45,964 nucleotides of DNA, from NCBI GenBank assembly GCA_020072905.1, contig JAIQGB010000060.1, forward strand, positions 1 through 45,964, written 5' to 3'. The DNA comes from Terriglobia bacterium (GTDB lineage Bacteria > Acidobacteriota > Terriglobia > UBA7540). Shown here one piece after another: positions 1 through 45,964 of this stretch. The notes under the pieces were generated by a model. It had not been told where the DNA came from and made no database searches. It was given only the letters and a program-made list of their open reading frames with translations. The position numbers and the translations under genes were made by a program. Position 1 is the first letter of the stretch. The number at the start of each line of letters is the position of its first letter.

Positions 1-1076
1 CGACCCGCTCGCCGATCGGCGTCTGCACGATGATCACGCCGTGGAATTTCCCCATGGCGATTCCTTCCTGGAAAGTGATGCCAGCGCTGATTTGTGGCAA
101 CACCGTGGTGATGAAGCCCGCCACCGATACCCCGCTCTCCATGCTGAACATGGCCAAGGTGCTCGAAGATGCAGGCGTTCCCCGCGGCGTAGCTAACTAC
201 GTGTCCGGCGGCGGAGGCGAGGTCGGCGACCGGCTGATGACCCACGAGGACGTCAAGGTGGTCTCCTTCACCGGCTCGACGGAAATCGGCCGCAAGGTCT
301 CCGAAGCGTGCTCGCACAACTTCAAGCATTGCTGCCTGGAGATGGGCGGGAAGAACTGCATCATCGTGATGGAGGATGCCAACCTGGAACTCGCCGTCGA
401 GGGCGCGCTGTGGGGCGGGTTCGGCACTACCGGCCAGCGCTGCACTGCCGCCAGCCGTGTGGCCTGCCACAAGAGGGTCTACAAGGAATTTATCGACCGG
501 TTTGTCGAGCGCGCCCGGGGGCTCAAAGTCGGCAACGGCCTCGACCCCGCCGTGCAGATGGGGCCGTGCATCAATGAGGGCCAGCTCAAGACCGTCGAGG
601 AGTACGTGGAAATCGGCAAGAACGAGGGCGCCAAGCTGCTTTGCGGCGGGCAACGCCTGACCGGCGGCGAGTACGATTGCGGCTGGTTCCACGCCCCCAC
701 GATCTTCGGCGACTGCGATCCCAAGATGCGCGTCGCGCAGGAGGAAATCTTCGGGCCGGTGGTTTCGGTGATCCCGTTCGATACCCTCGAGGAGGCCATC
801 GGAATCAACAACGGTGTGGTTTACGGGCTCTCTTCATCGATCTATACGCGCAACCTGAACCGAGCCTATCAGGCCATGCGCGACCTGGATACCGGCATCG
901 TTTACGTCAACGCGCCCACCATCGGCGCGGAGACTCACCTGCCTTTCGGCGGCACCAAGCAGACCGGCAACGGCCACCGCGAAGCCGCCATCACCGCGCT
1001 GGATTTCTACTCGGAGTGGAAGTCGGTTTACGTGGACTACAGCGACCGCCTTCAGCGCGCCCAAATTGATACGTAG
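1..1076 (+). CDS. Aldehyde dehydrogenase family protein (5' end outside window)
   Basis: The reading frame is open to the window edge (codon phase from nt 3). ALDH motifs are present: VVMKPA, EMGGKN, the catalytic Cys in GQRCTA, and EEIFGPV. Stop at 1074-1076. Confidence 0.9.
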
Positions 1077-1093
1077 GGCGGTACGCGGAGAAG

Positions 1094-1642
1094 TCAGCGA
1101 GCGGGTCTGTCAGAGGTGCTGGAAGATTCTCCGGGCGTGGAAATGGGCTGCGGGTTGGCGCTTGCCTGCGCGGTGGGATCGAGTTCTTCAGGCAAGGGGT
1201 GAGGGCCGAGGCCAAGTTTCATGAGGGATTTGGCTTCCGGCAGGCCGGTCGCTGGGAAGCCGTGGCCCTGCTGGAAGCTGCGCATGGCTTGGCGCGTCGA
1301 GTCATCCCACTTGCCATTGGGCTCTGCGTTCAAGTAGCCCGCTTGAAACAGTCCCCGCTGAATTTCCTCGATGCGTTCCGGCTGGAGTTTCTGCCGGGCC
1401 AGTCGGGTGCGGAAGGACTCTTTGCGATGGCGCCGCCCTCGCGCCGAGACTCGGCGCGTCGTCTTCTTCCCCGAGCTCTTCGACGCGGACGCTCGCGTCG
1501 CCGACTTCTTCTGCGCCGTTGATTTGCCGGGGGCGCTCTTCGTGAGCTTGCTCGTCGCGGCCCGGACAGATACCGACCACGCCAGGGCTGCCGAAGTCAG
1601 CAAGGCAAGAAAAGTGCGGATTCGTCGAGGAGAAGCCGTCAC
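1094..1642 (-). CDS. Secreted peptidoglycan-binding (PG_binding_1-like) domain protein
   Basis: GTG start preceded by GAGGGA. It has an N-terminal signal peptide (LALLTSAALAWSVSVRA) and a basic Lys/Ser/Arg-rich linker. The C-terminal motif is LFQAGYL..GKWDDSTRQAMRSFQQGHGFPATG. It starts 18 nt after the htrA stop, so the two genes are probably an operon. Confidence 0.7.
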   Translation of the reverse strand: MTASPRRIRTFLALLTSAALAWSVSVRAATSKLTKSAPGKSTAQKKSATRASASKSSGKKTTRRVSARGRRHRKESFRTRLARQKLQPERIEEIQRGLFQAGYLNAEPNGKWDDSTRQAMRSFQQGHGFPATGLPEAKSLMKLGLGPHPLPEELDPTAQASANPQPISTPGESSSTSDRPAR

Positions 1643-1660
1643 GTTCCCTCGCAGGCGATT

Positions 1661-3241
1661 TTACGGCAATCGGTCGGCCAAGTAAATGGTCGTGAACGTC
1701 CGCTGCGTGCGGCGGGCAATCAGGAAGAGCACGTCCTGACCGGACTTGAGCTGACCCTGGATGCGGCTGAAGTCCTCGGCCGAGCGCAGCGGTTGCTGAT
1801 TCAAGCTGAGGATTACGTCGCCCCGTTGGATGCCGAGGTCGGCGGTAAAACCGCTGCCTTTCACGTCGGTAACCAGCACTCCTCGCGAACCGGTAAGGTG
1901 CAACTGGCCGGCAAGTTCATCCGCTTGCTCGCGGGTCAGATTACGGACGGAAAGCCCGAGGACTCCGCCGGCTTCCTCGCCGCCCTCTTCCGATTCGCCC
2001 TCGCCTGCATTGCTGCCGGAGAGCTGACTGATGATTTTGTTCCGGTCGCCCACCACAATTTCGGTGGTGAAAGACTTTTTGTCGCGGAGGACATCAACCT
2101 TCAGTCTTTTCCCCACTTCAGTATCGGAGACGATGGCAACCAGCTCATCGCCACCGTGGATGGGCTTGCCGTTCACAGTGGTAATAACGTCACCTCGCTT
2201 CAGCCCGGCGTGATCGGCGGGGCTGTCGGGCTCGACGTTATTCACCACCACGCCATGATCGGCGCCAAAGCTGCGCAGCAGCGCCGGGTTGTTCTCATTC
2301 ATGAACGATACACCGATGGCGCCGCGTTGCACGCTGCCCGAAGAGATGAGCTGGTTGTACACTTTGCGGGCCGTGTTGGAGGGAATGGCGAAGCCCACAC
2401 CGTCATAGGTGCCGCGCCGGGTGGCAATGGCCGTGTTGATGCCGACTACCTGCCCTGCCATGTTCACCAGCGGTCCACCGCTGTTTCCCGGATTGATGGC
2501 GGCGTCGGTCTGGAGGAAGCGCTTGAACTGACCTTCTGGCCCGCCTTCGATATCGCGCCCCTTGGCGCTGAGAATGCCTGCCGTGACGGTCGAGTCGAGG
2601 CCGAACGGGCTGCCGATGGCCAGCACCCAATCCCCGACGCGCATCGAGTCGGAGTCGCCAAACTGCGCGTAAGCAAGGGAGCGCCCCGCGTCGATCTTGA
2701 TGACGGCCAGATCGGTCCATTTGTCCCTGCCGATAATCTTCGCTTCATAGCCGCTCCGCGGGCTGCCCTCTTCGCCGTGCAGTTGCACGCGAATGCGGTC
2801 CACCGGCTTGTCTTCGTCTGACTGCATCACCACGTGATAATTCGTGAGGATGTAACCGTTCTTGTCGAGGAGTACCCCCGAGCCTAAGCTCGGCTGGCGG
2901 AACTCTGTCCCCGGTCCCTCGGGTCCGAATTGGAAGAAACGATCGAAGAAGTCGCCCAAGGGCGAATCGTCGGGCGTGTGGAAGCGGCGTCGCGAGACCT
3001 TGATCACCGATTCCGTGTTGATGTTGACGACGGCCGGCTCAAGCTCGTCGGCAATCCGCGAGAACGAATTGGAAAGCTCCACGGGCGAGGGAATGGGCAG
3101 CGGCGTCGCATCGGCCGCCCCCCGTCCTCCCGGCTTTGCGGCGCGCACGCCGTTCGAAACCAGCGTCCCAATCAGAATACCCACGGCCAGCGTCGCAGTA
3201 ACGACTGCGGCTGGCAGCAGACGACGTCCGTTGATCTTCAT
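1661..3241 (-). CDS. htrA: Do/DegP/HtrA family periplasmic serine protease with two PDZ domains
   Basis: Trypsin-like core with the GNSGGPL active-site motif, followed by two PDZ-like segments. I prefer ATG 3241 (MKINGRRLL.., TM/signal anchor) because GGAGGGGTGAGG lies just upstream. The ORF-track Met at 3358 adds 39 residues with no homology. Confidence 0.9.
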   Translation of the reverse strand: MKINGRRLLPAAVVTATLAVGILIGTLVSNGVRAAKPGGRGAADATPLPIPSPVELSNSFSRIADELEPAVVNINTESVIKVSRRRFHTPDDSPLGDFFDRFFQFGPEGPGTEFRQPSLGSGVLLDKNGYILTNYHVVMQSDEDKPVDRIRVQLHGEEGSPRSGYEAKIIGRDKWTDLAVIKIDAGRSLAYAQFGDSDSMRVGDWVLAIGSPFGLDSTVTAGILSAKGRDIEGGPEGQFKRFLQTDAAINPGNSGGPLVNMAGQVVGINTAIATRRGTYDGVGFAIPSNTARKVYNQLISSGSVQRGAIGVSFMNENNPALLRSFGADHGVVVNNVEPDSPADHAGLKRGDVITTVNGKPIHGGDELVAIVSDTEVGKRLKVDVLRDKKSFTTEIVVGDRNKIISQLSGSNAGEGESEEGGEEAGGVLGLSVRNLTREQADELAGQLHLTGSRGVLVTDVKGSGFTADLGIQRGDVILSLNQQPLRSAEDFSRIQGQLKSGQDVLFLIARRTQRTFTTIYLADRLP

Positions 3242-3382
3242 ACGATCCTCACCCCTCCGCATTCTTGTGCCGGCCCCTGCCGCTGGCAAAACTTCATTAT
3301 ACACTGCATTGGACGCTGGCGCCTCATGGCAGGATAGTTCGGGGCGTTTCATATCCATGGACGACGGTCATCGGCCGTCCGG

Positions 3383-3416
3383 AGACAGAAAGCGGCCGGA
3401 TTCGGCAGCCGGCCGC
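3383..3416 (-). terminator. Rho-independent terminator candidate downstream of the Gly/Met-rich protein gene
   Basis: On the minus strand, GCGGCCGG(9-nt loop)CCGGCCGC forms a perfect 8-bp GC stem followed by TTTCTGTCT. It lies 16 nt after the stop at 3432. Confidence 0.55.
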
Positions 3417-3431
3417 CCGCCTTTCCGCGTG

Positions 3432-3980
3432 TTAGGCGACTTCTTCAGCGTGCCGGATGTCCTCCCTGGCTTGCTTCCGGGCCTTCTTGGCCTCCGCCTT
3501 GAACTTGACATCGGGCCTCAGGGACTTGATCGCCTTGCCGAGGCTCTCAGAGTCCGGTCCGGTCATCCTCGTTTTCAGTTGGTCAAAGGGAATTCCCAGG
3601 TTTTGGGAAACGTGGACGGCAGCCACAAACTGGCCCAGGTTCTTGAACCCCGCAGCAGCTTCTTGGACGTTGGTTCCCTCGGGCAGCAGCTTGCCAAGCC
3701 GTGAGGACAGTTTGGTGTTCTGGGAAAGAATCTCGGTTGGCGATTTCGGACCCATCGCCTGGCCTTGGCGAGTGCCCTGATCAATTCCGCCCATTCTTCC
3801 TCCGCGGTTCATGTCGGGACCGCCGCGGCTGTCCCCCATCCCGCGCCCCATGTTGGAACCCATTCCGCTACCCATTCCGGCGCCCATCCCGCCACCGCCG
3901 CCGCGCTGCGCGAAAAGCGGAAAGCAGCCCAGAGATATGGCCACCGCCATCGTGGCCATCTTTAATCTCACTCGTCCCAT
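3432..3980 (-). CDS. Secreted protein with a Gly/Met-rich repeat region, function unknown
   Basis: Strong SD (AAGGAGGAGGATT-ATG). It has a signal peptide (MATMAVAISLGCFPLFAQ). The low-complexity tract is GGGGGMGAGMGSGMGSNMGRGMG..MNRGGRMGG. A conserved-looking C-terminal domain follows (GFKNLGQFVAAVHVSQNLGIPFDQLK). Confidence 0.6.
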   Translation of the reverse strand: MGRVRLKMATMAVAISLGCFPLFAQRGGGGGMGAGMGSGMGSNMGRGMGDSRGGPDMNRGGRMGGIDQGTRQGQAMGPKSPTEILSQNTKLSSRLGKLLPEGTNVQEAAAGFKNLGQFVAAVHVSQNLGIPFDQLKTRMTGPDSESLGKAIKSLRPDVKFKAEAKKARKQAREDIRHAEEVA

Positions 3981-4309
3981 AATCCTCCTCCTTAAATGCG
4001 GCTCCCGAACAGGCTAAGCGATACCCCATCCTGTGCAAAATCAATTTCTTGCTATGGCCCTGCCAAAGAGCTCGCGTTTTGGCTTTGCCCTGTCCGGTCT
4101 ACCCTCCCTTCGATGGCGTCCACCTCCCACGAGTTGCCTTGGGCAACACATCCTATTGATTGCTAGTGACTTAACGGACCACGGGGGGCAGCGCAGCAGC
4201 GGTTTCTGGGTCGAGGCTACACTGAGGGGGCTGAGCCTGCAACCGACCTCTTGGCCGGGAATTCGTATTTTATCGGACAGGCACGCCCAGCGCCCGCTAT
4301 AGCGAAGTC

Positions 4310-5179
4310 CTATCCCTCCACCGGCGAGGGAGACGATCCGCCCCACAGCTCCGAGATAATCATTCCACTCAAGATCAGCGCGGAACCTAAGAAGATTTTG
4401 CCGCCGAATCGCTCGCCCATGACTATCCGCGAACTGAGCGCGGCGAAGACCGGTTCCAGGGCGAAGATCAAAGCGGTATGGGCCGGCGGAGTAAACTGCT
4501 GCGCCCAGTTTTGCACGGAGAACGCAAAAGCAGTTGGCAGCAAGGCTGTCACCAGGATCGCCGCGATCAGCGCCAGCGTCCAGTTCAGTCTGCCACCGAA
4601 TCCCAGCGGCCAGGCGGAAGCGGCCAGCAGGCCGACGGTCAAAATCTGTACCGGAACCAGGTGGCGATAGGAGAAGCGTCGCGTATAACTGCCCACCAGG
4701 ACGATGTGCACGGCAAATGACGTAGCGGCAATCAGGGTCAGGAGATCGCCGCGATTGACGGCGTGCATGCCCGAAGGCATTACCAGGAAATAGATGCCCA
4801 GCAGCCCGAGCAGCGCCCCGACGGCGGTGGCTTTTCTAAGGTGGAAGCCGTGCAGCGTCTGAAAAAACGGCACCAGGATGACGGCAAACCCGGTGATGAA
4901 GGCGGACTTGGAAGGCGTGGTGTAAAGCAAGCCGCTGGTCTGAAAAAGGTAGCCGGCAAAGAGAAAAATCCCCAGAACGAAGCCGTGCGCGAGCGCCCGA
5001 AAGCTCATCCAGCCGCCGCGCAGAACCAGAAAGAGCAGCACTCCTGCCAGGGTAAAGCGGATGGTAATGAAAGGCAGCGGGGAGGCGTCGCGCAGCGCCC
5101 CCTTCACCACCACAAACGTCGAGCCCCAGATGAAGGTCACCAGGACAAGCAGGGCTTCGGCTTTGCTCCGCGCACGCAA
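4310..5179 (-). CDS. EamA/DMT-family transporter
   Basis: About 10 predicted TM helices arranged as two EamA-like halves (LVTFIWGSTFVVVK.. and ..ALIFALEPVFAAL). TTG start with GGAGCAG upstream, so the start is only moderately certain. Confidence 0.8.
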   Translation of the reverse strand: MRARSKAEALLVLVTFIWGSTFVVVKGALRDASPLPFITIRFTLAGVLLFLVLRGGWMSFRALAHGFVLGIFLFAGYLFQTSGLLYTTPSKSAFITGFAVILVPFFQTLHGFHLRKATAVGALLGLLGIYFLVMPSGMHAVNRGDLLTLIAATSFAVHIVLVGSYTRRFSYRHLVPVQILTVGLLAASAWPLGFGGRLNWTLALIAAILVTALLPTAFAFSVQNWAQQFTPPAHTALIFALEPVFAALSSRIVMGERFGGKIFLGSALILSGMIISELWGGSSPSPVEG

Positions 5180-5276
5180 TTCAGGCTGCTCCGCTTAAAT
5201 CGTCTGAGTGAAAAGCCGTTCACGATGCGGGAAATTTGCCGTTGAGTCAAGTGGTGAATGTCGTCAGCGCGAAACG

Positions 5277-6509
5277 TTATGCCTCATTGCCGCACATCTC
5301 GAGGATCTCAGCATCGGTCAACAGGCGGTCGGCTTGTTTGGCGCGGGTGAAGATCCTCTCCACCAAATCTCCGGCTGGCGCGATGCCATGCTTTTCCAGC
5401 CAGAAGATCACGTTGGATTTGCCGCTCATCGGCCCGATTTCGATCTTCTGCTCCAGTCCAAACCAGTGTGAAGGCACACCGGAATACACTTGATTGGCGA
5501 GTTCGATATCGTCCTTGCGAAATGCCTTGATGACCGCCGCCGCGTGCACGCCCGTCGCGGTGCGGAAGGCGTCCGCGCCCACCACAGGGTAGTTGGCGGG
5601 GATAGGGACACCGACGGCCTCCGAAACCACCTCGCAATACTCCTTGAGCTTGCGAAGGTCGCGATCGAGAGCGCCCATCAGTTTCAGGTTCACGAGCATC
5701 TGGTCAATGGGCGTATTGCCCACCCGCTCGCCAATGCCCAGCGCTGTGCCATGCACCTGATCCGCGCCAGCCTCAAAGGCCGCCAGCGAGTTGGCCACCG
5801 CCATGCCGCGGTCGGAGTGACCGTGCCAATCAACGCGAACCTTCTCTCCCGAAGGCTTTATGACCTCCTCGCGCACGAAGCTCAGCAGCGCGCGCACGCC
5901 GCGCGGCGTGACGTGGCCGACCGTGTCACAGACCACGATGGCGCGCGCTCCGCACTCGATCGCCGTGGTGTAAAGCTTCTTGACCACTTCCGGCCGTGCC
6001 CGCGTCGTATCCTCGGTCACGTACATGACCGGCAAGCCGAGACTGCGCGCGTATTTGACGGCTTGCTCGGTGGTGCGAAGGAGAAAATCCAACGTCCAAT
6101 CTTCGGCGTACTGGCGAATGGGGCTGGAGCCAAGAAAGGTTGCTGCTTCAATTTCCACGCCGGTGACCTGAATGATTTCGGCAATCGGCCGGATATCCGA
6201 CTCGACCGTGCGCGCCGCGCAGTTCGGACGAATACGCATCTTGCCGGAAGCAATTTCCTGCGCCAGGCGAAGCACGTCGCCTCGGGGGCGGGGCCCCGCG
6301 CCCGGCAGACCCAAGTCCGCAGCGTCGATGCCCAGATCCTCCATCAGGTGCAGGATCTGAATCTTCTTTTCGATGGGGGGGTCGAGAACCGAGGGCGACT
6401 GCAAGCCGTCGCGCAAAGTCTCGTCATCAAGCATTGGCGCGCGGACGGGAGAAATCTCCGGCCCCTCCGCGCGGTTCCAGTCGTAAATGAGTTCGTGGTT
6501 GAGGGACAT
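5277..6509 (-). CDS. LeuA-family / HMGL-like synthase (2-isopropylmalate / homocitrate synthase-like, no regulatory domain)
   Basis: N-terminal DETLRDGLQSP motif, a TIM-barrel HMGL-like core (HGHSDRGMAVANSLAAFEAGA..VHGT.LGIGERVGN). At 410 aa it has the catalytic region only. Confidence 0.8.
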   Translation of the reverse strand: MSLNHELIYDWNRAEGPEISPVRAPMLDDETLRDGLQSPSVLDPPIEKKIQILHLMEDLGIDAADLGLPGAGPRPRGDVLRLAQEIASGKMRIRPNCAARTVESDIRPIAEIIQVTGVEIEAATFLGSSPIRQYAEDWTLDFLLRTTEQAVKYARSLGLPVMYVTEDTTRARPEVVKKLYTTAIECGARAIVVCDTVGHVTPRGVRALLSFVREEVIKPSGEKVRVDWHGHSDRGMAVANSLAAFEAGADQVHGTALGIGERVGNTPIDQMLVNLKLMGALDRDLRKLKEYCEVVSEAVGVPIPANYPVVGADAFRTATGVHAAAVIKAFRKDDIELANQVYSGVPSHWFGLEQKIEIGPMSGKSNVIFWLEKHGIAPAGDLVERIFTRAKQADRLLTDAEILEMCGNEA

Positions 6510-6544
6510 GAGCGAGGCGGCACGGACGGCGTCAGACCGGCACC

Positions 6545-6826
6545 CTAATGCGGGCCGCGGCGAGCAAAGTCACCGAGGATATTCACCGGCCGCTTCTCGT
6601 AGCGGAGTCCGGCACTCGAGCGGTCCTCCGGCACGGGGCGATAGAGAGTGTGGCAGCGCTCGCAGCGGTAGACTTCGACGTCTTTGCCCACTTGCTGAAC
6701 GACATCTTCGCTCGGCGTGTACCAGCGTTTGAGATGCCCGACGCAAAGCTTTCCCTTGGCGTCTTTCTCATCGCAGGCCCGCTGGCCAGGTTTCTTCTCT
6801 TTGATCTTGATGGGTTCAGCGCTCAA
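6545..6826 (-). CDS. Small zinc-ribbon-like protein (hypothetical)
   Basis: TTG start with GAGGTG 6 nt upstream. It contains a Cys pair CDEKDAKGKLC and a CERC knuckle. It ends 35 nt upstream of the LeuA-family start on the same strand. No homolog is known to me. Confidence 0.45.
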   Translation of the reverse strand: MSAEPIKIKEKKPGQRACDEKDAKGKLCVGHLKRWYTPSEDVVQQVGKDVEVYRCERCHTLYRPVPEDRSSAGLRYEKRPVNILGDFARRGPH

Positions 6827-6854
6827 CAGGGCACCTCGACGACGTCGGTTTTGC

Positions 6855-6868
6855 TTTGTCAGTTGTCA
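6855..6868. repeat. Tandem heptamer (TTGTCAG)x2 in the leader of the zinc-ribbon/LeuA-family operon
   Basis: Exact tandem duplication read directly from the sequence. The flank TTTTGCTTTGTCA resembles the flank of the array at 19050. Confidence 0.5.
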
Positions 6869-7338
6869 GCCGCTAGCTCTCGGCACCCCGCGCTCCGCCA
6901 GCATTTGCAGGCAGCCAAACCCTGCGAGGCTCTGCCGACTGCCGCAATGTCATTCTACCCAAAAATTCCGCAAGATGTCCAAGACGCAGAAGTGAAGGGC
7001 GTCTCCACTCAGCGTTGGGCTACCGCCCCCCGTTGGAGTCTGAACGAATGCTGGCTATCCGGGCGATCGGGGTACACGGATGCACCTTTCTGACCTGAAC
7101 CCAATTTGTCCCAGGGCGTCAAGCTTGGGCGCTTGTCCCTTCCAGTCGTTGGCCGCTTTTCGAGAAGCCGACTTCTCAGGCACAATCCTGACTTTTTAAG
7201 CTGTTCATAGCGAATCCGGCCTCAACACGACTTTGTGTCCCTTGTGGGACTGAAGCATCAGGTATATATAAGAGCAGTAACCGACCGTCCTTCCCCGCAG
7301 AAATTGGTGTTGTGGTCGGATCGTTGAGGTGGCTACCC

Positions 7339-8136
7339 ATGCGTCGAATCAGATTCTTAAACGGATGCACGTTTCTCTTTCTCCTGATCGCGCCTGGGGT
7401 GTGGGCGAAGGAGCCGCAGCCGAAGGTGTTCGTGTGGCCCGAGTCCGGTCAGCCCGTCGTACGGTTTAAGCTCGGCAAGTTCACGGAAATCGGTTCCTCC
7501 GGGAAACACCACACCTACACAGTGGACGTCACTGCCGAGAATCTCTGGGGCAAGCGGATTCAGAGAGCCACCTTTTACCTTTACCTCTTCGACAAAGATA
7601 AAGCGCGTATCGGAGAAGGCTGGATTTCGATCAAGGACGTCAACCCCGGCGAGACCATTAAATTCCAGATCGGCGCCGGAGCGTCCGGGACTCCCGTAAC
7701 GATGACGCTTGCGCCCGACACGCTACCACTGGAACTGGCTTCATATCTTCCGCCGAGGACAATTTCCGTCACCGTGAACTCGGTGCCACAGGGAGCCGAC
7801 TTGAAAGTTGATGGTGCCGAGGCGGGTGTCACGCCCATGCTGATCCACGTCGGGCCCGGCAAACACACGCAAGAATTCGGCAAGCAGGGATTCAATCCGG
7901 GCCACTTCCCGCTTGAAGTCACATCCGACGAGCTTTCGGGCGGCAGCGTCAGCTACGAGCTGGGCGCGTCCGCGCACGATACGGTGGAACTCCGCGACGG
8001 CACTGTGATGAGCTGTGACGTGGAATCAGTCTCCGCCACCGAACTCGTCGTCCGAGTCGGCGGTGCCGTCCAACACCTCGGCCGGAATCAGGTCAAACGG
8101 ATTTCTCTGGTCCCGCGAGAAACAGCGCCGCAGTAA
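7339..8136 (+). CDS. PEGA domain-containing secreted protein
   Basis: ATG 7339 with GAGGTGG upstream. It has a signal peptide (FLFLLIAPGVWA). The PEGA motif is VNSVPQGADLKVDGAEAGVTPMLIHVGPGKHTQEF. Confidence 0.75.
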   Translation: MRRIRFLNGCTFLFLLIAPGVWAKEPQPKVFVWPESGQPVVRFKLGKFTEIGSSGKHHTYTVDVTAENLWGKRIQRATFYLYLFDKDKARIGEGWISIKDVNPGETIKFQIGAGASGTPVTMTLAPDTLPLELASYLPPRTISVTVNSVPQGADLKVDGAEAGVTPMLIHVGPGKHTQEFGKQGFNPGHFPLEVTSDELSGGSVSYELGASAHDTVELRDGTVMSCDVESVSATELVVRVGGAVQHLGRNQVKRISLVPRETAPQ

Positions 8137-8413
8137 AACCGCAGTCATCTGCGACACGCTCATAGTCTCGCAGGCCCTTCAGGATCGTGGCGAAACTGCC
8201 CCGCCATTCGGTCGCTTGGGATTTCGCCTGATAAACGCCCTTCCCTGACAATGGCCATCTCGTCCCCCCGCACCAAGCGCAAGAGTGCACACGTGGGGAC
8301 CGCTGGGAGGAAGCAAGGCAAGAATCTACCCTTTGGGGGGTGTAGCGTCCTGGCCGGTTGTCTCACTTCAAGCGCCCACACCAGAACTAGATCGGAAAAT
8401 TGCAGAGGGCTCT

Positions 8414-9259
8414 TCAATAAACCACCTTCATTAGGCACAAACCCTGCGCGGGCGCGGTGGGTCCGGCGAGGGTCCGGTCGCGCGCGCCAAGAATCCTCGC
8501 AACGTCTTGCGGGGCGAGTTTCCCTCGCCCGACCTCCATGAGTGTCCCCACCATATTACGCACCATGTGGTGGAGGAAGCCGTTGCCGGTCACCTCGTAC
8601 ACTAACAGGGCTGTACGCGGCCGCCGGAAGAGCCGCGAGGAGAGAATCGTTCGCACCATCTCTCGGTCGCCCCCGCCGCCTGTTACAACTCCGTTCCCTG
8701 CCGTTCGTTTTTCTCGCATCATTCTGAATTCTGACTTCTGGCTTCTGACTTCCCTCTCCTTGCCCGGTTCCTCTTCGCCAGATGTTGCCGCAAACGACGT
8801 GAAATCGTGCTCCCCCTCGAAGAGCCGGGCCGCTTGCGCCATGCGCTCGTGGTCGAGCGGAAAAGGATGGTGGCAGACAAACCTCCACAGAAAGGGGGAA
8901 CAAACCGGCGCCTGGAGAATGCGATACCGGTACGTTTTGGAGCGTGCGTCGTAGCGGGCGTGGAAGTTCTCCGCGACTTCGCGCGCGACTTTGATGCGGA
9001 CTGTCGGTGGGAGCAGGTTGTTCAAGGCCTTGGCGAGGTTTTCGCAGGGAATCGGACTGGCGATTTTGAAGTTCGCCACCTGATTGAGGGCGTGCACACC
9101 GGCATCGGTGCGGCCCGAACCCCAAACATGGACGGGTTTGCCCGTCAGGCGCGCGATGGCCGTCTCCAGGCACTCCTGGACCGTCAGCAAATCGGGCTGC
9201 CGCTGCCAGCCGTGAAAGTCCGTCCCGTCGTAGGCAAGCACCAGCCGGACGTTGCGCAT
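8414..9259 (-). CDS. truA: tRNA pseudouridine(38-40) synthase TruA, carrying an approx. 35-aa in-frame insertion
   Basis: Motifs: LAYDGT.FHGWQRQ, the catalytic GRTDAGVHA, and FLHHMVRNMVG. The segment between FTSF and the R-x-I strand is about 35 residues longer than in classical TruA and is encoded partly by a heptamer array. Confidence 0.9.
   Translation of the reverse strand: MRNVRLVLAYDGTDFHGWQRQPDLLTVQECLETAIARLTGKPVHVWGSGRTDAGVHALNQVANFKIASPIPCENLAKALNNLLPPTVRIKVAREVAENFHARYDARSKTYRYRILQAPVCSPFLWRFVCHHPFPLDHERMAQAARLFEGEHDFTSFAATSGEEEPGKEREVRSQKSEFRMMREKRTAGNGVVTGGGGDREMVRTILSSRLFRRPRTALLVYEVTGNGFLHHMVRNMVGTLMEVGRGKLAPQDVARILGARDRTLAGPTAPAQGLCLMKVVY
8721..8752. repeat. Heptamer array A1 (plus strand ATTCTGA ATTCTGA CTTCTGG CTTCTGA CTTC; reverse complement is the (CAGAAGT)n family) inside truA
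   Basis: Period-7 tandem words read directly. Same family as 23717-23740 and 25892-25922. Confidence 0.8.
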
Positions 9260-9689
9260 AGGCCGTTGCCTGAGGATGCAGCCAGAGGGAGTAAATACGC
9301 GCTGCTCGGTGTTGTCAAGCCGCAGGATGCGAGAACTGGTGAGGCTCTTCGGTCGGGTGGGCGCGAGTCCGCCGTGTGTCCGATTTCGAACAGGGCAATC
9401 CCAAACGCGGGCAGAGGGTCGTTTCGCCGGCCACCCCAGTGGCGCTAAGCAATTGATAATACAGCCACAAATCTGGACCCGGTTGGCAGACGCATTGCGG
9501 TGTACTGCATCCCTGAGGTGGAGACCTATGGGGCAATTTTACACAATCCTTGGTACAGCCCGCCGGATGCCAGCCTGCCAACGAAGCGCTCTTGCCCGGC
9601 GAACCGGAGGGCTTGTTCCAAACCGACCGAAGGCTGACACGTCGAAACATCCAGGACGCACCGAGACAATCGTTAGAGAGGACCTCACC

Positions 9690-10832
9690 ATGGAAGCCGC
9701 TAGTTCAGAATCGCCGCGGGTCCTGATCGCCGACGACCAGCACTCCGTCAGGGAGGCCCTGCGCCTGCTGCTCAAGACGGCGGGATATCAGGCCGAGGGT
9801 GTTTCGTCTCCCCAGGCGGCACTGACCGCGCTCGAAAACGACTCTTTCGACGCCCTCCTGCTCGACCTGAATTATTCCCGGGACACGACCTCCGGGGCCG
9901 AAGGGCTGGACCTCCTCTCGCGGATTCAGGCCCTCGACCGGAATCTTCCCGTGGTCGTCATGACGGCCTGGGGCAACATGGAACTGGCCGTCCAGGCCAT
10001 GCAACGCGGCGCCGTGGACTTCATCCTCAAGCCCTGGGAAAACGCGCGCGTCCTGGCATGCCTCCAAACCCAAATCGGGCGGCGCGCGACGGCGCGAGAC
10101 CAGCGCCAGCGACTCGAAGAGGAATTCCGCGAAGCTCGGCGGGTGCAGGAACGCCTGATGATGGAGGAGATTCCGCAATTTGCCGGGCTCGAAGTTGCAG
10201 CGGTCTGGCAGCCAGCGCGCATGGTGGGTGGCGACTACTGCGACGTCCTCAAGTTCACCGAGACGACGGCGGGCATCTGCATCGCGGACGTAGCCGGAAA
10301 GGGCATTCCTGCCGCGCTGCTCATGTCGAACGTGCAGGCGGCGGTGCGTACGCTGGCCTCCCCAACCTGCGAGCCGCGCGAATTGTGCGCGCAACTGAAC
10401 CAGATCCTCTGCCAGAACACTTCCGCCGAAAAATTCGTAACCCTGTTCTACGGGTTGATCGATACGAAAGCAAAGAAGCTGGTCTATTGCAATGCCGGGC
10501 ACGTCGCGCCACGCCTGCTCCGGCCCGACGGTTCCCTGCTCCGGCTCGAAGCGGGAGGCCCGGTGCTCGGGGAGTTCATCCGCTGGCAAGCCACGCAGGG
10601 CGAGGTGGACCTCCCGAGCGGCGCCCGCCTGCTTTGCGTCACGGACGGCATTCTCGAGGCGGCGGACTCACAGGGCGACGAATTCGGCGACGCCCGGCTG
10701 GACGATCTGTTGGCGTCGAAACCCGGCCTCAGCGCCGAGGCCCTCCGCGACCGTGTAATGCGCGCTGCCGCCGAGCACTGCGGCGGCCAGTTCGACGACG
10801 ACGCGACCGTACTGGCCCTGGGCCTCCGCTGA
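9690..10832 (+). CDS. Response regulator receiver fused to a PP2C/SpoIIE-type phosphatase (RsbU-like)
   Basis: ATG 9690 preceded by GAGAGGA. The REC domain shows VLIADDQ..DLNY..VVMTAWG..KPW. The PP2C/SpoIIE domain shows GGDYCDV..IADVAGKGIPAALLM..TDGILEA. The ORF-track upstream extension (from 9252) has no homology. Confidence 0.85.
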   Translation: MEAASSESPRVLIADDQHSVREALRLLLKTAGYQAEGVSSPQAALTALENDSFDALLLDLNYSRDTTSGAEGLDLLSRIQALDRNLPVVVMTAWGNMELAVQAMQRGAVDFILKPWENARVLACLQTQIGRRATARDQRQRLEEEFREARRVQERLMMEEIPQFAGLEVAAVWQPARMVGGDYCDVLKFTETTAGICIADVAGKGIPAALLMSNVQAAVRTLASPTCEPRELCAQLNQILCQNTSAEKFVTLFYGLIDTKAKKLVYCNAGHVAPRLLRPDGSLLRLEAGGPVLGEFIRWQATQGEVDLPSGARLLCVTDGILEAADSQGDEFGDARLDDLLASKPGLSAEALRDRVMRAAAEHCGGQFDDDATVLALGLR

Positions 10833-10890
10833 CGTTTTGTTGTGACGCTGATTGTCCCTCTATCGCGGACGCGGACCGGAGGAACGAATC

Positions 10891-11048
10891 TAGCGATTGG
10901 GTGATCGGGTAATTGAGAGATTGAGTGATTTTGCGATCGTGAAATCCCGTGATCACGGGATTTGGGACAGAGAGTTCTGATTTGACCGGTCAGGGACGGA
11001 GCTATTTCAATCGCTAAATCACCTGATCGCTCAATCACTCAATCACTG
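10891..11048. repeat. MITE-like palindromic element: 5 octamer words, core, 5 octamer words in inverted orientation
   Basis: Left arm 10891-10930 is TAGCGATT GGGTGATC GGGTAATT GAGAGATT GAGTGATT. Right arm 11009-11048 is AATCGCTA AATCACCT GATCGCTC AATCACTC AATCACTG. The arms are about 27/40 complementary. A perfect 22-bp palindrome, AAATCCCGTGATCACGGGATTT, sits at 10942-10963. Confidence 0.7.
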
Positions 11049-11075
11049 CTTCAGGATGCAAAATACGGCCTGCGC

Positions 11076-13583
11076 ATGCTGGCCAAGAATCCCGGCTTCA
11101 CCACCGTGGCGGTCATCACGCTGGCCCTCGGCACCGGCGCGAACACCGCGATCTTCACCTTGCTGAACGCAGCGATGCTCAAGTCTCTGCCCGTAGCAAA
11201 TCCTGAGCAACTCTACCGCCTCGGTGACACTAACAATTGCTGCGTTATGACCGGAACTCAGGGCAGCTTTGTTCTCTACTCGTATCCGCTCTACGAGGAA
11301 CTCCGCGATCACACGCCAGAATTCAGCGAACTTGCCGCCCTCACGCCCTTCCTAACGGACCTGAGCATCCGCCGCAGCGGCGCCTCCGGACCTGCTGAAC
11401 CCTACCAAGGCGAATTTGTCTCCGCAAATTACTTCGCGATGTTTGGCATCGGTGGTTTTGCCGGACGCACCCTCACATCAGCCGACGACACGCCGGAGGC
11501 ACCACCGGTCGCGGTGATGAATTATCACACTTGGCAGCGGCATTTCGGCCTCGACCCCTCTGTCATCGGTTCTACCTTCAACATCAACGGCATCGCCTGC
11601 ACGCTGGCGGGCGTTGCGCCGCCAGGTTTCTACGGTGACACTCTGCGCAGCGACCCGCCGGATTTCTGGCTTCCACTCGGCACAGAGCCAGCCCTAAATC
11701 GACAAGACAGCCGATTGCACAGTTCAGAACTTGAATGGCTCTATCTCATCGGACGCCTGCGGCCGGGCGTCAAGGTCGTTCAGGCGCAGTCCCACCTGAC
11801 GGTCGAGCTCCAACAGGCGCTGTGGCAAGCAGGCTTGGCCAGCGCCACACCGGAACAGCGCAACGATGTCGCTTTGGTAGAAGCGGCCAGACAAGAAATC
11901 GCCCGGCAACATATCCGGCTCACACCTGCCGCGAGCGGAGTGGACCGGATGCAGACTGGGTACGCTGCAGGCTTAAGACTGCTGGTGATCCTCTCGGGCC
12001 TGGTGCTGCTGATCACCTGCGCCAATATCGCCAATTTGCTAGTGGCGCGCGGCACTGCAAGCCGCTTGCAGACAGCTATTCGGGTGGCGCTTGGCGCACC
12101 GCGAGGGCGACTCGTGCGCCAGATGCTGACCGAAAGCGTGCTGCTGGCACTGCTTGGCGGAGGGGCGGGGCTGTATCTTGCCTATGCGGGGACTCGCGCC
12201 ATCCTGCTCGTCGCTTTCCGCGGAGCACACTATGTCCCCATCAGCGCCAGCCCTTCCCCTCTGGTGCTCGCCTTCGCTTTCCTGCTCTCGCTCGTTACCG
12301 GGATTGTCTTCGGCATAGCGCCCGCGTGGATCGCGTCGCATTCCGATCCCGCCGACGCCCTGCGCGGCGCTGGCCGCTCCACCCGCGACCGCTCCTCGCT
12401 AGTGCGCCGGTCTCTGGTGGTCCTCCAAGTGGCTCTCTCGCTCGTACTCCTGGCTGCCGCGGGCTTGCTAACGAAAAGTTTGCGCAATCTCCATGAGCAG
12501 CAGTTTGGTTTCGAGACTCAAGGCCGTCTGATAGTCAAGGTCGATCCCGCCCTCTCTGGTTACACGGTCGCTCGTCGCGTGGGCCTCTACCGCAAGCTTC
12601 AGCAGAGGCTCGAACAGACCCCTGGCGTGCTCAGTGCCAGTCTCTCTGGGTACAGCCCCATGGAGGGCCAAAACTGGAATGAGGACGTTTACATCGAAGG
12701 GCGTACGCCTGCAAACAATTCCGGCCGGGATCAAAACAGCTCTTTGGACCGCGTCGGCGCACATTACTTTGAGACCATCGGAACTCGACTGCTGCGTGGC
12801 CGACTCATCGGCGACCAGGATGCCCTTGGGTCGCTCCACGAGGCCGTCATCAATCGAACCTTCGCTCAAAAGTTCTTCCCCGGCGAGGACCCGATTGGCC
12901 AACACTTCGGCATTGGGGACCCTCGTCACAGCGGGGATTATGAAATCGTGGGCATCGTCGAAGACGCGAAATATCAGAATGCGCGGGAGCCCGCGTACCC
13001 CACGGCTTTCCTCCCGCTGTTGGTAACGCCTTCAGAAGCGGCGGACATTCACGATATTGAGTTGCGCGTAGCCGGCAAGCCGGAGAATCTCGAGCGCGCC
13101 GTGCGCCGCGCTGTGTCCGACATTGACCCAAACCTGACGGTGCTTGACATGATGAGCTTCGCCGAGCAGGTCGCCCGCAATTTCAATCAGGACCGTCTGA
13201 TCGCGCGACTCACCGAGTTCTTCGGCTTGTTGGCGCTCGTCCTTGCTTGCGTCGGCCTCTACGGTCTGACCGCTTACTCCGTGGCACGCCGGACCAACGA
13301 AATCGGCATTCGCATGACGCTCGGGGCTAATCGCAGAAACATCGCTGGCCTGGTGCTGCGCGGCGTATTCAAGCAAGTGATCTTGGGTTTGGCCATCGGT
13401 ATGCCCGTGGCCCTGGTGGGCGGGCGGTTGCTTTCCAGTGAGCTCTTCGGCGTCAAAAGCCACGACCCGCTCATTCTTGGCTTGACAGCCGCTATTCTGG
13501 CCGCCTGTGGGCTTGTGGCCGGATTCATCCCCGCGCGCCGGGCGACCAAGGTCGATCCCCTGGTGGCGCTGCGCTACGAGTAG
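11076..13583 (+). CDS. ADOP-family duplicated ABC-type permease (MacB/FtsX-like, two FtsX halves)
   Basis: It has the N-terminal KNPGFT..TLALGIGANTAIF-type motif, a duplicated MacB_PCD/FtsX architecture, and a C-terminal ..ARRATKVDPLVALRYE. The start is uncertain: the conserved LLQDAKYGLR segment is encoded in-frame upstream of ATG 11076 with no canonical start codon. Confidence 0.85.
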   Translation: MLAKNPGFTTVAVITLALGTGANTAIFTLLNAAMLKSLPVANPEQLYRLGDTNNCCVMTGTQGSFVLYSYPLYEELRDHTPEFSELAALTPFLTDLSIRRSGASGPAEPYQGEFVSANYFAMFGIGGFAGRTLTSADDTPEAPPVAVMNYHTWQRHFGLDPSVIGSTFNINGIACTLAGVAPPGFYGDTLRSDPPDFWLPLGTEPALNRQDSRLHSSELEWLYLIGRLRPGVKVVQAQSHLTVELQQALWQAGLASATPEQRNDVALVEAARQEIARQHIRLTPAASGVDRMQTGYAAGLRLLVILSGLVLLITCANIANLLVARGTASRLQTAIRVALGAPRGRLVRQMLTESVLLALLGGGAGLYLAYAGTRAILLVAFRGAHYVPISASPSPLVLAFAFLLSLVTGIVFGIAPAWIASHSDPADALRGAGRSTRDRSSLVRRSLVVLQVALSLVLLAAAGLLTKSLRNLHEQQFGFETQGRLIVKVDPALSGYTVARRVGLYRKLQQRLEQTPGVLSASLSGYSPMEGQNWNEDVYIEGRTPANNSGRDQNSSLDRVGAHYFETIGTRLLRGRLIGDQDALGSLHEAVINRTFAQKFFPGEDPIGQHFGIGDPRHSGDYEIVGIVEDAKYQNAREPAYPTAFLPLLVTPSEAADIHDIELRVAGKPENLERAVRRAVSDIDPNLTVLDMMSFAEQVARNFNQDRLIARLTEFFGLLALVLACVGLYGLTAYSVARRTNEIGIRMTLGANRRNIAGLVLRGVFKQVILGLAIGMPVALVGGRLLSSELFGVKSHDPLILGLTAAILAACGLVAGFIPARRATKVDPLVALRYE

Positions 13584-13927
13584 CGGCGGATTTATCTTGC
13601 CACTCGCCTTTGGCGGCGTGAAGCCGCCTCTACGTGCCGGGCGGGCCACGAGGCGTTGTCAGGGCAGTGCCGCAATGCTAGACTGCTGCGTTATGTTTGA
13701 GTTGTGGGAAACATCGAAAAGGATCGGCACTCGGACGAGGATCGGACAAATTTGGGCATGTCATGATTATCACCGCCCCTCTGCCTTCCTTGGGCTCTCG
13801 GGCCCTCCAAAGAAAGATGCGTCGCCTGCTATCCTTTCTTTGAAACCCCGCGTCCTAGATTTTCGTAAGTATACTCAGTAACGGCAGTTCGATTCGGAAT
13901 CTAAATGTGCAGGGAGACAGACACTCC

Positions 13928-15901
13928 ATGAGCCCTAAACGTCAGCACTGGCTGCTTGCCGCTCTCACCCTGGGACTACTCCTAGTTTCGCAGACCCTCG
14001 GTGCCCAGGAGGCAAAGCCTTCCAAACCTCCGATTTTGCAGTATGGAAACACACGCTGGTTCCCCACCGTCTGGGCGCCGTATGGCACCCCTTACGTCCC
14101 CGCCTCAAATATGAGCAACTCCGAGCGCCTCCACTCGCTCCTGCAAGATGGCAAGTTATACCTCACCGTTAGCGATGCCATCGCCCTGGGGCTGGAAAAC
14201 AACTTGGATATTGCCGTATCCCGCTACAACATTGGCTATGCGCAGACGGATATCTTGCGTGCCCAGGGTGGTGGCGCGGCGCGCGGATTCGCTGGATCTT
14301 TCAGTTCGGCTGCGCTCTTTGCGGGCGCCATCGGCGGCGGTGTTACGAGCGGTGGCGGAGGAGGTACAAGCCGGGCCGGCGGCACGTCAGGCGGTGCAAG
14401 TGCCTCGCAATTCGGCGGCGGCACGTTTGACCCTTCCGTCTTCTTCTCGATGGGCTGGGACCGAAACACCTCTCCCCTCGGCACTACCGTCGTGACAGGC
14501 GTTCCCTTTGTGACTTCCCAAGGAACGAGCTACACGATGGGTTACACTCAAGCCTTTCAGACCGGGACTAGTTTCCAGGTTTTCACGGGAGGCTCGCGCG
14601 GCACGACGACCTCATTAACGCCGGTCTTCAATCCCCAGGTCAACACGTTCCTGGGGACGGGCTTTACTCAGCCCTTGCTGAATGGCTTTGGTCGCCGGGC
14701 AAACTCCATTCAGATCCGCATCGCCCAAGACGAAATGAAGTCCGGCTACTCACTTTTCCGCCAGCAGGTCATTACCACCGTCGCCCAAATTCTGAACAAC
14801 TACTGGGATTACCTGACCTTCAGGGAGAATGTCCGCGTTGCGGAGCAGGCGCTGGCCTACGCCCAGAAGCTTCTTTCTGATAACAAACGGCAAGTCGAAA
14901 TTGGCACGCTGGCGCCCATTGAAGTGGTTCGAGCGGAATCCGAAGTGGCAGGGCGGCAGCAGGACTTGATCGTGGCCCAGACCAACTTGCAGCAACAGGC
15001 CGAAATCATCAAGACAGCCCTCTCCAAGCAGGTCGGGCCGGAGTTGGCCGGTGCCCAAATCGTCGCGCAGGACAATCTTCCCGAGCCCCAATCCGATGAC
15101 GTCCCGTCGCTTGACGAGGCGTTGAAACTAGCCTTCGCCAACCGCCCGGAAATCGAACAGAGCGATTTGAAGCTCAGAGATCAGGACTACACGATCGCGG
15201 CCAGACGCAATTCACTGCTCCCCTCTCTCAACATATTTGCCAGCTACATTGCGGTGGGTTTGGCCGGCAATCAGTTGATCTGTCCGGCGGGGAGCAGTTC
15301 CTTTGGGGGACAATGCATCGTCCAGGGTGACGGATTCGTTCCCACGCTCGGCACCTCCGCCGGCGGAGTCTCTCAGGCCCTTTCCCAGACCTGGAAAGGC
15401 CAGTACCCGGATTATTCCTTCGGCCTCACCCTTTCGATCCCGATTCGCAACCGTTCCGCCCAGGCCGACGCCGCCCGCGCCCTTCTGGAACGTCGCCAGC
15501 TCGAGACGCAGTTGCAGCAATTCAAGAACAACATCGCTCAGCAGGTTCGCAGCGCGGAGATCGGGGTGATTCAGGCCAAGGCGCAAGTTGAGGCCGCCCG
15601 TAAGGCGGTGGTCCTGTACCAGCAGAGTCTGGACGCCGAGCAGAAGAAATTTCAATTGGGCGAGTCAACCGTCTTTCTGGTCATCCAGGCCCAACGCGAT
15701 TTGGCGACGGCAGAGGGCAATGAGGTAAAGGCGCGTTCCACTTACGCCAAGTCCGTCACGCAGTTCCAACAGCAGACGGCGACGATACTCCAGAAATACA
15801 ATGTGGAATTGAGCGACGCAATCTCCGGACACGTCGAACGCTCGCCGAACATTCCGGGCGCACCTTCGACGCCCCCGCCCTCGACTCCCCCGGGCAGCTA
15901 A
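13928..15901 (+). CDS. TolC-family outer membrane efflux protein with a Gly-rich insertion
   Basis: ATG 13928 with AGGGAG upstream. It has a signal peptide and two OEP repeats (LTVSDAIALGLENNLDI.., ..LDEALKLAFANRPEI..). A Gly/Ser-rich loop and a Pro-rich C-terminal tail are also present. Confidence 0.85.
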   Translation: MSPKRQHWLLAALTLGLLLVSQTLGAQEAKPSKPPILQYGNTRWFPTVWAPYGTPYVPASNMSNSERLHSLLQDGKLYLTVSDAIALGLENNLDIAVSRYNIGYAQTDILRAQGGGAARGFAGSFSSAALFAGAIGGGVTSGGGGGTSRAGGTSGGASASQFGGGTFDPSVFFSMGWDRNTSPLGTTVVTGVPFVTSQGTSYTMGYTQAFQTGTSFQVFTGGSRGTTTSLTPVFNPQVNTFLGTGFTQPLLNGFGRRANSIQIRIAQDEMKSGYSLFRQQVITTVAQILNNYWDYLTFRENVRVAEQALAYAQKLLSDNKRQVEIGTLAPIEVVRAESEVAGRQQDLIVAQTNLQQQAEIIKTALSKQVGPELAGAQIVAQDNLPEPQSDDVPSLDEALKLAFANRPEIEQSDLKLRDQDYTIAARRNSLLPSLNIFASYIAVGLAGNQLICPAGSSSFGGQCIVQGDGFVPTLGTSAGGVSQALSQTWKGQYPDYSFGLTLSIPIRNRSAQADAARALLERRQLETQLQQFKNNIAQQVRSAEIGVIQAKAQVEAARKAVVLYQQSLDAEQKKFQLGESTVFLVIQAQRDLATAEGNEVKARSTYAKSVTQFQQQTATILQKYNVELSDAISGHVERSPNIPGAPSTPPPSTPPGS

Positions 15902-15933
15902 CACCCAGGAGTCGGCGAGTTCCCAGGCCGCGC

Positions 15934-15960
15934 GCGCACAGGACTATGGCACCTGTGCGC
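15934..15960. terminator. Bidirectional hairpin between convergent TolC-like and gluconolactonase genes
   Basis: GCGCACAGG(9-nt loop)CCTGTGCGC is a perfect 9-bp stem. It overlaps the gluconolactonase stop codon and has no clear U-tract. Confidence 0.4.
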
Positions 15961-16975
15961 CTTGGCTATTTACGTATAGCGAATAGAGCGACTGGCTGGC
16001 GGCCATGAACAGCCGGTTGCGCTTGACGCCGCCGAAGCAGAGATTGGCGCAGGTCTCGGGAAGCAGAATTTTGCCAAGGAGCGCACCGTCGGGGGCGATG
16101 ACGTGCACGCCGTCGTAGCCCTCACCCGCCCAGCCGGCCGCCGACCAGATGTTGCCCTCGGTATCGCAGCGGATTCCGTCCGAACTTCCCTTGCCCATAT
16201 CGCAGAATAAACGACCGTTGGCGAGCCGCCGGCCATCAAGCACGTCAAAAACTCGGATGGGGTGAGGCTTCCCCGCCGCCGGCCCTGTATCGACGATATA
16301 AAGCTTCTTCTCGTCCGGCGAAAAGCACAACCCGTTGGGCCGCGCAAAGTCGCTCGCCACGACCGTCACCTCTCCGCTTTGTGACTCGAGGCGATAGACG
16401 TTGGGCGGCAACTCGAACTTATCGACGTGCCCCTCGTAGTTTGACAGGATTCCATACCCAGGATCCGTAAACCAGATGCTCCCGTTGGAATGCACGACGG
16501 CATCGTTGGGCGCGTTTAGCCGCTTGCCCTGGTAGTGGTCCATGAGCACGGTGACCGTGCCGTCGTATTCGGTGCGGGTCACGCGGCGCGAATCGTGCTC
16601 GCAGGTGATGAGGCGTCCCTGCTTGTCGCGCGTGTTGCCGTTCGAGTAGTTGGAGGGCTGGCGAAAGACGCTCACTTCGCCCGTCTCCTCCGCCCAGCGC
16701 AGGATGCGGTTGTTGGGAATATCGCTCCAGAGCACGTAGCGCCCGTCGCCGAACCACACCGGCCCCTCCGCCCAGCGGCAGCCCGTGTAGAGACGCTCGA
16801 TTGCCGCGTTGCCCTGTCGCAGTTTCTCAAAACGCGGGTCGATGGTTTGCACGGCGGCGTCGGGATAACGGACGACGGCGGGCTTGTCTCCACCCCTGGC
16901 TCGACTCCACGGCGCAATGGCCACGGACGCGGCCGCCGTTGCCGCGGCGCTCAAGAATGTTCGCCGTTGCATCAT
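15944..16975 (-). CDS. SMP-30/gluconolactonase/LRE-family protein with a Tat signal
   Basis: Twin-arginine leader MMQRRTFLSAAATAAA. Beta-propeller motifs include EGPVW, NDAVVHSNGSIWFTDP, PNGLCFSPDEKKLYIVDT. Confidence 0.85.
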   Translation of the reverse strand: MMQRRTFLSAAATAAASVAIAPWSRARGGDKPAVVRYPDAAVQTIDPRFEKLRQGNAAIERLYTGCRWAEGPVWFGDGRYVLWSDIPNNRILRWAEETGEVSVFRQPSNYSNGNTRDKQGRLITCEHDSRRVTRTEYDGTVTVLMDHYQGKRLNAPNDAVVHSNGSIWFTDPGYGILSNYEGHVDKFELPPNVYRLESQSGEVTVVASDFARPNGLCFSPDEKKLYIVDTGPAAGKPHPIRVFDVLDGRRLANGRLFCDMGKGSSDGIRCDTEGNIWSAAGWAGEGYDGVHVIAPDGALLGKILLPETCANLCFGGVKRNRLFMAASQSLYSLYVNSQGAQVP

Positions 16976-17188
16976 TTGATCCTCCCACTCGCCCTCTTTG
17001 GGTCGAAAAACAAGTCCCGGCTTTCGGAACGCCCACCCGGCGGGGTGATGTTACCACCGGACTACCCACTTGCCACGGAAAACATGAGCGATGCCCCCGA
17101 GAAGCTTCCGAGAGGCCCGAATTGCCCCCGCCGTTTGACATTCTCTTTGCCGGTGCAATAAGATTTCGTCTGGGCTGCTGCTCACACG

Positions 17189-18907
17189 ATGAGCAAAGGA
17201 AACAGGGCAGGCATCGATCTCGAGACGCGGAAATTGAAATCCCCGGAACGCAGGCCGTCTGAGGCTGCAATCCGCTGGGAGCGCGATACCCTTACTCCCT
17301 CACTCGAAAAGTCTCCAGAACGCCGGAATTCATTTACATCTCTCTCTGGCGCCCCTGTCGAACGCCTCTACACGCCCGCCGATCTCGCCGAATTCGATTA
17401 CGCCCGCGACCTCGCCGATCCCGGCGAGTTCCCTTTCACCCGCGGCATCCACCGCACGATGTATCGCGGCCGAACTTGGACGATGCGCCAGTTCGCTGGC
17501 TTCGGAACGCCCGAGGACACCAACCGGCGTCTCCACTATCTCCTCAAACAGGGCCAAACGGGACTGTCCATCGCCTTCGACCTGCCCACGCTGATGGGCT
17601 ACGACAGCGACCATCCGCTCGCCGAAGGAGAAGTGGGCAAGTGCGGCGTCGCAGTCTCGTCCCTCGCCGACATGGAAACGCTGCTCGCCGGCTTGCCTCT
17701 CGAGCAGGTCACGACTTCCATGACCATCAATTCGCCCGCGGCCATGATCTGGGCGATGTACCTGGTCGCCGGGCAGAAAAACGGCGCCGATTGGAAGAAG
17801 ATTTCGGGAACCACCCAAAATGACATTCTGAAGGAGTATATCGCCCAGAAGGAGTACATCTTTCCGCCCCGGCCTTCCATGCGCCTGGTCGTGGATACCA
17901 TCACCTTTGGTGCGCGCGAGGTGCCTCGCTGGAATCCCATCTCCATCAGCGGGTATCACATCCGCGAGGCGGGCTCGACAGCCGTGCAGGAACTCGCCTT
18001 CACGCTCCGCGACGGGATCGAGTACGTGGAGTGGGTGGTGCGCACGGGCATGGACGTGGACGAGTTTGCGCCGCGCCTCAGTTTTTTCTTCAACGCCCAC
18101 AACGACCTCTTCGAAGAGATCGCCAAGTATCGGGCGGCCCGCAAGATCTGGGCGCGGGTGATGCGCGAGCGTTTCGGCGCTGAGAATCCGCGCTCCTGGC
18201 TCTGCCGTTTCCACACCCAGACGGCGGGTTGCTCGCTCACCGCCCAGCAGCCGTACAACAACGTGATCCGCACCACGATTCAGGCGCTCGCGGCCGTCCT
18301 GGGCGGGACTCAGTCACTGCACACCAACTCGCTTGACGAAGCCTGGGCGCTGCCCACCGAGCAGGCCGTCACGCTGGCGCTGCGCACCCAGCAGGTACTC
18401 GCCCACGAGACCGGTCTCGTAAACACAGTGGACCCGCTTGCCGGCTCCTACTTCGTCGAGAAGCTCACGCTTGACACCGAGCGCGCGTGCTACGAATACT
18501 TCGACAAGATCGACGCGCTGGGCGGAATGGTCGCCGCCATCGAGCGCGGCTATCCCCAAAAGGAAATCCATGACGCCGCCTACGCCTATCAGCAGGCAGT
18601 CGAGCGCGGGGAGAGGATCATCGTGGGCGTGAACGAGTTTGTCTCCGAAGAGAAACATCCCATCGAGATCTTGGTCATCGACGAAAACGTAGCTCGCCGC
18701 CAACTCCAGAAACTCGCCGACTTGCGGGAGAGTCGCGACAACGCTCGGGTACAGTCAGCGCTCGCGGCGCTCGCGAGCGCGGCTGGAACCGAGCAGAATC
18801 TGATGCCTTACATCCTCGAGTCCGTGCGCGCCTACGCCACGGTTGGTGAAATGTGCGACGTGCTGCGGGGCGTGTTCGGAACGTACGAAGAGCCGGCGTT
18901 TCGTTAA
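17189..18907 (+). CDS. Methylmalonyl-CoA mutase-family large (catalytic TIM-barrel) subunit, split type
   Basis: Motifs: [66 protein letters not shown]. There is no fused B12-binding domain. Substrate specificity was not resolved by eye. Confidence 0.9.
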
Positions 18908-18926
18908 GAACACGATTGATGGATCA

Positions 18927-19028
18927 GGGATGAAGAAAGGATGAAGGATGAAGTATGAAGGCTGAAACAAATCCGTAGACAGCAGACTCCGGAGCCCCTT
19001 TTCATCCTTCAGCCTTCATCCTTCATCC
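18927..19028. repeat. Heptamer-array hairpin B ((GGATGAA)n left arm, (TTCATCC)n right arm)
   Basis: Left arm 18939-18966 is GGATGAA GGATGAA GTATGAA GGCTGAA. Right arm 19001-19028 is TTCATCC TTCAGCC TTCATCC TTCATCC. The outer 15 bp are perfectly complementary and about 25/28 pair overall. The loop is 34 nt. Confidence 0.8.
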
Positions 19029-19049
19029 TGCCGCTTTTGCTTTTTGCTT

Positions 19050-19070
19050 GTCACTCGTCACTGGTCACTT
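19050..19070. repeat. Heptamer array E1 (GTCACTC GTCACTG GTCACTT)
   Basis: Period-7 words read directly, ending 8 nt upstream of the B12-subunit ATG. A reverse-complement copy lies at 22046-22066. Confidence 0.75.
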
Positions 19071-19078
19071 CCACCGCT

Positions 19079-19498
19079 ATGGCCGATCGTAGAATCCGCG
19101 TCCTAGTTGCCAAGCCCGGCCTCGACGGCCACGACCGGGGGGCGAAGATCATCGCCCGCGCCCTCCGCGACGCCGGCATGGAGGTTATCTACACGGGCCT
19201 CCGCCAAACGCCGGAGGCAATCGTTACCGCCGCCCTCCAGGAGGATGTGGACGCCATTGGCATCTCGATCCTCTCGGGCGCCCACAACACCATCGTGCCT
19301 CGCATCACGGAGCTGATGCGCGCGCAGGGGCTCGCCGGCGTGCTGCTCCTTGTGGGCGGGATCATCCCCGACGAAGACATTGCCAGCCTCAAGAAAGCGG
19401 GTGTGAACGAAGTCTTTCAGCCCGGGGCGTCGACGCAGGAGATTATCGACTACATCCGCTCGCACGTGAGGAGAGCCACAGCCACCGAAACAAAGTGA
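19079..19498 (+). CDS. Cobalamin-binding small subunit of the split mutase (MCM C-terminal domain-like)
   Basis: It contains the DxHxxG B12-binding motif in [15 protein letters not shown] Rossmann-like fold follows ([18 protein letters not shown]). I chose ATG 19079; the upstream ORF-track residues (HSSLVTST) are translated repeat. Confidence 0.9.
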
Positions 19499-19503
19499 GA
19501 ATG

Positions 19504-19605
19504 GTGAATAGCGAATTGTGAACGCCGAATCGCGTCATGCGGACAAGCAGGAAACTAGGGCAAGCGCTGCGCACCTTTCATAATTCGCAATTCACTATTC
19601 ACTAT
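19504..19605. repeat. Heptamer-array hairpin C ((GTGAATA)n left arm, (TATTCAC)n right arm)
   Basis: Left arm 19504-19531 is GTGAATA GCGAATT GTGAACG CCGAATC. Right arm 19582-19605 is AATTCGC AATTCAC TATTCAC TAT. Positions 19504-19522 pair with 19584-19602 at 17/19 plus one G-T. The element starts 6 nt after the B12-subunit stop. Confidence 0.8.
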
Positions 19606-19616
19606 CCAAAACTGAT

Positions 19617-20222
19617 TTGGAACTCTATTCGCACAATTCGGCCGCCGTCCTTACCTTCCCACCAGGGGAAGGGTACCCTCGGCTGACGCGTGCCGTCCTG
19701 GTGGAGCTTGTCAATATCCTAAATATCATCGAACGCGATAAGGTCTTTCACGGCATCGTCATCGCCGCGCATGGCGAATCTTTTGCCACCGGCGCCGACG
19801 TCGAGGAGATCGTCAAACTCAGGGGCATTGGCGCGCAGGAGTTCGCGCGCGCCGGGCAGGCTGTCTTCGAAAAGATCGCGCGCTTCCCTCTTCCCGTTGT
19901 CGCCGCCGTCCGCGGCTATTGCCTGGGCGGAGGGCTGGACTTGGCGCTGGCCTGCCACGCCCGCGTCGCAACGTATGACGCTTCATTCGGCCATCCGGGT
20001 GCTGCACTTGGCCTCCTGACAGGCTGGGGAGGTACGCAGCGACTGCCACGCCTGATTGGCAAGGCGCAGGCGCTGCATATGCTCCTCACTGGCGACCGGG
20101 TTCCGGCGACTCAGGCGCTGACGCTGGGCATGGTTGATGAACTCGTGCCCTCGGAAGACTTGATCGCTGCCGCGGCCCGCCGCGCGGCCCGCAGTGAAAC
20201 CCGCTCATTTTGCAACTGGTGA
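19617..20222 (+). CDS. Short enoyl-CoA hydratase/isomerase (crotonase-fold) protein
   Basis: TTG start. Crotonase motifs: FATGADVEEI, VAAVRGYCLGGGLDLALACH, and the oxyanion region GHPGAALGLLTGWGGTQRLPRLIG. At 201 aa it lacks the usual C-terminal helices. Confidence 0.75.
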   Translation: MELYSHNSAAVLTFPPGEGYPRLTRAVLVELVNILNIIERDKVFHGIVIAAHGESFATGADVEEIVKLRGIGAQEFARAGQAVFEKIARFPLPVVAAVRGYCLGGGLDLALACHARVATYDASFGHPGAALGLLTGWGGTQRLPRLIGKAQALHMLLTGDRVPATQALTLGMVDELVPSEDLIAAAARRAARSETRSFCNW

Positions 20223-20228
20223 GTATCC

Positions 20229-20513
20229 ATGACCTCGGAGAAGCTCGTCTTCCGCGCCCACGCCCTCCGTCGGATGTTCCGGCGTGGCATCGGCCTCGAC
20301 GAGGTCCACCAGGCTCTCTCCACAGGCGAAACCATCGAAAGCTATCCGCAGGATATCCCTTACCCCAGCCGCTTGGTGCTAGGATGGTCGGGGAACCGAG
20401 CACTCCATATCGTTACGGCCGACAACACCGAGGATCGAGAGACCATCGTAATCACAGTGTATGAGCCGGACCCTGCCCTTTGGAATACCGACTTCAGAAG
20501 GAGGAAGCCGTGA
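20229..20513 (+). CDS. DUF4258-like small toxin candidate
   Basis: 94 aa. The pattern F..HA..RM..RGI...EV......G..IE.YP.D.P.P..L.LG....+.LH.V.A........VITVY.P....W matches my memory of DUF4258. Its stop overlaps the next start (GTGA). Confidence 0.7.
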   Translation: MTSEKLVFRAHALRRMFRRGIGLDEVHQALSTGETIESYPQDIPYPSRLVLGWSGNRALHIVTADNTEDRETIVITVYEPDPALWNTDFRRRKP

Positions 20514-20737
20514 TCTGTATCATCTGTAAACAGGCACACACCCGAAACGGGAAAGCGACGGTTACCCTCGAGCGAGGCGCGACTACGATTATCGTCAAGG
20601 GCGTCCCCGCTCGCATTTGCCCCAATTGCGGCGAGGAATACGTCGAAGAGGATATTTCTGCTGAGCTATTGAAAAGCGCAGAAGCCGCCGCGAAGTCAGG
20701 GGTGCAGGTGGACATCAGAGAATACGTTGTGGCGTAG
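20510..20737 (+). CDS. YgiT-type (MqsA N-terminal-like) zinc-finger antitoxin candidate, no HTH domain
   Basis: GTG 20510 preceded by AGGAGGAAGCC. Two CxxC knuckles (CIICKQ ... CPNCGEEY) flank the VTLERG..IIVKGVPARIC pattern. It is 75 aa and overlaps the toxin stop by 4 nt. Confidence 0.7.
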   Translation: MICIICKQAHTRNGKATVTLERGATTIIVKGVPARICPNCGEEYVEEDISAELLKSAEAAAKSGVQVDIREYVVA

Positions 20738-20769
20738 GCACCCGCTGAGATTCTGCGCAAGGAGGGCGC

Positions 20770-22044
20770 ATGCGACCCGTCTACATGATTTCCGGTGGGA
20801 TCACGAAATTCTCCAAGGCGAATCCGCGCCAAAGCTTTCGCCTGATGGTGAAGGAATCCTTCGACTACGCGCTGCGCGATGTGCCCAAGCTCCGCCGCGA
20901 GATGATTGACGGCAGCGTGGTCTCGTATTTTTCCGACCATTTCACCCGGCAGTTGATGGCCGGAATCATGGCGACGGATTTTCTGGGCCTTTGTCCGCGG
21001 CCGAACAAGCGCATCGAGGGTGGCGGCGCCACGGGCGGGCTCTGCTTTCAGGCGGCGTGGGAAGCGGTGGCTTCCGGCCGCATGGACGTCTGCGTGGCGT
21101 ACGGCTTCGAGACCATGTCACACGTGAACACCTGGAAGGGCAATGAGTTCATCGCGCTCGCCTCGGACACGAACTTCGATTATCCCGTCGGCGGCTTCTA
21201 CAGCGGCTATTACGCCATGATGGTGGTTCGCCACATGTACGAGTTCGGGACCACGGTCGAACAACTCGCCATGGTCTCGGTGAAGAATCACAAGAACGCG
21301 CTGCACAATGTCTGGGCACAGAAACACCTCGACCTCACAATTGAAGATGTGCGGAACTCGCCCATGGTCGCCTATCCGCTCACCATGCTCGATATTTGCA
21401 CGATGTCGGACGGCGCGGCGTGCTGCATCCTGGCCTCGGAGAAGGTCGCCGAAAAAGTCTGCCCCCATCCTGTGAAAATCACCGGCATCGGCACGGGCAC
21501 GGACGCCATGCGCATGTCCGACCGCCCGCACGGCGAGGTCCTTTTGCTCAAACACGAAGACCCGAGCTGGTACAAGAACTTGAAATATCCCGGCGTGCAT
21601 TCCTTCCGTGCCGGCCGCAACGCCGCCCGGCTCGCCTACGAGCACGCTGGGATCCAGAACCCGATCGAGGATCTGGATTTCATCGAATTGCACGACGCTT
21701 ACACGTCGTCGGAGATTCAGACTTACGAGGACCTCGGCCTGTGCCGTTACGGCGAGGGCGGAAAATTCATCGAAACGGGCGCGTCGGCATTGGACGGCAA
21801 ACTTCCCGTCAACCCTTCGGGCGGGTTGATTGCCTGCGGCCATCCCGTCGGCGCCACGGGACTGATGCAAGCGGTCTTCGCCTTTTGGCAGTTGCAGGGC
21901 AGCATCGCCAAGCACAACAACGGTGACGGCAAGATTCAAGTGAAGCCCAAGAAAAAATCACGGCCCATGCGCGGGCTGATTCATTCCCACGCCGGCACGG
22001 GGACGTATGTGACCGTGAGCATCATGGAGCGGACGAGCAAGTAA
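20770..22044 (+). CDS. Thiolase-like protein (SCPx/nonspecific lipid-transfer-type thiolase that partners with DUF35 proteins)
   Basis: ATG preceded by AAGGAGGG. Thiolase-fold motifs: GGGATGGLCF, DICTMSDGAACCILASE, ELHDAYTSSE, NPSGGLIACGHPVGATG. Confidence 0.85.
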   Translation: MRPVYMISGGITKFSKANPRQSFRLMVKESFDYALRDVPKLRREMIDGSVVSYFSDHFTRQLMAGIMATDFLGLCPRPNKRIEGGGATGGLCFQAAWEAVASGRMDVCVAYGFETMSHVNTWKGNEFIALASDTNFDYPVGGFYSGYYAMMVVRHMYEFGTTVEQLAMVSVKNHKNALHNVWAQKHLDLTIEDVRNSPMVAYPLTMLDICTMSDGAACCILASEKVAEKVCPHPVKITGIGTGTDAMRMSDRPHGEVLLLKHEDPSWYKNLKYPGVHSFRAGRNAARLAYEHAGIQNPIEDLDFIELHDAYTSSEIQTYEDLGLCRYGEGGKFIETGASALDGKLPVNPSGGLIACGHPVGATGLMQAVFAFWQLQGSIAKHNNGDGKIQVKPKKKSRPMRGLIHSHAGTGTYVTVSIMERTSK

Positions 22045-22045
22045 C

Positions 22046-22066
22046 GAGTGACACGTGACGAGTGAG
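22046..22066. repeat. Heptamer array E2 (GAGTGAC ACGTGAC GAGTGAG), reverse complement of family E
   Basis: Read directly. It begins 2 nt after the thiolase stop codon and contains the GTG start (22055) of the next ORF. Confidence 0.75.
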
Positions 22067-22492
22067 AAGCAGGCCCAGGAGAGCGAAGTCACTCTCCCCG
22101 CCCTCTCGAAGCGCGGGGCGCGCCGCGCCATTCAACGCGCCTTCGTGCTGGTGGGACGCGAGCGGGCGATTCGGCAGCATCTTCGCGAGGCCGAGCTCAC
22201 CACGCTCTGGACCATCGAGGACTGGGGTTTCGAGTGGACGGTGTTCTTCGATCACGGCCGGCTGGAATTCCACCGCGGCCGAGCCGGCAAGCCGCGGCTG
22301 ACTTATGCTTGGCGCACGGCGGACGGCTTCTTTAGCTACATCGAAGCTGGGACGCCCGATGCGAGCGGCTTGGAGTGCGCCGGCGACCCGGCGGTTCGCA
22401 AGCTCGCCGAGCCGGTCTTCACGGCTTTTGCCATCGCGCTCAGAACCGTGCTGGCGAACCCGATAGATGACGACGGAGAACCATTGCTGTAG
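22055..22492 (+). CDS. SCP2/sterol-carrier-like small protein (tentative)
   Basis: GTG start. The pattern LWTIEDWGFEWTVFFDHGRLEF....GKPRLTY.W.TADGFFSYIEAGT....GLECAGDPAVRKL resembles an SCP2 fold. Its position between the thiolase and DUF35 genes supports the call. Confidence 0.5.
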   Translation: MTSEKQAQESEVTLPALSKRGARRAIQRAFVLVGRERAIRQHLREAELTTLWTIEDWGFEWTVFFDHGRLEFHRGRAGKPRLTYAWRTADGFFSYIEAGTPDASGLECAGDPAVRKLAEPVFTAFAIALRTVLANPIDDDGEPLL

Positions 22493-22536
22493 GGGCGGGC
22501 TATGCCCCCCCGCGGGAGCGCTCAGCGCTCCCCTAC
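22489..22536. repeat. GC-rich palindromic intercistronic element
   Basis: GTAGGGG...CCCCTAC are the outer arms. The inner hairpin is GGGAGCG-CTCAG-CGCTCCC (22514-22532). It lies between the SCP2-like stop and the DUF35 start. Confidence 0.45.
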
Positions 22537-22553
22537 CAGATCAGGAGGCCCAA

Positions 22554-23117
22554 GTGGCAGACAAGAAACCTGTGCGAACCAGTTCAACGAAGCTTGGCAC
22601 CAAGCCCGAGTGGGACAAGCTCCGGCTGCCGGAGACGGACCAGGGCACGGTGGTCTTCAACACCGACCCGCTCATCCTCAAGAACCACTACGAGATCGAT
22701 TACCTCCACAGCTACGCCGAGGATTCGCCGTTCTTCGTCGGCCTGTCGCAGGGGAAGCTGTTGGGCAGCGAATGTACGAAGTGCCATTACCGATACGCAA
22801 CACCGCGCGCCTACTGCATGGAGTGCGGGAAGAAAACCAGATGGATCGAACTGCCGCTGGAAGGCAAAGTCCACACCTGGACCACGTGTTACTTCGGGTC
22901 AGAAGCCTTCCTCAAGGAGACGCCCTTCAATCTGGTGCTGGTCGAATTCGCGGGCGTCAATACTTTGTTTCTCGCGCGCCTGATCGGCGCCAAGCAGGAA
23001 GAAATGCGCGTGAGCATGAAGGTTCGCGCGCAATTTCGGCGCAACTCCAAGTTCGATCCCACCGATGTCTACTTCGTCCCCTCCGAGCCGGTCACGCCGC
23101 GCGAGGGCGCGGCCTAG
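22554..23117 (+). CDS. DUF35 Zn-ribbon/OB-fold protein (thiolase partner)
   Basis: GTG 22554 preceded by AGGAGG. The rubredoxin-like CTKCHYRYATPRAYCMECG is followed by an OB-fold (GKVHTWTTCYFG..FNLVLVEF). Confidence 0.8.
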   Translation: MADKKPVRTSSTKLGTKPEWDKLRLPETDQGTVVFNTDPLILKNHYEIDYLHSYAEDSPFFVGLSQGKLLGSECTKCHYRYATPRAYCMECGKKTRWIELPLEGKVHTWTTCYFGSEAFLKETPFNLVLVEFAGVNTLFLARLIGAKQEEMRVSMKVRAQFRRNSKFDPTDVYFVPSEPVTPREGAA

Positions 23118-23267
23118 AGCGGGTCCACAGAATAGACCAAGTGCGCAGAACCTGCCTGTGTGCTTTCCCAATCTCTCCTGTTTGACCCCGCGGTTGCTCA
23201 TAGTTTGCGGAATCGCCCTTTTGCTATAGACTGTCCCGCGGCGTCTGCTGAACCGGAGACCCTGACG

Positions 23268-23714
23268 ATGAATCCGCAACCACACACGGATTGGGCCAGC
23301 ACGACCTTTCGTGTCCGCTATGCCGAGACGGATCAGATGGGTGTGGTCTACTACGCGAACTACTTCGTGTGGTTTGAGATCGGGCGCACGGATTTTTGCC
23401 GCCAGCACGGGTTCGCCTATCGGGACATGGAGAAGGAAGACGGCTTGTGCATCATCGTGGCCGAAGCGCGCTGTCGGTTCAAGGCCCCGGCGAGATACGA
23501 TGACGAAATCGAGGTGCGGACCGCTCTGCGCGACATGCGCCGGCGCGTGCTGACGTTCGTTTACGAGGTCTACCGCAAATCTGATGAGACGTTGCTGGCA
23601 GAAGGCGAGACGGTCCACGTCATCACCGATCTAAACGGGCGCCCGCGCGCCTTGCCGGAGAAATATCGGGAGTTGCTGAAGGTAGGGGCGGAAGCGAATC
23701 GTGGACGCGGTTAG
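23268..23714 (+). CDS. YbgC/4HBT-family acyl-CoA thioesterase
   Basis: Hotdog-fold motif FRVRYAETDQMGVVYYANYFVWFEIGRTDF and ..CRFKAPARYDDEIEVRT. ATG 23268. Confidence 0.85.
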   Translation: MNPQPHTDWASTTFRVRYAETDQMGVVYYANYFVWFEIGRTDFCRQHGFAYRDMEKEDGLCIIVAEARCRFKAPARYDDEIEVRTALRDMRRRVLTFVYEVYRKSDETLLAEGETVHVITDLNGRPRALPEKYRELLKVGAEANRGRG

Positions 23715-23716
23715 GA

Positions 23717-23740
23717 CAGAAGTCAGGAGCCAGAAGTCAG
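23717..23740. repeat. Heptamer array A2 (CAGAAGT CAGGAGC CAGAAGT CAG)
   Basis: Read directly. It starts 3 nt after the thioesterase stop and lies 23 nt upstream of the hutH ATG. Confidence 0.8.
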
Positions 23741-23762
23741 ACGCAAGACCCCGAAGAAGTCA

Positions 23763-25277
23763 ATGCCAGATGCAATTCTTCTTACCGGACAAAGTCTGAC
23801 GCGCAAGGAATTCTGCGCGGTGGTTCTCCAAGGCCGTCGTGTCGGGCTCCACCGGCGCGCCCGAATTGCCATGCGGCAATCGCGCGCGCTGGTCGAGAAG
23901 CTCATTGCTCAGAAGAAAGTCGTCTATGGCGTTTCGACGGGTTTCGGAGCGCTCTCCACCGAACGCGTCGAGCCGGCTCAGGCGCGCCAACTGCAATTGA
24001 ACCTTGTGCGCAGCCACGCCTGCGGAGTCGGCGAGCCCCTCAGCGAAGCGGAAACACGTGGAGTGCTCCTGCTCCGCGCCAACGCCCTGGCGCGCGGCCT
24101 TTCGGGTGTAAGACCGCTGGTGGTGGAATTGCTCTGCGATTTTCTGAACGCCGGCGTCCATCCCCTGATTCCTGCCAAGGGCTCAGTGGGAGCGAGCGGC
24201 GACCTCGCACCACTCGCCCATGTGGCGCTGGCGCTCGTCGGAGAGGGTGAAGTCATCTTCCGCGGCCGCCGGCTCGCCGCTTCAAAAGCCTTGAGAGCCA
24301 TCGGCCGGAAACCTCTCGTCCTCGAAGCCAAAGAGGGCTTGGCGCTCCTGAACGGCACTCAGGCAATGCTTTCTCTCGGACTCCTGGCGTTGCGGGAGGC
24401 AGAAATCCTTGTGGGTACGGCCGACGTGGCCGGTGCGCTCTCGCTCGACGCGCTGCGCGGCTCGCCCGCGGCATTTGACGAACGCTTGCAGCAGGCGCGC
24501 CCTCACCCCGGGCAAATCATCACGGCGCGGAACCTTCTCCGCCTGAACCACGGCAGCGGCATTCGCAAGTCCCACCGGGATTGCGCGCGCGTGCAGGATG
24601 CTTACAGCTTGCGCTGTATGCCGCAAGTTCACGGGGCGGTGCGCGATGCGCTGGCCTACGCCGTGCGGGTTCTCGAGATCGAGATGAACAGCGCTACAGA
24701 CAACCCCCTGGTCTTCGCCGATGACGGCGAAGTGATCTCCGGAGGAAATTTCCACGGCCAGCCGCTTGCCACCGCACTCGATTTGATGGCCATTGCGCTC
24801 ACGCAACTCGCCGGGATTTCCGAGCGGCGCATCGATCGTCTGGTCAATCCGCTCACCTCCGAACTGCCGGCGTTCCTTACGCGCGGTCATGGTTTGGAGT
24901 CGGGTTTCATGCTGGCGCAGGTTACGGCCGCGGCGCTGGCCTCGGAGAATAAGATCTTCGCGCATCCCGCGTCGGTGGATTCCATTCCAACTTCCGGGAA
25001 CAAGGAAGACTATGTCAGCATGGGGATGACGGCGGCCCTGAAGCTGCGGCCCATTCTTGCCAACGTGCGCACGGTGCTGGCGATTGAGCTTCTCGCCGCG
25101 TGCCAGGCCCTGGACCTTCTTGCCCCCCTGCGCAGCGGCGCGGGGGCGGAGCAAGCGCATGCCTTGGTGCGGCGCGCCTCGCCGTTCGTCAAAGCCGACC
25201 GCCGCCTCGACCGCGATATTGCACGCGTGGCAAGTCTCGTCGAGGCCGGGAAGGTCAGCTCGATCCTGAAGAAGTAG
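23763..25277 (+). CDS. hutH: Histidine ammonia-lyase
   Basis: It contains the MIO-forming GASGDLAPLAH motif. NLVRSHACGVG carries the Ser-His pair typical of HAL rather than PAL/TAL. It is full length at 504 aa. Confidence 0.9.
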   Translation: MPDAILLTGQSLTRKEFCAVVLQGRRVGLHRRARIAMRQSRALVEKLIAQKKVVYGVSTGFGALSTERVEPAQARQLQLNLVRSHACGVGEPLSEAETRGVLLLRANALARGLSGVRPLVVELLCDFLNAGVHPLIPAKGSVGASGDLAPLAHVALALVGEGEVIFRGRRLAASKALRAIGRKPLVLEAKEGLALLNGTQAMLSLGLLALREAEILVGTADVAGALSLDALRGSPAAFDERLQQARPHPGQIITARNLLRLNHGSGIRKSHRDCARVQDAYSLRCMPQVHGAVRDALAYAVRVLEIEMNSATDNPLVFADDGEVISGGNFHGQPLATALDLMAIALTQLAGISERRIDRLVNPLTSELPAFLTRGHGLESGFMLAQVTAAALASENKIFAHPASVDSIPTSGNKEDYVSMGMTAALKLRPILANVRTVLAIELLAACQALDLLAPLRSGAGAEQAHALVRRASPFVKADRRLDRDIARVASLVEAGKVSSILKK

Positions 25278-25291
25278 CATCTTCACTCGCC

Positions 25292-25945
25292 ATGCCCCCC
25301 ATTTCCGCCACGATCATCACGCGCAACGAGGCCGCGCATATTGCGCGCGCCCTCCGTTCCCTCGCCGGCGCGGACGAGATCGTCGTGGTCGATGCGGAAT
25401 CGACGGACGACACGCGCCAAATCGCCGCGGAGATGGGCGCGCGAGTGATCATCCGGCCCTGGGACGGTTTCGCCTCGCAGAAAAACTACGCCGCCGAACA
25501 AGCGCGCCACGACTGGGTTTTGAGCCTCTTCAAGCTCCGGCTGTTCGACCGGCAGCGCGGCCGGTGGGAGGGCGAGTTCGTCCACGAGTCGGTGGCGGTT
25601 TCGGGTCGGGTCGAGACGCTGTCGGGAGAGATCCTGCATTACACCTGCGACTCGCTTAGGGAGCACGGCGAACGAATCGAGTTCTACACCGACCTGGCGG
25701 CCCAGGAGATGTTTGCGCACGGCGAGCGCGTGAGCCTCCTGCGCCGGGGGCTCGCGCCACCCTGGGTGTTCTTTTCCACCTACTTTCTTCGACTCGGCGT
25801 TCTCGATGGGCCGCAGGGATTTCTGATTGCCTGGATGGCGGCACGGTATGTGCAGAGGAAGTATCAGAAGTGGGCACAGCTTCGCGAAGAGCAGAAGTCA
25901 GAAGTCAGGAGCCAGAAGTCAGGGGGGCAAACTCCGGACGTGTGA
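25292..25945 (+). CDS. Family 2 glycosyltransferase (WaaE/KdtX-like) with an apparent in-frame internal deletion removing the DxD region
   Basis: The N-terminus ISATIITRNEA..IVVVDAESTDDT..HDWVLSL joins directly to FKLRLFDRQRGRWEGEFVHE. The expected D-A-D-E motif and about 50 following residues are absent. The C-terminal tail QKSEVRSQKSGG is encoded by heptamer array A3. Confidence 0.7.
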   Translation: MPPISATIITRNEAAHIARALRSLAGADEIVVVDAESTDDTRQIAAEMGARVIIRPWDGFASQKNYAAEQARHDWVLSLFKLRLFDRQRGRWEGEFVHESVAVSGRVETLSGEILHYTCDSLREHGERIEFYTDLAAQEMFAHGERVSLLRRGLAPPWVFFSTYFLRLGVLDGPQGFLIAWMAARYVQRKYQKWAQLREEQKSEVRSQKSGGQTPDV

Positions 25946-25999
25946 GGTCCTCTGCCTGGCTTGCGAGTTTCTAATTTCCAGTTTCCGGTTTCGGCTTTC
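25892..25999. repeat. Heptamer arrays A3 ((CAGAAGT)n, 25892-25922) and G (GAGTTTC TAATTTC CAGTTTC CGGTTTC GGCTTTC, 25965-25999)
   Basis: Period-7 words read directly. The pair spans the GT2 3' end, its stop codon and the spacer to the GT4 gene. Confidence 0.75.
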
Positions 26000-26005
26000 T
26001 CTCGC

Positions 26006-27094
26006 GTGAGAATTGTTCATATCGACACCGGTTATGAGCTGCGCGGCGGGCAGCGGCAATTGCTGCGGCTGGCGCGCGGATTGCGCGAGCGCGGGCACGA
26101 GCAAAGGCTCGTCTGCCCCGAGGAGAGCGAACTCGAGGCCCGTGCGCGGGCCGAAGGGTTCCGGATTTTCGCCCTGCTCGCTCAGGATTGGGGACACGCC
26201 AACGGTATTCTCCAGCTTCGCCAGCAACTGCTCGCCGAACCCGCCGACATCCTGCACGCGCACGACGGCCGGGCGCAGACGGTCTCCTGGCTCGCCTCTC
26301 TCGGTCTGCCGGTGCGCCGCGTGGCCAGCCGCCGCGTGACCTTCCTGCCGGGGACTCCGGCCCGTCATCGGTTCATTTACGCGCGCACCTGCCACGCGGT
26401 CATCGCCGTCTCAGAGTACATCCGCAGTTTGGTCATCGGGGCAGGCGTTCCGGCGGACAAGATCGAAATCATTCCGGATGGAATTGAAATCCCGCCCACC
26501 TTGCCGTCGCACGAAGAGCGCGCACTTCAGCGCCGACTCTGGGACCTCCGGGATGATACCTTTGTGGTGGGTCACCTCGGCGCATTCACGCCCGAAAAGG
26601 GACACGATACTGCCATCGAAGCAGTTCGCCTCGCATCTGAGAGGCTGCCGAACGTTTGCATGCTCTTCGTCGGCGAGGGTCCCCCCGAGATGACCGCCCG
26701 AATCCACGAGCAGGCACGCACAATCGTTAACCGTGTGCAATTCCTGGGCAATCTGGAAGAGCTGGCAGGTTTCTTCGTCGCGCTCGACGTTTTTATCATG
26801 CCTTCCCGGGCTGAAGGTCTGGGCTCGGCGGCGTTGCTGGCCATGGCGTACGGAAAAGCCGTCATCGCCAGCCGCGTGGGGGGCCTGCCGGAAGTCGTCG
26901 AAGAAGGCCGGACCGGCTGGCTGGTCACCCCCGGTTCACCGAAAGAACTCGCGGAAGCCATCCTCCTCGCCGCCTCCGACCGCGAGCGGCTGAGGGCATA
27001 CGGAGAGGCGGGCCGCGAGCGGGCCAGCCAGTATTCGAGTGGTATAATGGTGGCGCGTACTGAAGAAGTTTACTTACACTTGCTCAGGACTTGA
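26006..27094 (+). CDS. Family 4 (GT-B, RfaG-like) glycosyltransferase
   Basis: The N-terminus RIVHIDTGYELRGGQRQLL.LARGL..RGH is typical, as is the C-terminal MPSRAEGLGSAALLAMAYGKAVIASRVGGLPEVV. I chose GTG 26006; the ORF-track TTG 25961 would translate array G. Confidence 0.85.
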   Translation: MRIVHIDTGYELRGGQRQLLRLARGLRERGHEQRLVCPEESELEARARAEGFRIFALLAQDWGHANGILQLRQQLLAEPADILHAHDGRAQTVSWLASLGLPVRRVASRRVTFLPGTPARHRFIYARTCHAVIAVSEYIRSLVIGAGVPADKIEIIPDGIEIPPTLPSHEERALQRRLWDLRDDTFVVGHLGAFTPEKGHDTAIEAVRLASERLPNVCMLFVGEGPPEMTARIHEQARTIVNRVQFLGNLEELAGFFVALDVFIMPSRAEGLGSAALLAMAYGKAVIASRVGGLPEVVEEGRTGWLVTPGSPKELAEAILLAASDRERLRAYGEAGRERASQYSSGIMVARTEEVYLHLLRT

Positions 27095-27108
27095 GCCTCG
27101 GGGAATGC

Positions 27109-27128
27109 GGATGCGAGTCGCCGCATCC
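27109..27128 (+). terminator. Hairpin downstream of the GT4 gene
   Basis: GGATGCG-AGTCGC-CGCATCC is a 7-bp stem. There is no U-tract, so it may be only an attenuating structure ahead of pilD. Confidence 0.3.
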
Positions 27129-27163
27129 TGCACCGAGCCCCCGCAAGGACTTCCAGAACTCTT

Positions 27164-28012
27164 GTGCCAACTCCGCTTCCTATCCTCTGCGTTACGGTGG
27201 CCCTTTTCGGCTTGGCCTTCGGGAGCTTCCTGAACGTCTGCATCGCCCGGCTGCCGCGCGGGGAATCCATCATCTCGCCGCGCTCCCACTGCCCCAAGTG
27301 CAATCGCCCCCTGCGCTGGTACGACAATATTCCTGTCCTCAGTTTTCTGCTGCTCAGAGGTCGTTGCCGTAACTGCCGCGCGCCGATTTCGCTGATCTAT
27401 CCGGCTGTGGAACTCCTGACCACCGCCGTGCTGGTTGTGGCCTTCGCCCGGTATCGACTGAGCCCCGAATTCATCAAGCACTCGGTTCTCGGAATGTTGC
27501 TCATCGTCCTGGTCTTCACCGACTTGACCCACCGGCGGATTCCCCATCCCGTGACGCTTCTCGGGATGGCTCTAGGCCTTTTGCTCAGCCTGATTATCCC
27601 TGTTGACTCGCGGCCAGTGGACTGGATTCTTCAGCGCCTGGGTTCCGAGCTGAGCTTTCCCTTCTCGTCCTTGGTGGCCTCGCTGGCCGGAGCGGCCGTG
27701 GGCGGTGGAATTTTCTACGCCGTGGCTGAGGTGTTCTTTCGCCTCACCGGCAAGGAGGGGCTCGGATTCGGCGACGTGATGCTGATGCTCATGGTGGGGA
27801 CTTTCCTCGGCGTTCCGCTGACCCTGCTGACGATTCTCCTCGGCTCGATACTCGGAACGCTGGTGGCTGTCCCGCTCGAACTACTCAGCTCCCGCTTTCG
27901 TCACCACCCCTGGCCCTTTGGGACCTTCCTGGGCCTCGCGGCCATCTACGCCAGCCTCGGCGGGCAGCCGCTTCTGGAGGCGTACCTACGCTGGGCCGGT
28001 CTGGCAGGTTAA
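27164..28012 (+). CDS. pilD: Prepilin peptidase / N-methyltransferase (peptidase A24)
   Basis: Motifs: FGSFLNVCIARLP, the Cys cluster CPKC..LRWYDNIPVLSFLLLRGRCRNC, and the catalytic-Asp region GLGFGDVMLM. Confidence 0.9.
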   Translation: MPTPLPILCVTVALFGLAFGSFLNVCIARLPRGESIISPRSHCPKCNRPLRWYDNIPVLSFLLLRGRCRNCRAPISLIYPAVELLTTAVLVVAFARYRLSPEFIKHSVLGMLLIVLVFTDLTHRRIPHPVTLLGMALGLLLSLIIPVDSRPVDWILQRLGSELSFPFSSLVASLAGAAVGGGIFYAVAEVFFRLTGKEGLGFGDVMLMLMVGTFLGVPLTLLTILLGSILGTLVAVPLELLSSRFRHHPWPFGTFLGLAAIYASLGGQPLLEAYLRWAGLAG

Positions 28013-28013
28013 C

Positions 28014-28646
28014 GTGTTGCGCAATCTCAATCCCCTCCAAATCACCCTCCTGCTTGGTGCAGGCCTGGTCATCGTTGGCCTGACTGCTTTCATCCTCTAC
28101 GTGATCCACAAGGCATTCCAACAACAGCGCAAGCCCGAGGATTTCCGACCATCCTCTCCCAAGTCCGGAGATGAGTCCAGCATCCTGCTGGCCTCGATGC
28201 AAGGCGTGTTGAGCCGCATGAAAGCCCGCGAGCGGGAACTGGAAGCGCTGCTGCGGGAGGCCGAGCAACGCGCCGACTCGAGCACACGCACGCTTGAAGC
28301 CGTCGTCCGCGACCTGACGGTCGGCCTCTTAATCTTCACTCGGGACGGCTTTCTGGCTCTGTCGAATCCCGTAGCGCGCGAGTTGCTCGGTGTTGACACC
28401 TGGTCGCGACGCCGCTACCCGGAGATCCTCGGCGCCGAGTCCTCACTTTCCCATCACCTGCGCAACGCCCTCGAAGCCGGCGCGTGCCTTCACGCCGAAA
28501 CAGTAGGACATCGGCTCCCGGACGGAGGTATGGTTCTTCTCGAAGTGACTCTCACACCCTTCTATGGGCGAAGCGGCCAGGTGGAAGGCGCCGTCTGCCT
28601 TTTACACAAGGGGGGCATCACTACCGGGTTGCCGAAAGCGGAATGA
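28014..28646 (+). CDS. Membrane-anchored coiled-coil/PAS protein (looks like the N-terminal half of a sensor kinase)
   Basis: The GTG start lies 2 nt after the pilD stop. One TM helix is followed by a coiled coil and a PAS-like segment (VVRDLTVGLLIFTRDGFLALSNPVARELLG). The ORF stops where the HisKA dimerisation domain normally begins. Confidence 0.6.
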   Translation: MLRNLNPLQITLLLGAGLVIVGLTAFILYVIHKAFQQQRKPEDFRPSSPKSGDESSILLASMQGVLSRMKARERELEALLREAEQRADSSTRTLEAVVRDLTVGLLIFTRDGFLALSNPVARELLGVDTWSRRRYPEILGAESSLSHHLRNALEAGACLHAETVGHRLPDGGMVLLEVTLTPFYGRSGQVEGAVCLLHKGGITTGLPKAE

Positions 28647-28691
28647 GTGTTATCAGCTCGCTGATGGCCCGCCGGGAGCGGTCAGGCTGAG

Positions 28692-28721
28692 GGAGGGCAC
28701 AAGCCCGAGGGTGAGCCCTCC
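28692..28721. terminator. Hairpin between convergent PAS-protein and kinase genes
   Basis: GGAGGGC(16-nt loop)GCCCTCC is a 7-bp stem in an 80-bp convergent gap. Confidence 0.3.
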
Positions 28722-28726
28722 TCCCC

Positions 28727-31700
28727 TCAAGCGGAATCCAGGACTTCGCGCACCTTTTGAGCCAGGACGGCCGGGGTGAAAGGCTTCTGGAGAAAAGCCG
28801 CGCTGGAAGCCAGCACGCCGTGATGGACGATGGCGTCATCCGTGTAGCCCGACATGTACAAAACCTTCATCTCGCGGTGATACGGCCGAAGACGGTCGGC
28901 CAATTCCGGCCCGCCCATCTCCGGCATCACCACATCGGTCAGCAACAGGTGGATCGGCCCCTTGTGTTGTTCCGAGACCACGAGGGCGTCTTCACCGTTG
29001 CGCGCCACCAGGACTTTGTATCCTCCCCCCTCGAGAACTCCACAGACCAGCGAGCGCACGGCCGCTTCATCTTCGACCAGCAGGACCGTTTCCGTTCCGC
29101 GCCGCCCTGCCGCGCGCCGAGGTGGTTCGACGGGCTCCAGCTTCCCTTCCACGCGGGGCAAGTGGATCTTGAACGTCGCCCCCCGACCGACTTCGCTGTA
29201 CACCCAGATATAGCCGCCGCTCTGCTTCACGATGCCATACCGCGCGCATTGACGACGAGATTGAGAATCACCTGTTCGATCTGGCCGGGATCGACTTTGG
29301 CAAGGCCGAGAGCCGCACCGGGGATATTAACCAGTTCAATGTCTTCGCCGATCAACCTTCGCAGCATGTTATGAAGATTGGCGACGACAGAATTCAGATC
29401 GATGACTTGTGGCGTCAGGACTTGGCGGCGGCTGAAGGCCAGCAACTGACGTGTGAGCGAGGCCGCCCGGTCGGCCGCCTTGCGGATCTCACTGACGCGC
29501 GAAAGTTCCGGGTGTTGGGGTCCCAGGCGATCGAGGAGCAGATCGCTATATCCGCCGATGATGGTCAGCAGGTTGTTGAAGTCGTGGGCTACGCCGCCCG
29601 CCAGCCGGCCCACCGCTTCGATCCGTTGTGACTGGCGCACCTGCTCCTCGAGTTGCCGTTCCCGCGTCACGTCGCGCTGGACGGCGACGAAGTTGACGAT
29701 TTGCCCCGCGCTGTCGCGTACCGGCGAGATCACTGCCTCGGCCTCGTAGAGCGTTCGGTCTTTTCGCCGATTGATGAAGCGCCCCGCCCAGGCTTCTCCG
29801 CGCGTCAGGGTCTCCCACAAGACTCGATAGAACTCCGCGTCCTGCCTGCCGCTTTTCAGAATCCTGGGATTCTGGCCGGTGACCTCGTCCCGGCGATAGC
29901 CGGTGACCCTTTCGAAGGCGGGATTGACATAAGCGATGCTGCCCTGCGGGTCCGTGACCACGATCGCCTCCGCGGCTTGCTCCACGGCCAGGCTCAGACG
30001 GGCGCGCTCTTCCTCGACCCGCTCCCGGCCCAGACGCGCCCGCAGTGACATGAGCCCATAAGAAACGTTGGCGGCCAACTCGCTGAGGAGCCGCTCCTCC
30101 TCGGCGTCGAACGCGTTGGATTCGGCCGAATAGATCGCCAACACACCGCTGGGTTTGCCGTCCGGATTCAGCGGCAAGCCAATGAGCGAGGCGTAGCCGC
30201 GTCGCGCGGCTTCCCTCCGCCAGAAGAGGAAGGTCGGGTCCGTCTGCACATCGCGCACGATGTGCACTCGACCCGTGCGGACCGCCGTCCCCGCGGGACC
30301 TCGACCGGATTCGCTGTCGTCCCACGTGATCTTCACCTGCGCAAGATAGCCGTCTTCGTGTCCCGCCCGGGCAACGGGACGGATCGATTTGTCCGCGTCG
30401 TGCTCCGCAAACCCAATCCAGGCAAAAGGGTATTGACCGACTTCGACGATGATCCGGCAGATTTCGTCCAACAATTCGGCTTCCGCGCTCGCCCGCGCCA
30501 TGGCCTGATTGCATTGACTCAGCGTCTTGAGGGCACGGTTGACGCGACGCAGTTCAGCCTCGGCGCGCTTCTCTTTCGTGATATCAACCATCACCCCGCA
30601 AAGCTGCTGTGGTTTGCCCGCCACATCCAGAACGACTCGGACCTTGTCCCTCAGCCACACGACGCGGCCGTCCGCGGCGAGCATCCGGTACTCGAGCTCG
30701 TAATCCCGGCCCACCGCTGTGCCACTGCGGCACTCGGCAAGCGTCCGTTCGCGGTCAGCGGGGTAGATATGCTCTTCCCAGAAATGCGGGAGGGTCAGCC
30801 AGTCTTCAATGGAATATCCCAAGAGCAGTTCAGCCCGGCGGCTGACAAAGGTAAAGTGGAACGTTGCCGCATCGGCTTCCCAAACGATCGCGTCCACCGA
30901 CTGAATCAGGTCGCGCAACCGCCGCTCGGAAGCTTCCGCCGCGGCCCGGAGCCGCTCGCCCTCGCTCTGGTCCTCCACGACGACCAGCAACCGGCCGTCA
31001 GCTTCGCCGTGGGCAACGCTGGTGATGGTGATTCGCGCGGGCCGCTTTTCCTGGCTTCCCGGCAGCGTGATGTCGAGCAGGACGCTTTGTGGAGCCATCT
31101 CGCTCTCGGAGGCGCTGCTCACCCGATAGGGCGGAGACTCCGCCTGGAGGATTTCATTGAGGCGCCGTCCCAGGACCTCCTCGGAGCGCATATGAAACAA
31201 CTTGAGGAAGGGGCGATTGGTGGAGAGCACGCGGAGGTCGGAAGAGAGGACAAGCAGCCCGGCCGGAGCACTGTCGACGATTTCCTGGGCGTACTGCCGC
31301 ACTTTGAGGATGTGCTGTTGCTGCTCGACCCGCTCCTCCAGGGCGTGCGCCAACTGGCTCCGCCGATAGCCGCGGAGCAGCCCGCCGATGACCAGGATGA
31401 GCAGCAGGGCGACCAGACCTTCGGCGCGTGCGGTTGAATAAAAGCTCTTCAACGCCTGGGCGCGGTCAATTTTCCGAACCAGACCCCAGCCCGTTTCTGG
31501 AATCCGACGCGTGGCGGCGATGACACGAACGCCACGGTGGTCAAGGAAATCTCCCATGCCCTGAGCGCCGCCGAGTGCCGCGACGGCCACCCGTTCGCCG
31601 TCCTCCGAGGGTTGCCGAAGGAAACTTGATTTCGTGTCGCGGGACCGAAGTGGAGAGATGAATTCAATAGCCTGCCCCTCCCGCCGCACCAGAACTGTCT

Positions 31701-32418
31701 CCTCGCTCGTCGCCGGGAGCGGCGACGTGGCCAGGAGCAGATACAAACGACGCATCGGCGAGATCTGCACCTCAACGATCCCGAGGACGTTCTCCCGAGG
31801 TGAACCGACGGCGCGAAATCCCTCGCGCGTGATGACCGGCACGGCGAAACTCAACTGGCTGGACTGAGGAGATTCGCCCGAAAGGTCGACGCGAGGTTGC
31901 CCATCCTGCAAGGCGGCTTGAAAAAGCTTTTGGGAACGGCCGGAGATTTCCGTCGAGCCCGTCGCCCGGAGAATCGCCTGGCCTTCAAGGTCCAGAATGT
32001 TGATGGCCGAATACCCAAAGACCTTGGTAAAGCGATCGAGAAGCGCAGTCAGCTCACGCTGCAGGGCCAGTCGGCGTGGAGATCGGCCGCCGGGGGGTTG
32101 GGAGAGCAGTTCGCGGACGGAGGGGAGGGCGGCGAGCACTTCGGCGTCCGCTTGGCGCTCATGAAGATAGTTCGAAACGGCCGATGCCCGATCTTCGGCG
32201 ATCGAAGCCTGTCGCAGCTCCCAGGACGTCGTTTCATTTTGGTATATGCGCGCGATGTGATACGAGGCGAATCCGACGATAACGCCGCTGGTTAGAAGGA
32301 AAACCAGAAGTTCGGACCAGGACGCAGGAAGCAGAAAGCGCCGCAGTCTGGAGAGGAAGTTCTGTCGGGGCCGCTCGCTGGCCCGAACCCGGCTTTCACC
32401 TGGATCAGAGGGACTCAT
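28727..32418 (-). pseudogene. Hybrid sensor histidine kinase (TM, sensor domain, TM, multiple PAS/GAF, HisKA, HATPase, REC) disrupted by a deletion of the ATP-binding core
   Basis: The upstream ORF ends ..QIEQVILNLVVNAR-GMAS*. The downstream ORF frame reads ..YGIVKQSGGYIWVYSEVGRGATFKIHLP followed by a complete REC domain. The N-box and the post-G2 segment are separated by only 2 nt (29240-29241). About 65-75 residues, including the D/F/G boxes, are therefore missing and the frame shifts. Confidence 0.7.
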
Positions 32419-32533
32419 GTGATGTCGTGCGACTCGCTCGCCTGGCCTGTGCCGGGCAACCCGTGAGCGTCCTTGGGCGGCAAGGAAGCGACCTGGTCGA
32501 AATCCCGCGGGGATTTCTCGAGGCGGCCACGAC

Positions 32534-33670
32534 TCAGCCTTTCGAGCTTCCGGAGGGCTTCGGATCGGATCGCCAAGCAGTTGCGGGCATCGCCCGTCCG
32601 GTCACGCGCCGACCCGCTACTTCCATCCGTATATTCTCCCAAGTCTGGTCGGGCAAGGAAAGGAAGACCCGGACGATTTCGGGGTCGAACTGGCGCCCCG
32701 ATTCGCGCTGAATCTCTGCCCGTGCCGCCGCCATCGGCAGGGCGCGCCGATAAGGCCGGTCGGAGGTCATCGCGTCAAGCGTGTCGGCGACAGCGAAAAC
32801 GCGCGCCCCGATCGGAATCTCACTTCCCATGAGCCCCTGCGGATAACCCGTACCGTCGTAGCGTTCCTGGTGCGTTAGGACAATGGCAGCCGCCGGGGCG
32901 AGAAACGCGATGCGGCAGACGAGGTCGTACCCTATCCGGACGTGCGTCTGCATGACGGCCATTTCTTCCGACAACAGTTTGCCTTCCTTGAGCAGGATCG
33001 AATCCGGGATCCCGATCTTGCCGATATCGTGAAGATAGGCGCCACGGGAAATCTGCTTCAGCTCCTCGTTCGAGCACCCGACGACCGCGGCGATCTCCAG
33101 GCAGTACCGTCTAACCCGTTCGGAGTGTCCCGCCGTCTCCGTGTCGCGCAAGTCGAGCGCAGCCCCCAAGGCTTCGAGGGTCTCGTCATAGGTCAGCTCA
33201 ATTCGCCTCATCGCCGCCTGGAGTTGTCTTGTTCGCGCCTCGACCATCTCCTCGAGATTGTGGCGGTATTTCTCCAGCTCGGCTTCTAGGCGCTTCACAT
33301 CCAGCGCCCTCTGAACGCTCGCCAGCAGAGCATCCAACTGGATGGGTTTGACCAGGTAGTCCGCTGCGCCCTGCTTCATGGCCTGGATGGCGACCCGCAG
33401 GTCGTCCTCGGCTGTCACCATCACGTACGCCGAGTGCGGATGCCGCTGGTGAGCCTCCGCCAGGAATTGCATCCCGGACATCCCGGGCATGCGAATGTCG
33501 GAGATCACCAGATCGAAGGACTCGCGCTGCATCACCGTGAGCGCTTCCTCTCCACTCGAAGAGGTCCGGCAGTCGTACCCCTCCATGCTGAGGCGCTCGC
33601 TCAGCAAGGCGCACACGGCCGGCTCGTCGTCCAAAACCAAGACCCGTCCCTTGGAATCCTCATTGCCCAT
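32534..33670 (-). CDS. Response regulator with an HD-GYP domain (RpfG-like c-di-GMP phosphodiesterase)
   Basis: The REC domain shows VLVLDDEP..DLVISDIRMPGMSG..KP. The HD-GYP domain shows HDIGKIGIPDSILLK...HQERYDGTGYPQGL. Confidence 0.9.
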   Translation of the reverse strand: MGNEDSKGRVLVLDDEPAVCALLSERLSMEGYDCRTSSSGEEALTVMQRESFDLVISDIRMPGMSGMQFLAEAHQRHPHSAYVMVTAEDDLRVAIQAMKQGAADYLVKPIQLDALLASVQRALDVKRLEAELEKYRHNLEEMVEARTRQLQAAMRRIELTYDETLEALGAALDLRDTETAGHSERVRRYCLEIAAVVGCSNEELKQISRGAYLHDIGKIGIPDSILLKEGKLLSEEMAVMQTHVRIGYDLVCRIAFLAPAAAIVLTHQERYDGTGYPQGLMGSEIPIGARVFAVADTLDAMTSDRPYRRALPMAAARAEIQRESGRQFDPEIVRVFLSLPDQTWENIRMEVAGRRVTGRAMPATAWRSDPKPSGSSKG

Positions 33671-33820
33671 AGAAGGTGTTCACCGAAGAAGGTCGAAGCG
33701 CGCCCCCACAGACCCGAAGGCCCCAGGAAGCATACGACCCCTGTATTCCACACTTTTATACCATAGCTGCTCAGTTTGTTATAGCCCCAGGAAAAACCGC
33801 CTCGAGGACATTAGACGGGC

Positions 33821-34555
33821 CTAATCCTGAAGCCAGCGGATCAGGTTCTGAAAGATCTTCAGTCCATCCTGGGAATACTGGGCAGGCAAGGAGGCGCGTT
33901 CCGGATGCGGCATCAAGCCGAGGACCAGTCCGGTAGAATCGGTTACTCCCGCCACCGCTTCCGGAGCGCCGTTGGGGTTGTCGGGATACTGCAGGGTCGG
34001 CCGGCCCTCGGCATCGGCGTAGCGGAAAACCACCGGCACTGGGCTCCCCGGCTCACAGATGAGCGGCCGGCCTTCTCCGTGGGCTGTCGGCATTTCGAGG
34101 ACCTGTCCGGCAAGTCCACCGGTCCACATACAGCTTTCCTCGGAGACAAGCAAGCGGACCTTGCGGTCCTCGAAGCGCGCTGACTGGTTTTCGATGAGCG
34201 CCATCGAGCGCTTTCCCGGTGTGCGCCCAGGAAGGATGCCGGCTTCGGTCAGCACCTGAAAGCCGTTGCAGATTCCCAGAATGGGTTTCTGGCTGTCCAG
34301 GAACCTCACCAATTGGTCGCGCAGCTTGGCGACCAGCGTCGTGGCAAAAATCCTTCCCGCACCCAGGTGGTCGCCGTAAGAGAAACCGCCGGGCACGGCG
34401 GCCGCCTGATAGTCATCCAGACGCGCGCGGCCGTCCAAGAGATCGCGGAGCAGCACCAGGGCGCTCTTCCCGCCTGCCCGCTCGATGGCCGCCGCCGTTT
34501 CTTCATGGCAGTTGGTCCCGGGAGCGTAAAGGATCGCCGTCGTCGCTTCGCTCAT
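33821..34555 (-). CDS. purQ: Phosphoribosylformylglycinamidine synthase, glutaminase subunit
   Basis: Class I amidotransferase motifs: ILGICNGFQVL and MPHPER. Its ATG overlaps the purL stop (ATGA). Confidence 0.9.
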   Translation of the reverse strand: MSEATTAILYAPGTNCHEETAAAIERAGGKSALVLLRDLLDGRARLDDYQAAAVPGGFSYGDHLGAGRIFATTLVAKLRDQLVRFLDSQKPILGICNGFQVLTEAGILPGRTPGKRSMALIENQSARFEDRKVRLLVSEESCMWTGGLAGQVLEMPTAHGEGRPLICEPGSPVPVVFRYADAEGRPTLQYPDNPNGAPEAVAGVTDSTGLVLGLMPHPERASLPAQYSQDGLKIFQNLIRWLQD

Positions 34556-37263
34556 TCAACCACCTCACGGAATGTCCTGGACCAGACCGCAGCCAGGGAG
34601 GAAGTGAAATCTTGCCAGATGGCCCGCCCGCCCTCGGTCAGAATCAACCGGGGTTCTTCAATGACCTCGCCGAGAACGTAATGGGGAACCTTGGATAGGG
34701 ACGATTCCGAGCCAGGCGCAATCTCGAGAAGCGCCGACCCGATGAACTCTCCGAACAGCAGGCCGTCGCGCCGACCCGCCACGGAAACGTCGAGGTCGAT
34801 TCGAGCCCCCAAGCCCGACCCGAAGGACGCTTCGAAGATGCGCAACATCAGACCACCTTCGGCAATGGCCGACCCTGATAGATAAACACCTTCGCGACGA
34901 AGACGGAGCAGAGCGTCCCACTGCTCTCGAATCGCGACGCCATCGTAGGCATCAAAGAGCCGGTCGCCGCGCTGTCCGTAGCTGTCGGCATAGACGCTGC
35001 CGCCCAGCTGCTGGGGATCGGCGCGGCCCACCAGCACGATCTTGTTCCCTGCGCGCTTGAAATCCTTGGTCACAATCTTCTTCACGTCCGGCACGCGGCC
35101 CAGTACGCTCACAACTAGGGTGGGAGGCACGTCAATGCGCCGGCCCGCACTCTCCATAGTCCCCGAGCTGGAGTCTTTCCCGGAAATGAACGGGACCCCC
35201 AACTGCTCGGAGAGGTCGGCAATCGTCTCGACCATGCGCTTCAAGTCCCAGGCGACGTCGGGCCGCAGCCGCGGTGTATAGAAATTGTCGCACAGGGCCA
35301 TTTCATGATAATCGGCGCCGGCCACCACAGCCTTGGTGATGGCTTCGATCATCATCAGACGCGCCATTGCCGCCGGATCGATCTCCCCGTAAAAAGGGTT
35401 GAACGCCACTGTCGTGATGACGCCGCAGGTTTTCCCGCGCAGCGGCGCCGAAACGTAAAGGTTGGTCGGCATGCGATGGTTCCTGCCACCGAAGGGACCG
35501 AGGGCGGTTCTGCCCTGCACGGTGGTGTCGAACCGCGACCCCGCCGCCTGTTGGTCGGCGCAATGGTAGTGGCCCAACACGCGCCGGACGGCTTCTCCCC
35601 ACTCACCGGGCGTTGTCGGTTCAGGAATGTTCAGCGGCGCAAGCTCCCGCCGAGGTTCCGCCACCACCGTCGCATCGATGGGGCACGCCTCCCACAGGAA
35701 AGACACTTCGAGATCCACAATCTTCTGCCCGTGCCAGAAGACTTCCAACCGCTTGTTGTCCGTGAAGCGGCCGAGCGCCGTGTGCAGGACTTCGTATCGG
35801 TCGAGAATGGCCTGCGCCTCGGCGAGCTTTTCCGGCGGCACGGCGACTAACATCCGTTCCTGGGACTCTGAAAGGAGAATCTCCCACGCGGTCAGACTGC
35901 GGTCTTTGAGCGGCACCTGATCGAGGCCCACGCGGACGCCTGTTTCCGCGCCCATCTCGCCCGCCGCGCAGGAGATGCCGCCCGCGCCGAGGTCGGTAAT
36001 GGAGCGAACGCACCCGGCATCGCGCAGGACAGGGATGGCCGAAGTGAATTTGCGCTCCGTAATCGGGTGGCCGATCTGCACAGCGGCAAATTCCTTTTCG
36101 AGCGTTTCGCCGGTCATGCCGGTCGAGCTGGCGGTCGCTCCGTGAATGCCGTCGCGGCCGGTCTCCCCTCCGATGAGCAGCGCCACATCGCCGGGCCGCG
36201 GCTCCTCCTTGATGGCGTACTGGCGCGGGATCAGTCCTACGGAATGCCCGAGCGCGAAGCACTTCGCGTATCCGGGATGAATCCGGTAGACGGGATGCAT
36301 CATCGGGATGCCCATCGGATTCGTGTAATAGGCCGTGGCGCGAATGGATTCCGACACGATGAGTTGCGGATGCAGCGCCCCGGCGGGCACGTCGGCGTCA
36401 GGCAGTCGCGGATCCATGGTGCCCATGATGGTTGACCCGCCGATGGGGTACCCGCCTTTGCCGAATCCCAGCGTGTCGCGGATGACCCCGCCATGCTTGG
36501 TGGCGATCCCGCCAAAAGGGGCGATCGAACTGGGAAAGTTGTGCGTCTCACCCTTGATCGTGACCACCCAATCCTCGTAAAACTCGATTCCCCCCGCGTT
36601 ATCCTTGAACGACGAAACCACCAGAGGATGGTTGATGCGCGCCGTTGCCGCGGAAAGCCGCTTGAGAAGCCCCAGGCTTTTCCACGTGGTGTGAAAACAG
36701 TGGTCGCTCCAGCTCTGCGCGAGGATTTCAATCTCCGCGTCGGTGTGCGGCCGGCCCTGCGCGAGCTCGTGGCCTTGGATGGCCTTCATCTGAGAGAGTG
36801 GCGCGTACCAGGAACGTGCATGGGAGAGTTCCTCCAGCTCTTTGTCGCCGAGTCCGGCCAGAGAAATCGAGTGGACCGGATCGGGCGTGCCGGTGGGGCG
36901 CAGCGTGGTGACCACCTCGCCGGGCTCGCGAACCCGTTCGACGATCCGGTTGTAAAGGAAGCGCGCCGCCAGCTTTCGTGCCTCGGCCTCCTCCGGCCCA
37001 ACGAATTGGTACCGGCGGCTGAGCCGCGCGAACTCCAGCCCGTTTTCGCCGAGGGCCCGCGCGCCAGCCAGAATCGACGGCGTCTCCGGGTCGGTTACCG
37101 CCGGGCGGTAAGCGATCTCCACGATCGGGCCGCGTGCCGGGTCAAGTTGCGTCCGTTCCGAGGAATCCTGATAAAGCGGGTTGACCAGGAGGGAGAGAAG
37201 CCGTTCGACGTTGACCTCTCCCGCATCGTCTTTGTAGAGGGTGTAGATGGTATGAATGGGCAT
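34552..37263 (-). CDS. purL: Phosphoribosylformylglycinamidine synthase subunit PurL with an N-terminal PurS-like extension
   Basis: The AIR-synthase-like duplicated core shows SDHCFHTTWKS and GGETGRDGIHGATASS. At 903 aa it is longer than the roughly 740 aa of stand-alone PurL. The first approx. 150 aa include a PurS-like pattern (VTDPE..I......LG....ARLSRRY.F......A..LA..FLYN.IVE). Confidence 0.9.
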   Translation of the reverse strand: MPIHTIYTLYKDDAGEVNVERLLSLLVNPLYQDSSERTQLDPARGPIVEIAYRPAVTDPETPSILAGARALGENGLEFARLSRRYQFVGPEEAEARKLAARFLYNRIVERVREPGEVVTTLRPTGTPDPVHSISLAGLGDKELEELSHARSWYAPLSQMKAIQGHELAQGRPHTDAEIEILAQSWSDHCFHTTWKSLGLLKRLSAATARINHPLVVSSFKDNAGGIEFYEDWVVTIKGETHNFPSSIAPFGGIATKHGGVIRDTLGFGKGGYPIGGSTIMGTMDPRLPDADVPAGALHPQLIVSESIRATAYYTNPMGIPMMHPVYRIHPGYAKCFALGHSVGLIPRQYAIKEEPRPGDVALLIGGETGRDGIHGATASSTGMTGETLEKEFAAVQIGHPITERKFTSAIPVLRDAGCVRSITDLGAGGISCAAGEMGAETGVRVGLDQVPLKDRSLTAWEILLSESQERMLVAVPPEKLAEAQAILDRYEVLHTALGRFTDNKRLEVFWHGQKIVDLEVSFLWEACPIDATVVAEPRRELAPLNIPEPTTPGEWGEAVRRVLGHYHCADQQAAGSRFDTTVQGRTALGPFGGRNHRMPTNLYVSAPLRGKTCGVITTVAFNPFYGEIDPAAMARLMMIEAITKAVVAGADYHEMALCDNFYTPRLRPDVAWDLKRMVETIADLSEQLGVPFISGKDSSSGTMESAGRRIDVPPTLVVSVLGRVPDVKKIVTKDFKRAGNKIVLVGRADPQQLGGSVYADSYGQRGDRLFDAYDGVAIREQWDALLRLRREGVYLSGSAIAEGGLMLRIFEASFGSGLGARIDLDVSVAGRRDGLLFGEFIGSALLEIAPGSESSLSKVPHYVLGEVIEEPRLILTEGGRAIWQDFTSSLAAVWSRTFREVVE

Positions 37264-37384
37264 GATGGTCGTGTCCTGCCAGCCGCCCGAGGTGGGAACT
37301 CGTCGGCCAGCTCTGGGAAGGCTGGACCCGCATCAACTTCTGGACGAGGTGTTGCGAGGAGACGGCTCGTGAGTCCAGCGCAGC

Positions 37385-37412
37385 ATTATATCCGGGATAG
37401 GCAGGAAGGCAA
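37385..37412 (-). promoter_or_regulatory. Sigma70-like promoter candidate for purLQ
   Basis: On the minus strand, TTGCCT, a 16-nt spacer and TATAAT. This would give a leader of about 115 nt ahead of the purL ATG. Confidence 0.3.
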
Positions 37413-37584
37413 CCTTCACCCCCGGCGAATTCTCTATTCTGAAGGTGGCGTCCAGGGGGCGGCAGGCGGGGGGCACCGCGCGAAGTCCCGGCCGCTCCCC
37501 ATCGTTTGTTCTGCTTGATTCTGCCTGGGTACGGGCGTACATTAGGCGAAAGGGATGGCTCGCCAGGCCAACAGGAAGGTGTCT

Positions 37585-38187
37585 ATGAATCTCCAGCGTA
37601 TCCTCGTTGCGAGCGCCTTGGCGCTGGCAATCGCCGCAGTGGTCCCGCTCAGCGCCCAAACTAAGGGGCAGTCAACCTCCCTGGCTGATCTTGCCAAGAA
37701 GCTCAAAGCCGAGCGAACAACATCGGGACAAAAGCCCGTCCGAGTTTTCACCAATGACAACCTGCCGCGCGGGCCGGGGTCTGGCGGCATTTCAGTCGTC
37801 GGTTCCATGTCCGCGGTGACGCCAAGTCAACCGAGTCAGCCCGCGGGGGAGGCAGCGGCTGGGACCGCCGCCGGGGCCTCGGCGGCAGAGTCCTCGGGCG
37901 CCCACGATGAGAAATATTACCGCGAGCGGATGTCCGACCTGCGGGCGCGGCTGGAATTGCACCAGCGTGAGCTCAGTGTCCTTCAGCAAAAGGAGGGGCA
38001 AGGTGAGATGCAGTACTATTCCGATCCGAACAAAACGCTCCAGCAGGAATACTCACGCTCGGACATCAACAACCGAAACGACGAGCTGGCCAAAAAGCAG
38101 GCGGAGATCGACGCCGACAACCGCGCCATTCAAGACTTGCTGGATCAACTCCGCCACGAAGGAGCCCCCTCGGGCTGGCTGCGGTAG
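37585..38187 (+). CDS. Secreted coiled-coil protein, paralog 1 (function unknown)
   Basis: ATG 37585 with AGGAAGG upstream. It has a signal peptide. It carries an N-terminal motif SLADLAKKLK....KPVRVFTNDNLP, an Ala/Pro/Ser-rich linker, a coiled coil, and a C-terminal GAPSGW. Confidence 0.6.
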   Translation: MNLQRILVASALALAIAAVVPLSAQTKGQSTSLADLAKKLKAERTTSGQKPVRVFTNDNLPRGPGSGGISVVGSMSAVTPSQPSQPAGEAAAGTAAGASAAESSGAHDEKYYRERMSDLRARLELHQRELSVLQQKEGQGEMQYYSDPNKTLQQEYSRSDINNRNDELAKKQAEIDADNRAIQDLLDQLRHEGAPSGWLR

Positions 38188-38279
38188 CTCCCCCTTGCCT
38201 TGGTGTGACGGGGGCCACCGTCTGTGGGCCCTAGCTGGCGGACGAAGGCATTTCAGCTTAAGAGATCGAGCGAGGTGAT

Positions 38280-38861
38280 ATGAAAAAGCGGCTCCTCCTT
38301 TGGGTCGGAGTAAGCGCAGCGCTGATGCTCGCTGCGTCCCTCATCTTCGCGCAAAGTCTGGGCGACCTGGCGCGCGCCGAACGCGCCAAGCGGGAGAAAG
38401 AGGGGAAGAAGCCCGTCAAGGTCATCACCAACGATAACCTGCCGCCGCGCCCGCCGGGCGAAGGCCTCACAGCCGCGAGTTCCATGTCCGCGATGCCGCC
38501 CGCCGAGGAAGTGTCCCCCACGCCACCGGAACCGGCTTCCCCGGCCACGGAGGCCGCCGGTGGAGATAAGGAGAAGACACCCGAATACTGGCAAGAACAG
38601 TTCAAGTCGCTCAGGAAGACGCTCACCGACGACGAAGAGCAGCAACGCCTGGCCGAAGACGAATTGAGCCTCCTGCAGCTTCAGCAGGCGCGGGAGCTAT
38701 CCCCGGACGTGCAAGGTCAACTGGAAGCACAGGTCAAATCAAAGACCGCGGAAGTCGAAGCCAAGCGTGAGGAGACAGCGAAGACCCGCAAGGACATGGA
38801 CGATCTCGAAAAGGAATTCAAGGACAGCGGCGCGCCCGCCGATTGGAGCAAGACCGATTAA
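38280..38861 (+). CDS. Secreted coiled-coil protein, paralog 2 (function unknown)
   Basis: Same architecture as the preceding gene: signal peptide, SLGDLARAERAK....KPVKVITNDNLP, Pro-rich linker, coiled coil, and C-terminal GAPADW. Confidence 0.6.
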   Translation: MKKRLLLWVGVSAALMLAASLIFAQSLGDLARAERAKREKEGKKPVKVITNDNLPPRPPGEGLTAASSMSAMPPAEEVSPTPPEPASPATEAAGGDKEKTPEYWQEQFKSLRKTLTDDEEQQRLAEDELSLLQLQQARELSPDVQGQLEAQVKSKTAEVEAKREETAKTRKDMDDLEKEFKDSGAPADWSKTD

Positions 38862-38903
38862 CGCCGCGTTTCATGAATTGGTGGCACGTCGCATGGGCAC
38901 CCC

Positions 38904-38999
38904 GTCATGCTGAGCGAAGCGAAGCATCTGCAGTAGCTTCAGACCAGCAGAAAATGCAGATTCTTCGCCCCGATGAACTCCATCGGGGCTCAGAATGAC
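38904..38999. repeat. Nested palindromic REP/MITE-like element (GTCATKCTGAGCGAAGCGAAG family)
   Basis: Left arm is GTCATGCTGAGCGAAGCGAAGCATCTGCA (38904-38932). The right arm (38955-38999) reverse-complements to GTCATTCTGAGC[CCCGATG-GAGTT-CATCGGG]GCGAAGAATCTGCA. The bracketed part is an inner perfect 8-bp hairpin, CCCCGATG/CATCGGGG, at 38968-38988. Confidence 0.75.
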
Positions 39000-39026
39000 A
39001 TCCCGCAAGGGCTTCTTGGCGACCGA

Positions 39027-39785
39027 CTAAGCCTTCACCCCCAAGTGCAAAGCCGCTACGCCTGCGGTGAAGTTTCGATACGTGACCTCCCGAAATCCGA
39101 CTCCCCGCATGGCGGTCGCAAGTTCCTCCTGGCTCGGAAAACGAGAAACCGAGTCAGGCAAGTACTGATAGGGACCGGAGACGCCGGAAATCCATGTGCC
39201 CAGACGGGGAAGGATGTGATGAAAGTAGAAGCGGAAGAGCGGCCCGAACACCGGCCAGCGAACCGTTGAAAATTCCAGGATGGCGAGCGTGCCGCCACGC
39301 CTCAGCACGCGGTGCATCTCGCCAAGGCCCTCCTGATAGTTTGCGAGATTCCGGAACCCGAACGCCACACTCACTACGTCCAGAGAATCATTCCGAAACG
39401 GCAGCGTCAGCGTATCGGCCTCGAGGAAGAAGAGCTTCCCTGCCCGCTGCTTCCCCTTCTCTCTGGCCCGCTGAAGCATGGGACGGCAGAAATCGGTTCC
39501 CAGAACCCTGCCTTCCGAATGGTGTGCGAGGGCCAGAGCCAGATCGCCCGTCCCGCAACAGACGTCCACCGCCAACGAGCCAGGCCGCGCGAGGGCGTGG
39601 CGCAAGGCGCGCGCTGTGGCCTTCCGCCAGGCGATGTCACGGCCGAGAGATAAAAAGTGGTTCAGGAGGTCGTATCGTCGCGCCACCGCCGCAAACATGG
39701 CGCGCACGGCGCGAGCCGTTGATTGCCGGTCGTCGGGATTTCCCAGCGGGCTTCCCCGCGACGCAACCGACGAGGACTTACTCAT
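39027..39785 (-). CDS. menG: Demethylmenaquinone / ubiquinone C-methyltransferase (UbiE/MenG family)
   Basis: Motifs: FAAVARRYDLLNHFLSLG.D..WR, the SAM-binding DVCCGTGDLA, and FGFRN. ATG 39785 overlaps the aroB stop by 8 nt (ATGAGTAA). Confidence 0.85.
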   Translation of the reverse strand: MSKSSSVASRGSPLGNPDDRQSTARAVRAMFAAVARRYDLLNHFLSLGRDIAWRKATARALRHALARPGSLAVDVCCGTGDLALALAHHSEGRVLGTDFCRPMLQRAREKGKQRAGKLFFLEADTLTLPFRNDSLDVVSVAFGFRNLANYQEGLGEMHRVLRRGGTLAILEFSTVRWPVFGPLFRFYFHHILPRLGTWISGVSGPYQYLPDSVSRFPSQEELATAMRGVGFREVTYRNFTAGVAALHLGVKA

Positions 39786-40890
39786 GCCGGTCGGCTCGCT
39801 GGACGTCGTAAAAGGCAGCTTCCACGGCGAAGGAAGGGACATCCGCCACGATGCGGACTTTGCCGATTCGCTCCGGCAGGACCCAATGGATTCTTCCTCC
39901 CACGGCTTTCTTGTCGCGGGGCAGCAATCGCCACACGCGCTCCGCTTTCAGGTCGCGAACCGGCGGCAAGGGTCCGAGGCGCCGGATGACGGCCGCGATC
40001 CTCTGTGACTCCGCCGGGCCGAGCAGGCCCAGGATTTCCGCCAGCCGCAAGGCCGCCAGCATGCCCCATCCCACCGCTTCGCCGTGCAGGAACCGCCGGT
40101 AGCCGGTGGCTTCCTCGAGGGCGTGGCCGAAGGTGTGCCCCAGGTTCAGCACACGTCGCAGGCCCGCTTCCTTCTCATCGCGGCTGACCACATCCGCTTT
40201 CACCCGGGCGGCGCGCGCCAGCAGTGGCCCGAGCGTCGCCGCGCGCTCCGGCCGAAGTCCGTCGAGGGCGCGCTCCACTTCGGCGAAGAGCCTTGGCCCC
40301 GAGAGTACGGCGTGTTTGACGACTTCAAAGAAGCCGGAGCGGAAGGCGCGTTCATTGAGCGTCGAGAGCACGCTGGGGTCAGCCACCACCAGCCGCGGCG
40401 GAAAGAACGTGCCGATCAGGTTTTTCATCGCACCCACATTGACGGCGGTTTTGCCGCCGATGGCGCTATCCACTTGGGCTACAACAGTAGTAGGAACTTG
40501 CACACAATCAATGCCGCGCATGTACGTCGAGGCAACAAAGCCACCGAGGTCCCCAATCACGCCGCCCCCGAAGGCAATAATCAGCGATCGCCGGTCCGCG
40601 CCCTGCTTGAGAAGTTCGCCGGCCACTCGTTCGACCATGCGGAGGCTCTTCGACGCCTCACCGGAAGGGACGAATAGGGAGCGGGCAGCCTTCAGCCCGC
40701 TCGCCCTCAGGAACGGCCTTCGCCATTGATTCCACAGCCCGCGCTCGGTAAGGAGAAAGGTTGAGGTGTAGTCGCTCTGCGCGAGCTTCCGCAGCGCCCG
40801 CCAAGCGCCGCGGCCCACCAGAATGTCGTAAGGAATCGTTTGCGAAGTAACGTGAAGTCGTTGCATACCACCCCAGGAGAGGTCGGTCAT
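39778..40890 (-). CDS. aroB: 3-dehydroquinate synthase
   Basis: Motifs: GGGVIGDLGGFVASTYMRGI, VPTT..AQVDSAIGGKTAVN, LNLGHTFGHALE, and HGEAVGWGM. Confidence 0.9.
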   Translation of the reverse strand: MTDLSWGGMQRLHVTSQTIPYDILVGRGAWRALRKLAQSDYTSTFLLTERGLWNQWRRPFLRASGLKAARSLFVPSGEASKSLRMVERVAGELLKQGADRRSLIIAFGGGVIGDLGGFVASTYMRGIDCVQVPTTVVAQVDSAIGGKTAVNVGAMKNLIGTFFPPRLVVADPSVLSTLNERAFRSGFFEVVKHAVLSGPRLFAEVERALDGLRPERAATLGPLLARAARVKADVVSRDEKEAGLRRVLNLGHTFGHALEEATGYRRFLHGEAVGWGMLAALRLAEILGLLGPAESQRIAAVIRRLGPLPPVRDLKAERVWRLLPRDKKAVGGRIHWVLPERIGKVRIVADVPSFAVEAAFYDVQRADRHE

Positions 40891-41018
40891 TCCAAGCGAA
40901 GCCTACTGATAGCACACGGGCCCGAGAGCGGCAAGCCTTGAGCGGGCGGGTGCGATGAACGGATCAGGGGGCACATCTGCTCCGCTGCGGGTCCGCCGCC
41001 CACTCATCGCCGGATCGA

Positions 41019-41504
41019 TCACTTGGGCTCGGTATATTCCGCGGCGGTCACATTGGAAGGTTCATCCGTCAAGGATCTCCCGGGCTGGTAGGCCGCTTTC
41101 TCGTACTTGTCGCCCACCTTGCGGAGGACGTCGTGCCACCCATCGTCCCAGCTAACCCGGGCCGCCCCGTCGACCACCGTCCAAGTGCCTTTCTCCGCCC
41201 CGAGCGTCTTCCGCGCCACGCCATCGGGTTTCAGGGTGATGAAGAATTTCCTGCCCGTGCCATCGTCAACCCTCCATCTTCCCAGGAAGTGCGCCCGACC
41301 GGCTATAGCGGCGCTGCTGCCGGGAGTATTGAATTCGATTCGGGCAATATCCTCGACACGGAAACTCTGCCGGCGTCCATCCTTGAAAACAATGACGATT
41401 GTGCCGGGGCCGCCTTCCTCCGCCGCCCTTGCTTGCGGCGTGGCGACGGGAACCACACACACGAGCACTGCCAGAGCCCAGACAACCCTTACCAGACTGC
41501 GCAT
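41019..41504 (-). CDS. Secreted hypothetical protein
   Basis: ATG 41504 preceded by GAGGAGG. It has a signal peptide (VVWALAVLVCVVPVATPQARA). I recognise no family. A short TIVIVFKDGRRQSFRVEDIARIEF beta-hairpin-like motif is present. Confidence 0.55.
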   Translation of the reverse strand: MRSLVRVVWALAVLVCVVPVATPQARAAEEGGPGTIVIVFKDGRRQSFRVEDIARIEFNTPGSSAAIAGRAHFLGRWRVDDGTGRKFFITLKPDGVARKTLGAEKGTWTVVDGAARVSWDDGWHDVLRKVGDKYEKAAYQPGRSLTDEPSNVTAAEYTEPK

Positions 41505-41750
41505 GGATTTCCTCCTCAGGAGCATCAAAACGCATCCTCTCGGTCTAGGCAATTATACGGAACTCTTCCCCCAACTGTTCCGTTATGTATGGTGCCTTGA
41601 AGGTCCTTTGTTCCGGGGGCAGTGGCGGAGGGGAAGGCGCGGGGAGCAGATGCAGCCGGCTGAGGCATTTGGGCCGATCAGGTTGCGTCGAAGGCTGAGA
41701 GACTCCGCCAAGATTCGTGGACCAGTTGCGAAGATGCAAATCGGCAGGCT

Positions 41751-43406
41751 ATGATGATGGCGCTTATGCAGCGGTCGAAAAACCATAAGGTGGATTTTCT
41801 TGTCCTCGGGAGCGGCATCGCGGGCGTCCGGGCGGCCATTGAACTGGCCCGCGCCGGCCATGTGCTCATGCTGAACAAGGGAGCGCTTTACGAGTCCAGC
41901 ACGGAGTACGCGCAAGGCGGAATCGCCGTGGTGCTCGGTGAAGACGACGAGGTCTCACTCCACCTTCATGACACGCTGCAGGCCGGCGACGGCTTGTGCC
42001 GCGAGGAAGCTGTCCGCATTTTGGTCGAAGAGGGTCCCCACCTCATCCAGGAATTGATCGAGTGGGGGATGAAGTTTGACCGCAACGGAACCAAGCTGGC
42101 CTTTACCCGCGAAGGCGCCCACAGCCGGTCGCGCGTCCTGCACGCGCACGGAGATTCCACTGGACGCGAAATCCTCCGCGCCCTCATGGCCAAGGCCAAG
42201 TCCCTGCACACCATCCAGATTCAGCCGTATGCCTTCGCCGTCGATCTCCTGGCGGAAGGGCGGCGCGTGGTGGGCACCGAATATCTCGACGAGAAGACGG
42301 GCATGGTGAACCAAGTCGTGGCGAGCGCCGTCCTCCTCGCTACCGGCGGCATGGGCCAAGTCTACAAGGAAACCACCAACCCGGCGGTGGCAACCGGCGA
42401 CGGCGTGGCGATCGCTTGGCGCGCGGGGGCAACGCTCAGTGACATGGAATTCGTGCAGTTCCACCCCACGGCGCTCTACGTCCAAGGGGCGCCGCGCTTT
42501 CTGCTTTCCGAGGCGTTGCGCGGTGAGGGCGCCCAGTTGCGAAATATCGACCTCGAGCGATTCATGCCGCGCTACCACGAGGCGGCGGAACTGGCGCCGC
42601 GCGACATCGTCTCCCGCGCCATGGTGATGGAAATGCATCGGTGCAAGAGCGAATTCGTTTACCTTGACCTGACCGGCCTCGATGCCGAGCACGTCAAGAA
42701 GCGATTCCCCCGCATCTACTCGACCTGCCTGGAATACAACCTCGACATCACGGCCGATCTGATGCCCGTCCGGCCGGCCGCGCACTATGCCATGGGCGGC
42801 GTAGCCACCGACCTCGACGGCTCCACCGACCTCGCGGGGCTTTTCGCGGCCGGCGAAGTCGCGGCGACCGGCGTCCACGGAGCGAATCGCCTGGCCAGCA
42901 ATTCCCTGCTCGAAGGGCTCGTCTACGGCGCGCAGGCGGCGCGGGCGATGAGCGGGCAGAAGACCACCTCTGCGGTGGTCCGGGGTGAAAACCCGTCACA
43001 AATGCCGCTGACCGTTTCCAACCCCGATGAAACCAAAGCTGTCCCGGACGTCGAACCCATCCTCTGCACGGTGCGCAATCTGCTGTGGGAAAAAGTGGGC
43101 ATCATCCGCAGCGGTAAGGATCTGAGCGAGGCCGTGAAGCGCCTCGACTCCCTCACCTTGCCGACACCGGCTTCCCCTTCGAGGCCGTACTACGAAGCGC
43201 TGAACATCCTGGAAGTGGCGCGCGTCATCGCCCGGTCGGCGCTGGCGCGTGAGGAGAGCCGTGGCGCTCACTACCGCACCGATTATCCCCTGAAGGGCGA
43301 AACCACACCGCCCCGGCACTCTTTTGTTTCCCGCGACACCGCGCTCCAGTTCAGCCCGGACCCCCCTCGCGTCGGCAGCGCCGCTCCCCGCGCCAGCGGC
43401 CGTTGA
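41751..43406 (+). CDS. nadB: L-aspartate oxidase
   Basis: FAD-binding motif DFLVLGSGIAGV, plus QGGIA, HPTAL, and the C-terminal SRGAHYR. Several in-frame ATGs lie at 41751-41766, so the exact start is uncertain. Confidence 0.9.
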   Translation: MMMALMQRSKNHKVDFLVLGSGIAGVRAAIELARAGHVLMLNKGALYESSTEYAQGGIAVVLGEDDEVSLHLHDTLQAGDGLCREEAVRILVEEGPHLIQELIEWGMKFDRNGTKLAFTREGAHSRSRVLHAHGDSTGREILRALMAKAKSLHTIQIQPYAFAVDLLAEGRRVVGTEYLDEKTGMVNQVVASAVLLATGGMGQVYKETTNPAVATGDGVAIAWRAGATLSDMEFVQFHPTALYVQGAPRFLLSEALRGEGAQLRNIDLERFMPRYHEAAELAPRDIVSRAMVMEMHRCKSEFVYLDLTGLDAEHVKKRFPRIYSTCLEYNLDITADLMPVRPAAHYAMGGVATDLDGSTDLAGLFAAGEVAATGVHGANRLASNSLLEGLVYGAQAARAMSGQKTTSAVVRGENPSQMPLTVSNPDETKAVPDVEPILCTVRNLLWEKVGIIRSGKDLSEAVKRLDSLTLPTPASPSRPYYEALNILEVARVIARSALAREESRGAHYRTDYPLKGETTPPRHSFVSRDTALQFSPDPPRVGSAAPRASGR

Positions 43407-43506
43407 CATCCATTCCTCGCCTGCAAAATCCTTCCACTCGATGCCCCATTCCATCCCCCGCTCGCCGTGGGTTCCGCCGGAAATTCAACTGACCAAATAA
43501 AGGAAG

Positions 43507-44421
43507 CTAAGTCCGGGGGGATTCCGGGCGCAGAGAGGCGAGGACAGCAATCAGCAGAATCGAGAGGATGATCCCGAGGGACAGGAGTATGGGGACCTTG
43601 TAAAACTCCGCGGCCAGCATCTTGACGCCCACGAAAATGAGAACCAGCGAGAGGCCCGGGCGCAGGTAGCGGAACTTCCGAATGGCCCCAGCCAGCACGA
43701 AATAGAGCGCCCGCAATCCCAGAATCGCGAAGATGTTGGAAGTGTAGACAATGAAGGGATCGAGGGTGACGGAAAAAACCGCGGGAATCGAATCCACGGC
43801 AAAAAGCACATCCGTCGTCTCCACCAGGAGGAGGACCAGCAGCAGCGGGGTGGCCAGCCGCCGGCCTTCCCGCACGACAAAGAATTTCGCCCCCTCGTAC
43901 TCCGGCGTGATGGGAAAGATTCGGCGCGCCAGCCGCATCACGGGACTGCGCTGAGGGTCAAACTGCTCAGGCTTCTGCCTGAAGAGCCTGATTCCGGTAA
44001 GGACCAGGAACGCCCCGAAAATATAGAGAACCCAATGAAAGCGCGCCACCAACGCCACTCCGGCGGCGATGAAGGCGGCACGCATCACCAAAGCTCCCAG
44101 AATTCCCCAGAACAGCACGCGGTGTTGGAATTCGCTGCGCACTCCCAGGACGGCGAAGATCACCGCAAAGACAAAAACGTTGTCCATGGAGAGCGAGACT
44201 TCCAGGATGTAGCCGGTCAGGAATTCCAGCGCCGGCTGCCCGCCGCGCCAGAAGTAGATTCCCAGATTGAAGGCGATGGCGAGCACCACCCAGAAGGCAT
44301 ACCAGCCGATGGCTTCGCGGAAGGAGAGCCGGTGCGGTTGGCGCTGAAAGACACCCAAGTCGAGCGCCAGCATCAAAAGCACAAACAGCGTGAAGAGGGC
44401 CAGGGCAAGGGTCTCACTCAT
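43507..44421 (-). CDS. TerC-family integral membrane protein
   Basis: Multi-TM protein with the paired motifs E.SLSMDNVFVF and ETTDVLFAVDSIPAVF. Confidence 0.85.
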   Translation of the reverse strand: MSETLALALFTLFVLLMLALDLGVFQRQPHRLSFREAIGWYAFWVVLAIAFNLGIYFWRGGQPALEFLTGYILEVSLSMDNVFVFAVIFAVLGVRSEFQHRVLFWGILGALVMRAAFIAAGVALVARFHWVLYIFGAFLVLTGIRLFRQKPEQFDPQRSPVMRLARRIFPITPEYEGAKFFVVREGRRLATPLLLVLLLVETTDVLFAVDSIPAVFSVTLDPFIVYTSNIFAILGLRALYFVLAGAIRKFRYLRPGLSLVLIFVGVKMLAAEFYKVPILLSLGIILSILLIAVLASLRPESPRT

Positions 44422-44496
44422 TTTTCGGCGCGGCTGGAATTGATCAGGTCCCGGACACGAACGGACGAAGCCCCTGGCCCGCGCGGCCCGCGCGTC

Positions 44497-45441
44497 TCAT
44501 TGCAGGCGAGTCCTTTCCAACTCGTCCAGAGTTGCCACCACTACCCTGCCGACGATGGTCAAGCTTGTCGGGCTGCATTTGTCGAGGGTGTCCTGGGCGG
44601 TGTGCCAGTAGCGGTTATTCGGTCCGTAGTCAAAATCCAACAGATCGGTCGCGGCGACCCCGGCGTTCACGAAGGGGATGTGATCGTCCACGTAGGCCCT
44701 CGCCTCGTCCTGGAAATACTTGCCGTACCCAAGTCCCCGAGCGCTCCGGAAGACCGTGTCGGTCAGCCACGGCGTGGAGTTGTATTCGCGGTGGATGTTC
44801 AGGCGCGCGTCGCCGATCATGTCCACCAGGATCAGGGCTTCGATGCGGCTCAATTCGCCGTCCGAGGTGAGTTTCTGGACCAAGTGGCGGCTGCCGTACA
44901 GGCCGTCTGTTTCCGTGAAGTCCTGAAAGGCCTCTTCGCCATCAAAGAAGACCAGCCAGTAGGTGAAGCCATTCTTCCGGCGGGCGAGGACTCGCGCCAT
45001 CTCCAGCAGGAGCGCAGCGCTCGAGCCGCCGTCGTTGGCCCCGGCGAATGGAAAATCGCCGAATCTTTTGGTCTCGTAATGCCCGGCGATGATCACCACC
45101 TGCCGTCGCGCCCCGGGAATCCGGGCAATCAAGTTCACCATGGGAACGCTGCCCGCAGGCGTCGAAGCCACGAAGCGGTCTTCTTCGACGGCGACGCCCG
45201 CCTGCCGGAGCTGGCCGCGGATTTCCTTCCGCGCTTCCTCGAGCGCCTGGGAGCCCGAGGGCCGCGGACCCAGCGCGACCAGGCGCTTCAAGTCTTCGAA
45301 GGCTCTCCCACCGTTGAAGGTCAGGGTCTCGGCGGCCCAGCACGTCGCGACCGCCCAGAGCAAGGCGCAGGAGACCCAGCCGAGCCGACTCCGCAGCCGT
45401 TTGCCCCTCGTGCCGGTCCAAGCAATCAGAGCCATCTCCAA
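44497..45441 (-). CDS. M28-family metallopeptidase (glutaminyl-cyclase-like)
   Basis: It has a signal peptide. Zn-ligand regions are AGHYETK, GANDGGSSAALLLE, FFDGEEA, and the distal HT.QDT. Confidence 0.85.
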   Translation of the reverse strand: MEMALIAWTGTRGKRLRSRLGWVSCALLWAVATCWAAETLTFNGGRAFEDLKRLVALGPRPSGSQALEEARKEIRGQLRQAGVAVEEDRFVASTPAGSVPMVNLIARIPGARRQVVIIAGHYETKRFGDFPFAGANDGGSSAALLLEMARVLARRKNGFTYWLVFFDGEEAFQDFTETDGLYGSRHLVQKLTSDGELSRIEALILVDMIGDARLNIHREYNSTPWLTDTVFRSARGLGYGKYFQDEARAYVDDHIPFVNAGVAATDLLDFDYGPNNRYWHTAQDTLDKCSPTSLTIVGRVVVATLDELERTRLQ

Positions 45442-45510
45442 GAACTATACCCCTTGGGCGTTACGTAGGGTGATCGATGTAGCGACTCGGGGAATTAAGT
45501 CGGAACGGCA

Positions 45511-45964
45511 CTAGGCCTGCTCATGCCGCCGCGCTCGCTTCTTCTTCAGGTAGACAATCCAGGAAAGGCCGATGCTGATGATATAGAGCCCCACCATGGG
45601 AATCCAGAGGATGAACACCGTGGCCAGGTCTGGCGTGGGAGCAATGGCAGCGGCAAGCACTGCCGTTACCAGAACCGCATAGCGCACGTTCTTGATCAGA
45701 AACTTCGGCGTGACGATCCCGAAGATGGACAAAATCAGAATGATGACCGGCAACTCGAAGACCAAGCCCACTCCCACGATGATCGTTGTCACCAGCTTCC
45801 AGTACTGGTCGATGGTGATGAAGGGTTGGAACCGGTGTCCGAACTCCACCAGAAATTTCAGCGCCGGCGGCAGGGCCAGCTTGTGAGCGAAGAGCCCACC
45901 CCCGATGAAAAGGCCACTGGTCAGGATCACAAAGGGCCAGACGTAGCGTTTCTCGTGCCGATAG
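45511..45964 (-). CDS. tatC: Twin-arginine translocase subunit TatC (5' end outside window)
   Basis: The frame is open to the window edge (..YRHEKRYVWPFVILTSGLFIGGGLFAH..). The TatC C-terminal TM pattern is present (VFELPVIILILS.. and LVTAVLAAAIAPTPD). Confidence 0.85.
   Translation of the reverse strand, partial: YRHEKRYVWPFVILTSGLFIGGGLFAHKLALPPALKFLVEFGHRFQPFITIDQYWKLVTTIIVGVGLVFELPVIILILSIFGIVTPKFLIKNVRYAVLVTAVLAAAIAPTPDLATVFILWIPMVGLYIISIGLSWIVYLKKKRARRHEQA

Follow-up and report, generated by a model that had tools for sequence, protein, structure and literature searches.

Several families of short repeats in prokaryotes are comparable to the elements described here. The STRRs of heterocystous cyanobacteria (Calothrix, Nostoc, Anabaena) are tandem arrays of 7-nt units that belong to several unrelated unit families per genome and are dispersed, mostly in intergenic DNA and including spacers between genes of one operon. 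An excess specific to heptanucleotides, with an intergenic bias, is already published for prokaryotes (Mrazek 2007, as cited in PMC4679880 and PMC4692102), and the Xanthomonas GGGAATC and Nostoc GGGGAYT repeats, which vary in length and sequence between close relatives, were studied as one G-rich word per genus with slippage or G-quadruplexes under discussion; those of Xanthomonas occasionally occur as inverted pairs with the potential to form stem-loops (PMC4692102). TAACTGA repeats of marine Beggiatoaceae, cyanobacteria and Bacteroidetes comprise 2–6 heptamer copies ending a few nucleotides before start codons, are sporadic across phyla and sometimes lie inside ORFs, and are nearly always direct (169 direct sets, 1 indirect; PMC4679880). 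The intervening sequences (IVS) of 23S rRNA in Coxiella, Leptospira and Salmonella carry terminal inverted repeats that form a stem of about 28 bp round a loop, which may hold an S23p/23S_rRNA_IVP gene; they are excised by RNase III and viewed as selfish and horizontally acquired, and in Coxiella a 28-bp terminal stem encloses a gene of this family and is cut mid-stem (PMC4990558). REP/BIME/REPIN sequences and MITEs are short, dispersed, non-coding palindromes concentrated between genes, form hairpins in mRNA and originate from larger elements or depend on them.

The window analysed here, a stretch of 45,964 nt, comes from an Acidobacteriota genome, as the wording "Acidobacteria-like" in an initial annotation of its sequence had anticipated. 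The analogy drawn there with STRRs is apt, as unit length, diversity of unit families, dispersal and location agree, whereas the host phylum and the words differ. Inverted-pair polarity and enclosed small genes are not reported for STRRs in the secondary literature consulted, and a cyanobacterium-like metagenome contig (L192) also has G-rich-5' pairing, of GGGGAGT/CCCCACT units. As heptanucleotide excess is already in the literature, the phenomenon is less unprecedented than was first implied. The window arrays share heptanucleotide excess, intergenic bias and variability between relatives with the Xanthomonas and Nostoc repeats, but many quadruplex-incapable words coexist here, pairs outnumber direct neighbours and there is a link to cargo genes. 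They resemble TAACTGA repeats in copy number, placement, patchy distribution and occasional location within ORFs; multiple words and frequent inverted pairs set them apart, and no TAACTGA array occurs in the window. Compared with 23S rRNA IVS, which they match in overall form, the arrays lie in mRNA spacers and protein loops rather than in rRNA helices 25 or 45, their stems are built of tandem heptamers, the window copies are geneless and RNase III processing is putative here. They differ from REP/BIME/REPIN sequences and MITEs in that neither a conserved sequence nor a unit palindromic by itself is present, the analysis saw no RAYT or transposase and found no target-site duplication, and many different words make up the simple-sequence repeats of the arms.

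All 13 arrays listed initially were found, shifted by about 2 nt at most (Table 1). In a strict scan (three copies, at most two mismatches) the window contained 7 period-7 arrays, whereas 50 shuffles that preserved dinucleotide composition gave 0.22 ± 0.46, a roughly 30-fold excess, and periods 4–6 and 8–13 showed no excess over the shuffles. The arrays are confined to 6.8–26 kb, with none detected outside genes by Tandem Repeats Finder in the remaining 26 kb. The 24-mer CAGAAGTCAGGAGCCAGAAGTCAG is identical at 23717 and 25899, including the same variant unit, and recurs with 3 mismatches on the minus strand at 8731; shuffles yielded none. The description of the arrays as non-random, diverse in word and mostly placed at gene ends was borne out. 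The weakest member is (TTGTCAG)2, which with two copies falls below the Tandem Repeats Finder threshold and is thus not distinguishable from chance.

Table 1. Repeat arrays and array-containing elements of the window, with genomic context and Tandem Repeats Finder (TRF) calls.
Feature	Position	Strand	Context	TRF
(TTGTCAG)2	6855..6868	.	485-nt non-coding stretch upstream of minus-strand 93-aa ORF (6545-6826)	
truA loop insertion, 75 nt in-frame	8671..8752	-	leading array (GAAGTCA)4.4 at 8721-8752	8722-8752, period 7, 4.4 copies
Octamer pair, G-rich 5' arm, GATTGAGT-type units	10891..10938	+	about 58 nt past stop of response-regulator/SpoIIE gene	10912-10930, period 8
Octamer pair, C-rich 3' arm, AATCACTC-type units	11007..11048	+	adjoins codons LLQD of MacB/FtsX-type permease, whose first canonical start is ATG 11076	11007-11047, period 8, matches only 69%
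(GGATGAA)4, hairpin 5' arm	18937..18967	+	between methylmalonyl-CoA mutase large subunit (stop 18907) and B12-binding small subunit	18937-18966, period 7, 4.3 copies
(TTCATCC)4, 3' arm of (GGATGAA)4 hairpin	19000..19029	+	same junction	19001-19029, period 7, 4.1 copies
Solitary pyrimidine-rich (TTTTGCT)2 + (GTCACTN)3	19035..19070	+	ends 8 nt ahead of ATG 19079, no Shine-Dalgarno-like sequence between	19035-19049, 19050-19069
GTGAATA-type units, hairpin 5' arm	19501..19531	+	starts 2-5 nt past small-subunit stop 19498	
TATTCAC-type units, hairpin 3' arm	19582..19605	+	ends 11 nt ahead of enoyl-CoA hydratase TTG start, 19617	19590-19605
Solitary (AGTGACN)3.7	22040..22065	+	overlaps thiolase-like gene stop codon (22042-22044)	22040-22065
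Solitary (CAGAAGT)3.4	23717..23740	+	2 nt past thioesterase stop, 22 nt ahead of histidine/phenylalanine ammonia-lyase ATG 23763; 24-mer shared exactly with 25899-25922	
(CAGAAGT)4.4	25892..25922	+	C-terminal ...EEQKSEVRSQKSGG... of GT2 glycosyltransferase ORF, stop 25945	25892-25922
Solitary pyrimidine-rich (NNGTTTC)5	25966..25999	+	ends 6 nt ahead of GT4 glycosyltransferase GTG start, 26006	25966-25992

Most arrays do lie at gene ends, but the constant boundary architecture that had been posited holds only in part: arrays also occur in coding sequence and in divergent promoter regions. The 8721–8752 array is located mid-frame in truA and translated as ...EVRSQKSEFRM..., and the 25892–25922 array belongs to the translated GT2 C-terminus, within the last 18 codons. 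Protein alignment places the truA array in a loop of 12 to 80 aa among homologs, and DNA alignment shows the 75-nt insertion, only 32 nt of which is array, in the window and in a second long allele (L201) and its absence from a short allele (L202). Across 80 related loci and the window, with genes called heuristically as the longest ORFs filtered on third-position GC, 73 of 118 period-7 arrays were intergenic and 16 at gene edges, against a background of about 82% coding sequence; divergent and convergent spacers were also occupied. Boundary placement in part simply reflects the tolerance of non-coding DNA for insertions.

Inverted pairs able to form hairpins had been described as many; three in the window are real. 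Complementarity extends over 30 nt at 90% for the pair at 18937..18967/19000..19029 and over 23 nt at 87% and 22 nt at 86% for the other two, and the predicted RNA folds are stable relative to shuffles: −46.5 kcal/mol (z −7.7) for (GGATGAA)4/(TTCATCC)4, −53 kcal/mol (z −4.5) for the octamer pair and −40.4 kcal/mol (z −4.8) for GTGAATA/TATTCAC. The two (GTCACTN)-family arrays, listed initially as reverse complements, are 3 kb apart and cannot form a hairpin. Solitary arrays are without structure (fold z ≥ 0), as at 19035..19070 (z +1.2), 22040..22065 (no significant fold) and 23717..23740. Paired arrays give stems of about 20–35 bp, and the median fold of 18 pairs was −65.6 kcal/mol.

Related Acidobacteriota loci carry arrays patchily, and the same junctions show different words or empty sites. 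At the junction of the mutase large and small subunits, occupied in the window by the heptamer hairpin, one relative has a spacer of 14 nt (L002), another about 190 nt devoid of arrays (L003), and two (L001, L004) a GxxExxY cassette or its remnant. The next junction, between small subunit and hydratase, is occupied in L001 by an orthologous pair whose words are related and in L002 by another word, and has no array in L003, L007, L040 or L059. An orthologous octamer pair is present in L203, where the permease gene has kept a ribosome-binding site and ATG along with an extra (CACTNGT)3 array; the GTCACT word of 19035..19070 also lies upstream of that permease gene. The (GGATGAA)4/(TTCATCC)4 hairpin does not differ in an independent assembly (L204); this second assembly, the only one that is near-identical to the window, shows no change in array copy number. 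Words form genome-specific families that recur at several loci, even within single 21-kb loci, and (AGAAGTC)n is present on at least 120 contigs from metagenomes and 73 from viruses.

Some inverted arrays in relatives enclose genes. Heptamer brackets surround genes for 23S_rRNA_IVP four-helix-bundle proteins of about 120 aa (Pfam E 6.5e-36) at 9 of 9 loci inspected, namely L024, L010, L021 and six further loci at three different junctions. Brackets of CTCTGYG/CRCAGAG, a 7-base core word with 1–3 base spacers (period 8–10), enclose GxxExxY genes (E 4.6e-43); this arrangement occupies the mutase junction of 10 of the 80 loci, the same methylmalonyl-CoA mutase junction that bears the hairpin in the window. 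A tblastn search of the window matched no cargo gene, and its words (GGATGAA, GTGAATA, GATTGAGT) are unlike those bracketing the examined cargo genes (AGAGTTG-type, CTCTGYG), so the link between empty and full brackets is drawn from architecture and polarity, not sequence. Among the cargo-bearing copies, several are orthologs conserved over a long time, such as those at the carboxyltransferase/HMG-CoA lyase junction, and for these vertical inheritance fits as well as mobility.

The arrangement of arrays bears on whether they are simply a mutational by-product, generated on the spot by polymerase slippage, for which a preference for 7-nt units has been claimed, with pairs arising by template switching in quasi-palindromes and nothing being moved or selected. 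Heptanucleotide repeats have been reported as the most abundant class of long repeats in many prokaryotes, for which slippage has been proposed (Mrazek 2007, as cited in PMC4679880 and PMC4692102), and the very high word diversity without a common motif, the patchy, genome-specific abundance and the independent variation of arm copy numbers (r = 0.04) all agree with such an origin. Slippage alone leaves unexplained, however, the identical higher-order 24-mers at separate loci, the recurrence of one word at several loci per genome, an insertion of 75 nt of which less than half is array, and whole bracket-plus-gene units at three different junctions. Nor does it explain why same-word neighbours up to 700 nt apart are inverted in 57 cases and direct in 5, or why the G-rich arm is almost always 5': in 44 of 46 metagenome and 8 of 8 viral (AGAAGTC)n pairs (52:2) and in 27 of 29 pairs of other words (27:2). 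Over all arrays, position in the spacer is associated with G–C skew (Fisher p = 1.8e-7), gene orientation having no influence. We regard a purely mutational origin as unlikely, if still credible.

Selection for cis-acting RNA, with hairpins kept because they stabilise or process parts of polycistronic transcripts or couple the translation of neighbouring cistrons, and unstructured pyrimidine-rich arrays ahead of starts serving as Shine-Dalgarno-independent leaders (for example, ribosomal protein S1 sites), would account for the tight placement of 5' arms 2–58 nt past stops and of 3' arms and solitary arrays 0–11 nt before starts. Two pairs are kept at orthologous junctions with arms still complementary at about 80–85% protein identity, solitary arrays before starts are structure-poor and stand in place of Shine-Dalgarno sequences, and the similarly placed TAACTGA arrays of Beggiatoaceae have been proposed to act in translation (PMC4679880). 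Against this, the corresponding junctions of close relatives have a 14-nt spacer or carry unrelated sequence, arrays are likewise found in coding sequence and in spacers between divergent or convergent genes, arm lengths are uncoordinated, and the start codon of the window permease was removed by an array-associated deletion, which looks like damage rather than design. A role in mRNA processing or stabilisation is conceivable, but selection for such functions as the main explanation of the arrays seems improbable.

Binding by a modular protein reading a 7-nt register had also been suggested; such a protein, perhaps a ring-shaped or modular repeat protein that uses the arrays as operator-like or nucleoid-organising sites, would suit the strict 7-nt periodicity (three units equal two turns of B-DNA) and the relation of the cargo four-helix-bundle proteins to the nucleic-acid-binding Avd (weak bAvd and DivGenRetAVD matches), but this reading is very hard to credit, since the 154 distinct words show no common motif other than composition (best common alignment 2.99 bits, shuffled 2.62–2.94) and so offer no shared sequence for such a protein to read, many unrelated words lie side by side in one genome, arrays are tolerated as translated protein segments and the window encodes no candidate reader. 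Least probable of all are unusual, possibly bidirectional, terminators or attenuators that adjust the upstream/downstream cistron ratio: stem stability is very high, some metagenome pairs run on into A-rich and T-rich flanks, and canonical terminators are no more frequent in the region than by chance (15 found, 18.2 expected), so that some other signal must end transcripts, but the terminator consensus matches no array, a tract of 5 or more T in 8 nt follows none of the 18 folded pairs, pairs separate the subunit genes of a single enzyme and occupy divergent promoter regions, and solitary arrays have no stem, in agreement with the initial view that these are not classical terminators.

We posit, with about even confidence, that the arrays are insertion-derived, slippage-prone palindromic elements, STRR-like and rRNA-IVS-like, here without cargo. 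Among the three roles first proposed, non-autonomous mobile elements fit best, given the insertion polymorphism at junctions, the 75-nt truA insertion and the ORF-carrying brackets in relatives; as neither a transposase nor a target-site duplication nor a conserved terminus was detected, mobility is deduced from presence/absence patterns and dispersal only. The arrays would be heptanucleotide (occasionally octanucleotide) simple-sequence repeats, paired ones representing the two arms of a palindromic bracket inserted at gene boundaries and sometimes into tolerant protein loops. A complete element would run from a G-rich array through a loop or small cargo gene to the reverse-complement C-rich array, the cargo in relatives being the 23S rRNA intervening-sequence protein or, in brackets of a different 7-base core word, the GxxExxY PD-(D/E)XK protein. 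The window would then hold cargo-less pairs, related to full elements as MITEs are to transposons, together with solitary half-brackets. After insertion, arms may lengthen or shorten by replication slippage. Once transcribed, the long stem would resemble that of an rRNA intervening sequence and could be a substrate for RNase III or a barrier to 3' exonucleases, which may let the element occupy an intercistronic position with no polar damage; a gain for the host, if any, would probably be secondary.

The tandem 7–8 nt word arrays of the window are real, and their non-randomness is statistically solid: all those listed in the initial annotation were present when the sequence was checked, and a strict scan found seven period-7 arrays where dinucleotide shuffles predict 0.22, with no excess over the shuffles at periods 4–6 or 8–13. 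Tandem Repeats Finder resolved the period-7 rows into 2.1–4.4 copies, and at least seven different words occur within 20 kb of the window at a local density of about 12 arrays per 17 kb. An independent ENA assembly (L204), the sole other contig encoding an identical small-subunit protein, matches the window at 100% identity over 763 nt covering five arrays with copy numbers unchanged; the arrays are therefore not assembly artefacts. Family A arrays, (CAGAAGT)n/(AGAAGTC)n, have more than a word in common, because the 24-mer CAGAAGTCAGGAGCCAGAAGTCAG recurs with an identical variant middle unit at 23717 and 25899; a third copy with 3 mismatches lies at 8731 on the minus strand. The stretch (TTGTCAG)2, also proposed as an array, is too short for judgement. 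All arrays are confined to 6.8–26 kb, and positions 1–6800 and 26000–45964 are devoid of period-7 arrays outside genes and hold at least ten array-free intergenic spacers of 80–630 nt. The only other period-7 array (32318–32339) lies inside a 1063-aa ORF. The minus-strand ORF 3432–3980, without a Pfam match, contains a 12-nt tandem repeat, ACCCATTCCGCC (3858–3896, 3.2 copies), that probably codes for a repeated tetrapeptide.

The genes of the window (G+C 62%) place it in the Acidobacteriota. Their nearest relatives are metagenome-assembled Acidobacteriota/Terriglobia genomes, and the mutase large subunit, which shares at most 85% identity with any entry in a species-level genome collection, has its best matches in uncultured Acidobacteriota and Terriglobia. 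Gene order around the arrays was assigned by Pfam. In the same operon-like cluster a DUF4258/YokU (MqsA-like) toxin–antitoxin-type pair (20229–20737) lies between the enoyl-CoA hydratase and thiolase genes, a further sign of small selfish cassettes accumulating there.

Genes around the arrays in the window, and small genes associated with arrays in related loci (L-numbers, fetched loci and contigs)
Feature	Location	Strand	Assigned by
truA	8414-9259	-	Pfam
Response regulator with SpoIIE phosphatase domain	9252-10832		Pfam
MacB/FtsX-type permease	about 11046-13583		Pfam
Outer-membrane efflux protein, then gluconolactonase	3' of permease		Pfam
Methylmalonyl-CoA mutase large subunit	17189-18907		Pfam
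B12-binding small subunit	19079-19498		Pfam
Enoyl-CoA hydratase	19617-20222		Pfam
DUF4258/YokU-like pair, thiolase-like gene, OB-fold ChsH2-like gene, thioesterase	3' of hydratase, in this order		Pfam
Aromatic amino-acid ammonia-lyase	23763-25277		Pfam
GT2 glycosyltransferase	ORF end 25945		Pfam
GT4 glycosyltransferase	from GTG 26006		Pfam
GxxExxY gene	L001:12095-12478; also L008, L010, L011, L017, L030, L048, L054, L057; remnant L004:11590-11790		
Four-helix-bundle gene in inverted heptamer bracket	L024:13878-14342; L010:16590-17080; L021:17190-17760		
Four-helix-bundle gene with inverted heptamer arrays	L205-L213, around position 5000		

Three of the inverted pairs described initially were confirmed, with arms of 22–30 nt that are 86–90% complementary and stable predicted RNA stems of −46.5, −40.4 and −53 kcal/mol (z = −7.7, −4.8 and −4.5, respectively). 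Solitary arrays were unstructured in RNA folding, and the two GTCACT arrays of family E lie 3 kb apart and form no hairpin. Placement at gene boundaries holds for most arrays, with two corrections: the 8721 array is translated inside truA, and the 25892 array is translated as the C-terminal end of the GT2 product. For the remaining arrays the spacing from gene ends agrees with the first description, 5' arms and solitary purine-rich arrays starting 2–58 nt past stop codons and 3' arms and solitary pyrimidine-rich arrays ending 0–11 nt ahead of starts.

Similar arrays occur beyond the window. Among 80 loci (1.33 Mb) surrounding mutase homologs, period-7 arrays were found in several: nine in L002 (Terriglobia), nine and eight in L040 and L059 (Pyrinomonadaceae), six in L054, and a few in about ten others. 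Most of the 80 loci have none, including the close relatives L003–L005 and nearly all non-Acidobacteriota loci. The arrays are biased towards non-coding sequence, with 89 of 118 period-7 Tandem Repeats Finder rows intergenic (73) or at gene edges (16) in sequence that is ~82% coding; rows inside genes are mostly two-copy, G+C-rich chance matches. Words form dispersed families, some repeated within one locus (AAAGTC and TAAAGG in L002, CTGAT and ACTTAAA in L054, GCTGAC in L040, AGCTAAC in L059) and others recurring between classes (GGATGAA, GTGAAT, ACTTCTG, GTTTC). In one metagenome scan AGAAGTCAGNAGNCAGAAGTC was found in at least 120 contigs, whose G+C spread of 0.36 to 0.68 indicates that several phyla are involved. 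Among the matches listed, (AGAAGTC)n arrays occur as plain pairs, in nested multi-word brackets (L085, L098, L099) and as in-frame insertions in conserved enzymes (L104, L112), and in four of these contigs a four-helix-bundle gene adjoins an array. Hairpin arrays of (AGAAGTC)n/(GTCTTCT)n also occupy spacers between apparent consecutive tRNA genes, judged by eye, at L090:100–330. In IMG/VR, 73 viral contigs (L214–L286) carry (AGAAGTC)n arrays, mostly solitary, with 8 paired.

Orthologous sites differ in the presence or absence of arrays. The mutase large/small subunit junction is a 14-nt spacer in L002 and about 190 nt without arrays in L003; it holds a complete GxxExxY gene cassette in L001 and an internally deleted remnant of it in L004, and in the window a (GGATGAA)4/(TTCATCC)4 hairpin plus two solitary arrays. 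At the small subunit/hydratase junction the window and L001 both carry a pair of related GAAT-containing words around different loops. The pair in L002 is built of AGTCGAA units, its first arm being read as the C-terminus of the small subunit, and L003, L007, L040 and L059 have no array there. The octamer pair 5' of the permease gene is kept in the relative L203, where an additional (CACTNGT)3 array is present and the gene has a regular ribosome-binding site and ATG start (MSTFLQDVRYGLRMLAKNPGF). Compared with L203, the window lacks about 110 nt including the permease start, and its 3' arm abuts the codons LLQD. These open the conserved N-terminal stretch LLQDAKYGLR of this 'ADOP'-like permease, which follows the repeat arm in frame (10983–11078); from the upstream in-frame stop at 10983 to the ATG at 11076 no other ATG, GTG or TTG occurs. 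Translation may begin at 11076 or at a non-canonical start, or the gene may be damaged.

A similar pattern is seen within truA. The TruA loop between HDFTSFAA and MVRxI is an insertion hot spot in the Acidobacteriota, ranging from 12 to 80 residues among their homologs (alignment A1; window 8600–8830). More specifically, DNA alignment revealed an in-frame insertion of 75 nt, with a (GAAGTCA)n array at its start, in the window and L201, and its absence from the 256-residue allele in L202. In another TruA homolog, P0116, the loop contains the segment SARPVAQALLPVSPLLG..., which may resemble translated REP-like palindromes.

In relatives, comparable brackets enclose small genes. A GxxExxY/PD-(D/E)XK gene of about 125 aa (PF13366, E 4.6e-43; TIGR04256) occupies the mutase large/small junction in 10 of the 80 loci, flanked by 2–4 copies of CTCTG[CT]G upstream and 2–4 copies of C[AG]CAGAG downstream, parted by 1–3 base spacers to give a period of 8–10. 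In L001 the 5' end of the small-subunit gene is duplicated on both sides of this cassette. The second cargo comprises four-helix-bundle genes of the 23S_rRNA_IVP family (PF05635, E 6.5e-36; TIGR02436), weakly similar to Avd, an accessory protein of retroelements. They occur at three junctions, namely carboxyltransferase/HMG-CoA lyase, a site conserved in many Acidoferrales-like genomes, M20 peptidase/OPT transporter and S9 peptidase/aminotransferase. Six further homologs were chosen out of more than 4,700 relatives from a database search, and all six loci follow one plan, in which a stop codon leads to (RAGAGTT/AAAGTTG)n, then the gene, then (AACTCTY/AACTTTC)n and the next start codon. Brackets are thus present at all nine four-helix-bundle loci examined. 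The window itself contains neither a GxxExxY nor a four-helix-bundle gene by tblastn, and its pairs are empty brackets. In compound brackets (L085:1150–1260, L098, L099, L096, L206:4826–4956) two or three heptamer words are arranged in mirror order (A-B-loop-B'-A') or the upstream arm is doubled, which suggests that arms grew stepwise and symmetrically.

Paired arms follow a polarity rule in which the G-rich arm is 5'. As an inverted repeat reads alike on both strands, arm order genuinely belongs to the element. In metagenome contigs among the matches listed, the partner array (GACTTCT)n is downstream of (AGAAGTC)n in 44 and upstream in 2; the G-rich arm is 5' in all viral pairs (8:0), the 5' arm has G>C in 27 of 29 pairs of other words, and all three window pairs conform. 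GxxExxY brackets (CTCTGYG) lack this polarity and were for that reason left out of the heptamer-pair pool. Taking all arrays together, G>C prevails among arrays nearer the left flank (50:22) and C>G among those nearer the right (61:23; Fisher p = 1.8e-7). This skew also shows where the neighbouring genes are in tandem or convergent; counts for divergent spacers are small and mixed. Same-word neighbours up to 700 nt apart are inverted in 57 cases and direct in 5.

Any mechanism must account for this near-absolute polarity. It is compatible with the addition of G-rich repeats to 3' ends at a break, and also with selection against a C-rich arm being transcribed first. Avoidance of Rho as its cause is at most a possibility, as solitary arrays in tandem contexts show no consistent depletion of C on the sense strand (about 13:9). 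Coordinated arm length, as expected under selection on stem length, was rejected on the uncorrelated copy numbers of the two arms (r = 0.04).

The stems are not intrinsic (Rho-independent) terminators, as the initial annotation had already argued: no site predicted by a terminator scan coincides with an array (15 sites in the region against 18.2 expected), and a U-tract, taken as 5 or more T within 8 nt past the stem, follows none of 18 folded pairs, whose median fold is −65.6 kcal/mol. A permissive E-value Rfam scan of the whole window gave two chance-level hits, neither at an array, and no rRNA. The suggestion of a protein reading a 7-nt register found no support. Expectation-maximisation over rotations of 154 distinct words recovered no common motif beyond composition (2.99 bits versus 2.62–2.94 shuffled), which argues against a single sequence-specific reader; the tetramers CTGA, TGAA and GTCA are enriched, too weakly to carry a conclusion. 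The GGATGAA, GTGAATA and GATTGAGT arms have stops in every frame, but this is no general rule, since in AGAAGTC the 5' arm is open and the 3' arm closed.

An excess of heptanucleotide repeats in bacteria has reportedly been noted since 1990 (STRR) and 2007 (genome surveys), and we know of no accepted origin or function for it. The likeness to STRR and the option of a non-autonomous element, both raised initially, pointed in the right direction: as in STRR, the window arrays have a tandemly repeated 7-nt unit and fall into several dispersed, mainly intergenic families, here insertion-polymorphic, although STRR are defined on heterocystous cyanobacteria and the window is from Acidobacteriota/Terriglobia. 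Three such heptanucleotide families are known in Calothrix. As relayed in PMC4679880 and PMC4692102, Mrazek (2007) found that in many prokaryotes heptanucleotide repeats outnumber every other class of long simple-sequence repeat, and proposed polymerase slippage; with tandem units of 5–11 nt in runs over-long for the genome's composition, the window arrays belong among these long repeats (7 vs 0.22). Xanthomonas GGGAATC arrays vary between close relatives and at times form inverted pairs (PMC4692102); here, orthologous arrays differ between relatives and are unchanged in the sole near-identical assembly, L204. Beggiatoaceae TAACTGA arrays end a few nt ahead of start codons (PMC4679880); (TAACTGA)2 has no match here at up to 2 mismatches.

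Among structured elements, a close parallel is the 23S rRNA intervening sequence, in Coxiella a selfish element whose 28-bp terminal stem is cut midway by RNase III and whose loop holds an S23p gene (PMC4990558). The three window pairs share the stem of about 20–30 bp around a loop, but lie between or within protein genes rather than in helix 25 or 45 of 23S rRNA; the 23S_rRNA_IVP (S23p) gene that such loops may encode is absent from the window and present in L024, L010, L021 and L205–L213. REP/REPIN elements share a conserved 20–40 nt imperfect palindrome genome-wide, whereas the words here are unrelated heptamers and no single arm is palindromic; no RAYT (IS200/IS605-like) transposase was found among the window ORFs scanned with Pfam. 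Terminal inverted repeats are shared with MITEs, but target-site duplications were seen neither at the truA insertion nor at the flanks of pairs, and the cargo genes, encoding a four-helix-bundle and a PD-(D/E)XK protein, include no known transposase of an autonomous element. As to mobility, no enzyme, target duplication or recent transposition was seen.

The best-supported reading, which we consider about an even call, is that the arrays are simple-sequence repeats of which the paired ones are arms of inserted palindromic bracket elements, the window holding cargo-less and half-bracket forms. Such elements would be mobile, their arms would slip after insertion and, by analogy with rRNA intervening sequences, the transcribed stems might serve as an RNase III substrate or exonuclease barrier. 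Confidence is held at this level because the link between empty and full brackets, the main weakness, rests on architecture and not on sequence descent, since the window words differ from those at the cargo genes examined.

A broader proposal, that heptamer brackets, cyanobacterial STRRs and rRNA intervening sequences form one hitherto unrecognised cross-phylum class of mobile bracket element that extends to phage contigs, seems to us improbable. Arms would then be made at insertion instead of inherited as terminal repeats, a G-rich 7-nt unit being added by stuttering to both 3' ends of a break in a geometry like telomere healing, with participation of the Avd-like four-helix-bundle and PD-(D/E)XK cargo proteins. 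Synthesis at a break would account for one word standing inverted in the two arms, for the G-rich strand invariably pointing 5' to 3' at the centre and for the variation of words among sites.

Heptanucleotide repeats and intervening-sequence-type stems are known kinds of feature; as far as we found, there is no description of them in Acidobacteriota, of brackets with cargo in mRNA spacers or of the polarity rule. Our literature search returned no paper on tandem heptanucleotide repeats in Acidobacteria and nothing tying four-helix-bundle or GxxExxY genes to flanking repeat arrays, although relevant work may lie outside such a search. Gene calling suffers from the elements, as in the false C-terminal extension of the GT2 glycosyltransferase, the 25-residue TruA insert and the permease without a start codon, and short-read assemblies of genomes from soil metagenomes probably break at them. 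More broadly, the repeats are insertion-polymorphic units in a phylum for which we found no report of them, and they bracket the very abundant but unexplained four-helix-bundle/23S_rRNA_IVP and GxxExxY genes. One architecture thereby joins orphan cargo genes, rRNA intervening sequences and STRR-like repeats, with a polarity rule that is directly testable.
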